IMG/VR virus record: IMGVR_UViG_3300032116_000004 | Span: 124,001 to 188,000 of that record | Length of the DNA: 64,000 nt | Reading direction: 5' to 3' (one strand) | Shown: piece after piece, positions 1-64,000 of the stretch | How the letters are laid out: every line of letters starts with the position of its first letter | Position numbering within the stretch: position 1 is the first letter of the stretch | The notes under the pieces: generated by a model | What the model was told of the DNA's origin: nothing | Seen by the model: the letters and a program-made list of their open reading frames with translations, nothing else | Databases searched by the model: none | Made by a program: the position numbers and the translations under genes

Positions 1-316
1 CGGTGGTGTGGATATCAGTCCCATTGGAGACTGCATGAAAACTGAAGTGTGGGCCATGGGTCGTGAACTGGGCGTGTTGCAAGATATCATTGATGCCGCT
101 CCCACTGATGGTTTATGGGCAGATGGTCGCACTGACGAACAACAGTTAGGCATGACCTACGCCGACCTTGAAGTGGCCATGCGCATGGACCAGGGCGAAA
201 TACAGTGCGATAACAAAGAGCTCAAGAAAAATCTAAAACGATATCGAGAGATCCGTGCTCGCAATCTACACAAGATGCAGGCTATTCCGGTGTGTAAATT
301 CAAAGATCAAGAATGA
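1..316 (+). CDS. nadE: NH3-dependent NAD+ synthetase, C-terminal part (5'-truncated by window)
   Basis: DISPIGDCMKTEVWAMGRELG...PTDGLWADGRTDEQQLGMTY matches the NadE C-terminal motifs. Confidence 0.85.
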   Translation, partial: GGVDISPIGDCMKTEVWAMGRELGVLQDIIDAAPTDGLWADGRTDEQQLGMTYADLEVAMRMDQGEIQCDNKELKKNLKRYREIRARNLHKMQAIPVCKFKDQE

Positions 317-1719
317 CGCCTTGGCAGGAATTTTATCTAAGCATAAAAGATTCATCATGGCCGGACTGCGACCATGAACAAGATTTTTTATCTCTACCAC
401 AGTGGATACAGGATGAGTGTCAACAAGTTCATGGTTATGTGATAGGTAGTTACAGAAATCAGCCTCGATATCAACACAAAACATTTCCCATAAAAACTGC
501 CACAGCTTGTCAACTCAAATGGAACTGGAGCACAGTTTATCTTACGACAGAAAATACTGCCAGTTGTCATCGCACCAATCATCACAAGTTTGATATCGAT
601 GTATTTGATTTTCACAACACTCCTAGCAAGTTGGACGATAGATCTCGCATGCTCCAGGGATTTTGGCCCGAAAAAGGTTGTGGTTATTGTCGAGATATAG
701 AAACGGCCGGAGGACAAAGTGACAGGATAACCAATCTTGATATGCCTGGAATGTTTGCTCCGCCAGAACTGGATGATGATCTTGTTGCTATCCAAGTCAC
801 TCCTCGTATATTAGAAGTTTACTTTGACAATGTCTGTAATTTGAAATGTGTGTATTGCGGTCCGCATTTCAGCAGTTTATGGGATGCTGAAAACAAAAAA
901 CATGGTAAGTTTGAAAAAAATGGTTTGATCATCTCGAATACATTTAAGAAAAGTCCTGATATCGCAAAAAATAAAACCAAGATGTTTGAGTGGATATCGC
1001 AACACGGACATAGCCTTACCAACTTTAATTTCCTTGGCGGCGAGCCTTTGTTCCAAAAAGATCTCGATGATTGTCTGGATTTTTTTGATCACAACCCAAT
1101 GCCGGAACTAGAGTTCCAGATTTTTACCAATCTCAATGCTACTCCGGCTCGAGTGTCTGCGGTGGTAAGCAAAATTAAAAATCTCATTGACAAACAACAT
1201 CTCAAAACTTTTGTGGTAACTGCCAGTCTCGATTGCTGGGGACCTGAACAAGAATATGCACGTTTTCCTCTCAAACTAGACATTTGGGAAAAAAATTTCC
1301 GATACCTGCTTGATCAATCTTGGATTAGATTAATAGTAGGTAGCACACTGACTCCTCTCACTATCAAGACTCTGCCTGATCTTATTGAGCGCATCAATCA
1401 ATGGAGAAAGATACGCCATGTATCTCATTACATGAACAGTGCAGAATCACCGTTGCACATGCATGTTGATATTTTAGGCGATGTTTTCGTGGATGATTTT
1501 AATAGAGCTATCCAGATCATGCCCGAGAATGATGCGGAGCAGATCAATATCAAAAAATATCTGCAAGGCATTGCTCAAGAAAGCGCCAGCAAAGGATTTG
1601 ACACAGAGGAAATCATAAAGCTCCGAGAATTTTTAACCGAACTCGATCGGCGTAGAGCAACCAATTGGCAACGAGTTTTTCCTTGGTTAGAGCCTATTTT
1701 TCAGCAGGTTGACCAATAA
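313..1719 (+). CDS. Radical SAM protein with extra Cys-containing N-terminal region
   Basis: CNLKCVYC motif, GGEP motif, additional Cys (C..CHR, CGYC). Confidence 0.85.
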   Translation: MTPWQEFYLSIKDSSWPDCDHEQDFLSLPQWIQDECQQVHGYVIGSYRNQPRYQHKTFPIKTATACQLKWNWSTVYLTTENTASCHRTNHHKFDIDVFDFHNTPSKLDDRSRMLQGFWPEKGCGYCRDIETAGGQSDRITNLDMPGMFAPPELDDDLVAIQVTPRILEVYFDNVCNLKCVYCGPHFSSLWDAENKKHGKFEKNGLIISNTFKKSPDIAKNKTKMFEWISQHGHSLTNFNFLGGEPLFQKDLDDCLDFFDHNPMPELEFQIFTNLNATPARVSAVVSKIKNLIDKQHLKTFVVTASLDCWGPEQEYARFPLKLDIWEKNFRYLLDQSWIRLIVGSTLTPLTIKTLPDLIERINQWRKIRHVSHYMNSAESPLHMHVDILGDVFVDDFNRAIQIMPENDAEQINIKKYLQGIAQESASKGFDTEEIIKLREFLTELDRRRATNWQRVFPWLEPIFQQVDQ

Positions 1720-1737
1720 TCCAAAAGGTATTATAAT
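1709..1737 (+). promoter_or_regulatory. sigma70-like (early) promoter
   Basis: TTGACC-17 nt-TATAAT. Confidence 0.75.
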
Positions 1738-1766
1738 AATACAATGATAACATTTTGGAGTCATCA

Positions 1767-2168
1767 ATGACCATGCACTTGGAAGGCCCTTGGTTGACCA
1801 CCACTGGCAAAGTAAAAAGCAAACGCCGCCGGTGGGCATCTGCTGATGCGGCCCGCCGAGCCCGTGATCTCAAAGCCGAGTGGGAGCAACGACAACTGGA
1901 ATGGGCCAAACTGGCTCCTAATTTTTCCGGTAAAAAAGTTTCTGTGACTGTGAGCAAAAAATTTCCATCCTACGGTCCGCCACCCGGACGCGAGACTCCT
2001 TATATCCCCAGCCTCAATGGTGGTGTGGATTCTACCCCGGCAGTGAAAGCGCCGGACAAGGTCTACACTGGCACCAAGATCAAGGGCATAGGTACCATGC
2101 ACAAATCTAATGCAGTTCCTATCTTTTCAGACGAAGAAGCCGAAGCCATCGCTCACATGAGACGATAA
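1767..2168 (+). CDS. Hypothetical phage protein
   Basis: GGAG SD before ATG 1767; downstream of promoter; C-terminal KVYTGTKIKGIGTMHKSNAVP. Confidence 0.75.
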   Translation: MTMHLEGPWLTTTGKVKSKRRRWASADAARRARDLKAEWEQRQLEWAKLAPNFSGKKVSVTVSKKFPSYGPPPGRETPYIPSLNGGVDSTPAVKAPDKVYTGTKIKGIGTMHKSNAVPIFSDEEAEAIAHMRR

Positions 2169-2257
2169 TGCCTAATCCAGGACCGTTGATCGCTTATGTG
2201 TTGTTCTGTGTGGTCGTGCCCTTGGCCTTGGCCGCGCTTTACATATTTTTGTCATGA
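2168..2257 (+). CDS. Small membrane peptide (29 aa), not in ORF track
   Basis: MPNPGPLIAYVLFCVVVPLALAALYIFLS; TAATG and ATGA overlaps with both neighbours. Confidence 0.55.
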   Translation: MPNPGPLIAYVLFCVVVPLALAALYIFLS

Positions 2258-2472
2258 TCCTATATCCAGCAAGAGTAGAATGGCAAGCCGGAGATACCAT
2301 ACTGAGTTGGGACGGATTCTTGGAGAGCGTGATCGAAGTGTTTGGACTTCCCGGCGATCGTTATGTCACTGAACTGGATGCCAACTACATGGATTTCAAA
2401 TTTTACACCGAGCAGGACCGCATGTTGTTTTTGACAGGTTGGTCAGCCCGCACTTTACCGGAGCAACGATGA
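2254..2472 (+). CDS. Hypothetical protein
   Basis: Coupled ORF in operon. Confidence 0.65.
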   Translation: MILYPARVEWQAGDTILSWDGFLESVIEVFGLPGDRYVTELDANYMDFKFYTEQDRMLFLTGWSARTLPEQR

Positions 2473-2771
2473 TAGAACAAGGACTTTGGGAATACGATCA
2501 AGTGGATGCCGAAGAGCGAGAACAACTAAAAAAGTGGTTGCGTGGCCTGCTACAGGAACGAGTGGTCACTGTGGAATTCGTCAAGGCCGATGGTAGCCCC
2601 AGGCGCATGGAATGCACACTGGCCGAGAGCGCAGGGGCTAAATATTCCACCAATGAAAGCACACGAAAAAAACCTCATCCTGACACCTGCGTGGTCTGGG
2701 ATACCAATCAAAACGCCTGGCGCAGTTTCCGCTGGGATCGTCTAAAACGGATCACATTCAATCTTGGCTAA
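2469..2771 (+). CDS. WYL_2/Sm-like SH3-fold phage protein
   Basis: [19 protein letters not shown]...VWD...WRSFRWD pattern. Confidence 0.65.
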
Positions 2772-2982
2772 AGAAGAAGGCGTAAAAATGGAAGGCACTG
2801 TGGTTGACGTGCTACCCAATGCCATGTTCCGGGTAAAAATAGACGGGCACGAAAATCCTGTGATGGGCATCATTTCGGGCAAGATGCGCATGCACAACAT
2901 CAAGATCCTGCTGGGAGATAGGGTAGAGATGGAGTTCAGTCTCTACGACCTAACCAAAGGGCGCATCACCCGTAGGAGATAA
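2764..2982 (+). CDS. infA: Translation initiation factor IF-1
   Basis: [24 protein letters not shown]...[17 protein letters not shown]...YDLTKGRI. Confidence 0.95.
2878..2982 (+). repeat. Direct repeat copy 1 (3' half of infA)
   Basis: 105 bp near-identical to 4586-4690. Confidence 0.95.
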
Positions 2983-3852
2983 ATGTTGTCTTTCTACATT
3001 GTGCCCAGTTTGGACACACACAATACCAAATTTACTTACGGTGAAGCACCGGAAAGATCCTGGTACTACGAATTTGTGACCGGAAAACAAGATCTCTTGA
3101 TCACTGTGGGAGACAGTTGGACCTGGGGAGATAGTCTGGGTCAGATCGATTTTGACAAAGGAATCTTCGATGATATCACTCACAGGACTTCGCATGTTTT
3201 TGGCAGACTGCTGGCAGACAAACTAAACAGAGACTTTCTCATGTTGGCCAAGTGTGGTGCTACCAATTCGGAAATACACAGAATGGCGTTTGGGTATATC
3301 GATCAGATCAAATCAAAATATCGTAAAATTACTGTGGTAATCACGCTCACAGAATTAATGAGAGAAATCACAGGGGATCCATGGTGGTTAGACCCAGCGC
3401 CAACTGAAAATTCATTGGATGGATTCCTAACAGACTATGAATACAATATGCTGGCAACTTTTCATGCGGCCATGCTTGAGCATCCTGATGTGCAATGGAT
3501 CTTGGCAAGAAACTTTACAGTGTCCTATCCATCAAACATCAGTAAGTTTCCGTATATGCTGAAAAAAACCTGGGTTGATATCTTAGCAGAAGCACAAGAA
3601 GATAAATCATTGTATCCACAGGACGCTAGAATTGTCAGTCAGTTAGGATTTGTTCCGTTGGAAGAATATTTACAAAAACGATCGTTGCATCGGTCCTGGC
3701 GACGAGATTTATATGGTCTCATGAGTTCAGCTTCGCTGGCTATAGATTGGTTGATGGACAGTGATCTAAACTATAAAAAAGCCACCAAACATCCCACTGA
3801 ACGAGGGCATGAATTGTGGGCAGATTATCTATACGATATTGTAAAAGGATGA
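2983..3852 (+). CDS. SGNH/GDSL-hydrolase-like protein
   Basis: ITVGDSWTWG block I, GATN, C-terminal KHPTERGH. Confidence 0.65.
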   Translation: MLSFYIVPSLDTHNTKFTYGEAPERSWYYEFVTGKQDLLITVGDSWTWGDSLGQIDFDKGIFDDITHRTSHVFGRLLADKLNRDFLMLAKCGATNSEIHRMAFGYIDQIKSKYRKITVVITLTELMREITGDPWWLDPAPTENSLDGFLTDYEYNMLATFHAAMLEHPDVQWILARNFTVSYPSNISKFPYMLKKTWVDILAEAQEDKSLYPQDARIVSQLGFVPLEEYLQKRSLHRSWRRDLYGLMSSASLAIDWLMDSDLNYKKATKHPTERGHELWADYLYDIVKG

Positions 3853-3865
3853 TATAAAACTAATC

Positions 3866-4561
3866 ATGAAAAACAAAATTGTGGGGTTCGGGGATAGTTT
3901 CGTATTTGGCAGTGAACTTGATGACAACGACGACGGACATAACTCCTGGATCGGCCTATCGGCAAAAAAACTAGGAGTCACATATGAGACCACTGCTGTT
4001 CCAGGATGCGGTAACGAAAATATCGCTCGACAAATACTGACATATTTTTCTAACAATCCATCAGATGATGTGGTAGCAGTGATCAATTGGACCTGGGGAG
4101 CTCGATGGGATTTTTATGTTCCAGGATTGGAACAATGGACCACGTTGGGTTTAACCTGTGTTCCTAGCAAACTGGCACCAATGGTAGGAATAGAAGAAGC
4201 AGAAAAAATACTGGAATTTTATAACAAATATCCTGGACATTCTACCTTATGGGACAAATGGCGGAGTCTGCAAACAATCTACATGGTGCAAACATTTTTA
4301 AAACATAAAAAAATATCCAATATTCAGACTTACATGGATTATGAACTTTGGGACACTCAATGGCATGCTCCAGACTACATCAGGACCTTGCAAGATTTTA
4401 CTAGGCCTTGCATGCAAAATTTTCAGGGTTTGAATTTCTTGGATTGGAGCAGGTCAAAGGGATTTACAGTCACCGACCCAGGTCTGCACCCCCTAAAAGA
4501 GGCTCATGATGCAGCCTGTGATTTGTGGGTGGATAGTTATGCCCAAGCATTAAAAGACTAA
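3866..4561 (+). CDS. SGNH/GDSL-hydrolase-like protein
   Basis: GFGDSFVFG, PGCGN, INWTW, LHPLKEAH. Confidence 0.65.
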   Translation: MKNKIVGFGDSFVFGSELDDNDDGHNSWIGLSAKKLGVTYETTAVPGCGNENIARQILTYFSNNPSDDVVAVINWTWGARWDFYVPGLEQWTTLGLTCVPSKLAPMVGIEEAEKILEFYNKYPGHSTLWDKWRSLQTIYMVQTFLKHKKISNIQTYMDYELWDTQWHAPDYIRTLQDFTRPCMQNFQGLNFLDWSRSKGFTVTDPGLHPLKEAHDAACDLWVDSYAQALKD

Positions 4562-4585
4562 ATATCTATATGCACATTAGTTTAA

Positions 4586-4690
4586 GGCAAGATGCGCATG
4601 CACAACATCAAGATCCTGCTGGGCGATAGGGTAGAGATGGAGTTCAGCCTCTACGATCTAACCAAAGGTCGCATCACACGCAGGCGCTAA
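4586..4690 (+). pseudogene. Orphan duplicate of infA 3' half (repeat copy 2)
   Basis: Encodes the identical [34 protein letters not shown]; differences only synonymous; no infA 5' half. Confidence 0.85.
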
Positions 4691-4710
4691 ATACCATAAA
4701 GGAATGCTTT

Positions 4711-5142
4711 ATGGGATTCGTAAAAGGCAACGACGGTAAACCCCGTTCTATTAAAAATCCACTGGAAGGCTCGATAGGAGACGCCGATCTCGGTGAGGTC
4801 ACGTTCCAGAGCATAACCATCGGCGGAAATGTTGCCGCCGCAAACATACTCACAAATGGCTATCGATATGCCAACGGTGTTGCAGTGGTATTCGGCGGTG
4901 GTAATGTTACTGCAAATTCAGTGAGTTACTCCCAGACCAATCCAGGAGACTGGCCCACAGTGCTAGCCAATGTGCAGGGCGCACTGGACAGCGTGGCCAA
5001 CACCGTGGCCAACATAGAAACAGGTAGCGGATTTAGTTTTATGGGACCTTACAGTAACGATGCCACAGCCGCCGCAGGCGGAGTGGCCATTGGTCAGGTG
5101 TATTTCAACAACTCTGGTGGGTTGGTAGTGAGGCAAACATGA
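4711..5142 (+). CDS. Probable virion structural protein
   Basis: TAAATA at 4688, AAGGA SD; Gly/Asn/Ala-rich; YSNDATAAAGGVAIGQVY motif. Confidence 0.6.
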   Translation: MGFVKGNDGKPRSIKNPLEGSIGDADLGEVTFQSITIGGNVAAANILTNGYRYANGVAVVFGGGNVTANSVSYSQTNPGDWPTVLANVQGALDSVANTVANIETGSGFSFMGPYSNDATAAAGGVAIGQVYFNNSGGLVVRQT

Positions 5143-5717
5143 TGGAAACAGCCGCCGCAATAGCAGAATTTATCAATCTAGTAGAAGCATCTACTCGTCC
5201 TGCCAAACTGGAAACCACTCCTTTGCCCTACGGGATGAAAGATCTAGATCCGGTGATGAGCGAAAAAACCCTGGATTATCATTTTGAGCATCTGGCCCGT
5301 GGCTACGCCAAACGCTACAACGCAGGTGAAGGCAACGCAGATTTCAATCGTGCTGGCAGTTTCTTGCACAACATGTTCTTCCCGCAGTTTCGTGCTCCCA
5401 AGAGCGGCAATCGCCCTAGAGGATCCAGCCTCAAACTCATCGAGCAAAAGTTTGAAGATTTTGATACATTCAAGGACTCAGTGAAAGAAACCGCCATGAA
5501 GATACAGGGATCGGGATGGGTATATCTATCCACTGCAGGCGAAATCAAGACCATCAAAAATCATGCTGTTCGCACTGACATAGCCTTGCTGATCGACTGG
5601 TGGGAACATGCCTGGGCCCTGGATTACCAAAGTGACAAAGAAGCCTATCTCAACAATGTGTGGCGCATCATCAACTGGGACATCATCAACGAGCGCATTG
5701 GTATCATCGAGGAATAA
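5139..5717 (+). CDS. sod: Fe/Mn superoxide dismutase with short N-terminal leader
   Basis: LPY..L.P.MSEKTLDYH, LHNMFF, GSGW, DWWEHAW ligand motifs. Confidence 0.9.
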   Translation: MMETAAAIAEFINLVEASTRPAKLETTPLPYGMKDLDPVMSEKTLDYHFEHLARGYAKRYNAGEGNADFNRAGSFLHNMFFPQFRAPKSGNRPRGSSLKLIEQKFEDFDTFKDSVKETAMKIQGSGWVYLSTAGEIKTIKNHAVRTDIALLIDWWEHAWALDYQSDKEAYLNNVWRIINWDIINERIGIIEE

Positions 5718-5720
5718 ACT

Positions 5721-6044
5721 ATGCAGTTAACGGAATCAGCACAGAGCAAGATACAAGACATATTCGCCGAGGAAAACAATGCCAATCTCAAACTGCGTGT
5801 GTTCGTGCAGGGCGGTGGTTGCTCGGGCATGCAGTATGGTTTCACATTTGATGAAGCACAAAACGAAGACGACTTTGATTTTGATTACAATGGTGTCAAA
5901 CTCTTGGTAGATTCCATGTCATGGGGCTACCTGCAAGGTGCTACAATAGACTACAAAGACGACATCATGGGCAGTAGTTTCAGCATAGAAAACCCCAACG
6001 CACAGACCACCTGCGGTTGCGGATCAAGTTTCTCACCTTACTAG
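5721..6044 (+). CDS. erpA: Fe-S cluster insertion protein (HesB/IscA/ErpA family)
   Basis: [17 protein letters not shown] ... [14 protein letters not shown]. Confidence 0.9.
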
Positions 6045-6056
6045 CATAGATCCAAA

Positions 6057-6093
6057 CTGCCTGTTCCGGTAAATATACCAAAGGAACAGGTAG
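6057..6093 (+). promoter_or_regulatory. Late promoter TAAATA inside SD-sequestering hairpin
   Basis: ctgcctgttcc (6057-67) pairs with ggaacaggtag (6083-93); TAAATA at 6070-75. Confidence 0.7.
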
Positions 6094-9000
6094 ATGGCCC
6101 AAGATATTATCAATATTGGCCCACAGCCCAATGACGGGCAGGGTGACAATTTACGCACAGCGTTTGACAAAACCAACGACAATTTCAATCAGATCTGGAC
6201 AGCCGGTCCTGTAGGATCCAATGTCCGTATCGCAGGCAACGTCATCTCCACGCTCCAGGTCAATCAAGATCTAGCCCTGAGCCCCAATGGTGTGGGCAAT
6301 GTGCGCCTCAACAACAACACCATTCCCGGCGCCAACAACACCTGGTTCCTGGGCTCTGCCACCATGCAGTGGCGCGGTTTGTATACGGCGTCGGTAGAAA
6401 CCGGCAACATAACCATCACTGGCACGCTCACAGTGCCCGGCGATGCTGTGATCCAGGGCAATCTCACTGTGGAAGGCGATACCATACAGATTGGCAACAT
6501 CGTCACTGACACCAAGACCATACAGTTGGCCAACACAGCGGCCAATGCCATCCAGGCCAATGGATCGGGCATCACTGTGGGTGCTTCGGACAACATAGCC
6601 ACGTTCCTTTACAATTCCACTTCCAACTCCTGGGTCACCAATCTACCGATCACCTACGCCAACGGTCAACCCATAGGCAAAACGCCTGGCGGCAGCAACA
6701 CCTACATACAGTTCAATGATGCCGGCAACTTTGGCGGCAACGCCAACTTTACCTACAATCGTGCCACAGGCAATTTTTATCTAGGTGGCGCCAATCTCCG
6801 AGCAGTCGCAGGCAACAGCCAACCCTACATCCTTCAGGTGCCCGGAATCGCGTTCCAAGGCGGATCAGCCATCATGGAATGGGACGCAGTAAATCAACAC
6901 GTGGATGTTTCCAACAGTTTTTCTATTTCTGGCACACTGCAATTATACGGCAACTATCCCGGCGATGGAGCGGTAATTACCACAAGCGGCGGGTCTGGGG
7001 TAGACATAACCATTGAACCCTCAGGCAATCTCTATCTCAACGCCGATGGCGGGGAAGTGATTGTTTCTGATCAAACCGCCAGTGTGGATACCAACACAGG
7101 AGCACTCAAAGTCTTGGGTGGCGTTGGAGTAAATGGCAACATCAATGTGGGCGGTAACATCACTGGTGCCAATATCACGGCCAACTATTTCGTTGGCAAT
7201 GGTAGCTTGCTCACCGGCGTGTCCAGTTATGCCAACGCCAATGTGGCAGCCTATGGCGAAGCAGGATGGGCTGGCAATATCATACCCTCGGCCAATGCCA
7301 CTTACAGCCTGGGCAACACCACCACAAGAAGATGGAAAGATATCAATCTTTCCGGTAACATCAACATCGGCGCTGCCAATATCAGCACAGTGCCTGGCAA
7401 TCTACAAACTGCTGTCCTGAGCGTGCCCGGTATCTCTTTCCTGGGTGGCAATGCCATCATGGAATGGGATCCTACCAACCAACACGTTGATATCAGCAAC
7501 AGTTTCAGCGTCAGTGGCACTTTGGCATTGTATGGTAACTATCCTGGCACCGGAGCACTGATCGCTACATCAGGCGGTTCTGGTGTAGACATCAAGATAG
7601 AACCCTCAGGCAACTTGTATCTCAACGCCGACGGTGGCGAAGTCATAGTATCGGATCAAACTGTCAGTGTGGATCCCAACACAGGAGCTCTCAAGGTCTT
7701 GGGTGGCGTTGGAGTAAATGGCAACATCAATGCGGGTGGCAACATCACCGGCAACTATTTCATTGGCAACGGCAGCCAACTCACAAACTTGCCTAGCACT
7801 GACTGGGCTAATATTGGTAATATCACTAATGCCAATGGACCACAAAATATAGCAATAGGAGAAAATGTTCACCAAACATTTACTTACACACCTGGATTTG
7901 GAACTGTGGCCATCGGATATAATGCAGGTCAAACCAACCAAGGTGGATTAACCGTGGCCGTTGGTTGGCAGGCTGGTCAATCCAATCAAAGTAATAATGC
8001 TATAGCAATTGGATATGCCGCAGGCCAAACTGGGCAAGAAGATGGTGCTGTGGCTATTGGTGCTTTTGCTGGTGCTCAACTCCAGGGTGCCGATGCCATA
8101 GCAATTGGTAAGTACGCTGGTTATAATGGAGTTGGTGTAGCACAACCTGATAACACCATCTTCCTAAATGCCACAGGCACAAATATGGGAGGCGTGCCCG
8201 CACAAACAAATAGTTTCTATGTAGCACCCATACGCAATGATGTGGCCAATGTGGCTGAGGTCATGTTCTACAACACTACCAGCAAGGAAATTACCTATGG
8301 CAATGTCATAAGTGTTGCTGGTAACATCACAGGCGGCAACGTCAACACTGGCAAGATCACACTCACCAACGGTGCAGTGATACGAGACACCGCAGGTGAT
8401 GCAGTGGCCATTGGACAACAAGCTGGTGAAACATCACAAGGCAACTATGCAGTGGCCATGGGCTTCCAAGCTGCCATAACCTCACAAGGCATTGGAGCAG
8501 TGGCCATTGGTCGAGAAGCCGGCAACGCACAAGGTGCCTACGCAGTGGCCATTGGTCAAGAAGCTGGGTTTGCCGGGCAGAGCAGTGGTGCAATAGCCAT
8601 AGGTTTAGAGGCTGGCAACAATAATCAAGGCGGCGATTCAGTGGCCATTGGTTACCGTGCCGGAGGGGAAGACCAAGACATCTATGCAGTGGCTATAGGT
8701 TATCAAGCTGGTAACAATACCCAAGGTGGTTCAGCAGTGGCCATTGGTGAAATGGCTGGTACCGACACACAAGGCGTCTCAGCAGTGGCCGTAGGTGACG
8801 GAGCTGGTCGAATCACACAAGGCGAATATGCGGTAGCCTTGGGCTACGGTGCTGGTGACACCAATCAAGGCAACAATTCAATCATCATCAATGCCACCGG
8901 TGGCATACTTAATCAAACCACTGCCAATACATTCACAGTGGCACCCATACGCAATGATGTGGCCAATGTGGCTGAAGTCGTGTTCTATAATACCACATCA

Positions 9001-9432
9001 AAAGAAATCACCTATGGTAATGCTATCAGTGTAACTGGTAACATCTCAGGTGGAAACATTATCACCGCAGGCAACATCACCGGCAACACAGCCGGCTTTG
9101 CCCTAGGTTATAGAGACATACCGCAGGTCGCATTCACAGCTAACGCAACCATTGCTACCACAGACGCTGGCAAGCACTTCTACTCCACCCAAAGCACCGA
9201 CTACATCCTCACAATAGCCAACAACGCCAGCCAAGGGTTTGCGACAGGTGCAGCCATCACAGTGATCAATCAAGGCACAGGCAATATCACAGTGGCCCAA
9301 GGATCTGGAGTAACTCTTTACCTGGCTGGTAATGCCACATCAGGCAACAGGACAGTGGCCACATTTGGTATGGCCACAATCATGAAGGTGGCCACAGACA
9401 CCTGGTTCATCAACGGCACCGGAGTCAGCTAA
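6094..9432 (+). CDS. Tail fibre / adhesin-like virion protein
   Basis: N-terminal INIGPQPNDGQGDNLRTAFDKTNDNF (T4 gp9/10-like anchor), GNITG repeats, YadA-head-like AVAIGxxAG repeats. Confidence 0.8.
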   Translation: MAQDIINIGPQPNDGQGDNLRTAFDKTNDNFNQIWTAGPVGSNVRIAGNVISTLQVNQDLALSPNGVGNVRLNNNTIPGANNTWFLGSATMQWRGLYTASVETGNITITGTLTVPGDAVIQGNLTVEGDTIQIGNIVTDTKTIQLANTAANAIQANGSGITVGASDNIATFLYNSTSNSWVTNLPITYANGQPIGKTPGGSNTYIQFNDAGNFGGNANFTYNRATGNFYLGGANLRAVAGNSQPYILQVPGIAFQGGSAIMEWDAVNQHVDVSNSFSISGTLQLYGNYPGDGAVITTSGGSGVDITIEPSGNLYLNADGGEVIVSDQTASVDTNTGALKVLGGVGVNGNINVGGNITGANITANYFVGNGSLLTGVSSYANANVAAYGEAGWAGNIIPSANATYSLGNTTTRRWKDINLSGNINIGAANISTVPGNLQTAVLSVPGISFLGGNAIMEWDPTNQHVDISNSFSVSGTLALYGNYPGTGALIATSGGSGVDIKIEPSGNLYLNADGGEVIVSDQTVSVDPNTGALKVLGGVGVNGNINAGGNITGNYFIGNGSQLTNLPSTDWANIGNITNANGPQNIAIGENVHQTFTYTPGFGTVAIGYNAGQTNQGGLTVAVGWQAGQSNQSNNAIAIGYAAGQTGQEDGAVAIGAFAGAQLQGADAIAIGKYAGYNGVGVAQPDNTIFLNATGTNMGGVPAQTNSFYVAPIRNDVANVAEVMFYNTTSKEITYGNVISVAGNITGGNVNTGKITLTNGAVIRDTAGDAVAIGQQAGETSQGNYAVAMGFQAAITSQGIGAVAIGREAGNAQGAYAVAIGQEAGFAGQSSGAIAIGLEAGNNNQGGDSVAIGYRAGGEDQDIYAVAIGYQAGNNTQGGSAVAIGEMAGTDTQGVSAVAVGDGAGRITQGEYAVALGYGAGDTNQGNNSIIINATGGILNQTTANTFTVAPIRNDVANVAEVVFYNTTSKEITYGNAISVTGNISGGNIITAGNITGNTAGFALGYRDIPQVAFTANATIATTDAGKHFYSTQSTDYILTIANNASQGFATGAAITVINQGTGNITVAQGSGVTLYLAGNATSGNRTVATFGMATIMKVATDTWFINGTGVS
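6838..7751 (+). repeat. Intragenic duplication (~330 bp units at 6838-7166 and 7423-7751)
   Basis: VPGI.F.GG.AIMEWD...GNIN.GGNITG occurs twice, 585 bp apart. Confidence 0.9.
8221..9022 (+). repeat. Intragenic repeat pair (8221-8305, 8938-9022), each closing a YadA-like repeat block
   Basis: VAPIRNDVANVAEV.FYNTTSKEITYGN twice. Confidence 0.85.
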
Positions 9433-10160
9433 TGAGCGGCATCATGCAGATGGTGGCCAACAATGTGCAACAGGCCGCGACTCCCGCTCCCAGCATTGTG
9501 ACCTTGAATCTGCAACTGTATTTGAACGCGGCTGATCCGGCCAGCTATCCAGGTTCAGGCACGACCTGGACTGACTTGAGCCCAAATGCTTATTCAACCA
9601 CCTTGATTGGTGCACCGGCTTTCAATTCAACCTACTTTAATTTTGATGGCACCACTGAGTATGTGGACACCAATCAAAGTCTATCTGCAGAAGAATTTTC
9701 AGTGGGTGCTTGGTTCCGATCATCAGCCGGCGGCATCAAGATGATACTTAGCAAAGAGGAAACAGGAGGGTGGCCTTGGAACTATCGCATCTGGCTCAAC
9801 GGCGGACAGATCATAGGTGACATCGCACAGAGCGGTGCATCAACTAGAAACATCAACAGCCCATTGACCAACTACAACAACAGCGCCTGGTATCTTGTCA
9901 TGTATACCCGTAGCACTGCAACTCAAACCTTGTATGTGAATGGCGCCCAGATCGCCACAGCCGCAGGATCATTTCCATCGGGCACTATTTCAAATGCTCA
10001 AGAACTCTGGGTAGGACGAAGCGCATTCACAGGTGGAAGCCCAACTGGCAGTTACCAGTATGTGGGCGATCTAGGACAGGTATTTGTCTATAATCGTGTT
10101 TTAGACTCTGCAGAAATCCTACAAAACTACAACGCTACAAAGGCTACTTACGGTTTGTAA
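9432..10160 (+). CDS. LamG/concanavalin A-like lectin domain virion protein
   Basis: SYPGSGTTWTDLS, FDGT.EYV, LYVNG, VYNRVL..EILQNYNA. Confidence 0.8.
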   Translation: MSGIMQMVANNVQQAATPAPSIVTLNLQLYLNAADPASYPGSGTTWTDLSPNAYSTTLIGAPAFNSTYFNFDGTTEYVDTNQSLSAEEFSVGAWFRSSAGGIKMILSKEETGGWPWNYRIWLNGGQIIGDIAQSGASTRNINSPLTNYNNSAWYLVMYTRSTATQTLYVNGAQIATAAGSFPSGTISNAQELWVGRSAFTGGSPTGSYQYVGDLGQVFVYNRVLDSAEILQNYNATKATYGL

Positions 10161-10202
10161 ACGCCTCCAAAATAGCATAAATATCTCAAAGCGAGGTAAA
10201 AC

Positions 10203-10466
10203 ATGTCGATAGAAGTGATCAACGTAGGAACTGTGCCCAATGATGGAACTGGAGATGGCTTACGCACGGCTTACATCAAGTGTAACAACAATTTTGCGTT
10301 CCTGAACTCATTCACCAGCAACAATGCACCCACACTGAGCACGGGTTCAGTGGGCGATTCAGCAGGGCAAACAGCCTATGATGGCTCTTACTACTATGTG
10401 TGCTTCCAGGACTATGATGGTTCATCAGTGATCTGGGGCAGGATCTCGCTTGACACGAGTTGGTAA
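10203..10466 (+). CDS. Small baseplate/fibre-anchor-like protein
   Basis: INVGTVPNDGTGDGLRTAYIKCNNNF, same anchor motif as 6094; TAAATA at 10178. Confidence 0.7.
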   Translation: MSIEVINVGTVPNDGTGDGLRTAYIKCNNNFAFLNSFTSNNAPTLSTGSVGDSAGQTAYDGSYYYVCFQDYDGSSVIWGRISLDTSW

Positions 10467-10469
10467 AAC

Positions 10470-13304
10470 ATGGCACAACCACAGTGGATAACTCCTGCTG
10501 GAGACCTAGGAACCATAGCCGAGGGCTTGTTTTTCCAAACGCCCGTTGAGGCAGTGGATCCCGACGGCGGCACGGTAAAATATAGGCTCATAGCCGGCAC
10601 CTTGCCCGGAGGCATCCAAGTCAAAGCCAACGGTGTGATCGAAGGTGTGCCCGCGGCCTTTGCATCTGTGCAGGGCGTGCCCATTGAAGTTTCTGAAAAC
10701 ATAACCAGTCGTTTCGCTGTGCGTGCCTATGTGGAAACACCCGGCGGCATAGTTCGACTCAATGACCGAACTTTTACCATCACTGTGACGGGACAGGATT
10801 TGCCACAGTTCATCACGCCGGCCGGATCCATTGGTCTGTTCTATGATGGCGACACAGTGGAATACCAGATCCTCTACGAAGACAGTGATCAAAACGATCT
10901 GGTCGTAGTCACACTGGAAGATGGTGATTTGCCTCCAGGTCTGCGCATATCAGCCACTGGCCTGATTGAAGGTTATATTGAACCTGTGGCTCCTCTGCCA
11001 GACACTGCCATCGCAGGGTATGATAGAACTGGCACTGCATTCGATCAATATCCTTTTGATTTTTCATCCCGATCGATCTCTACCAACTACCAGTTTACTC
11101 TCCAGATATCCGACGGTAAAGATCGCACACAAAGAACTTTTGAGATGTTTGTCGTGAGCCGTGACAGCCTCACAGCCGACACCACAGACTTCACAGCCGA
11201 CAACAATGAAATCACTGCCGACGTGCTGCCACAACGAGCACCATTGATCACTAACTATCCACCTGATGGATATATCGGACTGTATCGCCATTCCAACTTC
11301 TTTGCCTATCAGTTCCAGGCCATAGATCTCGACGGCGATCAATACCTTTTTGAGATAGCAGCCGGTGACTCTGCTGACCTGCCTCCTGGTCTGACCTTGG
11401 ATCAAACCACTGGTTGGTTGTATGGTTACATACCCGATCAAGGCGCCACGGAAAATGCATACAATTTTGTGGTATACGTCTACAAAAAAGACAATCCCAC
11501 ACTGATTTCCAATCCTTATCCTTACAGCATAGATACCATTGGTGACATAGAAACTGCTGTGACCTGGATCACGCCCACCAACATTGGCATCATCGACAAT
11601 GGTGGATTGAGTTTGTTCGCAGTAGAAGCTGTGACCAACAGCGATAGATCTCTGCAGTATCGACTCAAACCCGGTGCCGGCGCTGCCGAAAATTATGTTC
11701 CCGGAGTCTACAACAAACTGCCTCAAGGGTTGAATTTATTATCATCTGGACACATATCAGGCCGTGTGAGTTTCAATACCTTTGCTCTGGATGGTGGAAC
11801 CACTACATTCGATAACATGCGCACCACACGGCTGGTGCCCGCGCCTACAACATTTGATTCGGTGTTTAACTTCACAGTGGAAGTCTACAGTTCAGATGGA
11901 CTGATATCCACGTTCAAGAATTTTTATATCACTGTCAATCGTGAGTTCAACGAGCCCTATGAGAGCCTGTATATACAGGCCATGCCCAGCGAAGCCGACA
12001 GAGAACTCATTGACAGTCTGCTCCAGAACCAGGACATCATGGATCCAGATCTCATATTCCGCGATGATGATCCATGGTATGGTGTGAGCCGTAATGTCGT
12101 ATATCAGCATGCGTTTGGATTAAGAGCTGCCACGCTGGAGCAATATGTAGAGGCCTTGGACCTCAACCATTTCCGCAAACAGTTGACATTGGGCGAGATC
12201 AAGGTAGCACAGGCCCGATACAACAATACCGGAGCCGTGGCCTATGAAGTGGTCTACAGTGAGATCATAGATTCGGGCGTGAACGATGCGGGCGAAAGTC
12301 CACCACAATCAGTGCCCGTGGCTTTCCCGTTCCAGGATCCCTATGATCCTTCAGTGACCATCACTGACGTATATCCCAACAGCCTGATCGAGATGCGAGA
12401 CCAGGTCATTGATACCGTAGGACAGTATAGCCAGGTGTTGCCGTTGTGGATGACATCCAAGCAGGCCAACGGGCGTGTGTTGGGCTTTACCAAAGCCTTC
12501 ATCATAGCCTATACCAAGCCCGATCGAGGCAATCAATTGGCCTACAACATCCGCACACAGTGGGGTGAGCGATTGAACTTAGTGGATTTTGAAGTGGATC
12601 GTTTGATCCTGGATCGTTTGATGACTCGCAACTGGGTGGCCTTCGATGATTCTACCATAGATGGGGAATGGGAACCGAGCCCAAGTTCCACCACATTTGA
12701 TCGTTTTGACAGGCCCAGCAATCTCAACTTCATTGGGCGTGTGGACTATGCCACTGAACTCAGTTTTGCTGACGTCAACAACCAAACCTTGGCCTATATC
12801 GCCAGCTTGGGCGGCATAGATGGTGACATTGGTAGTGCGCTGAACAATCGCACCTTGGTGTTCAAGAAACAGTATGATTGGCCCGGTGGCGAAACCGATG
12901 ATGAAGCATTCACAGACTGGCCCAGCACCTACGATCAGTTGATCTATGACAGCACTCCATTGGACCCTAGTTCCATACTTCCCCAGCAACAACGGCTAGC
13001 CATATGGAAGATGACCGTGGTAGGGGGCAATTACATCTCCTTGAGCCTGGTCAAAGAAGCCAACATCTATGACTATGTGTTTATCACACGTGGTGCAACA
13101 TGGGCTAACACCGAACTGTATCTGCCCAATCAGATCGCACGGGTATGGAGCCTGATTCCTGAGCCAGCCACCCAAGAAACCACTTTCGATGATCGCAGTC
13201 TGCTGTTCAACGCACCCAGCGATCAGTGGAAATACACCGATGAATACAACCGTTATTTGCTGTTCCCCAAAGTCAATATCCTGGGGCCCGATCTACAAGA
13301 ATAG
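10470..13304 (+). CDS. Large virion structural protein with putative Ig-like repeats
   Basis: Repeated W.TPAG.LG / G.LPPGL.L...G.I.G modules. Confidence 0.75.
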   Translation: MAQPQWITPAGDLGTIAEGLFFQTPVEAVDPDGGTVKYRLIAGTLPGGIQVKANGVIEGVPAAFASVQGVPIEVSENITSRFAVRAYVETPGGIVRLNDRTFTITVTGQDLPQFITPAGSIGLFYDGDTVEYQILYEDSDQNDLVVVTLEDGDLPPGLRISATGLIEGYIEPVAPLPDTAIAGYDRTGTAFDQYPFDFSSRSISTNYQFTLQISDGKDRTQRTFEMFVVSRDSLTADTTDFTADNNEITADVLPQRAPLITNYPPDGYIGLYRHSNFFAYQFQAIDLDGDQYLFEIAAGDSADLPPGLTLDQTTGWLYGYIPDQGATENAYNFVVYVYKKDNPTLISNPYPYSIDTIGDIETAVTWITPTNIGIIDNGGLSLFAVEAVTNSDRSLQYRLKPGAGAAENYVPGVYNKLPQGLNLLSSGHISGRVSFNTFALDGGTTTFDNMRTTRLVPAPTTFDSVFNFTVEVYSSDGLISTFKNFYITVNREFNEPYESLYIQAMPSEADRELIDSLLQNQDIMDPDLIFRDDDPWYGVSRNVVYQHAFGLRAATLEQYVEALDLNHFRKQLTLGEIKVAQARYNNTGAVAYEVVYSEIIDSGVNDAGESPPQSVPVAFPFQDPYDPSVTITDVYPNSLIEMRDQVIDTVGQYSQVLPLWMTSKQANGRVLGFTKAFIIAYTKPDRGNQLAYNIRTQWGERLNLVDFEVDRLILDRLMTRNWVAFDDSTIDGEWEPSPSSTTFDRFDRPSNLNFIGRVDYATELSFADVNNQTLAYIASLGGIDGDIGSALNNRTLVFKKQYDWPGGETDDEAFTDWPSTYDQLIYDSTPLDPSSILPQQQRLAIWKMTVVGGNYISLSLVKEANIYDYVFITRGATWANTELYLPNQIARVWSLIPEPATQETTFDDRSLLFNAPSDQWKYTDEYNRYLLFPKVNILGPDLQE

Positions 13305-13362
13305 CGTTTTTCAATGACTGCGCCAATCCGGCTAAATATATCCATAAACTAGGAATATAAAG

Positions 13363-14256
13363 ATGGCATCAAACATCAACCCAAACAACATTGACACAGC
13401 GTATCCCATCGCTGGTCAGGACAACGATTCGCAGGGTTTCCGCGATAACTTTACCAACATCAAGACCAACTTTGAGTTCGCCGAACAAGAAATTGACGAC
13501 CTGCAGAGCAAGGTCCTGCTCAAAGCCGCGCTCACAGGCACCACCCTAGACAACAACATGGCTGGAGCGGCCCTGGTGGCACCTACCATGCGTGGCGTTC
13601 GTTACACACGCATCGCGCCCACGGCCACATCGGGCAACATCACTGTGGACTTCGCCGCCGGCAGTTATTATCGCATCAATCAAAACGGCAACATCAATCT
13701 AGCATTTACCAACATTCCCAGCGCAGGCAACTACGCAGAATGGACCGTGCAGTTGATCGTGGCCAATGCTGGCAATGCTGTGACACTACCTAGTTCAGTT
13801 TCCATCGGCAACACCAACATACAAGGCGCAGATGCCAACAACGTGGTCACTTTCAATCAAAGCGGCACCTATAGTCTGAAGTTTTCTACCAGCGACGGTG
13901 GTTCTTCGGTGGATGTAGAAGATCTAGATAGACCACGCAACCAATTCATGAATCCTTTGTTCCTGCAAGTGCCCGAATCATTCGCGGCCAACGGCAACGT
14001 GAGCCTGACCAATTCCACCACGGTGTTCACTTCCAACGCCAACAGGACGGGCAACCTCAATGCCGGCACCACGGGACAGATCAAGATCTTGGCCTATGGC
14101 AATGCCGCTGCCGGAAACACCCGAATCACCGTGGCCAATGCGGCCTGGGGCGGATCCAACATCGCTAACCTTTCTGCGGTGGGTTCGGCCTGCACCATGC
14201 AGTATGTGAACTCCAAATGGTTCGTGATCGGTAACAACGGCGTCACTTTCAGTTGA
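13363..14256 (+). CDS. Virion structural protein
   Basis: TAAATA at 13333; YPIAGQDNDSQGFRDNF N-terminus; Asn/Gly/Thr-rich. Confidence 0.7.
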   Translation: MASNINPNNIDTAYPIAGQDNDSQGFRDNFTNIKTNFEFAEQEIDDLQSKVLLKAALTGTTLDNNMAGAALVAPTMRGVRYTRIAPTATSGNITVDFAAGSYYRINQNGNINLAFTNIPSAGNYAEWTVQLIVANAGNAVTLPSSVSIGNTNIQGADANNVVTFNQSGTYSLKFSTSDGGSSVDVEDLDRPRNQFMNPLFLQVPESFAANGNVSLTNSTTVFTSNANRTGNLNAGTTGQIKILAYGNAAAGNTRITVANAAWGGSNIANLSAVGSACTMQYVNSKWFVIGNNGVTFS

Positions 14257-14267
14257 TCCAAACGTCA

Positions 14268-14308
14268 TTGACACACCCGCTCCTCTATGTTACACTAGCA
14301 TAGAGGAG
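14268..14308 (+). promoter_or_regulatory. sigma70-like promoter overlapped by SD-sequestering hairpin
   Basis: TTGACA-17-TACACT; ctcctctatg (14280-89) pairs with catagaggag (14299-308). Confidence 0.65.
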
Positions 14309-14317
14309 TTTTCATTT

Positions 14318-14758
14318 ATGCCCATAGATCTCAATCGTTACAGCGAATTCGTCCAAAAGGTCACCAGCGGTGCCAGCAATGACCTTACCACGTTCATGAA
14401 TACCCTGGATCGACTCGATGCCAATTATGAACTGTTTGATGGTGAGATGCGCCACGGACCCGACATCAATGTGCCATTGTTGCTGACCGCGGCCTTGGGC
14501 ATGGCGGCCGAGACCGGTGAGTTCTGCGAGATCCCCAAAAAGATCTTCTTCCAGAACAAAGCACTCAACGAAGAAGCAGTTTTCCATATGAAACGCGAAT
14601 TGGGCGACATCATGTGGTATTGGATCAATGCCTGTAGGGCACTGGATCTCGATCCCAATGAAGTCATCGCTGAGAATGTGCGCAAACTCCAGAGCCGATA
14701 TCCTGGAGGCACATTCGACCCTTATCACAGCGAGCATCGCCTGCCGGGAGATCTGTGA
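14318..14758 (+). CDS. MazG-like nucleotide pyrophosphohydrolase
   Basis: ALGMAAETGEFCEIPKK...RELGDIMWY...NVRKLQSRYP. Confidence 0.85.
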   Translation: MPIDLNRYSEFVQKVTSGASNDLTTFMNTLDRLDANYELFDGEMRHGPDINVPLLLTAALGMAAETGEFCEIPKKIFFQNKALNEEAVFHMKRELGDIMWYWINACRALDLDPNEVIAENVRKLQSRYPGGTFDPYHSEHRLPGDL

Positions 14759-14994
14759 TGGAACATCCTTTGATCGGTGATCTCGGAGAACTCACCTTGG
14801 AACAACTGCACGAAAAGATCAATGAACTGCATCGCAAGTTGGGTGTGGCGGCGAGATCTGGCAATGGTTACCTGTGCGATCAACTGCGCATGGCCATAGA
14901 AAGTTATACCAACCGCGCTCGACAGATACAAGATAAACAATATCAAGAAGCACAGAAAAATTTCGACGACAAGATAAACATTTCCAACCACTGA
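14755..14994 (+). CDS. Hypothetical protein
   Basis: Coupled ORF. Confidence 0.7.
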   Translation: MMEHPLIGDLGELTLEQLHEKINELHRKLGVAARSGNGYLCDQLRMAIESYTNRARQIQDKQYQEAQKNFDDKINISNH

Positions 14995-15584
14995 TGAATG
15001 TCCGTATAGAATACCCTGCTGAGTTCCTGGCTGCCGCCCATTGGGAGGACTCAGTGCTGATGAATTGCTACACCGTGCGCTGTGAGATGATCACTGGCAC
15101 CAATGATGCGGTAGAGCAAAACGTGGCCCTGGAACGCTTGAAATGGATCCTGTTCCAGGCCATGCAGAATTCGGTGTTCATTGATGCCCGAGAAAAAGCC
15201 ACCATAAAACGCTTGGAAGCGGCAGGCCTGAGGACTGTGCCGTTGCCCGCACCTCCAGTTGACCAAGTGATAGGCATGATGTTATACTCTAAATTAGAAG
15301 CAGTGATGGAAGGTCGCATATCGGTCATGCAACTGTCTCTGAGTTCGGAATTGGGAGAAAATGTGATCTATTATCAAAACAACATGGAATCTCTAGGGCC
15401 ATTGGCCCAGCCCGGTTGGTGGCAGAATCCCGAACCTGTGTGCAGTGATGCTAGGCCCACTGCAGGCAAAGTGGTAGATATTGGTGCCAGCCAGACTTGG
15501 AAAAGCCTGGATCTGCACTGGACGCAAGATGACGACGATGTGAAATCCAACGTGGTAGCATTCCGCAAAGATGAAGACAAATAA
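14994..15584 (+). CDS. Hypothetical protein
   Basis: Coupled ORF. Confidence 0.7.
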   Translation: MNVRIEYPAEFLAAAHWEDSVLMNCYTVRCEMITGTNDAVEQNVALERLKWILFQAMQNSVFIDAREKATIKRLEAAGLRTVPLPAPPVDQVIGMMLYSKLEAVMEGRISVMQLSLSSELGENVIYYQNNMESLGPLAQPGWWQNPEPVCSDARPTAGKVVDIGASQTWKSLDLHWTQDDDDVKSNVVAFRKDEDK

Positions 15585-16092
15585 ATTTGGTGAAATCATA
15601 CTGGGTGAACCAGATCTCTGCGATCTGCTCATGCAAGGCCGTGATGTCGCTAACATGTCACATGTGACAGTGGACCCCAGTGTGAACATAGAGCAAGTGG
15701 CTGTCATGCTGGACGATCCCAAGAGTTTGTTGACTTGGGGATTCCCTGAAGCATCCGACATCGCTGTGCCGGAGTTTGATCGTGTCAGGCAAGGCCATTG
15801 GTTCATGCCCGACGAATATCAGCAACTGGACATAGCCCAGCATGTGCTGTCGTTGTGTGACACACCGGAACAACTGCAAAGGGCTGGTGCGGAACTGCTG
15901 ATGTTCCAGGAACGTGAACTATTTGATCTCTTGCGATATCTCAAATATCTCGTGGATGTCATGCGACAAAACAATGTTATTTGGGGAGTGGGTCGAGGAT
16001 CCAGCGTGGCCAGTTATGTGCTGTATCTACTGGGCGTGCATAGGATTGATTCGATGTTCTATGATTTAGATCCTGTAGAATTCCTCCGTTAA
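15571..16092 (+). CDS. Stand-alone DnaE (Pol III alpha) palm-fragment-like protein
   Basis: WGVGRGSSVASYVLYLLGVHRIDS ... EFLR. Confidence 0.75.
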   Translation: MKTNKFGEIILGEPDLCDLLMQGRDVANMSHVTVDPSVNIEQVAVMLDDPKSLLTWGFPEASDIAVPEFDRVRQGHWFMPDEYQQLDIAQHVLSLCDTPEQLQRAGAELLMFQERELFDLLRYLKYLVDVMRQNNVIWGVGRGSSVASYVLYLLGVHRIDSMFYDLDPVEFLR

Positions 16093-16118
16093 ATACACTA
16101 TTACCAGGAGTAGGAAAA

Positions 16119-16577
16119 ATGACCAAAAAAGTATATAGGACAGCGCAAGGCAAGACAGTGGATCTTGGCAGCCTGATCTTACAAAATGAAACAGTGCGTG
16201 CCGTGGGCAACATGGGCGTGAACGCTCGTGGTGACAGGGTAGATGGACAGAATCGTTCCATCGATTCGCGCAATCAACGTGTGGGACGGCAGTATGCCCG
16301 CCAGACCACCAATGTCAGCGACCAGCGCAAAACCAAATCACGCCAAGACGAGATGCAGGCCGACGAAGTGGTAAATGACACAGTGATCCAGGATCAACCC
16401 ATTGCGGAAACCGTGGCCGAACCCGTGGTGGAATCTCCCACATCAGCTGCCTCGCCATCGCCAATACCAGAAGGTGGATTGGCAGCCGCTATAGCCAAAG
16501 CACGCTCGATCAAACAAGAACCATTGAAATCACCTCGACAACAACGACAAGACACACCAGGAGTGCAGAAAATATGA
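16119..16577 (+). CDS. Hypothetical late protein
   Basis: TAAATA at 16090, SD AGGA. Confidence 0.7.
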   Translation: MTKKVYRTAQGKTVDLGSLILQNETVRAVGNMGVNARGDRVDGQNRSIDSRNQRVGRQYARQTTNVSDQRKTKSRQDEMQADEVVNDTVIQDQPIAETVAEPVVESPTSAASPSPIPEGGLAAAIAKARSIKQEPLKSPRQQRQDTPGVQKI

Positions 16578-16945
16578 CCAGAGCCGCTTTTGCTCCGCAT
16601 CGTATACACAAATTGAAAGCGTTGCATGACGCTGTGATAGTGTCAGACATGGAGTTCAAAGGACGACAACTCAGTTCGGGTATCATCCTCATGAACGACA
16701 ACGGCAAAGCCAACGGCATCCGACCACGCTGGGGTCAGGTCTATGAAGTGGGACCCGAACAGCAGGATGTTCGCCCAGGACAGTGGATCTGCGTGGCCCA
16801 TGGTCGTTGGACACGCGGACTAGAGATAGAAGATGACAGCGGCGTAAAGACCATACGCAAGGTAGATCCCAAGGATATCTTGTTGATCAGCGACGAGCAT
16901 CCAGGATCTGATGATACCATATCTGAGGCAGTGTCAGGGACCTGA
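16574..16945 (+). CDS. GroES-like co-chaperonin
   Basis: LKALHDAVIV...SSGIIL...GQVYEVGP...DVRPGQ...KDILL. Confidence 0.7.
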   Translation: MTRAAFAPHRIHKLKALHDAVIVSDMEFKGRQLSSGIILMNDNGKANGIRPRWGQVYEVGPEQQDVRPGQWICVAHGRWTRGLEIEDDSGVKTIRKVDPKDILLISDEHPGSDDTISEAVSGT

Positions 16946-17187
16946 TGGGTTTCCAAAAACCTGATTTACACGGTGCTGAAATGGCCATAAGGAAGGCCGC
17001 GACCGAAATACGCAGTCCTTACAACGATGGATTCACTTCAGCATATCTCAAACTAGAACTCTATCAACTCAAATGCATGCTGGAAGATCTCTATCAGGAT
17101 CTCCCTAGATTCGGCGACGAAGAAACATGGGAAAAGATACGCATGGTAGAGGTATTGAGCAAGAAAGAACAGCATGGGCAAAGGTAG
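16945..17187 (+). CDS. Hypothetical protein
   Basis: Coupled ORF. Confidence 0.65.
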   Translation: MGFQKPDLHGAEMAIRKAATEIRSPYNDGFTSAYLKLELYQLKCMLEDLYQDLPRFGDEETWEKIRMVEVLSKKEQHGQR

Positions 17188-17395
17188 CACGCCAAGACCG
17201 TTTTCAGTTGATCAATCAACCTTTGATTCCAATTGGGATCAGATTTTTAAAAAACCCAAAAAGACCGAAGGTGAACTGCAGGCCGAAGCCTTCCTGCGAG
17301 ACGAATATTACGACTTAGATGATGGATGGGACCATTACAGCGGCTTGCCCAATCCCAAAGCATATAGAAAGGACGATGATGCAAATAAGAGTTAA
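17174..17395 (+). CDS. Hypothetical protein
   Basis: Overlapping ORF in operon. Confidence 0.65.
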   Translation: MGKGSTPRPFSVDQSTFDSNWDQIFKKPKKTEGELQAEAFLRDEYYDLDDGWDHYSGLPNPKAYRKDDDANKS

Positions 17396-17579
17396 ACAAA
17401 ATCCTGAAGAATTTGGTAAGTGTGGTTGTGGGCGTAGTCCAACTGGCAAATGCTGTGGGTGGCATGCCTTGACAGAAGATGCTTATCGTGTTAAACTAAG
17501 CGAGTGGGAATTTGAACAATACAAAAAACAAGCCCAGGAAACATGGGGCGATAGTTGCACAACAGGAAAAGGCGAATGA
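17379..17579 (+). CDS. CDGSH-like Fe-S/zinc-finger small protein
   Basis: CGCGRSPTGKCCGWH resembles C-x-C-x2-S...C-D-G-S-H; AAGGA SD. Confidence 0.6.
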   Translation: MQIRVKQNPEEFGKCGCGRSPTGKCCGWHALTEDAYRVKLSEWEFEQYKKQAQETWGDSCTTGKGE

Positions 17580-17695
17580 AACGATTGAGGATGGCATTGG
17601 CTCGATGGATATTGGGACAACACTGTGCCTGTTACAACATGGGTTATCATAAAATGTGTGATTATACAAAACGTCGGATTGGTAATAAAAAATGA
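17576..17695 (+). CDS. Small hypothetical protein (39 aa), not in ORF track
   Basis: MKRLRMALARWILGQHCACY...; ATGA overlaps at both ends. Confidence 0.5.
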   Translation: MKRLRMALARWILGQHCACYNMGYHKMCDYTKRRIGNKK

Positions 17696-18612
17696 AAGAA
17701 CTATGGACAGAAAAATATCGCCCACGTGAACTCAAAGATTATGTGTTCCGCGATGACGCACAACGGCAACAGGTAGAAGGCTGGGTCAAAAGTGGGGCTA
17801 TTCCACATCTGCTATTTTCGGGCGCCCCAGGTGTGGGCAAGACTACCTTGGCCAAGATACTGATCAATGAACTAAAGATTGATGACTATGATATATTAGA
17901 AATCAACGCCAGCCGCGAAAACTCAGTGGACACCATCCGAGACAAGATCACTGGCTTTGTGCAAACCATGCCTTATGGCGTATTTAAAGTGGTGCTACTA
18001 GACGAGGCAGATTACATATCGCCCAACGGTCAGGCCGCACTGCGTGGTGTTATGGAGACTTATCATGCTAGTGCTCGGTTCATACTTACTTGTAACTATC
18101 CTAACCGCGTTATTCCTGCTCTGCACAGTAGATGCCAAGGATTTCATATCGAGCGGGTTGACGTCACTGAGTTTACTGCTCGCATGGCTACTGTTCTGGT
18201 AACAGAAAGTGTGGAGTTTGATCTTGATACTCTAGATACCTATGTCAAAGCCACTTATCCGGATTTGCGTAAGTGTTTGAACATGTGCCAAATGAATTCC
18301 ACAGGTGGCAAACTAGAACGTCCACACGGTGACGAAGGTGGCACACGAGAGTGGAAACTGGATGTCGTAGATCTGTTTAAACAAGGTCGCATCCGAGAAG
18401 CCCGTGTGCTGTTGTGTCAGTCAGCCAGGCCTGAGGAAATGGAAGACGTGTTCCGTTGGATGTATGACAATTTAGATCTTTGGCACACTGATGTCCACAA
18501 ACAAGATCAAGCCATAGTGATCATACGCAATGGTATAGCCAACATACCCATGGTAGCAGATCAGGAGATCAATCTTGCCGCTACCATGATCGAACTAGCG
18601 GGACTCAGATGA
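17692..18612 (+). CDS. Clamp loader ATPase subunit (T4 gp44/RFC-like)
   Basis: LWTEKYRP, GAPGVGKTT, LEINAS, LLDEAD, SRC. Confidence 0.92.
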   Translation: MKELWTEKYRPRELKDYVFRDDAQRQQVEGWVKSGAIPHLLFSGAPGVGKTTLAKILINELKIDDYDILEINASRENSVDTIRDKITGFVQTMPYGVFKVVLLDEADYISPNGQAALRGVMETYHASARFILTCNYPNRVIPALHSRCQGFHIERVDVTEFTARMATVLVTESVEFDLDTLDTYVKATYPDLRKCLNMCQMNSTGGKLERPHGDEGGTREWKLDVVDLFKQGRIREARVLLCQSARPEEMEDVFRWMYDNLDLWHTDVHKQDQAIVIIRNGIANIPMVADQEINLAATMIELAGLR

Positions 18613-18899
18613 GATATCTCATCATCAATTACTACCGCAAACCCAATGGCAAATTGGACGAAGCCACCACGGTAAGCAAAAAGGTCAAGATGCGCGACTG
18701 GCAATCAGCCGCGGTGATTTTAGATTTCAAAGAATGTAAAGTTTTAAAAGCCACGCTGGATGGTCAGTCAGTGCCCAAAGATTTCGATCGTATCGTTGCA
18801 TTCTATCATCAACATTACCCCAACATCATCGAAAGACTATTCAACGAAAACGGTTATGAGATCAAAACTGCGGAACCTGGATCGACTGATCCTAACTGA
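18609..18899 (+). CDS. Hypothetical protein
   Basis: Coupled ORF. Confidence 0.65.
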   Translation: MRYLIINYYRKPNGKLDEATTVSKKVKMRDWQSAAVILDFKECKVLKATLDGQSVPKDFDRIVAFYHQHYPNIIERLFNENGYEIKTAEPGSTDPN

Positions 18900-19473
18900 T
18901 TGTGATGGAGTGCTCCTGGATTGGGAGTGGGCGTTCAATGTGTGGGTGCAACAGCACGGGTTCGTAGAACAGCCCGATGCAAAACTGCACTACGACATGG
19001 GCATACGCTACGGCACGTCCAAAGAACAGATACGCAAACTCATAAAGATATTCAATGAATCCGCTTCTATCGGATTCCTTCCGGCCTTGAGAGATTCGGT
19101 CTACTATGTCAAACGTCTGCACGAGGAGTATGGTTTCAGATTCCACTGTATTACCAGTCTCAGTCGAGATGAGAACGCACAGAAACTGCGTGAAATGAAT
19201 CTGCAAAAAATCTATGGTGCCACAGTATTTGAACGCATCGTGTGTTTGGATACCGGTGCCCATAAAGACGAAATCTTGCAGGAATACGAAGGCACTGGAT
19301 GTTGGTGGGTCGAAGACAAGCCCGAAAATGCTCTAGCAGGCTGGCAACAAGGGCTCAAACCCATCCTCCTAGAGCATGGGCACAACATGGGATATGACCA
19401 CCCAGATATTACAATATGCAAGAACTGGGCGGACATTTTCCGTCAAGTCACAGGATCCTCTTATTCAGCATAG
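18856..19473 (+). CDS. HAD-superfamily nucleotidase-like protein
   Basis: LTDCDGVLLDW, WVEDKPEN. Confidence 0.8.
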   Translation: MRSKLRNLDRLILTDCDGVLLDWEWAFNVWVQQHGFVEQPDAKLHYDMGIRYGTSKEQIRKLIKIFNESASIGFLPALRDSVYYVKRLHEEYGFRFHCITSLSRDENAQKLREMNLQKIYGATVFERIVCLDTGAHKDEILQEYEGTGCWWVEDKPENALAGWQQGLKPILLEHGHNMGYDHPDITICKNWADIFRQVTGSSYSA

Positions 19474-20213
19474 AGTCCTAGCACTGTGTCAATGATGGGG
19501 TGACGTTGTATATCCCGTTTTCCTAAGGTGCATACTGCTAGGCCATTTCCTGATTGAGATTTCAGTCTCTCGCAGAGATCTAGTAGGCCATTGTCTCGCT
19601 TGGTGCGGTCGGTCTGTTCAACGTCCCCGGTAACTACGATTTTTGAACCGCTGCCAATGCGGCTCAAAAGCATTTTCATCTGTCCCGGAGTGGCATTCTG
19701 CATCTCGTCAGCGATGATCCAACTGGATTTGAAAGTCCTGCCTCGCATGAAAGCCAAGGGTGAGATTTCTATGATCTGGTCGTCCATCATCTTGACAATG
19801 TCTTGTGGTCTGTAGTATTCACGCAACACATCCAGCAGTGGCCTGGTCCACGGTTCCATCTTTGATATCAGATCGCCGGGCAGGAATCCATGTCGCTCAT
19901 CCTCTACTCCTATCGCAGGACGGGTTAGAACTATCCTTTCACATTGCCCGGCTTTGAGAGCCTTGATGGCCGCTTGCATGGCCAAATAGGTCTTGCCCGT
20001 TCCAGCAGGACCTACAGCCACCACTATGTGTTGGCTGGGATCTAACAGGGTTAAAATGAGATGTTCTTGATTGCGGGTTTTTGGCACTAGATCTATGTGC
20101 CTGGTTTGTCGGAGTGCTTGGTTAAAGTTGATGGTGTTTTCTTGCTGTGTGTGAATACGTCGTTGGGCTTTGGCCCCTCTTGCTCTACTCAATGTCAATT
20201 CTCCTTTGAACAT
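19461..20213 (-). CDS. phoH: PhoH-family ATPase (start uncertain)
   Basis: GPAGTGKTYLA, LTRP, GFLPGD, FMRGRTF, DEMQN, TGD; minus-strand TAAATA at 20235-40. Confidence 0.92.
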   Translation of the reverse strand: MFKGELTLSRARGAKAQRRIHTQQENTINFNQALRQTRHIDLVPKTRNQEHLILTLLDPSQHIVVAVGPAGTGKTYLAMQAAIKALKAGQCERIVLTRPAIGVEDERHGFLPGDLISKMEPWTRPLLDVLREYYRPQDIVKMMDDQIIEISPLAFMRGRTFKSSWIIADEMQNATPGQMKMLLSRIGSGSKIVVTGDVEQTDRTKRDNGLLDLCERLKSQSGNGLAVCTLGKRDIQRHPIIDTVLGLYAE

Positions 20214-20361
20214 TTGTGCGCTACCTCACATGAATATTTAGGTCATTAACTTGAGTCATAACACAGGACAGAATTCCAAGATCAGCCCACTAAATATTAG
20301 GCTTTGCCCATGCCTGCCAGGCAAAAAACAGCAAACTATCGCTGACCATAAATACTTGACC

Positions 20362-20946
20362 ATGGACAGCAATATCTTCAAAAACGATCAAGACTATTGG
20401 CTCATAGCCGACAACATCCGCGACATCTATCTCAGTGACGGCAGCCTCAGCACATTGCTGGATTTTGAGCGTGTGTTAGACGAACTGGATATCTATGCCT
20501 TTAAAAACTGGCAGTTGGGCGAGTTAGTGTCAGGACCCGACATTGGCAAATACAAAGTAGGTTGCATATTCATGTGGCCCGGGGAACTCATGCCAGACCC
20601 ACGCGGTGCCCGTAGATTGTTGCCCTTTGACTGCGAAGTGCGCTTCAAAAAGACCCGCATGAAAGTGCCCAAGAAGATCGAAAAACCCACGGATTTCCGT
20701 CCTGGCACACACAAAGCCAAACTCATAGACAAACCCGTATGGTTGGTAGAAATCGTCATGCCCAAGAATCTCATGAATGACATCCGCACCGGTGCCGTGG
20801 AACTGGAAGATGAGACCATAGACCTAGAAGAACTGGATCAAGCCTATGAGCAGGATCTAGATCAGGAACAATATCAAGACCAAGGTGCCGTACAGCAGGC
20901 CCAGGCCACGTTGGCACCATCTGGAGGAATCCCCAATGTTGTCTGA
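20362..20946 (+). CDS. Hypothetical late protein
   Basis: TAAATA at 20349, 7 nt before ATG. Confidence 0.7.
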   Translation: MDSNIFKNDQDYWLIADNIRDIYLSDGSLSTLLDFERVLDELDIYAFKNWQLGELVSGPDIGKYKVGCIFMWPGELMPDPRGARRLLPFDCEVRFKKTRMKVPKKIEKPTDFRPGTHKAKLIDKPVWLVEIVMPKNLMNDIRTGAVELEDETIDLEELDQAYEQDLDQEQYQDQGAVQQAQATLAPSGGIPNVV

Positions 20947-21469
20947 AGGACTTAATTTCAAAGACTTGGTAGGCATGATGAAGCCCACCATACACATCGA
21001 TGAGTTCTCATCCAAGATGGGTGATGATGACGAGATCTTGGTAGCATCATTTTTCGTGCGCGATCGCCAAGCCGCCAAGGACATAGTGAACTGGTTGGAA
21101 AAGGGCTACGATGCAGTGATTGATGCAGATACCAGTCCCGGCGAGATCCGACCCAATCGATATCTGGTCTACACAGAAATGAAACGCCGATCCAATGTAG
21201 CAGACAAACTGGAAGAAATACTCAGCGATTTTTCCACGCTCACAGAATACGAAGACAGTTCCAAATGGACCTTGGTCTACAGAGGCAAAGATCAACCATG
21301 GTCAGTGGAAGCATTCAACGCCACTGTGCCTACCAGTCCCAAAGAGTATCGCCGTCGTGTGGAGAGCGATCTCAACGAAATGCGTTCTGCATCTGGCTTG
21401 CCTGTGCGGCAGATCTATGAACGCGAAGCAGATATCAGAACCTTACAAAGTGCTGCCGGTCTGATATAA
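20936..21469 (+). CDS. Hypothetical protein
   Basis: GGAGG SD before MLSEGL. Confidence 0.7.
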   Translation: MLSEGLNFKDLVGMMKPTIHIDEFSSKMGDDDEILVASFFVRDRQAAKDIVNWLEKGYDAVIDADTSPGEIRPNRYLVYTEMKRRSNVADKLEEILSDFSTLTEYEDSSKWTLVYRGKDQPWSVEAFNATVPTSPKEYRRRVESDLNEMRSASGLPVRQIYEREADIRTLQSAAGLI

Positions 21470-21485
21470 GCTGCTACATACTCCT

Positions 21486-22103
21486 ATGATAGTGAGTTGT
21501 GGCGACAGTTTTTTCTACGGTAGCGATCTACAAGATGCAAACAGCACATGGCCCGCGCTGGTCGCGCAGAGACTGGACTCAGAGTATCATTGTCTAGCCC
21601 AACCTGGCGTGGGCAATCTCCGCATACTACAACAAGTGATTGAGGCGCTGGATCGTTTTGGGCCCCGGGCCACCTATCTCGTCAACTGGACCTGGATTGA
21701 TCGTTTTGATTATGTCCACAGCCAAGACGCCCAGTGGCATACCATACGGCCCGCATTGGATGATTCACCAAATGACGATCTTTACTATAGACATTTCCAC
21801 GGTGAACTGTCAGACAAGTTCCGGAATTTGATCTATGTATCACATGCGTGCGACATGATGCAAGGTCATCGATGTGTGATGACTTACATGGATCGATTGC
21901 TGTTGGATCAACAATGGCATGCTCCGGATTATGTGCAGGTTTTACAAAGCAAAATACACCAACATCTCCAGGATTTTGATGGACAGACATTCCTCGAATG
22001 GAGCCGAGGTCGTGGCTTTGCCGAGAGCCCAGGTTGGCATCCACTGGAGGCAGCGCATGTGGCAGCCGCTGATCATTGGTTACACAGAGTGTCTGCACTA
22101 TGA
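21486..22103 (+). CDS. SGNH/GDSL-hydrolase-like protein (paralog of 3866)
   Basis: CGDSFFYG, PGVGN, VNWTW, QWHAPDY, WHPLEAAH shared with 3866..4561. Confidence 0.7.
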   Translation: MIVSCGDSFFYGSDLQDANSTWPALVAQRLDSEYHCLAQPGVGNLRILQQVIEALDRFGPRATYLVNWTWIDRFDYVHSQDAQWHTIRPALDDSPNDDLYYRHFHGELSDKFRNLIYVSHACDMMQGHRCVMTYMDRLLLDQQWHAPDYVQVLQSKIHQHLQDFDGQTFLEWSRGRGFAESPGWHPLEAAHVAAADHWLHRVSAL

Positions 22104-23209
22104 GTTATTGTCCTTTGCCATTCCGACATGTTTTCATTGAGCCACGAGGTATCAAGCCTTGTTGCAGTTTCACAGAGACTGCTCCGATCACTGTGACTCA
22201 GTGGTTGTCCAGTGATCGATTGAGGAATTTGCAACAAAACATCCTGTCAGGATCCATAGACTCTGGATGTGCTGACTGTATCCGTAACGAACAACAGCAT
22301 GGTGTGGGCACCAGACTGGGAGCGTTGCAACACTATGGTTCCACTCCTGTGTCAGACACTGATATAGATTATGTGGATTATCGTTCCAGCAACGTCTGCA
22401 ACTTTCGATGCCGGTCATGCGAACCTTATTTTTCCAACGGTATCGCACAAGATGTGCGCCAGAGCGAATTCTTACAAACTCTCTATCAGATTCCGCCAGA
22501 AAAAACCGCCACAGTGTCAGACAAACAATGGATCTTGGACAACATATCGACCATTGATAGACTGATGTTCACCGGCGGTGAACCTACCTTATTGCCCGAA
22601 GTAAAAGAAATAGTCAATCGTATACGACGTGAGCAGTTAGATACCAAGATCATCATGATCACCAATGGCAGCTTCCGTGATCCATGGTGGTTGGAAATCG
22701 CCAGCACCATGCCCAATGTTAATTTCACTGTGAGTCTTGATGCTGTGGGCCCAGCTGCAGAAATCATACGCCACGGCACCAGTTGGTCGCAGATCGAGCG
22801 CAACGTCCTGTATCTAGCCAACCATGGTCACAGTGTGAACTTCAGCACAGTGATAACGCAACTAAATTTTTTCCAACTTGGACCCTTGCTGGCATTTATC
22901 AACATCGTCCGGAAATTCAACGATCGTCCCAACGGACGCACACAGTTCATACAGATATGCAACCATCCTAGATACTTCTCTCCCATTAACTGGCCAGATC
23001 ATATGCGTCCTGCGGCCATTGACTATCTTGATTGTTTGTTGGCTCTGGATTTTGTAGATTCTGCACGTGATGTCCTGGTAGATCTGCGCAACAACATCAT
23101 CCAGCATGAATTTGACTCCGATGCATGGACCACTGCCCAACGTGTGAACCTAGAACTAGACGTCTTGAGAAAACAAGACCATACTTGGCTATTTGAGCCC
23201 ACAAAATAA
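22100..23209 (+). CDS. Radical SAM protein with N-terminal SPASM/twitch-like Cys cluster
   Basis: CNFRCRSC, TGGEP, KPCC...CADC. Confidence 0.85.
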   Translation: MSYCPLPFRHVFIEPRGIKPCCSFTETAPITVTQWLSSDRLRNLQQNILSGSIDSGCADCIRNEQQHGVGTRLGALQHYGSTPVSDTDIDYVDYRSSNVCNFRCRSCEPYFSNGIAQDVRQSEFLQTLYQIPPEKTATVSDKQWILDNISTIDRLMFTGGEPTLLPEVKEIVNRIRREQLDTKIIMITNGSFRDPWWLEIASTMPNVNFTVSLDAVGPAAEIIRHGTSWSQIERNVLYLANHGHSVNFSTVITQLNFFQLGPLLAFINIVRKFNDRPNGRTQFIQICNHPRYFSPINWPDHMRPAAIDYLDCLLALDFVDSARDVLVDLRNNIIQHEFDSDAWTTAQRVNLELDVLRKQDHTWLFEPTK

Positions 23210-23236
23210 CTAAATACCGACACAAGGAGCAAAACA

Positions 23237-23857
23237 ATGTCCGTGATATCTCGCGATCAACTCAAAGAATGCATAGGCAACAATGCTTATCTAGACCAGT
23301 GGTGCCAAGCACTCAATGCCATACTGCCAGAATACGGCATCAATACTGCCGAGCGTGTGGCCGCTTTTGTCGCACAGTGCGCACACGAATCGGGTGGATT
23401 CAAGTTCCTCACAGAAAACCTCAACTACAAAGCCGCTAGCCTGCGCAAAGTTTTCCCCAAATACTTCCCCACTGATGAACTCGCGGCAGCCTATGAAAAA
23501 CAGCCCGAACGCATTGCCAACAGGATATATGCTAACAGAATGGGCAACAGCGATGAAGCATCTGGAGACGGATGGCGCTATCGTGGTCGCGGCCTGATCC
23601 AACTCACTGGGCACGACAACTATGCTTTCTTTGCAGGCAGTCTTGACATACCCGTGGAAGAAGCCGCTGAATATCTGCAGACCTTTGAAGGTGCTGTGCA
23701 AAGTGCCTGTTTCTTCTGGGAGCAAAACAAACTCAACGATTGGGCAGACAAGCGAGACATCCTCACTCTTACCAAACGCATCAACGGTGGAACCATCGGT
23801 CTCGAAGACCGCAAAAAGCATTATGAGCATGCCCTCCACGTGCTGGGAGCTCACTGA
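23237..23857 (+). CDS. Glycoside hydrolase family 19 endolysin
   Basis: AQCAHESGGF, ENLNY, YRGRGLIQLTG, TKRINGG; TAAATA at 23211. Confidence 0.9.
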   Translation: MSVISRDQLKECIGNNAYLDQWCQALNAILPEYGINTAERVAAFVAQCAHESGGFKFLTENLNYKAASLRKVFPKYFPTDELAAAYEKQPERIANRIYANRMGNSDEASGDGWRYRGRGLIQLTGHDNYAFFAGSLDIPVEEAAEYLQTFEGAVQSACFFWEQNKLNDWADKRDILTLTKRINGGTIGLEDRKKHYEHALHVLGAH

Positions 23858-24465
23858 TGTTTAGCATCCAGATGATGCTACAGTTGATTCCAGACAGCAT
23901 CTTTGTTTGGATCACCTATGCCATGCTGGCTGCAGGCCTTGGTGCCTACGTGGCCAGCAAGGTTCTGTTGTGGTTGCCCGTGATCAGCACTTACAAACTA
24001 CCAGTGGAGCTGATAGGTGTAGCGGTCTTGGTAGTTGGCGCTTATTTCTACGGTGGTGTGGCCTATAGAGAAATGATTGCTGAATATCGAGAAAAAGTGC
24101 GAGTCGCAGAACAACAAAGCCGAGAAGCCAACGAGCAACTGGCTGAAGAAGTAAAGAAAAAAGCCAAAGTCATAAAGGAAACTGTGTATGTCAACAGAGA
24201 AATCATCAAGGAAGTCACTGGTGGGCAGATTGATGCTACTTGCCGCTTGCCCCGTAGTGCTGTCAGCGTGCATGACCGCGCCAGTCAAAATGAAGTGGCC
24301 GGACGTGCCGAAGGAACTGATGGAACCCCCAGTGAAGTTAAAGCCAGTCAGCTCCTTACCACAGTCGTCGAAAACTACGGCTCCTGCCACGACAACGCGG
24401 CGAGATTAGAAGCATGGCAGCAGTGGTATAGAGATCAGAAACGAATCTGGGAGTCCATACGATGA
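23857..24465 (+). CDS. Rz-like inner-membrane spanin
   Basis: N-terminal TM helices, coiled coil, follows endolysin. Confidence 0.65.
   Translation: MFSIQMMLQLIPDSIFVWITYAMLAAGLGAYVASKVLLWLPVISTYKLPVELIGVAVLVVGAYFYGGVAYREMIAEYREKVRVAEQQSREANEQLAEEVKKKAKVIKETVYVNREIIKEVTGGQIDATCRLPRSAVSVHDRASQNEVAGRAEGTDGTPSEVKASQLLTTVVENYGSCHDNAARLEAWQQWYRDQKRIWESIR
24188..24409 (+). CDS. Embedded Rz1-like outer-membrane lipoprotein spanin
   Basis: Alternate frame inside Rz-like gene; lipobox VLSAC then Pro-rich TAPVKMKWPDVPKELMEPP. Confidence 0.6.
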   Translation: MSTEKSSRKSLVGRLMLLAACPVVLSACMTAPVKMKWPDVPKELMEPPVKLKPVSSLPQSSKTTAPATTTRRD

Positions 24466-24791
24466 TGGACATCATGATGCTGATGGAGACCAAGATCAGC
24501 ATGAGCCTGGTGTTGGCCCTGTGTTTTATCTTCCTCCTGATCATCTTGTGGGTGTATCAAAGAGACAGTTCAAACAATGTAGATATCAAAGATCTATTCT
24601 GCACCGATGGAAAGATCGATGAAAAGAAATTCACACGCCTGGGCGCCTGGGTGGTCAGCACATGGGGTTTTGTCTACCTCATAGTGGATCAGCGTTTTTC
24701 AGAATGGTATTTTGTTGGATACATGGGTGCCTGGGTGGCCAATGCATTGTTTGACAATTACATGCAAAAAGACAAAGAATCTAAAAGTTAA
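24462..24791 (+). CDS. Holin-like membrane protein
   Basis: About 3 hydrophobic segments, charged tail, in lysis cassette. Confidence 0.5.
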   Translation: MMDIMMLMETKISMSLVLALCFIFLLIILWVYQRDSSNNVDIKDLFCTDGKIDEKKFTRLGAWVVSTWGFVYLIVDQRFSEWYFVGYMGAWVANALFDNYMQKDKESKS

Positions 24792-24807
24792 AATTTAAAG
24801 GAGAAGT

Positions 24808-24927
24808 ATGATGCTGGAAACTATATTTTGGTTGGCATTGGGAGCGTTTATAGGGTGGAACTTTCCTCAACCCGAATTCGCTAAAACTATACAGGCCCGG
24901 ATCGTGGGTCTATTCAAGAAAGGGTAA
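24808..24927 (+). CDS. Small membrane protein (39 aa), not in ORF track
   Basis: AAGGAG SD; MMLETIFWLALGAFIGWNFPQP. Confidence 0.65.
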   Translation: MMLETIFWLALGAFIGWNFPQPEFAKTIQARIVGLFKKG

Positions 24928-24930
24928 AAA

Positions 24931-25146
24931 ATGAAACATATCATATTCGCCGCGGGATTGGCCTTGGCAGTATCTTATCCGGTGATCGCCGCTGATACCA
25001 AACCAGAGACTCGCAAAGTCTGTGTGGATGTCAAGGACAAAGATGGAAAAGTGGTCAAAAACAAAGATGGCACTAACAAGCAGAACTGCCGAGAAGTCAA
25101 AGCACATCAAAAGCACGAAGGAACCAAAGTTCCTGAAAAGAAATAG
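24931..25146 (+). CDS. Small secreted Lys-rich protein
   Basis: Sec signal MKHIIFAAGLALAVSYPVIA; two Cys. Confidence 0.65.
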   Translation: MKHIIFAAGLALAVSYPVIAADTKPETRKVCVDVKDKDGKVVKNKDGTNKQNCREVKAHQKHEGTKVPEKK

Positions 25147-25168
25147 CTTCTAAAAGGTAGCACGGACC

Positions 25169-25204
25169 AAGGGCATGTAGTATAATTACTACTGCCCTTT
25201 TCTT
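25169..25204 (+). terminator. Hairpin + U-tract; also contains TATAAT -10 box for dnaJ
   Basis: aagggca...gtagta/tactac...tgccctt followed by T-rich run. Confidence 0.55.
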
Positions 25205-25999
25205 ATGACTGATTACTACCAAACCCTGGGTGTGCCCCGCACAGCCTCCGAAGATGATATCAAAAAGGCCTTCCGCAAGTTGGCCATGAAGCATCATCCT
25301 GACCGCGGTGGTGATGAGAAAAAATTCAAAGAAATCAATGAAGCCTATGATACCTTGGGCGATGCCACCAAGCGCCAGCACTATGACAATCCTCAGGTGC
25401 GTATCAACGTCAACGGCAATCCTTTCCACGGCGGTGGTGGACCTTTCAACTTTGATACCATATTTGAGATGTTCGGTGCAAGGATGAATCCACGTGGCCA
25501 ACAAGCACCGCGCAATCAGCGCATCAGTATCTGGATTTCATTGGAGACTGCTGTGGTTGGTGGACCTCGCACTGTGAGCATGCACACCCAAACAGGCACA
25601 CAGGCCTTGGAAATAACCATACCACCGGGGATCAATGACAATGAAAATGTGCGTTATCCGGGCTTGGGCCCGGGTGGTCAAGATCTCATTGTCAACTATC
25701 GTGTGCATGGGCACCCCGGCTGGCAGCGAGATGGACAAGATCTTTATACCGAACGAGGTGTGGATTTCTGGCAATTGATCCTGGGTCATAATCTAGAGAT
25801 CACAGATCTACAAGGTCGTGTGTTGAGTTTGGCCATACCACCACGCACACGTCCCGGAACTATGTTACGAGCGCGAGGACGCGGAGTCGTGCGAGAAGGA
25901 CACACCACCGGCGATTTGATAGTGAGATTGCGTGCCGAAATGCCCGGTAACATACCCGAAGAAATCATCGCTATACTGGAAAAACACACCAATAAATAA
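25205..25999 (+). CDS. DnaJ/CbpA-type co-chaperone (no zinc finger)
   Basis: DYYQTLGV...HHPDRGG J-domain plus DnaJ C-terminal domain. Confidence 0.9.
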   Translation: MTDYYQTLGVPRTASEDDIKKAFRKLAMKHHPDRGGDEKKFKEINEAYDTLGDATKRQHYDNPQVRINVNGNPFHGGGGPFNFDTIFEMFGARMNPRGQQAPRNQRISIWISLETAVVGGPRTVSMHTQTGTQALEITIPPGINDNENVRYPGLGPGGQDLIVNYRVHGHPGWQRDGQDLYTERGVDFWQLILGHNLEITDLQGRVLSLAIPPRTRPGTMLRARGRGVVREGHTTGDLIVRLRAEMPGNIPEEIIAILEKHTNK

Positions 26000-26003
26000 T
26001 TTT

Positions 26004-26450
26004 ATGAAGTTGACACGCAGGGTTTTACACAATCAAGCCAAGCCTGTAGATTTCCAGTATCCTGTCCGCAATCATGATCTGGCCACCCAGATGTTTGGGT
26101 TGATGCGCTTGCAAAATGGCATAGGATTGGCAGCTCCACAGATTGGCCTTTCCAAACGATTGTTTGTGATGAGCGTTGACGGACACGATCGGGCGTGCTT
26201 TAATCCTGTCATAGTGTCTAGCAGTGATGTGTTTGCCGAATTTGAGGAAGGATGCTTGAGTTTTCCCGGAGACTCATGTATACTTAAAAGACCCGATGCG
26301 ATCAGGGCGAGATACCAAAATCATTTCGGTGATTGGGTCGAAGCAGATCTTTCGGGACTTGAAGCCAGATGTTTCCAACACGAGTTGGATCATCTACAAG
26401 GAATAACCATGCATGATCGAGCCAAGGAACAGAATGCAACAGAATCCTGA
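26004..26450 (+). CDS. def: Peptide deformylase
   Basis: GIGLAAPQIG, EGCLS, QHELDHL. Confidence 0.92.
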   Translation: MKLTRRVLHNQAKPVDFQYPVRNHDLATQMFGLMRLQNGIGLAAPQIGLSKRLFVMSVDGHDRACFNPVIVSSSDVFAEFEEGCLSFPGDSCILKRPDAIRARYQNHFGDWVEADLSGLEARCFQHELDHLQGITMHDRAKEQNATES

Positions 26451-28695
26451 AATTGAACAAATATTAGCCCAGGCGCAAAAACTGGCCCGCGTAAAGCGAC
26501 ACGAATATGTCACGCTGGAACACCTGGCCTTGGCCTTGGTAAGGCATCAGCCTTTCACGCAGGTCATCGTCAAGTTTGGCACGCCTGTGGATCATCTCGA
26601 TCAAGACCTTGAAAGTTATATCGACAGCATGGTCAGCCTGCGTATGAATCGCGACGAAGATCCCAAGAAAACCAATGGATTGGAACGTGTGTTCAATCGT
26701 GCGCTCACCCAGGTGTTGTTCACAGGCCGCAGGCAAGTGACCACTATAGATCTATGGTTGGCCATCATGAACGAGTCAAACAGCCATGCACACTATTATT
26801 TCCTCAAGCACGGGCTGGAAAAGAAAGAGTTCATCGAATTTTGGCAAGCCAACTACACTACCAAGGACGGAGTGATCAGTGATGATCAGGCCAACGAAAT
26901 CCTCACCGAACACTGTATCAATTTCAGCCAGCGGGCGAGAGAGGATAAACTGGAGCCCTTGATCGGGCGATCCACAGAACTCAATGAAATCATCACGGTA
27001 TTGGCCAAAAAGTTTAAGTCAAACGTGCTCATGGTAGGAGATCCCGGAGTGGGCAAGACTGCCATCGCCGAGGGCCTGGCCACGCTGATATACAACGGCA
27101 CAGTGCCAGAATTCCTAAAGGATCATGAAGTCTGGAGCCTGGAGATTGGCTCATTGCTGGCAGGAAGCAAATATCGCGGCGAGTTCGAAGAAAAACTCAA
27201 GGCCGTGCTCATGGCCTTGGAACATAAGAAAAATGTCATACTGTTCATAGATGAAGCGCACACCATGCGCGGTGCTGGTGCAGGGTCTGGATCCAGTCTA
27301 GACTTTGCCAACATGATCAAGCCGGCCATAACCAAGGGCTTGCTCAAAGTCATAGCATCAACCACTTGGGAAGAATACTATGAGTCGTTTGAAAAAGATC
27401 GCGCATTGATGCGCCGTTTCTATCGTGTGAGCATCGACGAACCTGATCATGATACTACCATACGCATACTGACAGGATTGCAACCTCGCATGGAAGAATT
27501 CCATCGGGTCAAAATCAACGCAGATGCCATCACCAAAGCAGTGGAACTGGCCAGTCGTTATATCACTGATCGCAAAAATCCTGACAAGAGCATAGATCTA
27601 GTAGATGCGGCCTGTGCCCGAGAACGCATCAAAGATCTTGATGATGTGGTGATCACCGCAGATTTGATCCAGGATCAAGTGGGCCGTGTGGCCAATATTC
27701 CACCCGAACGTGTGAAGAATGATGTAAACACCCGAGTGACCGAACTAGACAGCAACATCAAGCAAAAACTTTACGGTCAGGATCATGTGGTGGATCAAGT
27801 GTTGGAACGTATCTATGTGAACTTCGCTGGTATCGCATCAGGTCGCAGGCCAGTGGGCAGTTTCCTTTTCCTGGGCCCCACTGGCACAGGTAAAACAGAA
27901 CTGGCACGGCTGTTGGCCGACAATCTCGACATGAAACTGTTGAGATACGACATGAGCGAATATCAAGATCGACACACCGTGAGTTCACTGCTGGGAGCAC
28001 CTCCGGGCTATGTGGGCTATGATGACAGCCAACTGGCCGGGGGCAAACTGATCAATGATCTTTCTAAACATCCATTCTCAGTGCTGTTGTTCGATGAAGT
28101 GGAAAAAGCCCACCCAGACATAGCCAACATCTTCCTGCAGATGATGGACGAAGGCACCATCACTGGAAGCAATGGCAAGACCGTGGACGTCAAGAACTGC
28201 ATCATCATCATGACGTCAAATCTAGGTGCTCGAGACAATGAAAATAACACAATCGGGTTTGGCCAGAGCCTCGAGAAGACCGGCGAAGAAGATCGCGCTG
28301 TGAAAGATTACTTCCGCCCGGAACTGCGCAATCGCTTGGATCTCATCTGCAAATTCAACAAACTGGATCCGCTGAGTATCAAGAAAGTGGTCATCAAGTT
28401 CGTAGACGAACTCAAACGCAGTCTAGTGGATCGCAACATCAGACTCACGCTGACAGAAGCCATGGTGGAGCATCTAGCAGACGTTGGCTATGATCCCAAG
28501 ATGGGTGCGAGGCCGTTGGGTCGCAAAATCGACGAACTGATCCGCGTGCCATTGAGCCGCAAGATCCTGTTTGATCGCTTGCAGGACTGCGAAATCACAG
28601 CAGACTATCGCGATGGCACAGTGGCTTTCAGCGATCTCAACCCAATACCCAGCACAGGAACCGTGGACGCCGATGGTATCATACAAGTCGACTAG
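26434..28695 (+). CDS. clpA: ClpA-like AAA+ chaperone
   Basis: Clp N-domain, two AAA modules (GDPGVGKT, GPTGTGKT), GARPL. Confidence 0.9.
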   Translation: MQQNPEIEQILAQAQKLARVKRHEYVTLEHLALALVRHQPFTQVIVKFGTPVDHLDQDLESYIDSMVSLRMNRDEDPKKTNGLERVFNRALTQVLFTGRRQVTTIDLWLAIMNESNSHAHYYFLKHGLEKKEFIEFWQANYTTKDGVISDDQANEILTEHCINFSQRAREDKLEPLIGRSTELNEIITVLAKKFKSNVLMVGDPGVGKTAIAEGLATLIYNGTVPEFLKDHEVWSLEIGSLLAGSKYRGEFEEKLKAVLMALEHKKNVILFIDEAHTMRGAGAGSGSSLDFANMIKPAITKGLLKVIASTTWEEYYESFEKDRALMRRFYRVSIDEPDHDTTIRILTGLQPRMEEFHRVKINADAITKAVELASRYITDRKNPDKSIDLVDAACARERIKDLDDVVITADLIQDQVGRVANIPPERVKNDVNTRVTELDSNIKQKLYGQDHVVDQVLERIYVNFAGIASGRRPVGSFLFLGPTGTGKTELARLLADNLDMKLLRYDMSEYQDRHTVSSLLGAPPGYVGYDDSQLAGGKLINDLSKHPFSVLLFDEVEKAHPDIANIFLQMMDEGTITGSNGKTVDVKNCIIIMTSNLGARDNENNTIGFGQSLEKTGEEDRAVKDYFRPELRNRLDLICKFNKLDPLSIKKVVIKFVDELKRSLVDRNIRLTLTEAMVEHLADVGYDPKMGARPLGRKIDELIRVPLSRKILFDRLQDCEITADYRDGTVAFSDLNPIPSTGTVDADGIIQVD

Positions 28696-29368
28696 CCCTT
28701 TGACCATTAAAATACATCGTAGAGATAGATCTTATTTCGATCTCTATGAGTATTGTTTGGCTTTCCGCATGGACGAGATGAGTTGTGTGCGAGAGATGGA
28801 GCATGACCGCATCGATCGCATGATCAACCATCGCAATGACTGGCGGCAACGCAGTCCGAACTTTGGTGGATCTTGGGCCAGCCGCCGGGGTCAGATCACC
28901 GAAGAACAGCGAGCCAATTGCCATGCCATGTTGGATTTCCTGCAGGCACAACAGAATTACAAAATCACAGTGTCAGGTGATTGGGGATATGTTTACACCA
29001 GCGATCTGGGCCTGATCCGCACCATAGAACAGTTGCCTTATGTGCATGCAGTGAGCGTGAAACGCAGTGTGTTGGATCGCCCCAGAGACACGCTGAGGAT
29101 CCAGAACAGCCAGCACGAGTTCCGGTCCTATTTCCGGGCACAGCGTCTGGATGAACCTCAACGCCACAATCTAGTGGACTTCTTGATCAAGCAAGAAAGC
29201 ATACGATTGGGACCGGGTCTGGCGCAGTTTATTGAACAGGATCAAAAACACTATTATGTCAGTGAAAACTTTTTCATTGATCATGATGGCATGGGCATAG
29301 TTACTATGCTGAGCCTGTTGTTACCTCGTATCACAAGGAAAACAGTCAAACTCATACGCGATAAATAA
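28673..29368 (+). CDS. Hypothetical protein
   Basis: Long ORF, start approximate. Confidence 0.65.
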   Translation: MVSYKSTSPLTIKIHRRDRSYFDLYEYCLAFRMDEMSCVREMEHDRIDRMINHRNDWRQRSPNFGGSWASRRGQITEEQRANCHAMLDFLQAQQNYKITVSGDWGYVYTSDLGLIRTIEQLPYVHAVSVKRSVLDRPRDTLRIQNSQHEFRSYFRAQRLDEPQRHNLVDFLIKQESIRLGPGLAQFIEQDQKHYYVSENFFIDHDGMGIVTMLSLLLPRITRKTVKLIRDK

Positions 29369-29374
29369 AAAACC

Positions 29375-29539
29375 ATGGCAAAATTACACGAAGAAATCAT
29401 CGTAGTCAAAGTAAGCAAATTGCTCAAGGACACAGAACAGGCACAACCCATAATGGGCGCTGAAACCGTGGCCAGTCTCGAACAGGTAATCCAAGAGCTT
29501 GCTGGATCCAATGTATTGGTAGAAATCGCTACCGAATGA
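29375..29539 (+). CDS. Small hypothetical protein (54 aa), not in ORF track
   Basis: TAAATA 7 nt upstream; MAKLHEEIIVVKVSKLLKD; ATGA overlap with next gene. Confidence 0.7.
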   Translation: MAKLHEEIIVVKVSKLLKDTEQAQPIMGAETVASLEQVIQELAGSNVLVEIATE

Positions 29540-29907
29540 AAACCGAAGATCTAGTGCTACTTCCGTTGACTATCTATGGCACACCATCTGGCAACTATGA
29601 TGGCAGTTCCGACACGGACTTTGCAGGCGATCGACAGAAAGCCGTGGCCTATTATCGCAGGGCATCGGGCACACAGAGCGTGCTGTTTGATGTTAACGAT
29701 TTCATAGGTGACATCAAGATCCAGGGTTCGCTGGATGCAGATCCCACGCAGAATGCCGAATGGTTCGACGTCTATACATTCCCCGACGATTCAGCGGCCA
29801 CGTCTGCCACAGTGAGCGTGGCCATCACGGGCAATTTCGCCTGGATGCGAGCCACGGTCACTGGCTTCCTAGGCGGCACTATCAACAGCGTATTGCTCAC
29901 ATACTAA
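29536..29907 (+). CDS. Hypothetical (possibly virion) protein
   Basis: Beta-rich ORF in late operon. Confidence 0.65.
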   Translation: MKTEDLVLLPLTIYGTPSGNYDGSSDTDFAGDRQKAVAYYRRASGTQSVLFDVNDFIGDIKIQGSLDADPTQNAEWFDVYTFPDDSAATSATVSVAITGNFAWMRATVTGFLGGTINSVLLTY

Positions 29908-29910
29908 ATC

Positions 29911-30345
29911 ATGGATCGTATCAAAATTAGCCTGGATGTAATCAATGCCTCTGAATATCATAATATGGGTATAGAATTATGGATAGACCGTGACAAATTT
30001 TTTGATAACACAGTGTCGCCTGGTCGTCATCATGTCATACATGAGTTTGAGTGTGCGGATGGAGATCATTGGTTGAAAATCGTGCTCAAGAACAAGACTC
30101 ATGAAAATACGCACATCGACGAACACGGAAATATTGTCAGCGATGCCCTAATCAATGTCAGCAATGTTTGTTTGGATGAAATCAACATTGACACCATGAT
30201 GCATTCGTTGGCCGACTATGTGCATGATGGCAACAATAGTAAAACCATTGCTGTGCATGATTTCTTTGGAGACCTTGGCTGTAACGGGCATGTGCAAATG
30301 AAATTTTCAGCGCCAGTTTATCTCTGGTTGCTAGAGAACATGTGA
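29911..30345 (+). CDS. Hypothetical protein
   Basis: ORF. Confidence 0.65.
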   Translation: MDRIKISLDVINASEYHNMGIELWIDRDKFFDNTVSPGRHHVIHEFECADGDHWLKIVLKNKTHENTHIDEHGNIVSDALINVSNVCLDEINIDTMMHSLADYVHDGNNSKTIAVHDFFGDLGCNGHVQMKFSAPVYLWLLENM

Positions 30346-30348
30346 TAC

Positions 30349-30356
30349 TATAAATA
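30349..30356 (+). promoter_or_regulatory. T4-type late promoter TATAAATA
   Basis: Full consensus 5 nt before ATG 30362. Confidence 0.75.
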
Positions 30357-30361
30357 CTGGT

Positions 30362-31882
30362 ATGAAAAAATTAGTGATCATACCAGGTGGATTCCACCCT
30401 TATCATGCCGGGCACAAAGCCTTGTATGATGCCGCACGTGAAGCGTTTCCTTCGGCCGAAGTGTATGTGGCGGCCACAGACGATACCACTGGTCGTCCAT
30501 TTCCATTCAAGACCAAGAAGTTCCTGGCACAGCAAGCCGGCATCCCCAGCAACAGATTCATCCAGGTAAAATCACCTTTCAGCGCAGAAGAAATAACCCA
30601 ACATTTTGATCCCAACGAAACACAGTTGATTTTTGTTCGTTCAGACAAAGATCGCGATCAGAATCCTCAGCCAGGCCAGCCTGGACAGATAATCACACGT
30701 GGTCCTCGTAAAGGACTGAGCCCTTATTTACAGCCCTACCGTCGCAACGGTCTCGAACCCATGAAAGATCATGCTTACATGACTTATCTGCCCACTGTGC
30801 AGTTTGGTCCGGGCATGACGTCAGCCACTGAAATCCGTGCCAAATGGCCCGGCATGGATCCCAAACAAAAAGCCGCTCTGGCTGGTGTGCTGTATCCCTT
30901 GGCAGCCGACAATCAAGCAAAGATAGCCAAGATCGTGGAAATACTAGACACAGTGATGGGCGTCGGGAAAGACGTCAATGAGGAACAACTCAATGAACTA
31001 GATCTTTTCAATAAACGCACAGACTATATCAAAATGGGCAATGATCAGTTTATTGACATAGGATATCGTGTGACTGATAGATTTGGTCAGCCAGGCAACC
31101 CTCTGGTCACTAATTCCAAAATTCGCTGGGTGCCACCGCAAGAGGCTGTGACTCTTAAACTCAATGATCGTGTGACTGATGTTAGTCGCAAAATGGATTC
31201 GGACAATGTATTCACTCTTGATTCTAGTCTGATTCCACCAAACGTGAAATCTCAGATAGCACAATGGATCAAGACCCACCCTGCACCAACCACTGAAGCA
31301 GTGCTGGTAAATGATCCAGACGCTGGCCATCAGATCATACCTGACGGTGGCATGGGCACCTGGGACGAGGCCAGCATGGTCAACAATCTCGCCCGTAAGT
31401 TTGCCGACATGGTCAACATGGTCAAAGGCAAAAACTACTCTGGACTGCAATATGCACTTTACAAAGGTGGCGTGGTCAAGAGCTTGGTTGACGCCTTGGC
31501 AGAATACGAGCGTTTCATGCAGAAACAAGGTCGCAGACCCATAGCACGTGGCCGAGAAGTTGACATGAGCCAACTCAATCTCGCAGAAAAAATCCGGATG
31601 AGGATGCCTGTGGAAGAATCTCCCGACTATATCGAAGAAGGTGATGTGGTTCCGTTTCCGCCCTCGGCCACTCCGCCCGAGGGCTATGAGCAAGCCAAAC
31701 AATTGGCCTTCAAAATAGTAGACATAGCCAAAGACGAAAAGATACAGGATCCTGGTCCTATGTTGGCTCCACTGCGCAGAGATCTGCAAATGCTGGGCTG
31801 GCGCATGAGGATGGACAACAGCGGAATGCGCTTGATCCATACCCGTTCAAATTGGAACACCATCATTGACCCAATGAAATAA
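30362..31882 (+). CDS. HxGH nucleotidyltransferase (cytidylyl/NMNAT-like) fused to further modules
   Basis: PGGFHPYHAGH, SATEIR; downstream modules separated by VNEEQLNE, TTE, LAE, VEE, IEE. Confidence 0.75.
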   Translation: MKKLVIIPGGFHPYHAGHKALYDAAREAFPSAEVYVAATDDTTGRPFPFKTKKFLAQQAGIPSNRFIQVKSPFSAEEITQHFDPNETQLIFVRSDKDRDQNPQPGQPGQIITRGPRKGLSPYLQPYRRNGLEPMKDHAYMTYLPTVQFGPGMTSATEIRAKWPGMDPKQKAALAGVLYPLAADNQAKIAKIVEILDTVMGVGKDVNEEQLNELDLFNKRTDYIKMGNDQFIDIGYRVTDRFGQPGNPLVTNSKIRWVPPQEAVTLKLNDRVTDVSRKMDSDNVFTLDSSLIPPNVKSQIAQWIKTHPAPTTEAVLVNDPDAGHQIIPDGGMGTWDEASMVNNLARKFADMVNMVKGKNYSGLQYALYKGGVVKSLVDALAEYERFMQKQGRRPIARGREVDMSQLNLAEKIRMRMPVEESPDYIEEGDVVPFPPSATPPEGYEQAKQLAFKIVDIAKDEKIQDPGPMLAPLRRDLQMLGWRMRMDNSGMRLIHTRSNWNTIIDPMK

Positions 31883-31933
31883 TCGTGCTACAATCGCTAG
31901 ACTAAATATACGCACATTATTTTAGAGGACTCC

Positions 31934-32878
31934 ATGAGCGAACAACAGCAACCACAACCGGGCCAGACCCAGATCCAAGTCAATGTAGATTTCTTGCGCC
32001 AACAGCGTGTGCATCTCTGTATGCCCTGCTATGGTGGCCAGCTCACTGAGTCTACATTCATGAGTTATATCAAATGGTCAAACACATGCCGACAGTTGGG
32101 CTTGGACTGGACTATAGAAACCATGACCAATGAATCATTGATTTCACGTGCTAGAAATACTCTAGTTGCCAAGTTCTTGAACACTCCTGGCAGCACACAC
32201 TTGATGTTCGTGGATGCTGACATTGGTTGGGAACCGTGGCATTTGCTGGTGCTACTAAACGCAGACAAAGACGTCATTGGTGGCTTATACCCAATGAAGA
32301 CCATGCCCGTTAAGTGGGTGGTCAATGGCTTCGAAGGTGCCAAAGAAGAAGGACCCTTACAGGAAGTATCAAAAACAGGCACAGGCTTTATGTTGATCAA
32401 GCGACATGTGTTTGAAAAGCTCGCTCGCCATCCTGCTGTGAAAACTTTCGCCAATGATATCGGCCTGCCCAAAGAACTTGATCCACACATGAAGACCTAC
32501 TTTGACACAGCAGTGCGTGAAAATCGCTACTATTCTGAAGACTGGACGTTCTGTGAAAACTGGCGCGATTTCGGTGGCGAAGTATGGGTAGACAAGCGTG
32601 TGTTGCTCAAGCACACAGGAACCTATGTGTTTGACTATGCTGTGCAACCGGCCTTGTATCAGAGTCTCAAGGAAGAAATGGAACGCAACGGACAGCTACC
32701 AGTGGCACAACCCGTGAATACACCGGTATCTACCACACAGACCAGCGACTACAGCCAGCATGAAAAACTTGCTGTGCCAGCCGCCGACGCTGTGCCCACA
32801 CAACCTGTGCCTGTGCAGGCCAAAGTGGTGGCCAAAACCAAACCTCAAGCAAAAAAGGCCAAAGCACAATCTAAATAA
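31934..32878 (+). CDS. GT-A fold glycosyltransferase-like protein
   Basis: ESLISRARN, LMFVDADIGW (DxD), GTGFMLI, SEDWTFC; TAAATA at 31903. Confidence 0.75.
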   Translation: MSEQQQPQPGQTQIQVNVDFLRQQRVHLCMPCYGGQLTESTFMSYIKWSNTCRQLGLDWTIETMTNESLISRARNTLVAKFLNTPGSTHLMFVDADIGWEPWHLLVLLNADKDVIGGLYPMKTMPVKWVVNGFEGAKEEGPLQEVSKTGTGFMLIKRHVFEKLARHPAVKTFANDIGLPKELDPHMKTYFDTAVRENRYYSEDWTFCENWRDFGGEVWVDKRVLLKHTGTYVFDYAVQPALYQSLKEEMERNGQLPVAQPVNTPVSTTQTSDYSQHEKLAVPAADAVPTQPVPVQAKVVAKTKPQAKKAKAQSK

Positions 32879-32889
32879 ATAGATGTGCC

Positions 32890-35800
32890 ATGGACATCAA
32901 TGAATTAGACAGTTACCGCCTGTCGGACGCGGTAAAGTTTCACACTGAATTAAACCCTGCACTCTGGGACGGCGATCGCATGCGTCCCGAAGTGCGTGAG
33001 GCCCTGATCAAAATCGCCGATGATTTCCGCGAATTCCTGGGCATCAGTGATCTCGCAGTGGAAGATATCACTGTGAGTGGATCCAATGCCGCATACACCT
33101 ATACTCCCCATTCCGACATAGATCTGCATCTCTTAGTAGATTTCAGCAAGCTCAATCCCGACCAAGTATATCAAGAGCTGTTCAACGCAAAGAAATATCA
33201 ATACAACGATCAACACGATATAAAAATCAGAGGCTATGACGTCGAGCTCTATGTGCAAGACGCAGGCAAGCCTGTTCGCAGCCTTGGTGAGTATTCCATC
33301 GTGCGTGACGACTGGACTCGTATTCCCGTGCGACGCCAAGGCAATCTCGACGAAAAATCAACCCAAGCAAAATACGAAAAACTCAGAGACCTGATTGAGC
33401 TTGCACTGACCAGCGATGATCTCCAAACAGTCACCAATCTCACTGACGTGATAAAACGATATCGGCAGGCCGGATTGGATGAACATGGCGAGTTCGGACC
33501 TGAGAATCTGGCCTACAAGATCCTGCGCACACAGGGCTTGGTCAAGCGATTGTTTGATCATCGTGCCAGCCTAGAAGATTCAAAACTGAGCCTGGCTGAG
33601 CGCCGAAAGAAAAAGAAAAAATCCAAAAAGAAATTCCGTTACGGTTCTTTTGGTGGATACTATTATCCAGGCTATGGTTATTATGGTCAGACCGGCGACG
33701 CCGAAGCCGCAGACGGTGGTGGTGATGGGGGCGGAGAAAGTGTGCGCGAAGACACAGAGATCAAAGTCCAAGCCAAGAGCATACCCATAGACAAAGTGGT
33801 GCGACGCTTCGTGCATTTTGCCGCGCACTATCTCAAACTAGATCAACTGCCTCGCATCATCTTGCAAGGTGAAAAATTTACCAAGCACATCCATTCAATG
33901 GGCCATTATGTAGATGACAAGAAAATGATCGAGGTGGCCACGCACGGTCGCCACATCATGGACATCCTGCGCACCGTGGCACATGAACTCACACATTACA
34001 AACAGCATGAACGCTTGGGCCGAGACATGCCTGACACAGCGGGTCGCACTGGCAGTCCCTACGAAAATGAAGCCAATGCCAAGGCCGGCATAATTATGCG
34101 CCATTTCCAAAATCGTTATCCAGAATTCTTTGGCGCAGAAACAGTGGAAGAACAACTCACGGAGTTTTCACCCGCACAGTCTGGTGCTACCGGTGAAGAC
34201 GATGACATCGAAGCACACTATGGTGATCAGACTCCACCAGGACCAGAATTCCCTCCTACCATGCCCGCAGGCACTGTGAGGGTAGATGTGAGCGATGTGT
34301 ATGACTGGTATAAACTGGGACAGCATATCTCCAACATGAAAGGCTTGGGCAAGCATGACTTTGGTGCAGGTCCGCCCAGTTCCATAATCTCGTTTGGCGA
34401 TGAAGAAACTGAACATAAGTTTATCAAAGATCTTGAAGCCACGGGCCTAGATGTCACTGACATCGATCCCAAGGATCCCCGGCAACCCGCTGGCATGCGA
34501 AAAGTCAAGACCGATCCTACCTACAATGTAGACGAGGGTCTAGGAAAAACACTGGCCACTGGTGCCTTGGCAGCCGCTGCCGCACTGGGACAGCCAGCAC
34601 AGGCACAGGATGTGGGGCGCACGGCCTATCAGATAGGCAAGCAGATATATCAACCCTCGGGCATATTCACCCGTGCAGGTGCTGAAGAAGAACTCAAGGG
34701 CATAGCCCGAGACATGGCACGTGGCAGCAGAGAAATACGTGTGGGTGGCAAGTTGATCTATGGTGGCCCTAGACCGCAAGGTGAGCGTGTTGCGTCAAAC
34801 GCCGCGGCTGCATCAGCAGAAGAAGCCTATCGACAGGCCCTGGAAAATGCCATCAACCGCGCACAACAACAGCATGGTCCTATCACACTGGGCCCCGGCG
34901 GTTGGAAAGTTGTGGATTATGAAGCCGACCAGATGGGCAACACATTCCGTGCCATGGTGGCCATAGAAGGTCCTGCACCGCGCAGAGAATCCATACAGAC
35001 GCCTGTGAGTCGCAGCCAAAAGGATCGCGAAGATTACTACAAGTTTGTCATGGGCAAGGCCACGACAGGTCGTCCTTTGACACGCTCGGAACAAGAATTC
35101 ATCAAGACCTATCGTCTACAACAGAAAATACAAGGTAAAGTGGCCGAAGATGCCGCAGGATACATCCCCACCAAGAAGCAGGCCCGAGATCCACGTTTCA
35201 AAACAGCACTCACAGTGGACATCCGACCTGGACAGGTAGGCAAGGAAGCCAACAAGTTGGGATTGCAGACCGACAGCCAAGGACGTCCTGCACTGTTGAT
35301 CAAGAACTTGGCCAATGCCTTGAAGGAATACAAAGAGACTGGAGTGTTTGAAGCAGTCAATCCCGTGACTCCTGCCGTGCCAGACCCACGACAAAAAATA
35401 GATCCATATCAAGGGCAGGCCCAGAAACGACAAAGACCACAAGACCGACCAAAGAAAAAAACACCATCGAGCACTGGCAATCCAAGATTCGTCAATATCG
35501 AAGTCAAAGAAGACGAAGATCTCATGGAAGTCAAGATGTCGCCCGGGGCCTTGGAAGCCTGGGCACGATCACCTGAAGCCGAAGGTATACGTGCTGGCTT
35601 TGAAGCAGAAATGATCTTCCGTGATACCCGCCGTGACGAAGATGAAGACTACGATCAAGAACCTGACTACGACTACGATGAGCGGCCCGATGACATCGAC
35701 CATGTCATAGACTTCTTCTCCAATGATGACTATGGCTATGGTTTGAGTCGCCAAGGCGCCAGGAATCTACGAGAAAGCCTGTGGGAAGCCTATACGGAAT

Positions 35801-37989
35801 GGGTGGATGAACAGATCAGCGAGAGTTGGGACGAGAATGCCGAAGATCAAGTGCGTGACTACATGGAGACCAACGTCTGGGACGATGACTCAGAACGCGA
35901 AAGCCGTATCCAAGACAAGGTCGAGGAAATGTTTGGTGACGAGGCAGTGCCCGCTATAATGAAAGCCGGCGACAGCGCACCAAGATTCACCCGGAGTTCA
36001 GATCAAGATGAATATGCACAATCCAACGAATTATACCAAAAATTCAAGCAAGCATCCGATGCGGCCTACGAAGCATTCGAAGAAGAAATAACCAATGAGT
36101 TTGAAAGCCAAGGCGAATATTACGATGCGGCTCGCGAATATTATTGGGACATGACGCGAGAAGGCGGCGAGTTTGACGAGCGCGACTTCCTCCGTGACCG
36201 CTATGGTTACATGACTGACATCGCCAACGAAGAAAGCCTTGACTGGCCCTACTGGAGCGGCGGTTCCTCTGGCACTGGCAGCCGTGAGTGGAGCGATATT
36301 GGTGACAGTTTACAGCGTGCCATTGACATGCCAGTGAGAGTGAGTTCAGGCTATCACTCAACCACACGCCGGCCCGGTCTATGGATCATCGAACCCGACG
36401 GCAGCCTAGATCCCGATGATCGTGATGATGAAATGGGCCTGGAGATCGTGTCTCCGCCCTTGCCCTTGCCAGAAACCCTGGAAAAATTAAAACAGGTCAT
36501 TGAGTGGGGTAACTCAGAAGCCGATGCCTACACCAACTCGTCCACCGGCTTGCACATGGGCATCTCTATACCCTATGTGGGCGGTGACGTAGACTATGTC
36601 AAATTGGTGCTGTTCATGGGCGACGAATATGTGTTAGACAAGTTTGGTCGTGCTTCCAACACCTATGCGGCATCGGCCATGGAAAAACTACGCAACAGCA
36701 TGCGAGTGGCACGCCGCCGTGGCACCTTGACTGAAGCCCGATTTGATCCCATGGGTGCGCTAGAACTGGTGCAGAAAAATCTCATTGAACTGGCTGCTCG
36801 TTATGTGCAGAACGGTGTGGGAGACAGCAAGTATACTTCCGCACACATCCAGGACGGCTACATCGAGTTCCGTAGCCCTGGTGGTGATTATTTGAGCATG
36901 GAGAGTCGCGGTGAATATGATGACATCCGCAATACCATGTTGCGTTTTGCTCGGGCCATGCAGATCGCAGGCAGCCCCAGCCTGGAACGTCGAGAGTATG
37001 CCAAGAAACTCTATAAACTGATCTCACCTGGTGCACAGGATGACGGTCTCAAGTTATTTTCTCAATTTGCCGCTGGCACCATAACTCCAGAAGAACTCAA
37101 GAAACAGTGGGCCAATGCTGTGCTCCAGAAAGAGATACCCACCACTGGTCAAGAAGAGTGGGAAGTGTATGATCAGCGCAAGTCTGGTCCGGATGGAGTG
37201 ATCGACTCTTTCTATGCTGATGAATATGACACTGCCTATATGAAAGCCCAGGACAAGTATGGCAACACACCCGAATGGCGCAATTTGGACATCCGTAAGA
37301 AACAACCCTGGTATGATGTCAAGGATTCCTACGGTGACATCATACTCACTGTGAGAGCCAGAGATTTTGACAGCGCCAAACAAAAGGTCCAGGCAGAGTA
37401 TGGGGATCGACTCTCCGACGATTGGGAGATATATCGCAGGCCCGATGACACTCCTGAGCCAGAAAAGAAACTGAGTCCACGTGCTCAAGTGGCCAAACGC
37501 CTCAAAGAACCCAAGGTCACACCGGCAGTGGCCGCAGACAATGAGCGAGATCGTGAACAGATACAGGCCCGCATAGGTGAGCCTCAACCCGCAGGCGCAG
37601 TATCAGACGCCGGACACTATCGTGTGATGTGGGATGAGCGCAGGAATGGAACAGTAACCAGTGATTCTTTGAACATTGATGCTGCCAGTGCCGAAGCAGC
37701 CAGACAGAATGTGCTAGATGCGTTGCAAATGCAAGGTCGAGATGTCATACAGATATCTGCACACCCCCAACAGCCACCAGCCTGGCGGCGCAATCGAGAA
37801 CCTGTTGCCACATCAACACAGGGCGAATTCTCAGGACAGTGGCAAGTTCGTAATGCCAATACCGGAGAAGTGGTTTACACATTCAGTGGCATAGGCAACA
37901 GTCAAGGCGATGCCAATCGTGTGGCACAACAATGGGTCCAACGCACTAGATTTGATGATCCTGTAGAAGTCGTTCCAGAGTTGAGATAA
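32890..37989 (+). CDS. 1699-aa multidomain polyprotein: Pol-beta NTase, HExxH peptidase-like, signal-peptide module, amidoligase, others
   Basis: SGSNA..DIDLH..ELYVQD; AHELTH..ENEANA; GFEAEM/EPDGSL/LEIVSP/STGLH/IEFR. Confidence 0.8.
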   Translation: MDINELDSYRLSDAVKFHTELNPALWDGDRMRPEVREALIKIADDFREFLGISDLAVEDITVSGSNAAYTYTPHSDIDLHLLVDFSKLNPDQVYQELFNAKKYQYNDQHDIKIRGYDVELYVQDAGKPVRSLGEYSIVRDDWTRIPVRRQGNLDEKSTQAKYEKLRDLIELALTSDDLQTVTNLTDVIKRYRQAGLDEHGEFGPENLAYKILRTQGLVKRLFDHRASLEDSKLSLAERRKKKKKSKKKFRYGSFGGYYYPGYGYYGQTGDAEAADGGGDGGGESVREDTEIKVQAKSIPIDKVVRRFVHFAAHYLKLDQLPRIILQGEKFTKHIHSMGHYVDDKKMIEVATHGRHIMDILRTVAHELTHYKQHERLGRDMPDTAGRTGSPYENEANAKAGIIMRHFQNRYPEFFGAETVEEQLTEFSPAQSGATGEDDDIEAHYGDQTPPGPEFPPTMPAGTVRVDVSDVYDWYKLGQHISNMKGLGKHDFGAGPPSSIISFGDEETEHKFIKDLEATGLDVTDIDPKDPRQPAGMRKVKTDPTYNVDEGLGKTLATGALAAAAALGQPAQAQDVGRTAYQIGKQIYQPSGIFTRAGAEEELKGIARDMARGSREIRVGGKLIYGGPRPQGERVASNAAAASAEEAYRQALENAINRAQQQHGPITLGPGGWKVVDYEADQMGNTFRAMVAIEGPAPRRESIQTPVSRSQKDREDYYKFVMGKATTGRPLTRSEQEFIKTYRLQQKIQGKVAEDAAGYIPTKKQARDPRFKTALTVDIRPGQVGKEANKLGLQTDSQGRPALLIKNLANALKEYKETGVFEAVNPVTPAVPDPRQKIDPYQGQAQKRQRPQDRPKKKTPSSTGNPRFVNIEVKEDEDLMEVKMSPGALEAWARSPEAEGIRAGFEAEMIFRDTRRDEDEDYDQEPDYDYDERPDDIDHVIDFFSNDDYGYGLSRQGARNLRESLWEAYTEWVDEQISESWDENAEDQVRDYMETNVWDDDSERESRIQDKVEEMFGDEAVPAIMKAGDSAPRFTRSSDQDEYAQSNELYQKFKQASDAAYEAFEEEITNEFESQGEYYDAAREYYWDMTREGGEFDERDFLRDRYGYMTDIANEESLDWPYWSGGSSGTGSREWSDIGDSLQRAIDMPVRVSSGYHSTTRRPGLWIIEPDGSLDPDDRDDEMGLEIVSPPLPLPETLEKLKQVIEWGNSEADAYTNSSTGLHMGISIPYVGGDVDYVKLVLFMGDEYVLDKFGRASNTYAASAMEKLRNSMRVARRRGTLTEARFDPMGALELVQKNLIELAARYVQNGVGDSKYTSAHIQDGYIEFRSPGGDYLSMESRGEYDDIRNTMLRFARAMQIAGSPSLERREYAKKLYKLISPGAQDDGLKLFSQFAAGTITPEELKKQWANAVLQKEIPTTGQEEWEVYDQRKSGPDGVIDSFYADEYDTAYMKAQDKYGNTPEWRNLDIRKKQPWYDVKDSYGDIILTVRARDFDSAKQKVQAEYGDRLSDDWEIYRRPDDTPEPEKKLSPRAQVAKRLKEPKVTPAVAADNERDREQIQARIGEPQPAGAVSDAGHYRVMWDERRNGTVTSDSLNIDAASAEAARQNVLDALQMQGRDVIQISAHPQQPPAWRRNREPVATSTQGEFSGQWQVRNANTGEVVYTFSGIGNSQGDANRVAQQWVQRTRFDDPVEVVPELR

Positions 37990-38573
37990 TGCGATCTCAG
38001 GAATTTATCTCAGAAGTAAACTTTCCCGATGAGTTATCAGTGAGCGACCGCATACAAAACTATTTTTTTGATCGCGGCTATCAGTTGGCCGGCGAAGGAC
38101 GCGATCAGATAGCCTTGTTGAGTCCCAGAAACACCATACTCAAAGTCTTGGGCATAGGTGAAGATGAGCGCGAACAGATAGTAAAAAACTACGTGAAATT
38201 TTTCGTCAACAATCAGAACGATCCTTATATTCCCAGGATTTACAACGTGGGTGATTTTGAAGTAGATGGAGAAACATATTTTGTGTATGAGATGGAATAT
38301 CTAGACTATGTGGCCAACGAAGAAGCCACGCTGGACTATCTAGAAAATCTCATGTCAGCAGTGGCACGCGGACGTGATCGTGTGCAGGAGTTCATGAAGA
38401 ACAATCCTGCTCCTAAAGAACTGGATCGTGATGACATCGTGGGTTTAGTAAATACTACGCTGAAATTAGAACAAGCCTTGGGCGGCCAGGCACCATTGGA
38501 TCTCAGCCAGATAGAGAACCTTCGCCGCCGCAGTGATGGACATCTAGTGATAATGGACCCCTACAGCCTATGA
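37989..38573 (+). CDS. Protein-kinase-like protein with MRxxEF leader
   Basis: AGEGRD, ILKV, IPRIY, MEYL, DLSQIEN, VIMDP. Confidence 0.55.
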   Translation: MRSQEFISEVNFPDELSVSDRIQNYFFDRGYQLAGEGRDQIALLSPRNTILKVLGIGEDEREQIVKNYVKFFVNNQNDPYIPRIYNVGDFEVDGETYFVYEMEYLDYVANEEATLDYLENLMSAVARGRDRVQEFMKNNPAPKELDRDDIVGLVNTTLKLEQALGGQAPLDLSQIENLRRRSDGHLVIMDPYSL

Positions 38574-38968
38574 GAGCACAAGAATTATTAGTCGAAATCA
38601 CTCGCAGAGACTTCTTGCGTGGTGCAGGTGCCGTGGCTGGCTCTGCGGCATTGGGATCGGCACAGGCTCAATCCGATCGGAACATCACCAAGATTATCAA
38701 CTCGGCTGCCATGTTGTGGGTGATATGTAAAAAACACTATCCCAACAACCCCAACACCCGAGAACTAGAAGAAACAGTCAAACGGCTTTGGAAAAGTAAA
38801 AGCGACAATGCTGTGGCATTTAATGAAGAATACACAGCAATGAAAGAAAGATTGGCAGATTGGGAAGCCCGAGATCCTGCCGGCTATGCCAACTTTGTCA
38901 ACCGATATATGATGAACTTTGCCAAGATTAAAGCCAACTTGGAAACATTACCAGAGATGATGATATGA
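38570..38968 (+). CDS. Leader + twin-arginine signal protein
   Basis: MRAQELLVE then ITRRDFLRGAGAVAGSAALGSAQA. Confidence 0.75.
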   Translation: MRAQELLVEITRRDFLRGAGAVAGSAALGSAQAQSDRNITKIINSAAMLWVICKKHYPNNPNTRELEETVKRLWKSKSDNAVAFNEEYTAMKERLADWEARDPAGYANFVNRYMMNFAKIKANLETLPEMMI

Positions 38969-40809
38969 GAGCACAAGAATTCGCTAATTCCAAACTAGTC
39001 ATCTTTGACATCGACGATACCCTGGTCAACACAGACACCAAGGTCAATGTGGTGCGAGATGGCCGGATCGTGAAGCAACTCAACAGTCACGATTTCACGC
39101 ACTATCACTTACAGCCCGGTGAAGAGTTTGACTTTGGTGCTTTCCGTGATGCCCGCGAATTCTACACACAGGCCCGGCCCATACCCGGCATGATCCGCCA
39201 ACTCAAACAAGACATCGCCACGGGCAACAAAGTGATCATGCTTACTGCCCGCTCGGACTTCAATGACCGAGAAGTTTTCCTGGACACATTCCGCCAGTAT
39301 GGCATTGACATGTCAAAAGTGCATGTGTATCGTGCTGGTAACTTGAACATCAAAGCCGCCACAGAAGAAAAGAAAAAGATCATACTACAACATCTCTTGG
39401 GCAAAGAACACTACGACAAGATCATCATGTATGATGATTCTGTGCCCAATTTAAATGCTTTTCTTAGCCTCAAACAAGATTATCCATGGTCTAAGTTCTA
39501 TGCCTGGCACGTGGATCCATCAGGAAAGGCAGACGAGTATCATAGGACTGATATCCGTGTCACAGAAGTCAGTGCGGATCGCTTGCAACAGTATCTAAAT
39601 CGCGCTGGACAACAGGTTGATCGCAGACAGGAAAGAATGGCCCAGGCCCGTGAGCGACTCAACAAGAGTTATGAAATATACCATGCAGACCGTCCTGCTG
39701 GCTCCAGCCAGATTGTAGATCGTTTTGAATCTGACACCCCTGCGGAAGCCCAACGTTATTATGAAAAGTTTATTCAGAACTACGAAAGTGATCGAGACTT
39801 TGATTTACAACTGCGTCGAAGCACAGGCATCGTGGAAGATTCATTCCGAGGCATCGATATCTCCATGGAAAAGGAAGATGATGAAATCATGGTCCAGGCG
39901 TCGGCGGGTGGCAAGCAGTTAGGGTCAGTGTTGTTTGTGGAATACGATGGCTATCTCATGCCACAGGATCTTGAAGTAGATGAACGATTCCGTGGGCAAG
40001 GTATCGCCCAGGCCATGTATGACTATGTGAAAAGCCTGGGTTATCGCATACGCAGGAGTGGCCAGCAGACCGACGCAGGTTCTGGATTCTGGAGAAAACA
40101 TCGTCCAGAACAGAATGTCTGGGAACAAAGTGTGGCGAAAGGCGATAAAATGAGCCTCATTAATCTAGATCAATCCTTGGCCGACACACCATCGGTATGG
40201 AAAAAATTCATAAGTTTGTTGCCACCACAATTGGCCCGAGAGTTTGTGGATGAGCGTCCAAGACCCGATCAAGACGATATAGACTTTCTCACTCCTTTGC
40301 GTCTGGTCAGTCCGCAGCCTGTATCAGTGCGTGTGGCCGACTTATTGCGTCATCCAGAGAATCAAGGAACCATTGGTAGATCGCCCGACGATGTGGTAAC
40401 AGCAGTAAACCAACGATGGGGTCTCAAGATCCCGTCAGGTAAGAAATATGATCCCAATCCCGCACGATATCGTGCCTATGCCCAGATGGCACCCGGCACA
40501 GCCAGTCCTTCAGTCATGGCCGACGGGGTGATCCTGTTTGGAGCAGGCAGATTCGTGGCCGCGGCTCTGCGTGGTGATGAAACCATGCGTGTGTGGAGCA
40601 TGACAAGAAAGCAAGGCGTGAAGGAAGTAGAGGAAAACTTTGCTGATGGTCGAGTAAAGGGCAAGAGCCGCCCGGGTCGTGTGAAACGTGCGGGTGCTAG
40701 TTGTAGTGGATCAGTCACAGATCTGCGTGCCCGTGCCAAGAAGTATGGTGGAGAACGGGGCAAAATGTATCATTGGTGCGCCAACATGAAGTCAGGTCGG
40801 AAGAAATAA
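38965..40809 (+). CDS. Polyprotein: HAD phosphatase + GNAT + ParB-like + basic Cys module
   Basis: FDIDDTL/LTARS/YDD; VDERFRGQGIA..QTDAG; ILFGAGR; NFADG..HWCAN. Confidence 0.75.
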   Translation: MRAQEFANSKLVIFDIDDTLVNTDTKVNVVRDGRIVKQLNSHDFTHYHLQPGEEFDFGAFRDAREFYTQARPIPGMIRQLKQDIATGNKVIMLTARSDFNDREVFLDTFRQYGIDMSKVHVYRAGNLNIKAATEEKKKIILQHLLGKEHYDKIIMYDDSVPNLNAFLSLKQDYPWSKFYAWHVDPSGKADEYHRTDIRVTEVSADRLQQYLNRAGQQVDRRQERMAQARERLNKSYEIYHADRPAGSSQIVDRFESDTPAEAQRYYEKFIQNYESDRDFDLQLRRSTGIVEDSFRGIDISMEKEDDEIMVQASAGGKQLGSVLFVEYDGYLMPQDLEVDERFRGQGIAQAMYDYVKSLGYRIRRSGQQTDAGSGFWRKHRPEQNVWEQSVAKGDKMSLINLDQSLADTPSVWKKFISLLPPQLAREFVDERPRPDQDDIDFLTPLRLVSPQPVSVRVADLLRHPENQGTIGRSPDDVVTAVNQRWGLKIPSGKKYDPNPARYRAYAQMAPGTASPSVMADGVILFGAGRFVAAALRGDETMRVWSMTRKQGVKEVEENFADGRVKGKSRPGRVKRAGASCSGSVTDLRARAKKYGGERGKMYHWCANMKSGRKK

Positions 40810-40817
40810 GTAATATC

Positions 40818-41000
40818 ATGCGAGCAAGAGAACTCACAGGACACAAGTGGATCACCACTATAACCATAAGCAATCCTGACTATACCGGCCGGATTGATGT
40901 GTCAGTGTATGCCCACAATCAAGCACAGGCCCGACAACTGCTCAAAGCGCAGTATCGCATCCAGGATCATCACATCGGATCCATCAGGAAGGCGCCATGA
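40818..41000 (+). CDS. Small protein with MRAREL leader
   Basis: Leader motif; ATGA overlap with next gene. Confidence 0.65.
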   Translation: MRARELTGHKWITTITISNPDYTGRIDVSVYAHNQAQARQLLKAQYRIQDHHIGSIRKAP

Positions 41001-41314
41001 GAGTCGCAGAATTCATCGCAGAAGATCTGTCAGCGGCTGGCTTCCGTATCCATGTTAGTCCACACCTGGATAATCGTGCAGAAAATCGCGGCATATCCAT
41101 GGCCACCATCTTGGGCATACTCAACAGATTGGATCGGGTGCGCAGACACATCCGTGGATTTGAGCCCAACTCACAGTTCAATGTCTATGACAGCCAACAC
41201 AACATACATCTTGGCATGATGCGATCAGGATTCGATCCAGATAAACTGTTGTTGAACACAGTGTATCACAACGAAAACTACCACGGGCGCAATCCCGTCA
41301 TAAAGGTTCGATAA
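40997..41314 (+). CDS. Possible BECR/DUF4258-like ribonuclease with leader
   Basis: MRVAEFIAE; SPHLDNRAENRGIS ... LNTVY. Confidence 0.45.
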   Translation: MRVAEFIAEDLSAAGFRIHVSPHLDNRAENRGISMATILGILNRLDRVRRHIRGFEPNSQFNVYDSQHNIHLGMMRSGFDPDKLLLNTVYHNENYHGRNPVIKVR

Positions 41315-41901
41315 TGAGAGCACAGGAGTTCCAGGAAGTGGCACTGCTGACCCGGGTCAAAGGCAAGGGCGAGGAGCCCAGCAATCTGCCCAAGTTTGGA
41401 CGGCCCATACTGCCCAAAGAAGAGATCAAATACCTTGGGAAAAAAGTCGGCAACATGGGCCGCTATGAGATCTGGCGAGACTATGTGGGTAGCCAGGTCA
41501 GTTACATCCTGGTAGATCCCCAAAGCCGCAGAGCCATAATCCATGCCTTTGGCAGCAGATATCAGAGAAATCCCAACTCATTCATAGTGGCAGGCCTGTA
41601 TGCCGCACCCGGCAATCCTGTGCGTGCCAGCCAGTTCTATCATGCCTTGATCACGGAATTAGGACTGGATCTCATTTCTGATATCAAGCAGAGTCCCGGA
41701 GGCTACAAAGTGTGGCGTGAATTACAGCAAAGATTTCGTGACGTGAATGTATATGGCTATGATACCAAGCGCAACGAACTGCTGAACGTCACTGCACGTG
41801 ATGAAGAAATGACACATGTGCCCGCTGAAATCGTGCGCAAGGGCGGGCCCGATGTCAAAGACGTGGCCCGCAACATCAGGCTAGTGGCCACAGCAAAGTG
41901 A
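41314..41901 (+). CDS. GNAT-like protein with leader
   Basis: MRAQEFQE; ASQFYHAL...LISDIKQSPGGYKVWREL. Confidence 0.5.
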   Translation: MRAQEFQEVALLTRVKGKGEEPSNLPKFGRPILPKEEIKYLGKKVGNMGRYEIWRDYVGSQVSYILVDPQSRRAIIHAFGSRYQRNPNSFIVAGLYAAPGNPVRASQFYHALITELGLDLISDIKQSPGGYKVWRELQQRFRDVNVYGYDTKRNELLNVTARDEEMTHVPAEIVRKGGPDVKDVARNIRLVATAK

Positions 41902-41934
41902 TCGCCAGCAGGCGCACACGCCGGTAAATATCGC

Positions 41935-42225
41935 ATGAAATCAACATTCGTAAAATTAAACGTAGATCTACACTGCGATTGGAAAAAGACTCCGCCGCCC
42001 TATAGACTCTATGTCAACGATGAACTGTTCACTGAACGCACCTACATCTGGGGTGGCACACAGTATCTCCAAGAAATCATCAGCCTCAGCGCACCGCCTG
42101 GACGCTACAGCCTACGTATCGACAATCTGGGCGATCCTGACTGCAAATTCAAACTGCGCAATCTCTCAGTAGAAACAGGATCAGCCACGGTGCTGGATTC
42201 TAAAACCGTGGAGATCACCCAATGA
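41935..42225 (+). CDS. Hypothetical protein
   Basis: TAAATA 4 nt upstream. Confidence 0.7.
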   Translation: MKSTFVKLNVDLHCDWKKTPPPYRLYVNDELFTERTYIWGGTQYLQEIISLSAPPGRYSLRIDNLGDPDCKFKLRNLSVETGSATVLDSKTVEITQ

Positions 42226-42404
42226 GAGCCCGAGAATTCGTCACAGAAACCACGGTCAGCGGTGCCATAGCCACGGTTGCACAGCCCATGATGGCCGTGC
42301 TCGCAAGAGAACCTGCACAAGCACCCGCTGATAAATATAAAACTACTTCTAGGAAGCCGGCACCAGATGTTAACCGACGATTTAAAAACTCTTTTAGCAA
42401 GTAA
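42222..42404 (+). CDS. Small protein with MRAREFVTE leader
   Basis: Leader motif; ATGA coupling. Confidence 0.65.
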   Translation: MRAREFVTETTVSGAIATVAQPMMAVLAREPAQAPADKYKTTSRKPAPDVNRRFKNSFSK

Positions 42405-42807
42405 CTTTGCATATTATCTCAAGGCACAGATGTTCCATTGGAACGTGGAAGGCCCTGATTTCGGGCAACTGCACGAATTTTTCGGCGAAGTCTACGCTGA
42501 TGCCTACGGCGCTGTGGACCAGATAGCCGAATACATCCGCACCCTGGATGACTACGCTCCCGGAAGCCTAGAGCGTTTTTCAGAACTCAGCGAGATCCCT
42601 GGACAGACCAAGATTCCCCGAGCCCGGCTCATGCTGGAAGAATTGCTACAAGATACCGAAACCATGAAAGCCATGGTCATGCGTGTGTTTGAATCTGCAC
42701 AGGCCGAAGGTCGCGAAGACATCGCTAACTTCATGGCCGAACGCCAAAACAGTCATGGCAAGTATGCCTGGCAGACACGCTCATTCCTCAAGGATCAACG
42801 AGCATGA
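42367..42807 (+). CDS. dps: Dps-family mini-ferritin
   Basis: HWNVEGPDFGQLHEFFGEVY...DQIAEYIR...HGKYAW. Confidence 0.9.
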   Translation: MLTDDLKTLLASNFAYYLKAQMFHWNVEGPDFGQLHEFFGEVYADAYGAVDQIAEYIRTLDDYAPGSLERFSELSEIPGQTKIPRARLMLEELLQDTETMKAMVMRVFESAQAEGREDIANFMAERQNSHGKYAWQTRSFLKDQRA

Positions 42808-43739
42808 GCAATGACATAGCCCGCATACTGACCAAGTTTGATCAACTCAACGAAGGGTTGAACCAACAACAGACTGCCGTGAAGCAGATGCCTGCACTGT
42901 TTAAAATGAAATCACAGGGTCCTGTGTTGGGCGGAGATCCCAACCGCCCTGCGCCCAGCAAAGGTTACTATTTTGGTGGTGAGGGCGAGGAACCCACTGT
43001 GAATCGCGGTGGTTACAATAAACTACGAGATCGCACAGATTATCTTGACAAGCGTGATATCTTGTTCCGCCAGCTCACTCCTGGCATAGATCCACAAACC
43101 AGAGAAGCCATCAAAGATCGATTGGCCCAATTAGAAAAAGCTGCCGAGATGTCTGGGCTGACAGAAAACACCGAAGACAATCCCATGAGAGATGCAGTGC
43201 TTGGGCGCATCCGTCGTGGCAGATTGGATCTCATAGAAAAATATGGTCTGGACCATGTGCTGTCCGCTGTGGATGATGTCACAGACGGTGATGATGATTG
43301 GTACGAAATTGGATCCAGTGATGTCAGCGCCTATATCAAGCGTGTGGAAGATCTCTTGCGTGATCACTATGGTAGCCGTGACGAAGTAGTTGAAAGCGCC
43401 ACTACCGAAGACGTGATCTCCACTGTTAAGAAAAAACTGGGCGACTATCTACAAGACATAGCCACGCAGATCAAGACAGATCCTGATCTCAAAGACAAAA
43501 TGCCCCAGGACATGGATCGGATCTCTCCTGTGGTCAAGACCATCACCACAGACGATGGCAAAGAAATCAAGATACACGGCAACGAAGATGACGGATTCCG
43601 CATCACTATAAAGAACAAGGCCTTGTCATCCGAATTTGACAATCTTGACGAAGCTGTGATGGCCTGCGAGATGTATTGTGCTCGCCGACGCAACATGCAA
43701 GAACAAACGTCAAACAACGACTATCTGGAAGAACGATAA
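42804..43739 (+). CDS. Modular hypothetical protein with xxE junctions
   Basis: QLNE, GLTE, VVE junctions. Confidence 0.7.
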   Translation: MSNDIARILTKFDQLNEGLNQQQTAVKQMPALFKMKSQGPVLGGDPNRPAPSKGYYFGGEGEEPTVNRGGYNKLRDRTDYLDKRDILFRQLTPGIDPQTREAIKDRLAQLEKAAEMSGLTENTEDNPMRDAVLGRIRRGRLDLIEKYGLDHVLSAVDDVTDGDDDWYEIGSSDVSAYIKRVEDLLRDHYGSRDEVVESATTEDVISTVKKKLGDYLQDIATQIKTDPDLKDKMPQDMDRISPVVKTITTDDGKEIKIHGNEDDGFRITIKNKALSSEFDNLDEAVMACEMYCARRRNMQEQTSNNDYLEER

Positions 43740-46399
43740 TGAATCTGTTTAATCTAATTGAAAATACCACAGGCGGCTACGACAATCTCCGCGCACTGTT
43801 ACAGGCCGTGAGCACCCGCTCGCCAGCCGATCTCAACATAGGTGGTGAACCCATCACCCTGGACTACATGGAAGCTAACTTCCTCAACGGTATCTATCGA
43901 GCATATTTGAAAGCCGGACGCCAAGAAGAATTCATCCAGGACCTGGGCGATGCACGGCGCTTTGACATGCACATGAAGAAACTGCGCGATCTCATCGCTA
44001 AACAGAAATCCTTCCGTGGATCAGTTCCGGGTCAACGTGGTGTCACAGGCGATGTTCCTGCTGGTGTGATGGAAGGTCTGGAAGCCTTGGAAGAGATAGC
44101 CATGCAGGATCCCAACAATCCCACAGATCAAAATGCCGGCAAATTGAACTGGACTCGCATGATCCAGGACTACATGGGCAACAAACCCTACACTGAATTT
44201 GAATTTGGCACGGATCGTCCGCTCACTCTGTATCGCACACAGATCTATGCCATACTCAAAGCATTTGGCAACATGAAACCACAGCAGAAACTCAACATCA
44301 TCCTCAACACCTTTGGCAACAAAGTGGCTACCGTGGAATACCTTGACAAACTGCGTGCCAAGGGCATGATGCCCAAAAAAGTGCCTGCCTATGTGGCGCC
44401 TGGCACAGAGGCTCCTGCACCGGGACAGATGAGCCTTCCGGGCATAGACATGCCTCGCATCAAAGAAGCTCAAAAAAAAAGTCCGCAAGAATTAGCTAGA
44501 GACACGGCTGTTTCGGCCAAGGTCCAACGTGCGTTCCAACTGGCCAGGGCTCGTCAACCTGCCGCTGCCTCTGACATCGAAGCCTTTGTCAAAGATGAAA
44601 TAGAACGTGGCGAAGAACTAGCACAACAGGTCGGTCAGTTACAGCAAGACAATGAACAACAGAGCCAGCAGATAGCACAACTGACCAAGGCCGTGAGCCA
44701 GCAAGCCAAGGCCGAACCTGAACCAAAGCCACCTGCACCATCAGCACCTGCCGCACGGGCACCCACGGCACCTGCCAAACCAGAAAAAGAACCCACTGCC
44801 AAAGCAGAGCCCGAGGCCCTGCCCAAGGACAAAGAAGAACCCAAGACCGAACCCAAGGCCGAACCTGCACCGCAGACACAACCGGCTCCAGCCAAGGCTC
44901 GCAAGCCCAGGGCTAAACCTCGTGCCAAACCACAAAAGGCCCCCGGGGAATTGCCGCCCGTGGATACCACCATCCAGATGCCACCACAGCAGATACCCGA
45001 TCAGCGACCTTCAGCGCAGATATTGCAGTTTCCTGGCGGCAAGAAAGATGAAGTAGGCGCTGCCATGCAAGGCCTGGATCTTGGTGATTTGCCACGTGCC
45101 GCGGGACAAAACGAAAGCGTGAGAGTCACTGTGAGAGGCAATCCGTTGTTTGAAGGCAAGGATGGCACTGTGAAACAACGCATCGCCGATGACTTCTTCC
45201 TGGTAGATGTAGATGGATTTGGATCACATGCTTTCCATGTCAGCAAATTGGTGTTTGAGATGCAAACCCGACTGGATCGCTTCAATATTGACAGACCCAT
45301 GTTGCCATCCGGCGTGGCCAAGGTCCAATACGCCCGTGACAACAACATGTATGATGATGCCCGCATACAAGAAGCCTTGCCTGACAAGGCCATGGCTGTG
45401 TTGAAAAATCTACAGCAACAGCAACAACAACCAGAACCTGCAATTGATCTCAATACACCTGCTGGTCCACGACGTGGTCGTCCTACCAATGCCCAACGAG
45501 CACAGCGCCACGAAGAGTTCTTGACTCTCCGACGTCGCATAGCATTGTTGGACGAGTTGATCCAGATGAAAGAACAGATTGATCGCTTGTTCCTCAAGGC
45601 ACAGAATGTGCGTGGCGGTATCTATCCTGGCTTGCAAGCAGACATTGAGATGGAAGAACTGTATCCTGTGCCAGAAACAGATCGCCAATTCCAAGATCTC
45701 CGAGACAAATACACCAAAGACTTAACCGCACTGCAAAAGTTCTTGGCCATGAAGAAGGCAGTGTATCGTGAAGACGAAGATTCGATGTTGGGCGAAAGCA
45801 CTGCCTTGGTGCGCTTGAAACAAGCACGTCAGGCACTGAGTCAACAAGGTGTGGCGGAAGGCACCGACGACGTCAAAAAGCGAATGTCCAAGTTGGAAGC
45901 ACTGGCCTTGGCTGCAAATCGTGCCGGTGATGATGCAAAATGCAAAATGTATCAGCAAAAGATTCAATCACTCAAACAAAAATTATCTAGAGATATGTCA
46001 ACAGGTGTAGCGGAAGCAGTTACAGATGTAAAGGCTGGCATGGCTGAAATATATCATCGCCTGGCTCCCAAAATAGAACGCCACCGAGACAGTTTCCTTG
46101 CCGGGCAACTGTATGATGAGTTGGAAAACTATGCTGAACTACACGGTGCCGAAGGCGAGTTCAAAAGGATGATGGCCACGGCCAGGAACAGTGCCCACAT
46201 GGAATATGATACCAACCCGGGTGGTTTCCAAAACTGGTTCTGGTTCTTGCCATTTGAAAAACAGTTGGATGAAAAACAAGATGCTTGTTACCGCAAGGTA
46301 AAAAGTCGTTACAAAGTATGGCCTTCGGCTTATGCATCGGGTGCCTTGGTCCAGTGCCGCAAGAAAGGTGCTGACAACTGGGGCAACAAGAAAAAATGA
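43739..46399 (+). CDS. Large modular polyprotein with Pro/Lys/Glu linker and GVAE junctions
   Basis: MNLFNLIE leader; QGVAEG, TGVAEA, QLDE; C-terminal ACYRKVKSRYKVWPSAYASG module. Confidence 0.75.
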   Translation: MNLFNLIENTTGGYDNLRALLQAVSTRSPADLNIGGEPITLDYMEANFLNGIYRAYLKAGRQEEFIQDLGDARRFDMHMKKLRDLIAKQKSFRGSVPGQRGVTGDVPAGVMEGLEALEEIAMQDPNNPTDQNAGKLNWTRMIQDYMGNKPYTEFEFGTDRPLTLYRTQIYAILKAFGNMKPQQKLNIILNTFGNKVATVEYLDKLRAKGMMPKKVPAYVAPGTEAPAPGQMSLPGIDMPRIKEAQKKSPQELARDTAVSAKVQRAFQLARARQPAAASDIEAFVKDEIERGEELAQQVGQLQQDNEQQSQQIAQLTKAVSQQAKAEPEPKPPAPSAPAARAPTAPAKPEKEPTAKAEPEALPKDKEEPKTEPKAEPAPQTQPAPAKARKPRAKPRAKPQKAPGELPPVDTTIQMPPQQIPDQRPSAQILQFPGGKKDEVGAAMQGLDLGDLPRAAGQNESVRVTVRGNPLFEGKDGTVKQRIADDFFLVDVDGFGSHAFHVSKLVFEMQTRLDRFNIDRPMLPSGVAKVQYARDNNMYDDARIQEALPDKAMAVLKNLQQQQQQPEPAIDLNTPAGPRRGRPTNAQRAQRHEEFLTLRRRIALLDELIQMKEQIDRLFLKAQNVRGGIYPGLQADIEMEELYPVPETDRQFQDLRDKYTKDLTALQKFLAMKKAVYREDEDSMLGESTALVRLKQARQALSQQGVAEGTDDVKKRMSKLEALALAANRAGDDAKCKMYQQKIQSLKQKLSRDMSTGVAEAVTDVKAGMAEIYHRLAPKIERHRDSFLAGQLYDELENYAELHGAEGEFKRMMATARNSAHMEYDTNPGGFQNWFWFLPFEKQLDEKQDACYRKVKSRYKVWPSAYASGALVQCRKKGADNWGNKKK

Positions 46400-46929
46400 G
46401 ATATCGAGAGATCCTTGAAGCATGCTGGACTGGTTATAGAAAAGCCGGTATGAAGCGCAAGGGTGATCGCTGGGTTCCCAACTGTGTGCCTGTGAGCGAA
46501 CAGCACATGGAAGAAAATCTCCGAGACTGGTTCAAAGAGAAGTGGGTGCGATTTGGGCCCGACGGTAAGATCCGTGGTGACTGCGCCAGAGGTTCCGACT
46601 CAGAAGGCAAGCCAAAGTGCCTGCCACAGTCAAAAGCACACAGCCTAGGCAAAAAAGGTCGTGCGTCGGCAGCAGCCAAGAAGCGTAGAGAAGATCCCAA
46701 TCCAGAACGCAGAGGTGCTGCCAAGAATGTGTCCACAAAGGTTCGCGAGGATGCAGTGCAAGATCTAGTGAAAGATCTAAAAAATCCACACAGTTATGAT
46801 GCCATTGATCACATGATGCAGACCATTGCTAAAAAATCTGGAATCACTGCAAAAGAACTGCATGATCGTTTCGTGAAAAAACATGACATAACTCCAGACG
46901 AATACATCAAACGCAAAGGCAACAAATGA
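46396..46929 (+). CDS. Leader + basic Cys modules
   Basis: MRYREILE; ACWTGY..VPNCVP; MEE-NLRDWFKEKW..KPKCLP; VRE. Confidence 0.7.
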   Translation: MRYREILEACWTGYRKAGMKRKGDRWVPNCVPVSEQHMEENLRDWFKEKWVRFGPDGKIRGDCARGSDSEGKPKCLPQSKAHSLGKKGRASAAAKKRREDPNPERRGAAKNVSTKVREDAVQDLVKDLKNPHSYDAIDHMMQTIAKKSGITAKELHDRFVKKHDITPDEYIKRKGNK

Positions 46930-47333
46930 GAAATCTAATCAACCGCATGGAAGCCATAGAACAAGGTTGTCCCCCTGCAACACAAAACATTGACCTCAAC
47001 CTCAAGAACAGGAAGAAAGCCATAGATGAATATGACTATGGTCCCATGGATCCCAACGCTCCCAACGAAGAATATTGGGAAAGGATAGCCGCAGAGTGGA
47101 ACATGGACGACGTCGATCAAGCCAAGTCGGCACGCTGTGGCAACTGCGCGGCCTTTGACATATCAGATGACATGCAAGATTGCATAGCCAAAGGCATCGG
47201 TGCAGAACCTGGGTCGGACCCTATGAGCACCATAGATGCAGGCACCTTGGGTTATTGCAAATTCCTCAAATTCAAATGTGCTGCCAAACGCACCTGCACC
47301 GCTTGGGTGGAAGGTGGTCCCATAACAAAATGA
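46926..47333 (+). CDS. Cys-rich hypothetical protein with leader
   Basis: MRNLINRMEAIE; CGNC, YC, C....TC. Confidence 0.7.
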   Translation: MRNLINRMEAIEQGCPPATQNIDLNLKNRKKAIDEYDYGPMDPNAPNEEYWERIAAEWNMDDVDQAKSARCGNCAAFDISDDMQDCIAKGIGAEPGSDPMSTIDAGTLGYCKFLKFKCAAKRTCTAWVEGGPITK

Positions 47334-47677
47334 GAGTGACTGACATCGTGCGCGAGACCAAAGATATTGCCAGTTTCCTAAGTGGTCAATCTCCCATGGT
47401 AACGCTGCCACCTGGTAGTGCTAGAGCCAAGATTTTCACACCACAGGATCGCCAGGCCATAGAACGTTTTGTTCCTGCGGTGCGCGACATGACCGATCAT
47501 GACGCACTGGAATCGGCCAAAGAGTTTTTAGAAACTTTCTTGAATCGCATCAAAACCGGCGAACAGTTGGACAGGACTGACCTTCGCATAGTCGGCGGAC
47601 TCTATGACATCATCCGCAAACAAACCGATCGTTATGACACGTTTATGAGGAAATACAATCTAGATGAAAGCCAGTGA
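47330..47677 (+). CDS. Hypothetical protein with MRVTDIVRE leader
   Basis: ATGA coupling; leader. Confidence 0.7.
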   Translation: MRVTDIVRETKDIASFLSGQSPMVTLPPGSARAKIFTPQDRQAIERFVPAVRDMTDHDALESAKEFLETFLNRIKTGEQLDRTDLRIVGGLYDIIRKQTDRYDTFMRKYNLDESQ

Positions 47678-48194
47678 ATTCGTTTCTGAGAAATGGAGCC
47701 GCAAATACAAACGCTCTATCAACTGTGCCCGGCCTCGTGGTTTCAGCCAGAAAGCGCACTGTGCTGGTCGTCGAAAGACCGACGAAGCCATAGGTGCCAA
47801 TTACAACACCGCTCGTAGCATCGCTCAGGACATCCATGATTATGTTCTGAACATAGGACAGACCATTAGTCTGCAAGGGTCTCGAGGTCGTCCATATGTA
47901 GAGCAACTGCAATCAGAAATGTTGCCCATGATCGAGGAACTGCGTGCGCTTGGCTACGACTATCACCCCGAAGCCCGAGACTACATGGTGCCATTGACCA
48001 TAGACAATGCTCTCGATCCCAGACTGACCGAAGAACAACTGGATGAGATACTCATGTTTAAAGGATCACCTTGCACCGTGGACTGCTCGGGTCACAGGGC
48101 AGGATACGAGTGGTGGTTCCGCAAACGCAAGACTCCCAACTCATGGAGCCCCAGTTTCAACAAGGGCGCTGCCTTGGCAGCCGCAGGTAAGTAA
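47664..48194 (+). CDS. Three-module protein with MKASEFVSE leader
   Basis: KWSRKYKRSINC..HC / KTDE / QLDE-ILMFKGSPCTVDCSGH. Confidence 0.7.
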   Translation: MKASEFVSEKWSRKYKRSINCARPRGFSQKAHCAGRRKTDEAIGANYNTARSIAQDIHDYVLNIGQTISLQGSRGRPYVEQLQSEMLPMIEELRALGYDYHPEARDYMVPLTIDNALDPRLTEEQLDEILMFKGSPCTVDCSGHRAGYEWWFRKRKTPNSWSPSFNKGAALAAAGK

Positions 48195-48198
48195 CGGT

Positions 48199-48282
48199 AT
48201 GGACTATCCTGTATATCCCGAAGATGACGGTTCGGATCGTTGTCGTAATCCCTACAGCCCTGTGGCAAAGAACACACCTTAG
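48199..48282 (+). CDS. Small peptide MDYPVYPEDDG... (27 aa)
   Basis: ATG after upstream stop with AGGT SD-like site. Confidence 0.4.
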   Translation: MDYPVYPEDDGSDRCRNPYSPVAKNTP

Positions 48283-48351
48283 GACCGCTATGGTGCGTGG
48301 CCGGCTGCTGGCCTGACTGACGGATTCGCTACCCCTAGGTCTAAAGTGAGC
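48275..48351 (+). ncRNA. Candidate structured RNA
   Basis: GC-rich largely intergenic segment with ttaggacc/ggtctaa enclosing ggccgg-ctg-ctggcc hairpin. Confidence 0.3.
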
Positions 48352-48363
48352 ATAATTATTTAG

Positions 48364-48612
48364 ATGTATAACATTGTACCATCGTCATGGCAAGGATCTG
48401 CCGATCAATGCACGGGTGAGATGGCATGGTTAAAAGAACTTGGGTCTAATTTCTATTGTGCTCTATGGCAAGCATGGCCAAAATATGATTTACCACTTGG
48501 ATACGATGGTTACGTCATCTCGTTTCACCTCGAGTCTGGTGATTTTGCTATAGAGTGCGAAAAGGTAAACCTAAGCACATCTGATCAGGTTATTAGATAT
48601 TTTAAATCTTGA
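48364..48612 (+). CDS. Hypothetical protein, possibly a gene remnant
   Basis: AT-richer short ORF without clear SD. Confidence 0.4.
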   Translation: MYNIVPSSWQGSADQCTGEMAWLKELGSNFYCALWQAWPKYDLPLGYDGYVISFHLESGDFAIECEKVNLSTSDQVIRYFKS

Positions 48613-48637
48613 CTAAATCTGGGATATCGTGTATTAT
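48609..48637 (+). promoter_or_regulatory. sigma70-like promoter of replication operon
   Basis: TTGACT-17-TATTAT. Confidence 0.65.
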
Positions 48638-48657
48638 ACGACAACAAAGGAGATATT

Positions 48658-48918
48658 ATGGATACCAAAACATTCAACGCCGAACAAAAAGCCAAACTCA
48701 CCCAAATCATCAATGAAGGCATGCAGGTCATGCACGAGATCGAAACGCTGACTGGCGGACTCAATGACACTGTCAAGGCCGTGGCCGAAGAAATGGAAAT
48801 CAAACCCAGCATTCTCAAAAAAGCCATCAAGGTTGCGCACAAGGCCGAGTTTGGTAAAACCCAGCAGGAGCAAGAACTGTTGGAAACGATTTTGACCACC
48901 GTGGGCAAAACTCTATAA
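48658..48918 (+). CDS. T4 DsbA/GapR-like small DNA-binding protein
   Basis: Helical 86 aa, VAEEMEIKPSILKKAIKVAHK; strong SD. Confidence 0.5.
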   Translation: MDTKTFNAEQKAKLTQIINEGMQVMHEIETLTGGLNDTVKAVAEEMEIKPSILKKAIKVAHKAEFGKTQQEQELLETILTTVGKTL

Positions 48919-48999
48919 TTACTGTTATCGAAACAGCGCATCGCCCACGTCACGGGCATGAATCAAGGTATGAGCGAGCCATAAGTCGCCTGGAGAACA

Positions 49000-51660
49000 A
49001 TGAGTTACGTAGACGCACTATTTGATCGTGATCACGATCGCATACATGTGGTAGAACGCCTGGATGGGCGTAGAGAATACCGAGAGTATCCTGCCACATA
49101 CATTTTTTATTACGACGATCCCCGAGGCAAGTTCCGTTCGATCTACGGCAACTCTGTTTCGAGATTTTCTACACGCAACAACAAAGAGTTCCGCAAAGAA
49201 CTGCGCATCCAGTCGGGCAAGCAAATCTATGAGTCCGACATCAATCCTGTGTTCCGTTGCTTCGAAGAAAACTACAAAGGACAAGATGCTCCTCGACTGC
49301 AGACAGCATTCTTTGACATCGAAGTAGACTTCGATGCTGAGCGCGGATTTTCCAAGCCCGAGGATCCATTCAATCCTATCACTGCCATATCGGTCTATCT
49401 TGACTGGTTAGATCAGTTGGTAACACTGGTGGTTCCGCCACGTCACATGAGCCAGGAGACTGCTCAAGAGATTGCCAGCGAGTTTGACAATACCTTGGTA
49501 TTTGAACGTGAAGAGGACATGTTAAAAACATTCCTGGATCTAATAGATGATGCAGACGTGCTGTCAGGGTGGAACTCAGAAGGCTTTGATATTCCTTATG
49601 TGATCATGCGTACCACTCGTGTATTGAGCAAAGATGACACACGAAAGATGTGCTTGTGGGGACAACTGCCCAAGCAACGCACCTTTGAACGATTCGGCGC
49701 AGAAAATCTCACTTTCGATCTCATTGGACGTGTGCATATGGATTACATGCAACTCTACAGGAAATATACCTATGAAGAAAGACACTCCTATAGTCTGGAT
49801 GCCATCCTCGAATATGAAGGACTTGAAGGAAAAACTAAATTTGAAGGAACCCTGGACCAACTCTACAACCAAAACTTCAAAACATTCATACAGTATAACC
49901 GACAGGACGTCAACGGTCTGGCCCAGATGGACAAAAAACTCCGGTTCCTGGATCTAGCCAACGAACTAGCCCACGCCAACACTGTGTTGCTACAGACCAC
50001 CATGGGTGCTGTGGCAGTCACAGAGCAAGCAATCATCAACGAAGCCCACGAACGTGGTATGGTAGTTCCCAACAGGAAAGAGAGACTCACAGATGAAGAC
50101 ACGCAAGCCGCAGGTGCCTATGTTGCTTATCCCAAAAAAGGCATCCACGAATGGGTCGGTGCCATCGACATCAACTCACTGTATCCCTCGGCTATTAGAG
50201 CCCTCAACATGGCGCCAGAAACCATCGTCGGGCAACTGCGCCCCATAATGACTGACCGGTATATCCGAGACAAGCAGACTTCCGGTGCGAGCTTCGCGGC
50301 TGCCTGGGAAGGCCTGTTCGGCAGTCTTGAGTATACAGCCGTGATGGAACAACAGCGTGGCACAGAGATCACCATAGACTGGCAGGACGGTGAAGAGACC
50401 GTGCATAGTGCCGCAGAAGTGTGGAAGATGGTTTTTGACTCAAATCAGCCATGGATCCTCAGCGCCAATGGAACTATATTCACTTTTGAAACCGAAGGTG
50501 TGATTCCGGGACTGTTGGCACGCTGGTATAGAGAGCGCAAGGAACTCCAGAATCATCTCAAACAAGCCACTAGCAAAGCCGATCAGGAATTTTGGGACAA
50601 ACGACAGTTGGTCAAGAAGATCAACTTGAACAGTCTGTATGGTGCCATCCTCAACCCCGGTTGTAGATTTTTCGACAAGCGCATCGGTCAATCAACCACG
50701 CTCACGGGTCGGGCCATCGCACATCACATGGATGCCTTTGTCAACGAGTGTGTCACAGGAAAATACGATCACACAGGTGATGCTATCATCTATGGCGATA
50801 CAGATTCTGTATATTTTTCTGCCTGGCCTGCGCTGAAACAAGAAGTGGAACAAGGACGCATGACATGGTCCAAAGAGATCTGTGTGCAACTCTATGATTC
50901 GATCGCAGAACAAGTCAACCAGAGTTTTCCAGCATTCATGGAACAGGCATTCCATTGCCCTAGAGAGATGGGCGAGATCATCCGAGGCGGTCGAGAGCTG
51001 GTGGCAGATCGCAGTTTGTTCATCACCAAGAAGCGTTATGCTGTCAACATCTACGACAAAGAAGGCAAACGCAAAGATGTTGAGGGCAAAACAGGACAGA
51101 TCAAGGCCATGGGGCTAGATCTCAAGCGCAGTGACACACCCAAGATCATCCAGGACTTCCTATGGTCATTGTTGGAAAGAGTGTTGGCCGGTGCCCAACG
51201 AGATGAAATCATAGAACGCATCAAAGAATTCAAATATGAATTCAAAGAACGCCCAGGTTGGGAGAAAGGTTCGCCCAAACGTGTGAACAATCTCACACAG
51301 TATGCCAAGAAAGAAGAACGTGAAGGCCGTGCTAACATGCCAGGTCATGTGCGAGCAGCCATGAACTGGAACTCCATGCGACGCATGAATTCAGACAACT
51401 ACTCCATGCAAATTGTGGATGGCATGAAGACCATCGTTTGCAAACTGAAATCTAATGCCCTGGGCTGGACGTCCATTGGATATCCCACAGATGAATTGCA
51501 CTTGCCTGCTTGGTTCCGAGAATTGCCATTTGATGATGCAGAAATGGAAGCCACAGTAGTGGATCAAAAGATAGACAATCTGTTGTCGGTACTGGACTGG
51601 GATCTTTCATCGGCCACCGATACCACCAACACTTTCCAATCATTTTTTGACTTAGCATGA
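49000..51660 (+). CDS. Family B DNA polymerase
   Basis: FDIE exonuclease, GWNSEGFD, DINSLYPS, KINLNSLYG, YGDTDS, KKRY. Confidence 0.97.
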   Translation: MSYVDALFDRDHDRIHVVERLDGRREYREYPATYIFYYDDPRGKFRSIYGNSVSRFSTRNNKEFRKELRIQSGKQIYESDINPVFRCFEENYKGQDAPRLQTAFFDIEVDFDAERGFSKPEDPFNPITAISVYLDWLDQLVTLVVPPRHMSQETAQEIASEFDNTLVFEREEDMLKTFLDLIDDADVLSGWNSEGFDIPYVIMRTTRVLSKDDTRKMCLWGQLPKQRTFERFGAENLTFDLIGRVHMDYMQLYRKYTYEERHSYSLDAILEYEGLEGKTKFEGTLDQLYNQNFKTFIQYNRQDVNGLAQMDKKLRFLDLANELAHANTVLLQTTMGAVAVTEQAIINEAHERGMVVPNRKERLTDEDTQAAGAYVAYPKKGIHEWVGAIDINSLYPSAIRALNMAPETIVGQLRPIMTDRYIRDKQTSGASFAAAWEGLFGSLEYTAVMEQQRGTEITIDWQDGEETVHSAAEVWKMVFDSNQPWILSANGTIFTFETEGVIPGLLARWYRERKELQNHLKQATSKADQEFWDKRQLVKKINLNSLYGAILNPGCRFFDKRIGQSTTLTGRAIAHHMDAFVNECVTGKYDHTGDAIIYGDTDSVYFSAWPALKQEVEQGRMTWSKEICVQLYDSIAEQVNQSFPAFMEQAFHCPREMGEIIRGGRELVADRSLFITKKRYAVNIYDKEGKRKDVEGKTGQIKAMGLDLKRSDTPKIIQDFLWSLLERVLAGAQRDEIIERIKEFKYEFKERPGWEKGSPKRVNNLTQYAKKEEREGRANMPGHVRAAMNWNSMRRMNSDNYSMQIVDGMKTIVCKLKSNALGWTSIGYPTDELHLPAWFRELPFDDAEMEATVVDQKIDNLLSVLDWDLSSATDTTNTFQSFFDLA

Positions 51661-52601
51661 AACTCAGCAGATTAATCACCTACAAACACATGGTCGACGG
51701 GTTGCATATCAGTCACATCCAGGACCAAATAGAAACTGAACTAAAACAGATCCACACTGATCTTTCCATACAAAATATAGATTTTGATAATCTCAAATCT
51801 GAAATCGAAAAGCAGAGCCAAATGATACGGCAAAGCATGACAGCCATTGAATCATTGCTGGCTCAATTTAAAAAAAATCTACATGGCTTCGTGGACAGCA
51901 TAGAAGAGCCTTATTACGCCCGGAGCGAAAGCCTTTATCAAGAGAGTCGCAAAGATTCTGCTGAATACACGCTGGATCAATTGCAGTTCAAAAAACTGCT
52001 GTATGAACCGGCCACCAATGAATTTTTCCAAAGCCGACTGAAATTGCATTCGAACTTCAAATGGCCGGCCTTGGAGATTCGTCCTGGATTTGGAGATCTC
52101 ACTCCATGTCTTGTGGCCTGCGATCCTTTGTATCTAGTTGACACCAATGATGCACTCCTGCAACCTGTCAAAAAAATGTTTACTCCAGAATACCAGCGAC
52201 GCATCAGATATTACACCATCGACGAATCGGCCAAGCACATTCTCAACCAATTGCCCCGACAACAGTTTGGTATTATAGTAGCAGTGAATTTTTTTAACTT
52301 CCGTCCTCTTCCTTTGATCAAAAAATACGTGCAGGAATCGTTCTCGCTGTTGAAACCTGGAGGATCCTTGATTTTTACCTATAATAACTGTGACTATCCA
52401 ATAGGTGTTGACAATTTTGAAAATTCGTATTATTGTTATACACCAGGACATCAAATCGCTGAAATCTGTAAACAAGCAGGATTCAGGATAGCGGCCAGTT
52501 TTGATCTAGAGAACAATGTGAGTTGGCTCGAACTACAAAGACCGGGAAGACTGAGTAGCATACGTGGCGGACAGGCTTTAGGCAAAATACAATCACTTTA
52601 A
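51657..52601 (+). CDS. Class I SAM-dependent methyltransferase with N-terminal coiled coil
   Basis: LEIRPGFG, LVD, LLKPGG. Confidence 0.65.
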   Translation: MKLSRLITYKHMVDGLHISHIQDQIETELKQIHTDLSIQNIDFDNLKSEIEKQSQMIRQSMTAIESLLAQFKKNLHGFVDSIEEPYYARSESLYQESRKDSAEYTLDQLQFKKLLYEPATNEFFQSRLKLHSNFKWPALEIRPGFGDLTPCLVACDPLYLVDTNDALLQPVKKMFTPEYQRRIRYYTIDESAKHILNQLPRQQFGIIVAVNFFNFRPLPLIKKYVQESFSLLKPGGSLIFTYNNCDYPIGVDNFENSYYCYTPGHQIAEICKQAGFRIAASFDLENNVSWLELQRPGRLSSIRGGQALGKIQSL

Positions 52602-52612
52602 CGGAGAACCAA

Positions 52613-53344
52613 ATGAGAGACTTTTTATTAGACTTAGTAGAACACACACATGATCTCGGTTGCATCGACCTAATCAAGATCACAGGCACAGACAAAGAAA
52701 CTGTGATAGATGCCTTGGCTGAGGACAAGAGCGTGGTCGTGAATGCACGATTCGCCACGCCAGTGGCTGAATTCATGGGCACGTTCGGCATGCCCAATCT
52801 CAGCAAATTAAAGATCCTGATTAACTTGCAGGAGTATCGCGAACACGCCACCATCACTGTGAATCGCCAAGACCGTAATGGTGTGGACTCGCCGGTAGGC
52901 ATGCATTTTGAGAACAAAGTAGGAGACTTCAAGAACGACTATCGATTCATGGTCGCAGAAGTGGTCAGCGAAAAACTCAAACAGTTTAAGATGAAACCAG
53001 TGACCTGGCATGTGGAATTCGAGCCCACAGTGGCCGCTATCCAGCGTCTCAAGATGCAGGCACAGGCCAATGCCGAAGAAACTTCATTCATGGCCAAAAC
53101 CGAAGGCACTGATCTCAAGTTTTTCTTTGGTGATCACTCCACACACGCAGGCAACTTCGTGTTCCAACCTGCGGTCAGCGGCAAACTCACCCGTCCATGG
53201 TTATGGCCAGTCCAGCAGTTCATCGCTATCATGAATCTCACTGGTGACAAGACTGTGCGTTTCAGCGACGATGGTATTGCCAAGATCACTGTGAACTCAG
53301 GCATCGCCACTTACGATTACATGTTACCGGCCTTGAGCAAGTGA
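52613..53344 (+). CDS. Sliding clamp (gp45-like)
   Basis: 243 aa beta-rich protein next to polymerase; clamp loader present in window. Confidence 0.6.
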   Translation: MRDFLLDLVEHTHDLGCIDLIKITGTDKETVIDALAEDKSVVVNARFATPVAEFMGTFGMPNLSKLKILINLQEYREHATITVNRQDRNGVDSPVGMHFENKVGDFKNDYRFMVAEVVSEKLKQFKMKPVTWHVEFEPTVAAIQRLKMQAQANAEETSFMAKTEGTDLKFFFGDHSTHAGNFVFQPAVSGKLTRPWLWPVQQFIAIMNLTGDKTVRFSDDGIAKITVNSGIATYDYMLPALSK

Positions 53345-53982
53345 TCAGAAATGTAGTCCGTTACCAGCCTCCTGATATCTGGGGAGTGTTGTGTATAGAC
53401 ATCTGGCAAGATGCTCGCACCGACGAGTTTTACCAAACGTTCCTCCAGAGATTGTCTAAATATCCAGTGGGTGCTGTGGTTAACTGCACCTTGGATCTGG
53501 TGATTGACTATGCGGATGTGAGCGTGTATAATACACTTGATAGATACCACTGGCGATCAACAGATACCCAAGAACAAATACGCAACATGATGCTACTAGA
53601 TCTCGTCAAAGCCAGTGGGCAAAACAGGACCAGTCGCTTGATACATGATGCTTTGTTTGACCAAAACACTGTGCATATCAGCCAAAAGCAAACATTTAAC
53701 TATCATGTGGATCGGTTCTTTCCTGACATAAAGGATTGGATCGTGCTTGGCAGTGCCTGGGGCAAGTGTTTACACTACGGACCATTGGGTATAGATAAAT
53801 TGGTAGATCTACCAAATTGGAGATTCCATATCTTTCCTCAATGGAGTATACAGACAGAAACTCAGCAGGCACCGGATCTGCAACAGATACACGACGATTA
53901 TTTTGTATGGGCACCCATCGAAGATGATGGGTATAGACTGATAACAAGAGCACAAAATCACAAATGGATAGAGACGACTTAA
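53341..53982 (+). CDS. Hypothetical protein
   Basis: GTG-start coupled ORF. Confidence 0.6.
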   Translation: MIRNVVRYQPPDIWGVLCIDIWQDARTDEFYQTFLQRLSKYPVGAVVNCTLDLVIDYADVSVYNTLDRYHWRSTDTQEQIRNMMLLDLVKASGQNRTSRLIHDALFDQNTVHISQKQTFNYHVDRFFPDIKDWIVLGSAWGKCLHYGPLGIDKLVDLPNWRFHIFPQWSIQTETQQAPDLQQIHDDYFVWAPIEDDGYRLITRAQNHKWIETT

Positions 53983-55487
53983 CATCTAAACAGCAAGACT
54001 ATGCTGTGTTCCTCCCGGCCATCTCCAGTTTCTACGCTGGATACATCGGTCGCGAACGCCATGGTGTAGGACTGGATGCAGGTCGGTTGCCCTCGGCCAT
54101 TGGTGACATGGAAGCCATGAACTGGCTCAATCCTACCAAGGCTTTGTTTCCCTATCGTTGGAGCTTGTATTCCGCAGGACACGCCAATCTAGATTTGAAT
54201 AAGTTTGATGCCAAAGAGGACATGATCCGCAACAGAGATCCCAACACCATCATGCTGGCAGACTCAGGTGGATTCCAGATCGCCAAAGGTGTATGGCCCG
54301 GGCGCTGGGCAGATCCCACAGATAAAAAGTCAGAGCAACAACGAGAAAAAGTTCTTAAATGGCAGATGGGCATAGCCACATACGGAATGACCATGGACAT
54401 ACCCACATGGACATTCCGAGACCCCAAGGCTGCTGAAGCATCGGGTATTCACAGTTATGATGATGCTGTCACAGCCACACAATACAACAACGAATTCTGG
54501 ATCGCTAATCGCTACGGCGATACCCGGATCTTGAACGTGCTCCAAGGCGGTAACCATGCCGAGGCCGATCATTGGTATGATCTCATGAAACACTATTCTG
54601 ATCCCAAGCGTTATCCAGATCGGCATTTCAATGGATGGGGCATGGGTGGCCAGAACATGTGTGACGTGCATCTCATACTCCGCCGCTTGATACATCTCAT
54701 ACATGATGGACTGTTAGAAAAAGGTGTGCATGACTGGATGCACTTCTTGGGCACTTCAAAGTTGGAATATGCCTGTCTGCTCACAGACGTCCAACGTGCC
54801 ATAAGAAAATATCACAATGCCAATTTCACCATAAGTTTTGACTGTGCCAGCCCGTTCCTGGCCACTGCCAATGGACAGATATACACACAGCTCAGGACTG
54901 AAAACAGAGGCAAGTGGAGTTACATGATGAGCCCCACAGCAGACGATAAAAAATATGCCACGGACACTCGTGCATTCCGAGATGCTGTGCTACAGGACCG
55001 GATACATGACACATTTGAAGATAGCCCTATATCTGCCCGTATGAAGATCCAGGATGTGTGCATCTATAAACCCGGCGATTTGAACAAAATTGGCAAAGAA
55101 GGTCGCACATCGTGGGACTCTTTCTCTTACGCACTAATGATGGGTCACAATGTGTGGCATCATATCCGGGCGGTACAAGAAGCCAATCGGAGATATGATG
55201 CAGGAGAAGTTCCCGGAATGCTTGTGCGAGAAACCTTTGATCGTGTATACTTTAGAGACTTAGTAGATACCATTTTCCAACAACGTGATCGCAATCGTAG
55301 TTTGACTATCATAGATGAAAACTCTAAATTCTGGGACCAGATCATCGGCACACGAGGGTTCACGGGTAAACGCACTACCAATGCGCATACTCAATTCAAC
55401 GCTTTCTTTGATGTGGAAGATGATGACAGTTCCGAAGAAGAATTTGATCAATCCAAACTAGACGCCCTGGAGAACCTAAATGTATGA
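53964..55487 (+). CDS. TGT-fold guanine transglycosylase (DpdA-like)
   Basis: LADSGGFQ, TMDIP, VLQG, GWGMGG, HFLG, SFDCASP, HN. Confidence 0.75.
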   Translation: MDRDDLTSKQQDYAVFLPAISSFYAGYIGRERHGVGLDAGRLPSAIGDMEAMNWLNPTKALFPYRWSLYSAGHANLDLNKFDAKEDMIRNRDPNTIMLADSGGFQIAKGVWPGRWADPTDKKSEQQREKVLKWQMGIATYGMTMDIPTWTFRDPKAAEASGIHSYDDAVTATQYNNEFWIANRYGDTRILNVLQGGNHAEADHWYDLMKHYSDPKRYPDRHFNGWGMGGQNMCDVHLILRRLIHLIHDGLLEKGVHDWMHFLGTSKLEYACLLTDVQRAIRKYHNANFTISFDCASPFLATANGQIYTQLRTENRGKWSYMMSPTADDKKYATDTRAFRDAVLQDRIHDTFEDSPISARMKIQDVCIYKPGDLNKIGKEGRTSWDSFSYALMMGHNVWHHIRAVQEANRRYDAGEVPGMLVRETFDRVYFRDLVDTIFQQRDRNRSLTIIDENSKFWDQIIGTRGFTGKRTTNAHTQFNAFFDVEDDDSSEEEFDQSKLDALENLNV

Positions 55488-55683
55488 GAATCGCATCAAG
55501 CACCTAGAGCATGTCCACGAAATGCTGGACAAAAAAATTGATGTCATGGAACGGACCGGTGTGTTCGAAGACAACAACATACACGATCTCAAAAAACAAC
55601 GATTGCAGGTCAGAGACCAGTTGGCCGAATTGCGCAGGAAACAGCATGAACATGATCAAGAAGTTGACCAAGGAGATGATTGA
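55480..55683 (+). CDS. DUF465/YdcH-like small coiled-coil protein
   Basis: HEMLDKKI...LKKQRLQVRDQL. Confidence 0.65.
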   Translation: MYENRIKHLEHVHEMLDKKIDVMERTGVFEDNNIHDLKKQRLQVRDQLAELRRKQHEHDQEVDQGDD

Positions 55684-56195
55684 TGGATAGGCCCGGACAC
55701 AACAACGCAGAATTCTTTTTCGGCCGAGAAGTGGAACATACTCCGGCCTTGGACCAGCACACGCTGTTCGTGATAGGTTATCAGTCAGTGGAATCCATAG
55801 AACAGGCCTTGGCCCAATCCACACAGGATACCCAGCACATCTTTTTTGGGGCCAATGATTCATATCGTCCCAAGACCAATCCTGACTATGTTGGTTGGGA
55901 AAATGTCATACAAACTTTCCTGGGTCGTGGATATTGGTGTAGCCTGGATATACCTTTCCAGTATGTGGAAGAATTCCACGAGGGTGGGCTGTGTGAGCAT
56001 GATAGATTCATCCCCATCATCAAGATTCCCATTCCTTATATAAAATTGTGGAACTACAACACTTGTATCAAGATCGATGACAAGGATTTTGCGGCTACCA
56101 ATCCTGGAGTATGGGTCCATAATCTACATGATGTGCTAGATAGAGAAAAATTCACTGATTGGTCTAAATACGATAAAGATCTTGTAGTATCATGA
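55680..56195 (+). CDS. Hypothetical protein
   Basis: Coupled ORF. Confidence 0.7.
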   Translation: MMDRPGHNNAEFFFGREVEHTPALDQHTLFVIGYQSVESIEQALAQSTQDTQHIFFGANDSYRPKTNPDYVGWENVIQTFLGRGYWCSLDIPFQYVEEFHEGGLCEHDRFIPIIKIPIPYIKLWNYNTCIKIDDKDFAATNPGVWVHNLHDVLDREKFTDWSKYDKDLVVS

Positions 56196-56353
56196 GTTGG
56201 ATTTTTATGATGTTTATGCACGGCTATATAATAGAAGTGGACAGTTTTATCTCCAGGCAGGCATGTGTAGATAAAATGAAACAATACAATAGAGCCGCCG
56301 AACAGAGTGGCAGTATTTTCCTAGTATGGTGCGAATCAAGGCCTCGTGCTTGA
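56192..56353 (+). CDS. Small hypothetical protein (53 aa), not in ORF track
   Basis: ATGA overlap; fills the gap between genes. Confidence 0.5.
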   Translation: MSWIFMMFMHGYIIEVDSFISRQACVDKMKQYNRAAEQSGSIFLVWCESRPRA

Positions 56354-56377
56354 GACCTTTTATGTGGGGAGAAATTT

Positions 56378-56719
56378 TTGAAATACTGGACCGAACTTTC
56401 AGAAAGCGATCGCGCTCATGTTGCGTGGACTCTGAGTTTGGTATTGGCTGCCACTGTGCTGGTGCTTTATGCCATAGCCGCCAGTCGTGGACAGGATGTG
56501 GATTATTTCAAGACTCGCTTGGGACTCATGGAACAGCGTTTGAACTACATGGATCAAAAGATAGACAAAGTAGCACAGGGGCAACACGATCAAAAAGAAC
56601 ATCTCAATGAGATCCGTAGGATGCATGAAGCACAACAGCGGCAACTCGAAGACCAGCAAAAATGGCTGGATTTTTATAAAACCTTACCACAACTACCCAA
56701 ACCACCTACCAAGAGGTAA
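56378..56719 (+). CDS. Single-TM coiled-coil protein
   Basis: Hydrophobic helix then heptads. Confidence 0.65.
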   Translation: MKYWTELSESDRAHVAWTLSLVLAATVLVLYAIAASRGQDVDYFKTRLGLMEQRLNYMDQKIDKVAQGQHDQKEHLNEIRRMHEAQQRQLEDQQKWLDFYKTLPQLPKPPTKR

Positions 56720-56721
56720 TC

Positions 56722-57264
56722 ATGGCTCGACTTTATAGAATCACTCCATTGCAAAAAAAATCAGTGGAATATTTCGTGGATGTTTATGAAAAACTTCCAG
56801 ACGGAAGGATCAGAGGGTTTGATGTAACCGAAACTTGGCGATGGGGGCAGGCTTTCAGAGAAGAAGATGAACCAGTATATGAAAGCGAAGGCACTGTATT
56901 TTGTCGTCCTGAAGTTGGGTGGGGTTGCGAACTGGATGATTTGGTAGCCGTGCATGTGAATTATGGTTGCTGGGACATGGATGGCAATGTCTATGATGAT
57001 GGATTCACAGAAGAAGAAAAAGCCCAAATAGAAGCACTGTTGCGATGGGAAACCGAAGATGAAGATGGTCGTTGCGGAACCGGGTGGATCTATGACGGTG
57101 ATCATAATTGGGAAATCGAAGACGAGCACGTGGCCATATTGGAACCATACAAGGTTGACCTAGTGGATGAAGATGCTTATAATGAAGTAATAGAAGAGAA
57201 TGTCGCACTTGAAAAATTAACCCCATCAAATGGTTGGCCATTTCCAACTGAGGAATCTAAATAA
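56722..57264 (+). CDS. Acidic hypothetical protein
   Basis: GAGG SD, ORF. Confidence 0.7.
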   Translation: MARLYRITPLQKKSVEYFVDVYEKLPDGRIRGFDVTETWRWGQAFREEDEPVYESEGTVFCRPEVGWGCELDDLVAVHVNYGCWDMDGNVYDDGFTEEEKAQIEALLRWETEDEDGRCGTGWIYDGDHNWEIEDEHVAILEPYKVDLVDEDAYNEVIEENVALEKLTPSNGWPFPTEESK

Positions 57265-57488
57265 TGAATGTGAAAGAACTAGCAGAACAAGCGATCTATC
57301 GGGCTCAACACTTGCAAGAGTTTGAGGTATTGCGCGATGAAAACGACATGATGCTCAACGGAACCATACGCTATGACATTCGGCACAGGCCTGGCACACC
57401 ATATCGTATCACAGTGCCTGCAATGACACAGGCCGAAGCCGAAGTTCGTGTGGACGAGTGGATTGAAGAAATGAGGAATGTAGAATGA
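57264..57488 (+). CDS. Hypothetical protein
   Basis: Coupled ORF. Confidence 0.65.
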   Translation: MNVKELAEQAIYRAQHLQEFEVLRDENDMMLNGTIRYDIRHRPGTPYRITVPAMTQAEAEVRVDEWIEEMRNVE

Positions 57489-57979
57489 TTGTCAGCGAAA
57501 GAGAAACCATTGAACGTATCCGTGAAGCCGCTGATCGCAAAATCTGGGTCACATTCCAGAAAGAAGGTATCCATAAATACCCAGCGGCGCTGACAGATCC
57601 TATGTTGGCCACAGGAGATGAGTATGATGTTTCGTTCCTTGGTTATCCTCACCGTCACATCTTTCATTTCAGGGTGTGGATCGATGTGTTCCACAATGAC
57701 AGGGACATCGAGTTCATCCAATTCAAGCGGTGGCTCTTGTCGTTGTATTCCAGTGCCCAGCCAGCCGATGTCTTGCGTGATCGGACCGTTCACAATAATC
57801 AAAATTCAGTATTGAGCCTGGATTACAAGTCTTGCGAGATGATCGCAGACGATCTGTATCTGCAAATAGCAGGCCGTTATCCTGGCCGTGCTGTGTGGAT
57901 TGAAGTGGCCGAAGATGGTGAGAACGGCTGCCTCATCAAGTATAATACTCACCGTCCCTATCAATCAATCACAATCTAA
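57485..57979 (+). CDS. QueD/PTPS-like T-fold protein
   Basis: GIH, HRHIFHFRV, IEF, SCEMIA, VAED; context with folE and TGT-like gene. Confidence 0.65.
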   Translation: MIVSERETIERIREAADRKIWVTFQKEGIHKYPAALTDPMLATGDEYDVSFLGYPHRHIFHFRVWIDVFHNDRDIEFIQFKRWLLSLYSSAQPADVLRDRTVHNNQNSVLSLDYKSCEMIADDLYLQIAGRYPGRAVWIEVAEDGENGCLIKYNTHRPYQSITI

Positions 57980-57990
57980 GAGGAATCAAC

Positions 57991-58206
57991 ATGGGCAAGC
58001 CCACGTTCAAACCCAATCCCCGTAGCCGCCAGGTATGGGAAGACCTAGACCGTTATCTTGAATTCTGTTGCGATTATGGCTACAAGTTCAACGAAGCGGA
58101 TCTATACAATAACCGCGTGTATGCTTTCCAGCAGTTCCGCAAACTGGAAGCCGGCAAGGAGCCCCGAGACATGTGGGCACAAGATGCCAATCGGAGACCA
58201 CGCTGA
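57991..58206 (+). CDS. Hypothetical protein
   Basis: GAGGA SD. Confidence 0.7.
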   Translation: MGKPTFKPNPRSRQVWEDLDRYLEFCCDYGYKFNEADLYNNRVYAFQQFRKLEAGKEPRDMWAQDANRRPR

Positions 58207-59405
58207 TGCGTAAGATATTCTACATGGGGTTGGAAAGTTACGAAGCCCGCTACACTCTACAACTCACGGAATGGAACAAACGTGTGTTTGACCGCCGCGG
58301 CCTTGACGTTGTATATGTGCCTGGCTCCACCATTGATGATACCAAATCAATCAGTGTAGGACAGGTGCTAGACGCTCACGGTCGAAGTTATTTTTCAATG
58401 AGCCAGATGATGAACCTAGTGCAGATGATGCGCAACGGTGATGTCACTGATCAAGATGTGATCTATTTTGAAGACATGTTCCAACCCGGTATCGAGAGCT
58501 TACCTTATATTCTTGATCAAGTGCCTGACAATCTCAGACCGCGTATCTTTGTGCGCTGTTTGGCACAGGCCATTGACCCCGATGACTTCGTGCATGTCTG
58601 GGGCATGGCAGGCTGGATGTCGACTTATGAAAAGATGGTAAATCAGATCCCCAATGTCGCTGTGTTGGCCACCAACGAAGAGATGGTAGCACACATGCGC
58701 ATCGCAGGGTGGACTGCTCCCATCTACAATATTTCAGGCTTGGCATTTGGCAAGGCGGAAGTGCTCGAGCGCATAGGTGGCAAAGACCATGTTTGTGATT
58801 TTGACGTGAGACCATATCGTGTGGGATTTGCCGCACGATTTGATCAAGAGAAACAACCAGACTTCTACATGGATCTCATTGACATGTGGCATGAGCAAGG
58901 CAGATATCCGGTTGAGTTCGCTGTGTTCCAAGGAGGCCCATTGCGCTCAAACAACTCACGTTATATCGAACGTGCTCGTGACATGGAACGCCAAGGCCGC
59001 TTGAAAATCTATGAGAATCTAAAGAAAAATGATTACTATAATCTTCTCAACAATACTCGTGTGCTGTTTAATTGTGCTCTACAAGATTGGGTATCTAACA
59101 CAGTATCAGAAGCCGATACTCTTGGTTGTAATGTGTTATATCCTGCTTATCGCAGTTTCCCTGAAACCTTTGCCAACGATCCTAACCGACTTTATGTTCC
59201 TTGGTCGATAGATGATGCTTTCACCAAACTGGGGTTGTTGCTCAAAGAACCACACCACAACATGGGATTGATCTCTGACTGGACTGATGGCACAGTGGAT
59301 CGCATCGTAGATATCATCCAAGGCCAAGGCGAGCAATGGAATCGTTCAGGCAATCGCTACAGAGATCACGTGCCCGAAAACAAGTATCATGTGGTCAAAA
59401 TTTAA
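58206..59405 (+). CDS. GT-B fold glycosyltransferase
   Basis: FAARFDQEKQP, QDWVSNTVSEADTLGC, SFPE. Confidence 0.75.
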   Translation: MRKIFYMGLESYEARYTLQLTEWNKRVFDRRGLDVVYVPGSTIDDTKSISVGQVLDAHGRSYFSMSQMMNLVQMMRNGDVTDQDVIYFEDMFQPGIESLPYILDQVPDNLRPRIFVRCLAQAIDPDDFVHVWGMAGWMSTYEKMVNQIPNVAVLATNEEMVAHMRIAGWTAPIYNISGLAFGKAEVLERIGGKDHVCDFDVRPYRVGFAARFDQEKQPDFYMDLIDMWHEQGRYPVEFAVFQGGPLRSNNSRYIERARDMERQGRLKIYENLKKNDYYNLLNNTRVLFNCALQDWVSNTVSEADTLGCNVLYPAYRSFPETFANDPNRLYVPWSIDDAFTKLGLLLKEPHHNMGLISDWTDGTVDRIVDIIQGQGEQWNRSGNRYRDHVPENKYHVVKI

Positions 59406-59407
59406 AC

Positions 59408-60025
59408 ATGAAACAAAAAGTTTTAATCATTGGTGCCAGTGGTGGTATAGGATCATCATTATCGAGATTGATGTCAACCCATGATTATGATGTTGCAGGT
59501 TGGTCTTCACAGGATTTAGATCTAAATTATCCTGGAAGAATTTTTGATTGTGATTTTTCTCATTTTGACATTCTTGTAAATTGTGCCGGGCACAATCGTG
59601 GAACTTGGCGAGGTAATTTACAAAACACCTGGGAAAATCAACTCAGCATGATAATTGTAAACTATGCATCAAACTTTTTTTTGATGAAACATTATGCAAA
59701 ATCGAGAGATTCAGGAACTTACGTTTGGATCAGTTCCGACAGCATAGATCAACCAACTATCTACCAGGGTGTATATGCAGGTACCAAAATGGCCAGTAAG
59801 TTCAGTTTAGATCTTTTAGCCAAAGAAGCCGATCATATTACCGTATTATCTGCTAAAGTTGGACTTACCAAAACCAATTTCAGATATAGAAATTTTGAAG
59901 GCACCAAGTCCTGGCAGGAGGTAGAGGAGACTTATGGTGATAGAAAACTCATGTCAGCGGATTCGGTGGCGCAACGTCTTTTTCAAGGAATAAAAAGTAA
60001 CACAAAGGAAATGGTAATCACATGA
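59408..60025 (+). CDS. Short-chain dehydrogenase/reductase
   Basis: IGASGGIG, LVNCAG, YAGTK. Confidence 0.85.
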   Translation: MKQKVLIIGASGGIGSSLSRLMSTHDYDVAGWSSQDLDLNYPGRIFDCDFSHFDILVNCAGHNRGTWRGNLQNTWENQLSMIIVNYASNFFLMKHYAKSRDSGTYVWISSDSIDQPTIYQGVYAGTKMASKFSLDLLAKEADHITVLSAKVGLTKTNFRYRNFEGTKSWQEVEETYGDRKLMSADSVAQRLFQGIKSNTKEMVIT

Positions 60026-60399
60026 ACGGTAAGATAAAATTTATATTACCCGATATCAACGACAAAGCAATAGATTCGCGTGGTGCAATTTACAGCTTTA
60101 TACCACATGATGAAATTGTGGAATTCTGTTATGTTACTACCAAATCAGGACATGCTCGAGGTCATCATTACCACAAAGAGTTCGACGAATACCTCATGTT
60201 AGTGGATGGAGAAGGCATATATCTTGAGTTATTAGATGATGGAACTGTGAGGAAAATAGTAATAGGTGCTGGGCAAACTTTATATGTGCCTAGACTAACT
60301 CCACACACATTTATACCGATAACCGATTGTAAATCAGTAAGTTTTCTTACCAAACGATGGGACAACTGTCAAGAACCTATTACACCAATTAAGATATGA
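60022..60399 (+). CDS. Cupin, sugar 3,4-ketoisomerase (FdtA/WxcM)-like
   Basis: DSRG, RGHHYH..E, P...H. Confidence 0.65.
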   Translation: MNGKIKFILPDINDKAIDSRGAIYSFIPHDEIVEFCYVTTKSGHARGHHYHKEFDEYLMLVDGEGIYLELLDDGTVRKIVIGAGQTLYVPRLTPHTFIPITDCKSVSFLTKRWDNCQEPITPIKI

Positions 60400-60445
60400 A
60401 TTGGCGGAGAAATAAAATTTATATTGTTACAATAATGGAAAAATT

Positions 60446-61408
60446 ATGACTATGAAATCAAACTGTGTAATAGTAACGGGTGCTAGTGGTTATATAGGAG
60501 GACAAACTATTCTCCGACTTGGAGATGCTGGACATAATGTCATTGGTATTGATATACGGCCTGCTCCAGATCATTTGAAAAGTGCGTGCAATAGGTTCTA
60601 TCAAGAAGACTTTGCCAACGAATTTGCATTGAGCCTTTTGGACCAATTTGAACCACGGGCCATCATCCACTGTGCTGGCACTAGCCTCGTAGGCCCCAGC
60701 GTGACCAATCCTGAGCGTTACTATGACAACAATTTTGTCAAGACCAAACGCATGTTGGACCGACTGATCAAACATGAAATCAAGTCCAGAGTGATATTCA
60801 GTTCCAGCGCGGCTGTGTATGGAGAACCTGTGATGACTCCGTGTTCTGAATTGGATCCGCCTCTGCCCGTGAGTCCCTATGGTGAGAGCAAACTCATGAT
60901 AGAAATGGCGTTAAACAGTTATAGCCGTGCTTATGGACTAGACTATGTGAGTTTCCGTTACTTCAACGCCTGTGGGGCTGATCCCCGTGCCCGTCACGGT
61001 CAAGCCAATGCCGCTACTCACATCATTGCCAGAGTTCTGGAAAGCATGAGAGACGGAAAAGAGTTTGTGCTCAATGGTGAAAATTATCCGACCCAGGATG
61101 GAACTTGTGTGAGAGACTACATTCACGTAGATGATCTTGCCCGTGCGCACGAGATGGCCATAGAGCCGGAAATTCCTGCTGGCGTGTATAATCTTGGATC
61201 GTCATCAGGATACAGCAATCGCGAGATCATGGATCTGGCACAAAAAGTCGCAGATAAATCTTTAAAATTTTCTGCAGGTCCTCAGAGAGAAGGTGATCCT
61301 GCTGTGCTCACGGCTGCCAGCGACAAATTCAATTTAGTGAGTGCATGGGTTCCTAGATACAATATCGAAGAAATAATCCAGCATGCGTGGGCCTGGTATA
61401 CACGATGA
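60446..61408 (+). CDS. galE: UDP-glucose 4-epimerase
   Basis: TGASGYIG, FSSSAAVYG, YGESK, RYFNACG, DGTCVRDYIHV. Confidence 0.9.
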   Translation: MTMKSNCVIVTGASGYIGGQTILRLGDAGHNVIGIDIRPAPDHLKSACNRFYQEDFANEFALSLLDQFEPRAIIHCAGTSLVGPSVTNPERYYDNNFVKTKRMLDRLIKHEIKSRVIFSSSAAVYGEPVMTPCSELDPPLPVSPYGESKLMIEMALNSYSRAYGLDYVSFRYFNACGADPRARHGQANAATHIIARVLESMRDGKEFVLNGENYPTQDGTCVRDYIHVDDLARAHEMAIEPEIPAGVYNLGSSSGYSNREIMDLAQKVADKSLKFSAGPQREGDPAVLTAASDKFNLVSAWVPRYNIEEIIQHAWAWYTR

Positions 61409-61986
61409 GTTTTGACCCAATTTTTCAATTTGAAAAACAATTATCAGAATACACCGGTGCACCTTATGCTGTGATGACTGATTGTTGCACACATGCTATA
61501 GAGTTATGTTTACGGCATGAACTACCTAACTGGACATCATTCACTGCTTTTACCTATCTTTCTGTGCCCATGCTGATGCATAAACTTGGGATCGAATATA
61601 AATTGGTGCAGGAAGATTGGATTGGCGAATATCGTTTTCACAATACCCGTATCTGGGATTCGGCACGCCGGCTAGAACGCGGTATGTATCGACCTGGCAT
61701 GATGCAATGTTTGAGCTTTGGCCGAGGTAAACCGTTGGAGATAGGGCGAGGCGGTGCCATATTGCTTGACGATGCTCGGGCGTATCGTGTATTATTAGAA
61801 CAGAGATATGATGGTAGAGACTTGACCATCATCCCCTGGCAAGACCAAAAAACTTTTAGGGTGGGGTATCATTATAAACCAACCATAGAAGAGGCAGAAA
61901 AAGGTATCGAATTGCTACCAAAAGTAGATGAGAAACCTAAATATGTCTCATACCCGGATCTAAGACAGATCCAGATCATTGACTAG
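61405..61986 (+). CDS. Short DegT/DnrJ/EryC1/StrS-like PLP protein
   Basis: FEKQLSEYTGAPYAV..CT.A, DSA, LSFGRGKPL..GRGG. Confidence 0.7.
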   Translation: MSFDPIFQFEKQLSEYTGAPYAVMTDCCTHAIELCLRHELPNWTSFTAFTYLSVPMLMHKLGIEYKLVQEDWIGEYRFHNTRIWDSARRLERGMYRPGMMQCLSFGRGKPLEIGRGGAILLDDARAYRVLLEQRYDGRDLTIIPWQDQKTFRVGYHYKPTIEEAEKGIELLPKVDEKPKYVSYPDLRQIQIID

Positions 61987-62015
61987 CCATCCTCGGCTCT
62001 AACTCGGAGAAAAAA

Positions 62016-62852
62016 ATGACAGAAAAAAAACAAGAATTATTTGATGCGATAAAAAACACAAAGTTGGTAAGCGAAGCACCTTTCCATCCTGGCTATGAAG
62101 ATGCTGCCATGAATCTTACCAACACAGGACTGGACGCCATGGTCAATGATCGAGGTTATCAAACGGCCTATCTCGGCGATGCTATCCGATTCCAAATGCG
62201 GCGTGAAGGCAAAAGATTCTGGGCTGGAGACAATGTATCGGAATATGTGAATCCTGCCACCAAAGAAATCCTGATCAATGAGGCCACCGAAGCGTTTGAG
62301 TTAGTGCTAGATCGTTTGCTGATCGATAGAGAAACGGATCCCAACTCCAAGGGCACCGCACGTCGTTTGGCCAAGATGTATTTCAATGAGATCATGGCCG
62401 GAAGATATGAATCTGCACCCGACTGCACTGCTTTCCCCAACGACTCGGCAGACCGATACGAAGGCATGCTGGTGGTGCGCAGTGAGATCCGGAGCATGTG
62501 TAGCCATCACCATCAACCAGTGGTTGGAGTGGCCTATATTGGAATCTTGGCCGCACACAAACTCATCGGTCTCAGCAAATACACTCGCATCGCGCAATGG
62601 TGTAGCCGTCGCGGAACTCTACAAGAAGAATTGTGCAACGACATCGCCCGAGAGATCATGAAAGTGACCGAAAGTTCTGATGTAGGCGTATATGTGCAAG
62701 CCACGCATGGGTGTTGTGAAAATCGCGGCATCATGGCCCATTCTAGCCTTACCCAGACAACCGTTCTAAACGGTGCATTCCGGACGGACCCGGCTGTGAA
62801 AAAAGAGTTCATCGATAATATCAAACTGCAACAGGACTTTGCGCCTAGGTAA
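62016..62852 (+). CDS. folE: GTP cyclohydrolase I with N-terminal extension
   Basis: SMCSHHHQP, IGLSK, LQE, HGC..RG. Confidence 0.93.
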   Translation: MTEKKQELFDAIKNTKLVSEAPFHPGYEDAAMNLTNTGLDAMVNDRGYQTAYLGDAIRFQMRREGKRFWAGDNVSEYVNPATKEILINEATEAFELVLDRLLIDRETDPNSKGTARRLAKMYFNEIMAGRYESAPDCTAFPNDSADRYEGMLVVRSEIRSMCSHHHQPVVGVAYIGILAAHKLIGLSKYTRIAQWCSRRGTLQEELCNDIAREIMKVTESSDVGVYVQATHGCCENRGIMAHSSLTQTTVLNGAFRTDPAVKKEFIDNIKLQQDFAPR

Positions 62853-62870
62853 GTGAGCACTTACCTATTT
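62846..62870 (+). terminator. Perfect inverted repeat at folE stop
   Basis: taggtaagtg-ag-cacttaccta then ttt. Confidence 0.55.
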
Positions 62871-62910
62871 GACCAATAATCCTAGATCAACTATAATATT
62901 GATATTATAG
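62869..62910 (+). promoter_or_regulatory. sigma70-like promoter with palindrome over -10
   Basis: TTGACC-17-TATAAT; ctataatat-tg-atattatag. Confidence 0.7.
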
Positions 62911-62928
62911 ACAAATCTGGAACGACCA

Positions 62929-64000
62929 ATGGATTTCAAACGCAGTATCATTGCTGTATCAATCTCTGGCATAATGTCTACCTTGGCCGGCTGTGGGGGT
63001 GGTGGTGGTGGTGGCACTAGTTCAACGCTCGGTGGTTTTGTCCGATCAGAAGTTCCTTTCCATACTCCTGTGCGCATATCGTCGGCTATAGATCCTTTGG
63101 TCAAAGTCGATGGAGCGGCACCTGTATTTGATATCTTTGAAGCAAATGTCACTGGTAGTGGCAACGATATCATATTGGCAGGTAGACAAACACAATATGC
63201 CACACCCGAAACCTGGAGTAACAGCCGGATCAGTTTGTTCGCATGGCAAAACGGAACTTTAGTCGACCGCACTGCACAGTGGTTTCCGGGTGGTATCAAC
63301 GAAATACTAGGCACAGAACCCAGCGTGAAGTTTGCTGATCTATTCAACACAGGTCGCCAAGACATGTTGGTTGCACCCAGCACGGACATGCAACACTATG
63401 GCCCTGGTTATGTGTTCGCCAACCAAGGCACACATTTCAATCGCATATCAATTCCTCTCAACAATGTATGGGCCCACGACAGCGCCATCGCAGACATGGA
63501 CGGAGACGGTTTTAAAGATTTGCTGTTTGTCGATTATGGACCAAACACCACCTTGGCAATCAACAATCGAGTCAATAACTTTACCGCATATACCGATAGC
63601 AGAGGCACGGCCGGTGATCTGCGGTGGGGTGGATCCAGCATTGTTGCTGACAGTTTTCTAGGCAATGGACAGAAACAGATCATAGTAACTGACAATGCTT
63701 GTAATACTGCCAACGCCGCATGCAGTAATGCTCGCACCACCAAGATGTATAGCTACACCATCGTTGGAGGGCAACTGAATTATCAATACATAGCCGATCT
63801 TCCTGCACCATTGTTGGATCACAATGTGAGAGTGGTATCGCATGATTTCAACGAAGATGGACGACCCGATGCCATTGTTTTTAGCCGTCTTGGTTTCCAT
63901 ACCAAACAAAGTGCCATCCAATTCCTGAAAAACAACGGCGCCGCTGTGTTCCAAGATGTGACCACAGATACACTGGTCGGTTATGATACCAATACCTATT
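62929..64000 (+). CDS. Lipoprotein with FG-GAP/VCBS repeats (3'-truncated; missing from ORF track)
   Basis: MDFKRSIIAVSISGIMSTLAGC lipobox, poly-Gly, ADMDGDGFKDL and HDFNEDGRPDA; open to window end. Confidence 0.85.
   Translation, partial: MDFKRSIIAVSISGIMSTLAGCGGGGGGGTSSTLGGFVRSEVPFHTPVRISSAIDPLVKVDGAAPVFDIFEANVTGSGNDIILAGRQTQYATPETWSNSRISLFAWQNGTLVDRTAQWFPGGINEILGTEPSVKFADLFNTGRQDMLVAPSTDMQHYGPGYVFANQGTHFNRISIPLNNVWAHDSAIADMDGDGFKDLLFVDYGPNTTLAINNRVNNFTAYTDSRGTAGDLRWGGSSIVADSFLGNGQKQIIVTDNACNTANAACSNARTTKMYSYTIVGGQLNYQYIADLPAPLLDHNVRVVSHDFNEDGRPDAIVFSRLGFHTKQSAIQFLKNNGAAVFQDVTTDTLVGYDTNTY

What the first reader, a model, noticed from the sequence alone, without database searches (positions are those of the whole stretch)
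2878..4690. Two-gene insert bracketed by a synonymously diverged duplication of the infA 3' half
Seen: 2878-2982 and 4586-4690 encode the same 34 aa; the first 38 bp are identical, then 7 codons differ, all synonymously. Between them are two AT-richer SGNH-like genes and a dangling TAAATA+ATG stub (4559-4572). Inference: a segment from a related phage entered by crossover inside infA, supplying a replacement 3' end, with no integrase nearby. Recombination between the copies would excise the insert and leave infA intact, so it may be a reversible cassette.
Basis: partly seen in the sequence, partly recalled or inferred. Interest (0 to 1): 0.7.

Follow-up and report, generated by a model that had tools for sequence, protein, structure and literature searches.

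The report
Two phage gene cassettes stacked by misjoin
In a freshwater jumbo phage, two alternative accessory-gene cassettes that normally compete for one slot between the infA and SOD genes sit in tandem, joined by a scar made of the first 8 codons of a foreign SOD gene fused to the last 34 codons of infA; it is a clear footprint of ordinary illegitimate recombination, not a new mobile element.

Summary
Positions 2878-2984 and 4586-4692 are a 107-nt direct repeat with 8 mismatches. All 8 are silent, and the first 38 nt are identical. Two SGNH-fold hydrolase genes (gA, gB) lie between the copies.

The "dangling TAAATA+ATG stub" (4559-4593) is the 5' end of a SOD gene. In relatives, gB is followed by TAAATA, 5 nt, then the SOD start (MHHTIRQD...); the stub reads MHISLRQD. 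It joins infA codon 31 inside a shared CAAGAT/GGCAAGAT microhomology.

Related phages keep a conserved block, WYL2-infA-[slot]-SOD-IscA. The slot is empty, or holds p143, gB, gA+gB or others. Both parental forms exist:
- infA-gA-gB-SOD in L075
- infA-p143-SOD in L074 and L007

The window is these two forms stacked. Compared with the nearest strains, where infA runs straight into SOD, the extra DNA is about 2973-5141, so it includes copy 2 and p143.

The arrangement is real. It is 100% identical in at least 24 contigs from many samples, including k=141 assemblies. The genome has no integrase, resolvase or HNH_3 gene.

Excision or reversibility could not be tested: only k=31 contigs were available, and one low-coverage hybrid contig is ambiguous.

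This is an instructive example of a known process.

The parts
2469..2771 (+). WYL_2-domain gene, the conserved left neighbour of infA
   Evidence: PF10902 3.5e-14. It lies upstream of infA in most relatives.
2788..2982 (+). infA, intact translation initiation factor IF-1 (64 aa; alternative TTG start at 2764 gives 72 aa)
   Evidence: PF01176 1.9e-19. The exact protein is listed in 76 collection blocks, including strains whose infA DNA differs by 6-8%.
2878..2984 (+). Repeat copy 1: the 3' 34 codons plus stop of the working infA gene. Its last codons, AGG AGA TAA, are of the type seen when infA is followed by a gA, gB or rSAM cassette.
   Evidence: Terminal-codon linkage.
2983..3852 (+). gA, a 289-aa SGNH/GDSL-fold hydrolase (invariant G43-D44-S45, H270)
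   Evidence: AF2 model pLDDT 94.7. Foldseek PDB hits are CE2 esterases, AOAH and GDSL lipases, probability 1.0. Homologues carry PF00657 or PF19547. Alignment A3.
3866..4561 (+). gB, a 231-aa SGNH/GDSL-fold hydrolase (invariant G9-D10-S11, H208). It is the commonest occupant of the infA|SOD slot in relatives.
   Evidence: AF2 model pLDDT 84.8. Foldseek hits TesA and GDSL esterases, target TM 0.6-0.7. 470 homologues. Slot census.
4559..4564 (+). TAAATA motif overlapping the gB stop codon. In relatives the same motif lies 5 nt before the SOD start codon.
   Evidence: TAAATA-N3-8-ATG occurs 27 times on the + strand of the genome against 8.9 +/- 3.1 expected.
4570..4593 (+). Stub: the first 8 codons (MHISLRQD) of a donor SOD gene. 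As an ORF it runs out of frame into copy 2 and ends at 4629 (19 aa).
   Evidence: Aligns with gB-stop/TAAATA/SOD-start of L047, L044 and L048 (MHHTIRQD). It differs from the resident SOD start, MMETAAAIAEF.
4586..4593 (.). Recombination joint. GGCAAGAT is shared by the donor SOD codons 6-8 (R-Q-D; CAAGAT is seen in relatives) and infA codons 31-33.
   Evidence: Alignment A2. Sequence read directly.
4586..4692 (+). Repeat copy 2: a displaced 3' remnant of a second infA allele (34 codons plus stop, ending CGC TAAATA, as in alleles followed by p143 or SOD). Gene callers report a 30-aa ORF at 4598-4690.
   Evidence: The downstream spacer is homologous to the infA-p143 spacer of L007 and L074.
4711..5142 (+). 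p143, a 143-aa phage protein of unknown function. It forms the second slot cassette; its stop overlaps the SOD start.
   Evidence: Found as infA-p143-SOD in L007 (80% aa) and L074 (85% aa). No family found.
5139..5717 (+). Resident Fe/Mn superoxide dismutase gene, the right border of the slot
   Evidence: PF02777 1.3e-22. Homology with the empty-slot strains resumes exactly at 5142.
5721..6044 (+). IscA/HesB-type Fe-S assembly gene, part of the conserved right flank
   Evidence: PF01521 8.1e-20. Syntenic in relatives.

Best explanation
The interval between infA and the SOD gene is a hypervariable slot in this family of freshwater jumbo phages. Some relatives carry gA-gB there (infA-gA-gB-SOD) and others carry p143 (infA-p143-SOD). 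In the window's lineage, one illegitimate, out-of-register recombination between two such genomes, presumably during co-infection, joined codon 8 of the SOD gene downstream of gA-gB to codon 31 of the infA gene upstream of p143. The joint used the short shared sequence (GG)CAAGAT.

The product keeps a complete infA, both cassettes and a complete SOD. It also carries a non-functional scar: SOD' (8 codons) fused out of frame to 'infA (34 codons). The two infA 3' halves differ only at silent sites because each evolved as part of a working infA allele before the event. The event is recent enough that the remnant has not decayed.

Shown: the anatomy, both parental arrangements in relatives, the reality of the structure, and the absence of site-specific recombinases.

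Inferred: the co-infection, the exact donor sequence at the joint, and that the general recombination or replication machinery made the joint.
For: 1. Stub identity. Positions 4559-4593 align with gB-stop + TAAATA + 5 nt + ATG + SOD codons 2-8 of relatives. MHISLRQD matches MHHTIRQD in 5 of 8 residues, with 2 more conservative. The match ends at CAAGAT, exactly where infA sequence (GGCAAGATGCGC) begins.
2. Both parental arrangements exist: infA-gA-gB-TAAATA-SOD in L075-L077, and infA-p143-SOD in L074 and L007 with a homologous infA-p143 spacer.
3. Slot census. Among 27 distinct infA->SOD intervals, about 10 are empty and the rest hold p143, gB, gA+gB in either order, rSAM-like+gB or others. 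Only the window lineage is stacked.
4. Nearest strains. L063-L066 have an identical infA protein and 92-94% nt identity in the flanks. In them infA runs directly into SOD. Homology to the window stops at about 2972-2984 and resumes at 5142.
5. The 8 differences between the copies are all silent (0 of 200,000 random trials). infA alleles of other strains show the same kind of silent polymorphism.
6. The last infA codon is AGA in alleles followed by gA, gB or rSAM cassettes (as in copy 1) and CGN+TAAATA in alleles followed by SOD or p143 (as in copy 2).
7. The structure is real. It is 100% identical in two other IMG/VR contigs and in an ENA MEGAHIT k141 contig of 268 kb (99.99%). All 24 contigs read for the exact p143 protein and all 24 read for the 30-aa remnant ORF carry it. 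Logan contigs bridge each junction.
8. The genome has no PF00589, PF00239 or PF13392 hit.
Against: - The actual donor, a phage whose SOD starts MHISLRQD, was not found. The microhomology is therefore inferred from relatives at 71% nt identity over the stub.
- The same final structure would result from single-crossover integration of a 1.7-kb circle, so the path is not resolved.
- All stacked contigs are clonal, so neither decay of nor selection on the scar can be measured.
Confidence: 0.65

Rival explanations
1. Mini-circle route. In a phage with infA-gA-gB-SOD, recombination between the CAAGAT in SOD codon 7-8 and the one in infA codon 32-33 excised a 1,708-bp circle ('infA 3'-gA-gB-SOD'). 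The circle then integrated by one homologous crossover within the infA 3' half of an infA-p143-SOD phage. The reverse crossover between the two copies would release it again.
For: - It gives exactly the observed structure, including the joint.
- Circles formed by recombination between short flanking repeats have been shown experimentally in T4-type phages (PMC2839356).
- A 160-nt contig in run X20 joins the window's infA 5' half to the copy-2-type 3' half with 0 mismatches. That is the predicted empty recipient or the excision product.
- In run X1 the shared 38-mer has depth 13.3 against arms of 8.3-8.4, less than double.
Against: - No circle junction can be told apart from the integrated form in k=31 contigs, because the excised allele has no novel 31-mers.
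- The X20 contig has depth 2.75 in a min-abundance-2 de Bruijn graph and may be an artefact.
- In X12 the arm depths (5.6, 7.06, 5.4; shared 12) leave no room for an insert-free allele.
- 0 of 24 long contigs show infA-p143 without gA-gB.
- It needs two events where one is enough.
Confidence: 0.2
2. A site-specific integrative element that targets infA, carries a replacement 3' end and uses the 38-bp identical block as its att core.
For: A direct repeat of a gene's 3' end flanking an AT-richer insert, with the target gene left intact, is the classic signature of such elements (own knowledge). The 38-nt block is perfectly identical.
Against: - No tyrosine or serine recombinase in the whole 315.8-kb genome, and none in the insert.
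- The right end is a fused SOD gene fragment, not an att arm.
- The 38-nt block is invariant among ordinary infA alleles anyway.
- gA and gB occupy the same slot in relatives without any repeat.
Confidence: 0.03
3. Assembly chimera of two co-occurring strains joined through the shared 38-mer.
For: Strains with different slot contents co-occur in the same kinds of sample. k=31 graphs do branch at the repeat.
Against: - The stub-'infA joint is a unique sequence present in many runs (X12 contig 4480-4615; X13 contig 3290-6004).
- Assemblies with k=141, longer than the whole 107-nt repeat, and JGI assemblies give the same order at 99.99-100% identity in at least 24 contigs.
Confidence: 0.02
4. In-situ duplication of the infA 3' half followed by divergence, or a remnant kept because it is functional (a 30-32-aa peptide or a regulatory leader for p143).
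For: The remnant keeps an ATG (4592 or 4598) with AAGG upstream and an open frame. It also carries the native upstream region of p143.
Against: - In-situ divergence of an untranslated copy would not be purely silent.
- It cannot explain the SOD stub or the gA-gB content.
- All carriers are clonal, so there is no sign of selection.
Confidence: 0.05

Closest known systems
Hyperplastic-region cassette shuffling in T4-type phages (PeSL cassettes and mini-circles; Arbiol et al. 2010, PMC2839356; Comeau et al. 2014, PMC4122927)
   Same: - Accessory ORFs come and go at a fixed position between conserved genes.
- No dedicated recombinase is involved.
- Short direct repeats at the borders could, in principle, release and re-insert a small circle.
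   Different: - The borders here are not promoter-stem-loop cassettes. No sigma-70-like promoters or terminators occur beyond chance.
- The repeat is a 105-nt coding fragment of infA.
- One border is an out-of-frame fusion of two gene fragments.
- Circles were not demonstrated.
Illegitimate-recombination model of phage genome mosaicism (discussed in Martinsohn et al. 2008, PMC2327257)
   Same: A novel joint between non-homologous sequences of two related co-infecting genomes, with only a few bases of identity at the joint. The recombinant survives because no essential gene was damaged.
   Different: Most described mosaic joints lie at gene borders and leave no debris. Here the raw joint lies inside two genes and both truncated pieces are still present, so the breakpoints can be read to within 8 nt.
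Integrative elements that insert into the 3' end of a gene and supply a replacement end (tRNA/tmRNA-targeting islands and prophages; own knowledge)
   Same: The target gene stays intact. A displaced 3' fragment remains on the far side of the insert, and the insert is AT-richer.
   Different: - No integrase.
- The host is itself a lytic-type jumbo phage.
- The far border is a SOD fragment, not an att site.
Unequal crossing-over that stacks alleles in tandem (general genetics; own knowledge)
   Same: Two alternative occupants of one locus end up side by side with a duplicated flank, and homologous recombination can later collapse them.
   Different: The misalignment was not guided by a repeat but by 6-8 nt of chance identity.

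Membership tests
Illegitimate (microhomology) recombination joint between related phage genomes | The joint connects sequences that are not homologous to each other | tested here: met
   SOD codons 1-8 are joined to infA codons 31-64, out of frame.
Illegitimate (microhomology) recombination joint between related phage genomes | A few bases of identity at the breakpoint | tested here: inconclusive
   CAAGAT is present in the SOD of L047 and L044 and in infA, and GGCAAGAT is possible. The true donor was not found, so this is inferred.
Illegitimate (microhomology) recombination joint between related phage genomes | Unrearranged parental arrangements exist | tested here: met
   infA-gA-gB-SOD in L075-L077. 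infA-p143-SOD in L074 and L007.
Site-specific integrative element | Encodes, or sits beside, a tyrosine or serine recombinase | tested here: not met
   PF00589 and PF00239 have no match in the whole genome, while the control genomes are positive.
Site-specific integrative element | Both ends are att sites sharing a core | tested here: not met
   The right end is a SOD gene fragment fused to infA. The identical 38 nt are invariant in ordinary alleles.
PeSL-type mobile regulatory cassette (T4-type phages) | Flanked by repeated early-promoter plus stem-loop terminator motifs | tested here: not met
   3 promoter-like sites against 7.0 expected, and 4 terminator-like sites against 3.1 expected, none at the borders. 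Only a TAAATA motif recurs.
PeSL-type mobile regulatory cassette (T4-type phages) | Extrachromosomal mini-circles detectable | not testable with these tools
   All runs are held as k=31 contigs. The shared run is 38 nt, so neither circle nor excised allele has diagnostic 31-mers.
Homing-endonuclease-driven insertion | An HNH, GIY-YIG or LAGLIDADG gene in or next to the insert | tested here: not met
   No PF13392 hit. The only GIY-YIG match is sub-threshold and about 80 kb away. A relative (L063) does carry HNH_3 between SOD and IscA.
SGNH/GDSL hydrolases (gA, gB) | SGNH alpha/beta/alpha fold | tested here: met
   Foldseek PDB: 73 hits for gA and 58 for gB at E<=1e-3, the top-ranked ones nearly all GDSL/SGNH enzymes at probability about 1.0.
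SGNH/GDSL hydrolases (gA, gB) | Block I GDS nucleophile and block V catalytic His conserved | tested here: met
   Invariant in gA: G43 D44 S45, H270. Invariant in gB: G9 D10 S11, H208. The Asp of the DxxH motif is not at the canonical -3 position in either.
SGNH/GDSL hydrolases (gA, gB) | Esterase or lipase activity and substrate | not testable with these tools
   Needs expression and assay.
Translation initiation factor IF-1 (infA) | Full-length S1-like OB domain scoring above the Pfam cut-off | tested here: met
   PF01176, 69.5 bits against a cut-off of 30.2, profile positions 2-64 of 64.

The most novel reading that the evidence does not exclude
The scar is the junction of a 1.7-kb mini-circle ('infA 3'-gA-gB-SOD') that moved gA-gB from one jumbo phage into another by a single crossover in infA. 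The two copies keep it excisable. This would be a natural footprint of recombinase-free circle-mediated gene transfer between phages, extending the PeSL mini-circle idea to coding-sequence repeats and to jumbo phages. The hybrid contig in run X20 would then be the empty or excised allele.
Probability: 0.2. Interest if true: 0.6.

Novelty: new member of a known kind. Interest (0 to 1): 0.35.

Why it matters
Mosaic phage genomes are thought to arise largely from rare illegitimate joints between co-infecting relatives. Those joints are usually seen only after selection has tidied them to gene borders. Here the raw joint survives with both truncated gene pieces, and both parental arrangements and empty-slot strains are available from metagenomes. 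The event can therefore be reconstructed to within 8 nt.

The locus also shows how a phage can gain rather than swap accessory genes at a hot slot. It marks infA|SOD as a hypervariable locus in a widespread group of freshwater jumbo phages. It does not reveal a new mechanism or a new kind of mobile element.

Tried and rejected
- INPHARED phage records hold no relative of the region.
- Pfam and PHROGs give nothing for gA, gB or p143. gA and gB are not detectable paralogues by BLASTP.
- The Atlas search gives p143 only anonymous viral clusters.
- An exact-pattern search for an intact donor SOD beginning with the stub sequence found nothing in IMG/VR.
- The promoter and terminator scan shows nothing at the borders.
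- Read evidence for excision or circles: all 20 runs are held only as Logan k=31 contigs. The identical run is 38 nt, so an excised allele or a circle has no diagnostic k-mer. No joints were reported. The X20 hybrid contig and the X1 depth ratio hint at an insert-free allele, and the X12 depths do not. I treat this as unresolved, not as support.
- I first read the 38-bp identity as a crossover or gene-conversion tract. I rejected this because the same stretch is invariant among independent infA alleles.
- I considered a homing endonuclease because L063 has HNH_3 beside SOD. None is present in this genome.
Full report
**Where the window lies.** The window is bases 124001-188000 of a 315,778-bp IMG/VR jumbo-phage contig (CheckV 91% complete, GC 47%) from a freshwater metagenome.

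**The observation.**
- infA (2788-2982, or 2764 with the TTG start) is a full-length IF-1 gene (PF01176, 1.9e-19).
- Its last 34 codons plus stop are repeated at 4586-4690. The aligned repeat is 107 nt with 8 mismatches.
- The mismatches fall in 7 codons and all are silent. Only 21.6% of single changes in this stretch are silent, and 0 of 200,000 random placements of 8 changes left the peptide unchanged.
- The first 38 nt are identical.

**The genes between the copies.** Two genes, gA (2983-3852) and gB (3866-4561), lie between the copies. Pfam and PHROGs do not recognise them. AlphaFold models from family alignments are confident (pLDDT 94.7 and 84.8). Foldseek places both in the SGNH/GDSL hydrolase fold, alongside CE2 acetyl-esterases, acyloxyacyl hydrolase and TesA. 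The GDS nucleophile motif and the catalytic His are invariant in both. Some gA homologues carry PF00657.

**What the stub is.**
- In a dozen relatives, gB ends in ...TAA ATA, and 5 nt later comes the ATG of the SOD gene.
- The window has the same gB-stop/TAAATA/N5/ATG. It is followed by CAC ATT AGT TTA AGG CAA GAT (MHISLRQD). This aligns codon for codon with the SOD start of L047, L044 and L048 (MHHTIRQD...).
- The similarity ends at CAAGAT. From there the sequence is infA (GGC AAG ATG CGC...).
- The stub is therefore the first 8 codons of a SOD gene, of a different N-terminal type from the resident SOD (MMETAAAIAEF). It is fused out of frame to infA codon 31.
- The two partners share CAAGAT, and possibly GGCAAGAT, at the joint.

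**The slot in relatives.** Sixty-odd loci from IMG/VR, JGI, ENA and Logan share a conserved block: p137-(p72)-WYL_2-infA-[slot]-SOD-IscA-tail fibre. The 27 distinct infA-to-SOD intervals break down as follows:

| Slot content | Loci |
|---|---|
| Empty (about 10 intervals) | L010, L013, L015, L016, L063-L065 and others |
| p143 | L007, L074 |
| gB alone | L047, L053, L078, L079 |
| gA-gB | L075, L076 |
| gB-gA | L071 |
| Radical-SAM-like gene plus gB | L044, L045, L050 (and apparently L048) |
| Unknown gene plus gB | L021, L049 |
| Stacked form | Window lineage and its gA-deletion variant L070 |

Both parental forms therefore exist without any scar:
- infA-gA-gB-TAAATA-SOD (L075)
- infA-p143-SOD, with an infA-p143 spacer clearly homologous to the one after copy 2 (L007, L074)

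Each copy's last codon also goes with its downstream neighbour:
- AGA-TAA in alleles followed by gA, gB or rSAM, as in copy 1
- CGN-TAAATA in alleles followed by SOD or p143, as in copy 2

**Extent of the extra DNA.** The closest strains have an identical infA protein and 92-94% nt identity in the flanks (L063-L066). In them infA is followed directly by SOD. Their homology to the window stops at about 2972-2984 and resumes exactly at the SOD start, 5142. What is extra in the window is therefore gA, gB, the SOD stub, the infA remnant and p143. These are two cassettes, not one.

**Why the copies differ only silently.** infA protein is strictly conserved in this clade while its DNA varies by 6-8% at silent sites. 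Two independent working alleles therefore differ in just this way. The identical first 38 nt are also invariant among L063, L065 and L066, so they do not mark a crossover.

**Is it real?**
- The arrangement is 100% identical in two further IMG/VR contigs from other metagenomes.
- It is 99.99% identical in a 268-kb ENA MEGAHIT k141 contig.
- It is present in all 24 contigs read that encode the exact p143, and in all 24 that encode the 30-aa remnant ORF.
- At least 12 public runs from about 10 studies hold >=95% of its 31-mers.
- Logan contigs bridge gA through SOD (X13, 3290-6004), copy 1 into gA (X16, 2890-3168) and gB/stub into the repeat (X12, 4480-4615).

A strain chimera is excluded.

**Mechanism.** The simplest account is a single out-of-register, microhomology-guided joint between a gA-gB-type genome and a p143-type genome. 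It kept every intact gene and left the SOD'/'infA scar.
- No tyrosine or serine recombinase and no HNH_3 gene occurs anywhere in the genome. The only GIY-YIG match is sub-threshold and 80 kb away.
- The general recombination or replication machinery is therefore the inferred agent.
- All stacked contigs are clonal. The event is thus recent compared with the 6-8% divergence between strains.

**Alternative route.** The same structure would arise if a 1,708-bp circle ('infA-gA-gB-SOD') formed in the donor at the two CAAGAT sites and then integrated by one crossover in infA. Such circles are documented for T4-type phages (PMC2839356). I cannot separate the two routes.

**Reversibility.** Recombination between the copies would indeed restore infA-p143. 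The available runs are k=31 contigs and the identical run is 38 nt, so neither an excised allele nor a circle has a diagnostic k-mer.
- One 160-nt X20 contig (depth 2.75) joins the infA 5' half to the copy-2-type 3' half with no mismatch. It could be the insert-free allele or a low-coverage graph artefact.
- X1 depths hint at an insert-free allele (shared 38-mer 13.3 against arms of 8.3-8.4). X12 depths do not (12 against 5.6 + 7.06).
- No long contig shows the insert-free p143 allele.

**Comparison with known systems.** The case fits the illegitimate-recombination model of phage mosaicism (PMC2327257) and the hyperplastic-region cassette turnover of T4-type phages (PMC2839356, PMC4122927).
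- It lacks PeSL-type promoter-terminator borders.
- It mimics the signature of an integrase-borne element that replaces a gene's 3' end, but it fails that family's defining tests.

**Verdict.**
The homologous-crossover mechanism and the extent of the insert are wrong. Reversibility is untested.
- It is a new, unusually legible example of a known process, of moderate interest.

Noticed in passing
window 3340-3492; L070:498-1214: One JGI contig of the same lineage (otherwise 99.9-100% identical) has an in-frame 51-codon deletion in gA. It removes the invariant residues L122, E124 and R127, so gA is probably inactive in that variant. There is only about 4 nt of identity (TGTG) at the breakpoints.
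   Followed up: partly
window 2983-3852 vs L069:2542-3411: A strain whose rSAM and gB genes are 98.8-98.9% identical to the window has a gA that is only 83.2% identical. This looks like an allele swap of gA alone within an almost identical background.
   Followed up: partly
window 313-1719; L063-L066 about 2490-3981: The 468-aa radical-SAM-like gene upstream is replaced by a 108-aa ferredoxin gene (plus a 338-aa ORF in L063) in exactly the strains with an empty infA|SOD slot. In other relatives a distant rSAM-like gene sits inside the slot next to gB. This suggests a possible functional link between the rSAM and SGNH genes.
   Followed up: no
whole genome; window 4559, 4687, 20349, 25993, 30351, 32876, 41925 and others: TAAATA followed 3-8 nt later by ATG occurs 27 times on the + strand (8.9 +/- 3.1 expected) and 11 times on the - strand. 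It often overlaps the previous gene's stop. It precedes SOD in nearly all relatives and resembles the T4 late promoter TATAAATA (own knowledge). If it is a promoter, the transcripts would be nearly leaderless.
   Followed up: partly
L063:5808-6272: An HNH_3 homing-endonuclease-like gene is inserted between SOD and IscA in one close relative. It is absent from the window genome.
   Followed up: partly
window 6094-9432: The tail-fibre gene contains long internal repeats (6838-7214 and 7423-7784 are about 75% identical). Its length differs between otherwise identical contigs (1112, 1066, 1036 and 963 aa; for example, 8591-8724 is missing in L004).
   Followed up: no
window 5139-5180; L047:6687-6780: The SOD genes of this phage group have two unrelated N-terminal leaders (METAAAIAEF... 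and MHHTIRQD.../MDPLPHLREH...) before a shared core starting at VEA(S/T)TRPAKLETTPLPY. The slot's right-hand recombination border therefore lies inside the SOD 5' end.
   Followed up: partly
window 2788-2982 and L063-L066:5001-5195: The phage IF-1 protein is 100% conserved across strains whose infA DNA differs by 6-8%, entirely at silent sites. This indicates strong purifying selection on a phage-encoded translation initiation factor.
   Followed up: partly
runs X3-X11: Nine runs labelled 'fungus metagenome' hold 98-99% of the region's 31-mers, as do the lake-water and freshwater runs. The label is probably a sample-category quirk of the same lake projects.
   Followed up: no

What the first reader, a model, noticed from the sequence alone, without database searches (positions are those of the whole stretch)
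30362..46399. Polyproteins of unrelated domains joined at x-x-E cleavage-like junctions
Seen: the large ORFs (30362, 32890, 38965, 42804, 43739) are strings of unrelated modules whose boundaries fall at [LVI]-x-E motifs. The 1699-aa protein reads NTase -SLAE- basic/Gly-Tyr patch -SVRE- HExxH peptidase -VEEQLTE- module -NVDE- signal-peptide module -KVAE- ... -DLME- amidoligase. The 614-aa protein reads HAD -RVTE- module -GIVE- GNAT -VWE- ParB-like -EVEE- basic module. Inference: one tag packages a polyprotein that the head protease cuts into separate effectors, a polyprotein strategy for delivering many enzymes. It resembles phage polyvalent proteins but with explicit processing sites.
Basis: partly seen in the sequence, partly recalled or inferred. 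Interest (0 to 1): 0.85.

Follow-up and report, generated by a model that had tools for sequence, protein, structure and literature searches.

The report
Tagged, cut-site-delimited phage effector polyproteins
A giant freshwater phage strings unrelated enzymes into long proteins whose modules are separated by a short hydrophobic-x-Glu signal matching the T4 head-protease cut site, which suggests that the enzymes are packed into the capsid as polyproteins and cut apart, though no cleavage or packaging has been shown.

Summary
Ten neighbouring genes carry an N-terminal tag, M-R/K-x-x-E-F/L-(Phi-x-E), which resembles the T4 capsid targeting sequence. The large ORFs are chains of modules that relatives shuffle, lose, or encode as stand-alone tagged genes.

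The same module follows either a tag ending in Phi-x-E or unrelated sequence ending in Phi-x-E. For one module, 99 distinct upstream contexts all have Glu at P1, and 94 have V/L/M/I at P3.

Homology breakpoints sit on Phi-x-E sites three to five times more often than chance in four of the five ORFs; the 311-aa ORF fails this test. AlphaFold puts its lowest confidence at the junctions. About 18 internal Sec, Tat or lipoprotein-type signal peptides begin just after a Phi-x-E, which makes sense only if cleavage frees them.

My best reading is polyproteins cut after Glu by a gp21-type prohead protease and delivered with the DNA. Three things remain unshown:
- Cleavage and packaging are untested.
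- I could not locate this phage's own protease.
- The "ParB-like" label is unsupported.

This is a new variant combining T4 CTS/gp21 processing with polyvalent proteins.

The parts
32890..37989 (+). 1699-aa polyprotein with a degenerate tag (MDINEL). Proposed cut sites lie after E237, E287, E425, E549, E700(?), E753 and E880.
   Evidence: Modules are permuted or stand alone in relatives, and the junctions lie in low-pLDDT stretches.
32890..33600 (+). Module A (aa 1-237), a nucleotidyltransferase that ends in LSLAE.
   Evidence: Pfam NTP_transf_2 scores 21.1 bits, at the cutoff, and phrog_36119 matches. Stand-alone 235-237-aa genes, some starting MRLQEF, end at the LSL motif. LSLxE is kept in 26 of 26 relatives.
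33601..33750 (+). Basic and Gly/Tyr-rich patch (aa 238-287) that ends in ESVRE.
   Evidence: pLDDT is below 50 throughout. ES[VIL]xE precedes the HExxH module in about 20 of 27 relatives.
33751..34164 (+). Module B (aa 288-425), a zincin-like HExxH metallopeptidase.
   Evidence: HExxH plus a downstream Glu are conserved in alignment A3, and pLDDT exceeds 90. Pfam hits are only sub-threshold: M78 at 0.0056 and MPTase-PolyVal at 0.013. A stand-alone tagged 126-aa gene exists, L054_11645.
34165..34536 (+). Module C (aa 426-549), function unknown, ending in PTYNVDE.
   Evidence: It sits in different positions in relatives, and in L031_18226 it lies between a tag plus KWS module and a basic module.
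34537..35148 (+). Module D (aa 550-753). It opens with a Sec-type signal-peptide-like segment (aa 550-573, window 34537-34608) directly after NVDE. A sub-module starts near aa 701.
   Evidence: Relatives have Sec, Tat or lipobox-like segments 3-5 residues after Phi-x-E.
35149..35529 (+). Module E (aa 754-880), the 'SGYIP' module, function unknown.
   Evidence: Glu precedes it in 24 of 24 relatives whatever lies upstream. The protein atlas gave no lead.
35530..37149 (+). Module F (aa 881-~1420), an amidoligase that starts VKMSP after DLME.
   Evidence: Pfam Amidoligase_2 scores 32.4 bits against a cutoff of 22. L-x-E before [VIL][KN]MSP is seen in 19 of 19 relatives.
37150..37986 (+). C-terminal region G (aa 1421-1699), small repeated domains of unknown function.
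   Evidence: Relatives share only parts of it, with matches beginning at q1558, q1627 or q1645 and running to q1699.
37989..38573 (+). Tagged gene (MRSQEFISE|VNFPDEL), kinase-like.
   Evidence: phrog_15752 at 1e-4. In relatives the same module is internal and follows VAE, LTE, LEE or INE.
38570..38968 (+). Tagged gene (MRAQELLVE|) with a twin-arginine signal directly behind the tag.
   Evidence: Pfam TAT_signal covers residues 9-29 at 28.8 bits against a cutoff of 22.7.
38965..40809 (+). 614-aa tagged polyprotein: HAD (1-201), module H2 (202-291), GNAT (292-387), module H4 (388-557) and the basic NFADG module (558-614).
   Evidence: The only pLDDT<50 segments are 197-202, 388-393 and 552-557.
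40818..41000 (+). Small tagged gene (MRAREL...).
40997..41314 (+). Tagged gene (MRVAEFIAE|), the closest match to the T4 CTS.
41314..41901 (+). Tagged gene (MRAQEFQEV).
42222..42404 (+). Tagged 60-aa gene (MRAREFVTE|).
30362..31882 (+). 506-aa protein with no MRxxEF tag. An N-terminal cytidylyltransferase-like module is followed by variable C-terminal modules.
   Evidence: In relatives the C-terminus is a KWSxKYK module after DY[IL]EE.
42804..43739 (+). 311-aa protein with a different N-terminal motif (MSNDIxxIL). Its modularity is weak.
   Evidence: The boundary test is not significant.
43739..46399 (+). 886-aa protein with a second N-terminal motif class (MNLFNLIE, or MxxxDLFE in relatives), internal GVAE sites, and a C-terminal basic Cys module.
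46396..46929 (+). Tagged gene (MRYREILE) made of small basic Cys-containing modules.
   Evidence: The same modules occur in T4-like cyanophages.
47330..47677 (+). Tagged gene (MRVTDIVRE).
47664..48194 (+). Tagged gene (MKASEFVSE|KWSRKYK...).

Best explanation
The island at about 30-48 kb encodes proteins destined for the phage head. A 6-9-residue N-terminal tag, M-R/K-x-x-E-F/L, usually followed by Phi-x-E, would play the role of the T4 capsid targeting sequence.

Modules are joined head to tail through a Phi-x-E delimiter, where Phi is V, L, I or M. A glutamyl-specific protease, most likely the gp21-type (Peptidase_S77/U9) prohead protease, would cut after the Glu. That would remove the tag and separate the modules inside the prohead.

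The pieces would then be ejected with the DNA. They include a nucleotidyltransferase, a zincin peptidase, an amidoligase, a HAD phosphatase, a GNAT, a kinase-like protein and small basic Cys modules. Some pieces carry a newly exposed Sec, Tat or lipoprotein signal.

Shown here:
- The tag.
- The delimiter and its equivalence to the end of the tag.
- Module shuffling.
- Disordered junctions.
- Internal signal peptides placed just after delimiters.

Inferred: the cleavage itself, the identity of the protease, and packaging and ejection.
For: 1. The tag is real and local. Ten window genes carry it. Strict-tag ORFs occur at 1.23 per 10 kb in family loci against 0-0.05 elsewhere. Conservation is at protein level only.

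2. The T4 record gives ipII/ipIII MKTYQEFIAE. The window has MRVAEFIAE, MRSQEFISE and MKASEFVSE.

3. The same module follows either a tag or unrelated sequence, and both end in Phi-x-E:
- NFADG module: 26 of 26 in IMG/VR relatives and 77 of 77 in 50%-identity representatives. Across 99 distinct upstream contexts, P1 is Glu in 99 of 99 and P3 is V/L/M/I in 94 of 99, while P2 and P4-P10 are unconstrained.
- KWSxKYK 19 of 20, DLRKWF 10 of 10, kinase-like 6 of 6, SGYIP 24 of 24, VKMSP 19 of 19.

4. Whole internal tags are absent; only Phi-x-E persists at junctions.

5. Homology breakpoints are enriched at Phi-x-E sites.

6. AlphaFold models place the junctions in disorder. In the 614-aa model the only pLDDT<50 segments are three of the four junctions, and pTM is 0.43. 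In the 1699-aa mid-region all five junctions lie in or at disordered stretches.

7. About 18 internal signal-peptide-like segments begin 3-10 residues after Phi-x-E. A Pfam-significant Tat signal sits directly behind a tag.

8. gp21 cuts after L/I-x-E, and the phiKZ and SPN3US proteases cut after S/A-x-E (PMC9026906, PMC5694885).

9. Cultured relatives by PolB carry PF03420 proteases: K64-1 at 42% PolB identity and Vibrio phage 2.275.O at 43%. Jumbo phage groups 1 and 2 are reported to have gp21 orthologues (PMC7824862).

10. The small basic modules also occur, again after Phi-x-E, in a T4-like cyanophage protein encoded between gp16 and gp17. That genome has gp21.
Against: - There are no proteomic or biochemical data.
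- The phage's own prohead protease was not located.
- The island lies among replication genes, between the Clp ATPase and PolB, not among head genes.
- The 1699-aa and 506-aa proteins lack a canonical tag.
- The Phi-x-E could formally be read as the first three residues of each module.
- Every genome in the family also carries an HExxH peptidase that could do the cutting.
- HSP-end statistics and junction counts come from related sequences, so they overstate the number of independent events.
Confidence: 0.58

Rival explanations
1. The polyproteins are cut at Phi-x-E, but by the embedded or stand-alone zincin HExxH peptidase, as proposed for the MPTase domains of polyvalent proteins. This could happen in the cytoplasm, in the head, or after injection. 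The prohead protease would play no part.
For: - An HExxH module with conserved catalytic residues follows the NTase in nearly all relatives, and it also exists as a tagged 126-aa gene.
- It gives weak hits to MPTase-PolyVal, M78 and Tox-MPTase3.
- Iyer et al. 2017 predict autoproteolytic release by such domains.
- No gp21 homologue was found for this phage.
Against: - What is conserved is P1 Glu and P3 hydrophobic, with a free P1' (N, K, V/I, D, G, A/S). That matches the published gp21 and gp175 specificities. From my own knowledge, zincins usually read P1'.
- Polyproteins without an HExxH module (614, 886 and 506 aa) use the same delimiter.
- The tag resembles the T4 CTS, which ends at a gp21 site.
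Confidence: 0.15
2. These are uncleaved multidomain 'polyvalent' proteins. On this view the Phi-x-E at junctions is a relic of fusions between formerly separate tagged genes, or simply a favoured linker, and has no processing role.
For: - Junctions are disordered linkers, as in any multidomain protein.
- Some polyvalent proteins, such as the N4 vRNAP and ArdC, are transferred unprocessed.
- There is no direct evidence of cleavage.
Against: - A neutral relic would not keep P1 Glu in 99 of 99 distinct contexts and P3 hydrophobic in 94 of 99 while P2 and P4-P10 drift. It would also not lose the MRxxEF part every time.
- Internal Sec, Tat and lipoprotein signal peptides hundreds of residues into a protein, each placed just after the motif, have no obvious use without cleavage.
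Confidence: 0.12
3. The tag and the delimiter serve another process, not capsid packaging. One possibility is regulated activation or turnover in the infected cell, for instance cleavage exposing N-degrons for the adjacent phage ClpA/B-like ATPase. Another is targeting to a different compartment.
For: - A Clp-family ATPase with a Clp_N domain and a DnaJ gene lie directly upstream of the island.
- The island is not in a head-gene block.
- Cutting after the first Glu of MRAQE|F would expose Phe. From my own knowledge, Phe is a bacterial N-degron.
Against: - The tag closely resembles the T4 CTS, including the Phi-x-E end.
- P1' residues at junctions are mostly not N-degron residues.
- Homologous basic modules sit in the structural gene block of a cyanophage.
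Confidence: 0.1

Closest known systems
T4 internal proteins (IPI, IPII, IPIII, Alt), with a capsid targeting sequence and gp21 processing
   Same: Both have a short N-terminal leader that shares the Q/A-E-F-I-x-E core and ends in a hydrophobic-x-Glu site. Both sit on many diverse, fast-evolving small and basic proteins clustered in a variable island. Both have host-takeover-type cargo.
   Different: The phage here is a ~316-kb freshwater jumbo phage whose PolB is only about 42-48% identical to cultured jumbo phages. The leader is one residue shorter. There are 10 or more tagged genes in 10 kb. The delimiter is also used internally to chain up to eight or more unrelated modules (up to 1876 aa in relatives). 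Some cargo has signal peptides. Neither the protease nor packaging is demonstrated.
Polyvalent proteins of phages and conjugative elements (Iyer et al. 2017, PMC5512222)
   Same: Both place several unrelated enzymatic domains in one polypeptide of a phage (here NTase, zincin peptidase, amidoligase, GNAT and HAD). Both show combinatorial domain shuffling, and both are predicted to be delivered with the DNA.
   Different: Here the modules are separated by an explicit, conserved P3-P1 signal that also ends an N-terminal tag, and each module also exists as a stand-alone tagged gene. The passages of that paper that I searched propose autoproteolysis by MPTase domains and give no site motif. The context here is not next to virion genes.
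phiKZ, 201phi2-1 and SPN3US inner-body and ejection proteins, processed by gp175/gp245
   Same: These are jumbo phages with many head-internal proteins cut after Glu at a three-residue motif (S/A-x-E). Some long propeptides contain several candidate sites.
   Different: P3 there is Ser or Ala, while here it is V, L, I or M as in T4. Their propeptides are long and are discarded; in the papers I read they are not described as chains of separate enzymes. The phage lineages are unrelated.
Polyproteins of RNA viruses, cut by 3C/NIa-type proteases after Gln or Glu
   Same: This is the same logic: one translation product, a short site with P1 specificity, and the release of several enzymes.
   Different: It is an analogy only. 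This is a dsDNA phage, each module can also be a separate gene, and the presumed protease is a capsid maturation enzyme.

Membership tests
T4-type CTS-bearing internal head proteins | N-terminal leader of about 10 residues, similar to MKTYQEFIAE and ending in L/I-x-E | tested here: met
   The T4 leaders were read from NC_000866. The window has MRVAEFIAE, MRSQEFISE, MKASEFVSE and MRAREFVTE. Eight of 10 tagged genes have Phi-x-E at residues 6-9. The leader is one residue shorter than in T4.
T4-type CTS-bearing internal head proteins | A gp21-type (Peptidase_S77/U9, PF03420) prohead protease encoded by the same phage | tested here: inconclusive
   No hit in the window, in the flanks (L061, L306) or in about 1.6 Mb of family loci, by tblastn and by HMM. 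The head module lies outside the DNA I could reach. The protease is present in the cultured relatives K64-1 and Vibrio phage 2.275.O, and in a co-occurring contig of the same sample.
T4-type CTS-bearing internal head proteins | The leader is removed by cleavage after the Glu, and the protein is present in proheads and virions | not testable with these tools
   This needs virion proteomics or N-terminomics.
Polyvalent proteins (Iyer et al. 2017) | Two to fifteen unrelated conflict-type domains in one polypeptide of a phage or conjugative element | tested here: met
   NTase, HExxH and amidoligase occur together in one protein, and HAD and GNAT in another. The modules are independent.
Polyvalent proteins (Iyer et al. 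2017) | Presence of the hub zincin-like MPTase domain (Pfam MPTase-PolyVal) | tested here: inconclusive
   HExxH plus Glu are conserved and the domain folds confidently. However, PF18818 scores only 16 bits against a cutoff of 27.5, and Foldseek gave no significant match.
Polyvalent proteins (Iyer et al. 2017) | Gene context among late or virion genes | tested here: not met
   The island lies between a Clp ATPase and DnaJ on one side and PolB on the other. No head genes lie within 10 kb of the window ends.
   No Pfam hit at E up to 0.5. No PDB sequence hit below E 0.6.

The most novel reading that the evidence does not exclude
The Phi-x-E delimiter is a general cassette grammar. It would let an abundant family of freshwater jumbo phages load dozens of interchangeable effectors into the capsid behind a single tag. 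Capsid-protease cleavage would also unmask Sec, Tat and lipoprotein signal peptides. Proteins ejected into a newly infected cell would then be re-exported to its periplasm or membranes. As far as I could find, that route has not been described for phage-delivered proteins.
Probability: 0.3. Interest if true: 0.88.

Novelty: new variant of a known kind. Interest (0 to 1): 0.72.

Why it matters
If true, it gives a sequence rule (tag plus Phi-x-E delimiter) that predicts, from metagenomes alone, which proteins of uncultivated jumbo phages travel in the capsid and where they are cut.

It would also show polyprotein processing used by a dsDNA phage to deliver many enzymes. That would turn the 'polyvalent protein' idea into a testable mechanism with defined sites.

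The family is abundant: more than 600 IMG/VR contigs have PolB at 79% identity or above, and 2868 50%-identity clusters share modules with the 614-aa protein. The rule would therefore annotate thousands of proteins.

The tag and delimiter could also serve as a tool for packaging foreign proteins, as the T4 CTS does.

Tried and rejected
1. Hunt for this phage's own prohead protease. All of these failed to link a protease to the window's contigs:
- tblastn with T4 gp21 and the K64-1 protease, and an HMM of 10 gp21 homologues, against all held family DNA.
- Walking 10 kb left and right of the window.
- IMG/VR scans with a protease alignment, a major capsid protein and a second protease.
- Protein database searches. 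A head module was found in the same JGI sample (L310), but its GC content is 45% against 48% here, and nothing proves it is the same genome.

2. Phosso, the nearest cultured phage by PolB, has no tag island at the syntenic place.

3. Fold and function of modules B to E. Foldseek against PDB gave nothing significant, and the protein atlas gave only weak leads.

4. ParB-like call. No support.

5. Could the tag be a DNA-level repeat or regulatory element? Rejected. Upstream DNA is unrelated and codons vary synonymously.

6. Could internal junctions be read-through of adjacent tagged genes? Rejected. Whole internal tags are absent.

7. Cyanophage virion proteomics for the homologous basic protein. 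The supplementary table could not be searched.

8. tRNA and Rfam scans of the window found nothing.

9. Literature searches found no description of this tag-and-junction system.

Full report
**What the window is.**
All large genes run on the + strand. The window carries:
- a T4-type clamp loader and a family-B DNA polymerase;
- a ClpA/B-like ATPase, DnaJ, PhoH and two radical-SAM genes;
- tail-fibre and baseplate-like genes.

Nothing in the phage collection matches at DNA level. By PolB the nearest cultured phages are jumbo phages:
- Sinorhizobium phage Phosso, 48%;
- Vibrio phage 2.275.O and Agrobacterium phage Atu_ph07, 43%;
- Rak2-like phages such as 121Q, 42%.

The 1699-aa ORF is 100% identical in three IMG/VR contigs from different samples. 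One of these is 315,778 bp, and the window corresponds to its positions 124001-188000. The runs that hold the sequence are mostly lake and freshwater metagenomes. More than 600 IMG/VR contigs carry a PolB at 79% identity or above. This is therefore an abundant, uncultivated freshwater jumbo phage family.

**The tag.**
Reading the translations shows that the genes around the large ORFs begin with M-R/K-x-x-E-F/L, usually followed by a hydrophobic-x-Glu. The genes start at 37989, 38570, 38965, 40818, 40997, 41314, 42222, 46396, 47330 and 47664.

Strict-tag ORFs occur at 1.23 per 10 kb in 52 related loci. Elsewhere the density is 0-0.05 per 10 kb: in head-module loci of other jumbo phages, in PolB loci, in the window flanks and in the control phage loci. 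The strict pattern uses the 9-residue register of this family, so it cannot match T4's own 10-residue leaders. Upstream DNA is unrelated and synonymous codons vary, so the conservation is at protein level.

I read the T4 leaders from the T4 record. ipII and ipIII start MKTYQEFIAE, and ipI starts MKTFKEFTST. The window has MRVAEFIAE, MRSQEFISE and MKASEFVSE.

According to PMC9026906:
- the first 10 residues of IPIII are the capsid targeting sequence;
- residues 4 and 7 matter for targeting;
- residues 8 and 10 matter for processing;
- gp21 cuts after L/I-x-E.

The F, I and E of the window tags line up with T4 positions 7, 8 and 10.

**The modules.**
A blastp of the 1699-aa protein against the ORFs of 52 relatives shows its parts permuted, missing or split. 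Stand-alone genes exist:
- NTase genes of 235-237 aa. Some start MRLQEF, and they end at the LSL that precedes the first junction.
- A 126-aa HExxH gene starting MKSTEFLIE.
- HAD-plus-HExxH genes.
- A 240-aa gene made of a tag, a KWS module, module C and a basic module.

The other ORFs behave the same way. Against 1.84 billion cluster representatives, the 614-aa protein hits 2868 clusters. The limits of the matched stretches pile up at 197-205, 291-295, 387-394 and 553-560. Of the top 150 representatives, 106 start with the tag.

**The delimiter.**
For each module I mapped its first residue onto every non-redundant relative and read what lies upstream. The same module follows either an N-terminal tag or unrelated internal sequence, and both end in Phi-x-E. 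Examples:
- The kinase-like module follows FISE, FIAE and FISE (tags) or AVAE, GLTE, KLEE and PINE (internal).
- The 57-aa basic module begins NFADG in 66-aa genes such as MRAHEFVTE|NFADG. It has the same start after dozens of unrelated sequences.

Counts of Glu at P1:

| Module | Glu at P1 | Source |
|---|---|---|
| NFADG, IMG/VR relatives | 26 of 26 | |
| NFADG, representatives | 77 of 77 | |
| KWSxKYK | 19 of 20 | |
| DLRKWF | 10 of 10 | |
| Kinase-like | 6 of 6 | |
| SGYIP | 24 of 24 | |
| VKMSP (amidoligase) | 19 of 19 | |
| LSLxE after the NTase | 26 of 26 | |

A logo of 99 distinct 10-residue contexts upstream of NFADG gives:
- P1: Glu in 99 of 99.
- P3: V48, L19, M14, I13.
- P2 and P4-P10: nothing conserved.

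G[VMIL]AE occurs 152 times against 26 expected from composition. Whole internal tags (MRxxEF) are essentially absent. Junctions therefore keep only the three-residue signal.

**Objective boundary test.**
The table shows the share of HSP ends that lie within 3 residues of a Phi-x-E, against random positions.

| ORF | Observed | Random | Randomisations reaching observed |
|---|---|---|---|
| 1699 aa | 0.38 | 0.12 | 0 of 2000 |
| 614 aa | 0.44 | 0.09 | 0 of 2000 |
| 506 aa | 0.38 | 0.10 | 0 of 2000 |
| 886 aa | 0.38 | 0.12 | 0 of 2000 |
| 311 aa | 0.20 | 0.12 | 241 of 2000 |
| Control gene 31934 | 0.26 | 0.15 | 275 of 2000 |

The 311-aa ORF fails, and so does the control gene. The 614-aa protein has only eight Phi-x-E sites, and five of them sit at its four junctions. 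The HSP ends come from related sequences, so the randomisation overstates their independence.

**Structure.**
An AlphaFold model of the 614-aa protein, built on an alignment of module fragments (A2), has mean pLDDT 86.9 but pTM 0.43. Its only segments below pLDDT 50 are 197-202, 388-393 and 552-557. These are three of the four junctions. The fourth dips to 75-78.

In the model of residues 238-900 of the 1699-aa protein, the low-confidence stretches are 238-286, 426-452, 540-549, 700-707, 755-758, 819-867 and 873-880. Every proposed site (E287, E425, E549, E753, E880) lies in or at the edge of one.

Foldseek confirms the HAD and GNAT folds (AphA, MDP-1, the T4 PNK phosphatase and several acetyltransferases). 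It gives nothing significant for modules B to E. The 'ParB-like' label has no support.

**Internal signal peptides.**
Directly after NVDE549 the 1699-aa protein reads like a Sec signal peptide: a Lys, a hydrophobic core, then AQA.

A scan of all family ORFs found about 18 distinct internal segments of this kind in tagged polyproteins:
- Sec-type segments;
- Tat-type segments with RRGFL;
- lipobox-like segments with Cys.

Each begins 3-5 residues after a Phi-x-E, or up to about 10 residues for the Tat type.

The 38570 gene has a Pfam-significant Tat signal at residues 9-29, immediately behind MRAQELLVE.

A signal peptide buried hundreds of residues inside a protein has no obvious function unless a cut just upstream frees it. 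I regard this as the strongest argument that the delimiter is a cleavage site.

**Which protease.**
The motif (P1 Glu, P3 hydrophobic, free P1') matches gp21. It is close to the S/A-x-E of the phiKZ and SPN3US proteases.

Cultured jumbo phages related by PolB encode PF03420 proteases (K64-1 and Vibrio phage 2.275.O). [quoted passage not shown]

I could not find the protease of this phage. It is absent from the window, the flanks and 1.6 Mb of family DNA, and IMG/VR scans were truncated.

One complete head module has the order portal, 69 aa, 231 aa, Peptidase_S77, a 370-aa scaffold with 29 Phi-x-E sites, then Gp23. It occurs in a contig of the same JGI sample as one of the window's contigs. Its GC content is 45% against 48% here, and I cannot show that it belongs to the same genome.

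The rival protease is the polyprotein's own HExxH domain, as Iyer et al. proposed for polyvalent proteins.

**Supporting link to a cultured phage.**
The small basic Cys-containing modules occur in 242 T4-like cyanophage records. In S-MbCM100 they form a 441-aa chain encoded between gp16 and gp17. Two of the modules follow FQE and VNE, and that genome has gp21. I could not check its virion proteomics.

**Verdict.**
The system combines two known ideas, T4 CTS/gp21 processing and polyvalent proteins, into an explicit tag-and-delimiter grammar with stand-alone and fused forms. I found no description of it in the literature.

Noticed in passing
window 38570-38968: A 132-aa gene has the tag MRAQELLVE immediately followed by a twin-arginine (Tat) signal peptide, with Pfam TAT_signal above its cutoff. 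Relatives have tag-plus-Tat and internal Phi-x-E-plus-Tat arrangements.
   Followed up: partly
window 34537-34608 (aa 550-573 of the 1699-aa protein); also L005, L006, L009, L011, L013, L014, L020, L026, L029, L039, L045, L051: Internal Sec, Tat or lipoprotein-like signal segments begin 3-10 residues after a Phi-x-E, deep inside long proteins.
   Followed up: partly
window 43739-43765 and 42804-42840; relatives in L007, L008, L019, L024, L030: There are two further conserved N-terminal motif classes: MxxxDLFE/MNLFNLIE, and MSNDIxxILE/MRIxxLxE. The DLF motif also appears internally after QLNE in the 506-aa protein (aa 213-217).
   Followed up: no
L060:2782-4107 (Synechococcus phage S-MbCM100, gene 096): A T4-like cyanophage protein encoded between gp16 and gp17 is a chain of the same small basic Cys-containing modules (GKPKC, DACYxKVK...WPSAYASG, CWKGYKxxGMKKKG). 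242 cyanophage records match.
   Followed up: partly
window 25205-28695: A full DnaJ (J domain plus C-terminal domain) and a ClpA/B-like double-AAA ATPase with a Clp_N domain lie directly upstream of the island. Phosso has the Clp gene in the same place.
   Followed up: no
window 19461-20213 (- strand): A PhoH-like gene (Pfam 226 bits) sits on the minus strand, which otherwise carries no evident genes in this window. The surrounding 18.7-21.5 kb has only poor ORFs with TTG or GTG starts and no Pfam hits.
   Followed up: partly
window 2764-2982, 5139-6044, 62016-62852, and L306 downstream: Auxiliary genes are present: an IF1/eIF-1A-like gene, Fe/Mn superoxide dismutase, an Fe-S biogenesis protein, GTP cyclohydrolase I with PTPS, and sugar-nucleotide enzymes. 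This may indicate DNA or surface modification pathways.
   Followed up: no
L310:4963-7762 (co-occurring phage, JGI sample 3300008259): The head module has a 69-aa ORF that starts MRFNDIL, between the portal and the protease. It also has a 370-aa scaffold-like protein with 29 Phi-x-E sites.
   Followed up: partly
L024:15139-16332: This ORF appears to carry a duplicated tag (MRAQEFVTE followed by IRANEFESG).
   Followed up: no

What the first reader, a model, noticed from the sequence alone, without database searches (positions are those of the whole stretch)
32890..48194. Island of unrelated genes sharing a capsid-targeting-like N-terminal leader
Seen: about 13 genes in this block with otherwise unrelated sequences start with a similar leader: MRSQEFISE (37989), MRAQELLVE (38570), MRAQEFANS (38965), MRARELTGH (40818), MRVAEFIAE (40997), MRAQEFQE (41314), MRAREFVTE (42222), MNLFNLIE (43739), MRYREILE (46396), MRNLINRMEAIE (46926), MRVTDIVRE (47330), MKASEFVSE (47664), more loosely 32890 and 42804. 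The DNA is also conserved (atgagagcacaagaatt identical at 38570 and 38965). Known: T4 internal proteins carry a ~10-aa capsid targeting sequence (IPIII MKTYQEFIAE) removed by prohead protease gp21 after Glu, and are injected with the DNA. Inference: a much expanded, interchangeable set of packaged and injected proteins, here including enzymes, with the leader acting as packaging tag and possibly as recombination handle.
Basis: partly seen in the sequence, partly recalled or inferred. Interest (0 to 1): 0.9.

Follow-up and report, generated by a model that had tools for sequence, protein, structure and literature searches.

The report
Shared capsid-targeting-like leader on phage genes
An uncultured giant relative of phage T4 has a block of about a dozen unrelated genes that all start with the same nine-residue tag; the tag closely resembles the one T4 uses to load proteins into its head and inject them, so it may mark a large, swappable set of injected proteins.

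Summary
Ten + strand genes between 37989 and 48194 start with M-R/K-x-x-E/D-F/I/L, usually followed by a hydrophobic residue, any residue, then Glu. Two more genes carry a looser variant. Only one weak match occurs among about 70 other ORFs in the window (Fisher 6e-7), and none in about 75 kb of flanks from the same genome. The tag is conserved as peptide, with synonymous codons varying, and it is disordered in a confident AlphaFold model.

The window belongs to an abundant uncultured freshwater jumbo phage of the T4 superfamily. At least 317 distinct tagged ORFs occur in related metagenomic contigs. A matrix built from them ranks T4 IPIII and IPII first among 1,184 Met-peptides in 50 kb of T4. 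T4's Phe, Ile and Glu positions, which are needed for targeting and processing, are conserved.

Cargos include a kinase-fold protein, a phosphatase-acetyltransferase fusion and short basic Cys modules. The adjacent 1699-aa protein fuses modules that are separately tagged genes elsewhere. Cassettes differ between strains.

Best reading: a T4-type capsid-targeting propeptide, which makes this a new variant of a known kind. Packaging, cleavage and a gp21-type protease in this genome remain unshown.

The parts
32890..37989 (+). 1699-aa multidomain ('polyvalent'-like) protein: N-terminal nucleotidyltransferase-like domain, an HExxH metallopeptidase-like segment, and an amidoligase. It has no canonical leader (N-terminus M-D-I-N-E-L).
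   Evidence: Pfam Amidoligase_2 7.9e-7 and phrog_36119 2.9e-42. Segments aa 297-421, 429-551 and 871-1404 occur as stand-alone leader-tagged ORFs in related contigs.
37989..38573 (+). Leader (MRSQEFISE) plus a 185-aa protein-kinase-like domain.
   Evidence: All 120 listed homologs but one (apparently truncated) start with a leader of this kind (208 found). AF2 pLDDT 83 with residues 1-15 disordered. Foldseek finds 160 PDB hits at E<=1e-3, with kinases and aminoglycoside phosphotransferases filling the top 50. K52, E62, D171, N177 and D190 are invariant. Weak phrog_15752 kinase hit.
38570..38968 (+). Leader (MRAQELLVE) directly followed by a twin-arginine (Tat) signal-like segment; 132 aa.
   Evidence: Pfam TAT_signal 1.1e-6 at residues 9-29.
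38965..40809 (+). Leader (MRAQEFANS, no Glu at position 9) plus a HAD/PNK-type phosphatase, a GNAT acetyltransferase and a basic Cys C-terminal module; 614 aa mosaic.
   Evidence: Pfam and PHROG hits. The HAD part and the last 60 aa each exist as separate leader-tagged ORFs elsewhere.
40818..41000 (+). Leader (MRARELTGH), 60-aa basic protein.
40997..41314 (+). Leader (MRVAEFIAE), 105-aa basic protein.
41314..41901 (+). Leader (MRAQEFQE), 195-aa basic protein. A different leader gene replaces it in relative L005.
41935..42225 (+). Leaderless conserved 96-aa backbone gene of the island.
   Evidence: Conserved position and N-terminus in relatives.
42222..42404 (+). Leader (MRAREFVTE) plus a conserved small basic protein (60 aa). 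Its 3' end overlaps the Dps gene by 38 nt.
   Evidence: Family alignment across 15 relatives.
42367..42807 (+). Leaderless Dps/ferritin-like DNA-binding protein, a backbone gene.
   Evidence: Pfam Ferritin 6.6e-19, phrog_3636 4.9e-28.
42804..43739 (+). 311-aa acidic backbone protein with no canonical leader. Relatives start MS.DIRSILE.
43739..46399 (+). 886-aa protein with a variant leader (MNLFNLIE), a low-complexity middle and a C-terminal basic Cys/Trp module.
   Evidence: Positional homologs start M-x-L-x-D/N-L/F-x-x-E. The C-terminal module is shared with many tagged proteins and with T4-like cyanophage proteins.
46396..46929 (+). Leader (MRYREILE) plus basic Cys modules; 177 aa.
   Evidence: phrog_727 6.4e-20. 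The modules occur in a cyanophage protein encoded between gp16 and gp17.
46926..47333 (+). Variant leader (MRNLINRMEAIE) plus a Cys-rich 135-aa protein.
   Evidence: Conserved N-terminus in relatives; 7 Cys.
47330..47677 (+). Leader (MRVTDIVRE), 115 aa. Replaced in relative L005.
47664..48194 (+). Leader (MKASEFVSE) directly followed by a basic KWS.KYK / GFSQ.AHC module; 176 aa.
48260..48646 (.). Strain-variable junction at the 3' edge of the island.
   Evidence: In L001 (91-93% nt identity) this stretch is replaced by 1.6 kb that holds another leader-tagged gene.

Best explanation
The nine-residue leader (consensus M-R-A-x-E-F-I/L/V-x-E) is a capsid-targeting propeptide of the T4 kind. It would bind the scaffolding core while the prohead is built, so that any protein carrying it is enclosed. 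A gp21-type prohead protease would then cut after the Glu of the hydrophobic-x-Glu motif. The mature protein would stay with the DNA in the head, helped in many cases by short basic Cys/Trp modules, and leave with the DNA at infection. The island is then a hyperplastic locus of internal or ejected proteins, such as a kinase-fold enzyme, a phosphatase-acetyltransferase and small basic proteins. The neighbouring 1699-aa protein is a fused version of such cargo modules. Shown here: the tag, its confinement to the island, selection at the peptide level, its match to the T4 sequence, the T4-superfamily context, and cargo diversity and exchange. Inferred: packaging, cleavage, ejection and what the cargos do in the host.
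For: (1) Ten strict leaders cluster in 10 kb, against one weak match elsewhere in the window and none in about 75 kb of flanks. (2) Across 317 distinct tagged ORFs from related contigs, residues the search pattern did not fix are strongly biased: Ala3 62%, I/L/V7 72%, Glu9 58%. A hydrophobic-x-Glu motif ends at position 8 or 9 in 226 of 317. That matches the L/I-x-E specificity of gp21 (PMC9026906). (3) T4 IPII and IPIII, read from NC_000866, share the core Q-E-F-I-A-E with leaders 37989 and 40997. A core matrix from the environmental leaders ranks IPIII and IPII 1st and 2nd of 1,184 Met-peptides in 50 kb of T4; gp24, whose N-terminus is annotated as gp21-cleaved, ranks 4th and IPI 5th. The T4 residues mapped as needed for targeting (7) and processing (8, 10) correspond to the conserved F6, I7 and E9 here. 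(4) The phage has a T4 gp43-type polymerase, a clamp loader and a gp9/10-like baseplate domain. Its cultured relative Atu_ph07 has a gp21 homolog. Peptidase_S77 genes are very common in freshwater jumbo-phage contigs. (5) Codons vary synonymously at every conserved position. The leader is disordered in a pLDDT-83 model. (6) The tag sits on at least 21 cargo families. Modules occur either tagged on their own or fused. Fused modules keep a hydrophobic-x-Glu just before the conserved module start. (7) Basic Cys modules are enriched on tagged proteins, 18% against 2%, and occur in T4-like cyanophage proteins encoded inside the structural gene cluster. (8) Cassettes differ between strains of about 92% identity, as at the T-even internal-protein loci (PMC3012670).
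Against: There is no direct evidence of packaging, cleavage or ejection. No prohead protease, portal or capsid gene was found in the window or in about 75 kb of flanks. No contig could be shown to carry both leader genes and a gp21-type protease. Proteins encoded next to the protease in related contigs do not carry this leader, apart from a roughly 75-aa gp67-position protein with a looser N-terminus. The closest cultured relatives, Atu_ph07 and Phosso, have no tagged genes at the syntenic place. The T4 Tyr4 position, important for targeting, is not conserved, and the leader is one residue shorter. About 29% of tagged ORFs lack Glu at position 8 or 9, including 38965 and 40818. Arg2 is AGA in 72% of cases against a 12% background, so part of the signal reflects ATGA start/stop overlaps and A-rich 5' codons.
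Confidence: 0.6

Rival explanations
1. The leader is an N-terminal address or control tag of another kind. It could be a degron for the phage's own AAA+ (Lon/Clp-like) protease encoded at 26413-28695, or a signal for some other location or timing in the infected cell. In that case the proteins are ordinary early or middle effectors made after infection, not virion cargo.
For: A conserved, disordered N-terminal peptide on unrelated proteins fits any linear-motif tag. An ATP-dependent protease gene lies 10 kb upstream. One tagged protein continues into a Tat signal, where the leader could simply be the n-region. No head genes lie nearby.
Against: Atu_ph07 and Phosso keep the same AAA+ protease but have no tagged genes in the syntenic interval. 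The specific match to the T4 capsid-targeting core and to the gp21 cleavage motif would then be coincidence. The enrichment of basic DNA-binding-type modules, and their occurrence in cyanophage structural clusters, fits head proteins better.
Confidence: 0.17
2. The conserved start is a nucleic-acid feature: a translation-initiation or coupling element, or a short homology patch that promotes cassette exchange. The peptide would be a by-product.
For: Starts overlap the previous stop codon (ATGA). AGA, GCA, CAA, GAA and TTT are over-used in the leader. 17 nt are identical between two leaders. Homology between relatives ends 6-16 nt inside the leader.
Against: 21 other coupled starts in the window lack the motif. 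Synonymous codons vary at every conserved residue, for example AGA/CGA, GCA/GCT/GCC and TTT/TTC. Glu at codon 9 and the hydrophobic residue at codon 7 are conserved although their codons differ. Leader-end relics persist at internal fusion junctions, where no initiation occurs.
Confidence: 0.06
3. The tag does load the proteins into the prohead, but they are not delivered effectors. They would serve as scaffold-core or DNA-condensing components inside a very large capsid, and are either degraded or retained.
For: Most tagged cargos are basic (pI 9-10.6) and many carry short basic Cys modules. T4 IPIII also contributes to head morphogenesis (PMC9026906). A small conserved tagged protein (42222) and Dps belong to the conserved backbone.
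Against: A kinase-fold protein with all catalytic residues invariant, a phosphatase-acetyltransferase, and the nucleotidyltransferase, peptidase and amidoligase modules are not expected for purely structural fillers. Rapid cassette turnover between strains fits host-conflict functions better.
Confidence: 0.12

Closest known systems
Phage T4 internal proteins IPI, IPII, IPIII and their capsid targeting sequence (CTS)
   Same: A short N-terminal leader is the only feature shared by otherwise unrelated proteins. The core E-F-I-x-E ends in the gp21-type hydrophobic-x-Glu site. The genes sit in a variable region, and the phage belongs to the T4 superfamily.
   Different: The leader has 9 residues rather than 10, with Arg-Ala in place of Lys-Thr-Tyr. 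There are 10-12 tagged genes in one array instead of three genes at two loci. Cargos reach 886 aa and include enzyme folds. No cargo resembles a T4 IP. The lineage is a distant jumbo phage (polymerase under 50% identical to any cultured phage). Nothing has been shown experimentally.
Polyvalent proteins of phages and conjugative elements (Iyer et al. 2017, PMC5512222)
   Same: The 1699-aa protein joins several conflict-type domains (nucleotidyltransferase, zincin-like HExxH, amidoligase) in one chain. Such proteins are thought to enter the host with the DNA.
   Different: Here the same modules also exist as single genes that each carry the leader. The gene is not next to portal or MuF-type head genes.
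Ejection / inner-body proteins of phiKZ-like giant phages (phiKZ, 201phi2-1, SPN3US)
   Same: Many different proteins are packaged in a large head and processed by a diverged gp21-type protease after Glu (PMC9026906).
   Different: Those propeptides are long and varied, and are cut at S/A-x-E. No shared decapeptide tag is known, and they belong to a different phage lineage.
T4 Alt ADP-ribosyltransferase and gp24
   Same: These are head proteins with short N-terminal pieces removed by gp21. The gp24 N-terminus scores 4th with the leader matrix.
   Different: They are single conserved genes, not a family of exchangeable cassettes.

Membership tests
T4-type CTS-tagged internal head proteins | An N-terminal leader of about 10 residues resembling the T4 CTS, including the residues mapped as needed for targeting (T4 positions 4, 7) and processing (8, 10) | tested here: met
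   The F, I and E equivalents are conserved (F6 68%, I/L/V7 72%, E9 58% of 317). T4 IPIII and IPII rank 1-2 with the leader matrix. The Tyr4 equivalent is not conserved (Ala 62%). Mapping from PMC9026906.
T4-type CTS-tagged internal head proteins | The leader ends in the gp21 cleavage motif L/I-x-E | tested here: met
   A hydrophobic-x-Glu motif ends at position 8 or 9 in 226 of 317 tagged ORFs and in 8 of the 10 strict window leaders. 38965 and 40818 lack it.
T4-type CTS-tagged internal head proteins | The same genome encodes a gp21 (Peptidase_S77) prohead protease and a T4-type scaffold core | tested here: inconclusive
   T4-type polymerase, clamp loader and baseplate domain are present. Atu_ph07 has a gp21 homolog, and the protease is abundant in freshwater contigs. 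None was found in about 140 kb of this genome, and no contig is shared between the leader and protease lists.
T4-type CTS-tagged internal head proteins | Cargos are unrelated to one another and the locus varies between related phages | tested here: met
   No pairwise BLASTP hits beyond residue 15. At least 21 cargo families. Cassette replacements in L001 and L005.
T4-type CTS-tagged internal head proteins | The proteins are present in the virion in processed form and are ejected with the DNA | not testable with these tools
   The phage is uncultured, and no proteome exists in the collections searched. No cultured phage carries a homolog of the kinase-like cargo.
Polyvalent proteins | Two or more conflict-related effector domains in one polypeptide | tested here: met
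   Amidoligase_2 is above its Pfam cut-off. The nucleotidyltransferase-like domain hits phrog_36119 at 2.9e-42. The HExxH segment is homologous to stand-alone proteins.
Polyvalent proteins | Linkage to head-morphogenesis or packaging genes, or to a known virion-targeting domain (e.g. MuF) | tested here: not met
   No MuF, portal or terminase gene is adjacent. The linkage here is to the leader-tagged array instead.
Tat-exported proteins (38570 only) | A twin-arginine motif followed by a hydrophobic stretch and an A-x-A site near the N-terminus | tested here: met
   Pfam TAT_signal 28.8 bits (cut-off 22.7) at residues 9-29, directly after the leader. Export itself was not tested.

The most novel reading that the evidence does not exclude
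The leader is a clade-wide 'address label' that marks hundreds of different proteins for loading into the capsid and delivery into the host. That would make the injected effector repertoire of an abundant group of uncultured freshwater jumbo phages readable from sequence alone. The repertoire would include a delivered protein kinase, modules that can be shipped singly or fused and then released by the head protease at retained internal sites, and a cargo whose Tat signal would send it on to the periplasm after delivery.
Probability: 0.4. Interest if true: 0.8.

Novelty: new variant of a known kind. Interest (0 to 1): 0.6.

Why it matters
Which phage proteins travel with the DNA into the cell is hard to learn without purified virions, and impossible for uncultured phages. 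If this leader works like the T4 capsid targeting sequence, a nine-residue pattern would list the delivered proteins of a very common group of freshwater giant phages. At least 317 distinct tagged ORFs were seen in under 2 Mb of sampled contigs. These proteins are first-minute effectors and are prime candidates for anti-defence and host-takeover functions. It would also show that the T4 loading mechanism is old and portable across the T4 superfamily, that cargo genes are exchanged as cassettes, and that large multidomain proteins can arise by fusing such cassettes. The tag could be tried as a tool for loading foreign proteins into large capsids.

Tried and rejected
1. Finding the prohead protease in the same genome. 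I walked about 10 kb upstream and about 65 kb downstream of the window on identical contigs and found only metabolic, transporter and small genes.
2. Fetching gp21 homologs from IMG/VR with Atu_ph07 gp204, with an alignment and with a DNA pattern. More than 600 exist, but none of the contigs returned is also in the leader or polymerase lists. An HMM of the protease against all leader loci gave one hit, in an unrelated chance locus. An exact look-up of one protease gave a 5.5-kb contig only.
3. Synteny in cultured relatives. The Clp-protease-to-polymerase interval of Atu_ph07 and Phosso has no tagged genes, so the Atu_ph07 virion proteome cannot be transferred.
4. Programmed frameshift joining the 60-aa leader ORF (42222) to Dps. 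Rejected: the small ORF is a conserved protein through its whole length, including the overlap.
5. T4 late promoter TATAAATA. One match, equal to chance. Sigma-70 promoter and terminator scans were at background.
6. Leader-like sites inside the giant protein. The best score, 12.3 at aa 735, is within the shuffle range, so it is only suggestive.
7. PDB sequence search with the kinase-like family gave nothing significant; only the fold search was informative.
8. A megablast of the island and a tblastn of the kinase-like cargo against cultured phages gave no match.
9. The gene after the polymerase (51657) matches a loose pattern in relatives but is a conserved core gene without the Glu. I treated it as a false positive.
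Full report
WHAT THE WINDOW IS
The window is almost entirely + strand coding. It holds a T4 gp43-type DNA polymerase at 49000-51660. The best cultured matches are Sinorhizobium phage Phosso at 48%, Agrobacterium phage Atu_ph07 at 43% and the 121Q/Rak2-like coliphages at 42%. It also holds a T4-type clamp loader, a Lon/Clp-like AAA+ protease, radical SAM enzymes and sugar-nucleotide genes, plus a T4 gp9/10-type baseplate domain. Megablast finds nothing among cultured phages. Proteins identical to the window's first and last sampled proteins are encoded on long freshwater metagenome contigs, for example ENA ERZ27248034 k141_538207 (267.8 kb) and JGI Ga0114841_1000149 (209.5 kb). More than 600 IMG/VR contigs encode a polymerase relative; the 80 listed are at least 79% identical. 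So this is an abundant, uncultured jumbo phage of the T4 superfamily.

THE OBSERVATION
The pattern M[RK]..[ED][FLIV] occurs 15 times in six frames. Ten of these lie between 37989 and 47664, and each opens an ORF of 60-614 aa. In a greedy ORF set, 8 of 14 island ORFs match against 1 of 70 outside (Fisher 5.8e-7).

The genes are packed with ATGA-type start/stop overlaps. However, 21 equally coupled starts outside the island include only one weak match, whereas 6 of 9 inside match. About 75 kb of flanks from the same genome hold no proper leader. 43739 and 46926 carry looser variants that are conserved within their own families. 32890 and 42804 do not carry the leader. Once the first 15 residues are removed, no two island proteins hit each other. 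The 17 identical nucleotides at 38570 and 38965 are real.

SPREAD OF THE LEADER
In the 80 polymerase-linked loci, 104 of 105 first-ATG matches lie on the polymerase strand, mostly in the 10 kb upstream of the polymerase. The exception to that placement is a conserved core gene just downstream of the polymerase, which accounts for 26 of the matches and was treated as a false positive.

A conserved backbone is visible. It runs: a roughly 98-aa protein, a small tagged protein, Dps, an acidic protein, a large protein with a variant leader, a small regulator, then the polymerase. Differing tagged genes sit in between.

Of 96 in-frame matches, 73 start an ORF, and their neighbours carry other versions of the leader, up to nine per locus. 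Many of the contigs are 200-345 kb long.

Pooling everything gives 317 distinct tagged ORFs. Positions not fixed by the search pattern are strongly biased: Ala3 62%, I/L/V7 72% and Glu9 58%. A hydrophobic-x-Glu motif ends at position 8 or 9 in 226 of 317.

PEPTIDE OR NUCLEIC ACID?
Codons vary synonymously at every conserved residue. A/T-rich codons are favoured, however, and Arg2 is AGA in 72% of cases against a 12% background. This fits the ATGA overlaps and ordinary 5' codon bias. The leader is therefore selected mainly as a peptide. In a confident AlphaFold model of the 37989 family (pLDDT 83), residues 1-15 are disordered. Even so, M1, R2 and E9 are invariant or nearly invariant in the 55-sequence alignment of the family, and all listed homologs but one apparently truncated sequence start with such a leader.

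COMPARISON WITH T4
I read the T4 internal-protein genes from the record NC_000866 rather than from memory. IPII and IPIII share the core Q-E-F-I-A-E with leaders 37989 (Q-E-F-I-S-E) and 40997 (A-E-F-I-A-E). T4 has one extra residue before the core.

A matrix of leader positions 4-9, built only from the environmental ORFs, was run over all 1,184 Met-peptides in 50 kb of T4. IPIII and IPII ranked 1st and 2nd at 16.6 bits, with the next site at 10.8. gp24, whose N-terminus is annotated as cleaved by gp21, ranked 4th and IPI 5th. A chance site of 15.7 bits in control phage DNA shows the score alone is not overwhelming. What counts is that the two top sites are true starts of the two known CTS genes.

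A T4 head review (PMC9026906) states four relevant points:
- gp21 cuts after Glu in L/I-x-E.
- The first ten residues of IPIII suffice for packaging.
- Targeting depends mainly on residues 4 and 7, and processing on residues 8 and 10.
- The CTS may be a general way for T4-like phages to load varied proteins.
Residues 7, 8 and 10 correspond to the conserved F6, I7 and E9 here. Tyr4 has no counterpart. An earlier review (PMC3012670) describes T-even internal proteins as a diverse defence set sharing only the CTS.

THE CARGOS
- 37989 has a minimal protein-kinase-like fold. Foldseek finds 160 PDB hits at E<=1e-3, with kinases and aminoglycoside phosphotransferases filling the top 50; TM-scores are modest at 0.35-0.46. 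The Lys, Glu, Asp-x4-Asn and Asp positions are invariant. There is also a weak PHROG kinase hit.
- 38570 runs from the leader straight into a Tat signal.
- 38965 joins a HAD/PNK-type phosphatase, a GNAT acetyltransferase and a 60-aa basic Cys module.
- 46396, 47664 and the C-terminus of 43739 carry short basic Cys/Trp modules. These modules also occur in T4-like cyanophage proteins encoded between gp16 and gp17. They are found on 18% of tagged ORFs against 2% of other ORFs.
- Most tagged cargos are basic.

THE GIANT GENE AND FUSIONS
The 1699-aa protein at 32890 has a nucleotidyltransferase-like domain, an HExxH segment and an amidoligase. Its segments recur in other contigs as separate ORFs, each with the leader. 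It therefore belongs to the same system as a fused form, like the polyvalent proteins thought to be injected with phage DNA (PMC5512222, PMC7824862).

38965 is likewise a mosaic. Its HAD part and its last 60 residues exist as stand-alone tagged genes. In the fusion, the terminal module is still preceded by V-E-E, where the stand-alone genes have the end of the leader. This fits a retained cleavage site but is not proof. Leader-like internal sites at module junctions do not exceed shuffles.

EXCHANGE BETWEEN STRAINS
L001 is 91-93% identical in DNA. It replaces window 48260-48646 with 1.6 kb that holds another tagged gene. L005 replaces 41330-41922 and 47336-48021 with other tagged genes, and the left junctions lie 6-16 nt inside the leader codons.

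WHAT IS MISSING
I could not show a gp21-type protease in this genome:
- None lies in the window or in the flanks I walked.
- Atu_ph07 gp204 is a gp21 homolog (32% identity, 5e-18).
- Relatives with Pfam Peptidase_S77 next to a T4 portal are very common in freshwater contigs.
- No contig appears in both the protease lists and the leader or polymerase lists.
- Proteins encoded beside those proteases lack this leader. The exception is a roughly 75-aa protein at the gp67 position, with the looser start M-K/R-L-x-E-L/M-F.
- Atu_ph07 and Phosso have no tagged genes at the syntenic place.
- No cultured phage has a homolog of the kinase-like cargo, so no virion proteome can be borrowed.

VERDICT
The best explanation is a T4-type capsid-targeting propeptide that marks a large, exchangeable set of internal or ejected proteins (confidence about 0.6).

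The main rival is another kind of N-terminal tag on proteins made after infection (about 0.17). Next is head loading without delivery (about 0.12). A purely nucleic-acid role is unlikely (about 0.06).

The principle is known from T-even phages. New here are the lineage, the shorter leader, the scale (10-12 genes per genome and hundreds of cargos in the clade), the enzyme cargos, and the single-or-fused module organisation. I found no earlier description of this leader in the paper library searched. I rate it a new variant of a known kind, with interest about 0.6.

Noticed in passing
window 42222-42404 and 42367-42807: The small tagged ORF ends 38 nt inside the Dps gene, in another frame. The same 38-nt overlap recurs in several relatives. 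A frameshift fusion was considered, but the small ORF is conserved as a protein through the overlap, so the two appear to be separate genes.
   Followed up: yes
window 38570-38968; also 32890 protein aa ~553-580: Leader 38570 runs directly into a Tat signal. A similar Ala-rich hydrophobic stretch ending A-Q-A-Q lies inside the 1699-aa protein, right after a V-D-E. If the leader and internal sites are cut, export signals would be exposed on delivered fragments.
   Followed up: no
window 38965-40809 (aa 425 and 547-556); 32890-37989 (aa 735): Leader-like sequences sit at internal junctions of fused modules: A-R-E-F-V-D-E in 38965, V-E-E before the terminal basic module, and S-E-Q-E-F-I-K in 32890. 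These may be relics of former gene starts or retained protease sites. The scores do not exceed shuffles.
   Followed up: partly
window 48260-48646 vs L001:3680-5307; window 45843-45860 vs L001:827-1269: A strain with 91-93% nt identity carries a 1.6-kb replacement holding another tagged gene. It also has a 442-nt length difference inside the low-complexity Ala/Pro/Lys/Glu-rich middle of gene 43739.
   Followed up: partly
window 51657-52601: The conserved gene after the polymerase starts M-K-L-S-E/D-L in many relatives and so matches a loose leader pattern. It has no Glu at position 8-9 and is a core gene, so it is a false positive to exclude from leader counts.
   Followed up: yes
L210:3281, L211, L213, L287-L332 (about 1.2 kb upstream of the protease): In Atu_ph07 and in freshwater contigs, the roughly 75-aa gene after the portal (the place of T4 gp67) starts M-K/R-L-x-E-L/M-F. 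In two Atu_ph07 relatives (L211, L213) the gene after the protease starts M-R-A-x-E-L-Y-E. Prohead core proteins of this lineage may carry related N-termini.
   Followed up: partly
window 62016-62852, 22076-23209, 59336-61986; L336/L338 downstream: The window encodes GTP cyclohydrolase I and radical SAM enzymes, with a PTPS/QueD-like gene on the downstream loci. It also holds a long sugar-nucleotide, aminotransferase and methyltransferase cluster. These suggest 7-deazaguanine-type DNA modification and/or glycan synthesis by the phage.
   Followed up: no
L339-L341 (same genome, 30-65 kb downstream of the window's end): The phage genome carries TctA/TctB/TctC and DctP transporter components, a phosphate-binding-like protein, a porin, AhpC and a CMD-family gene. 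This is an unusual set of host-like uptake and stress genes.
   Followed up: no
window ~2400-6050 (from gene calls on L083): Small eIF-1a/S1-like ORFs, an Fe/Mn superoxide dismutase (5139-5717) and an Fe-S assembly protein (5721-6044) lie just before the baseplate-like genes at 6094-14256.
   Followed up: no
L344 (Synechococcus phage S-SM2 gene SSM2_108): A T4-like cyanophage protein encoded between gp16 and gp17 starts with a T4-CTS-like N-terminus (M-K-T-L-K-Q-F-L-K-E). It ends in the same basic GFSQ.AHC module found on the window's 47664 protein, and that module is preceded by an internal E-E-F-R-E.
   Followed up: partly
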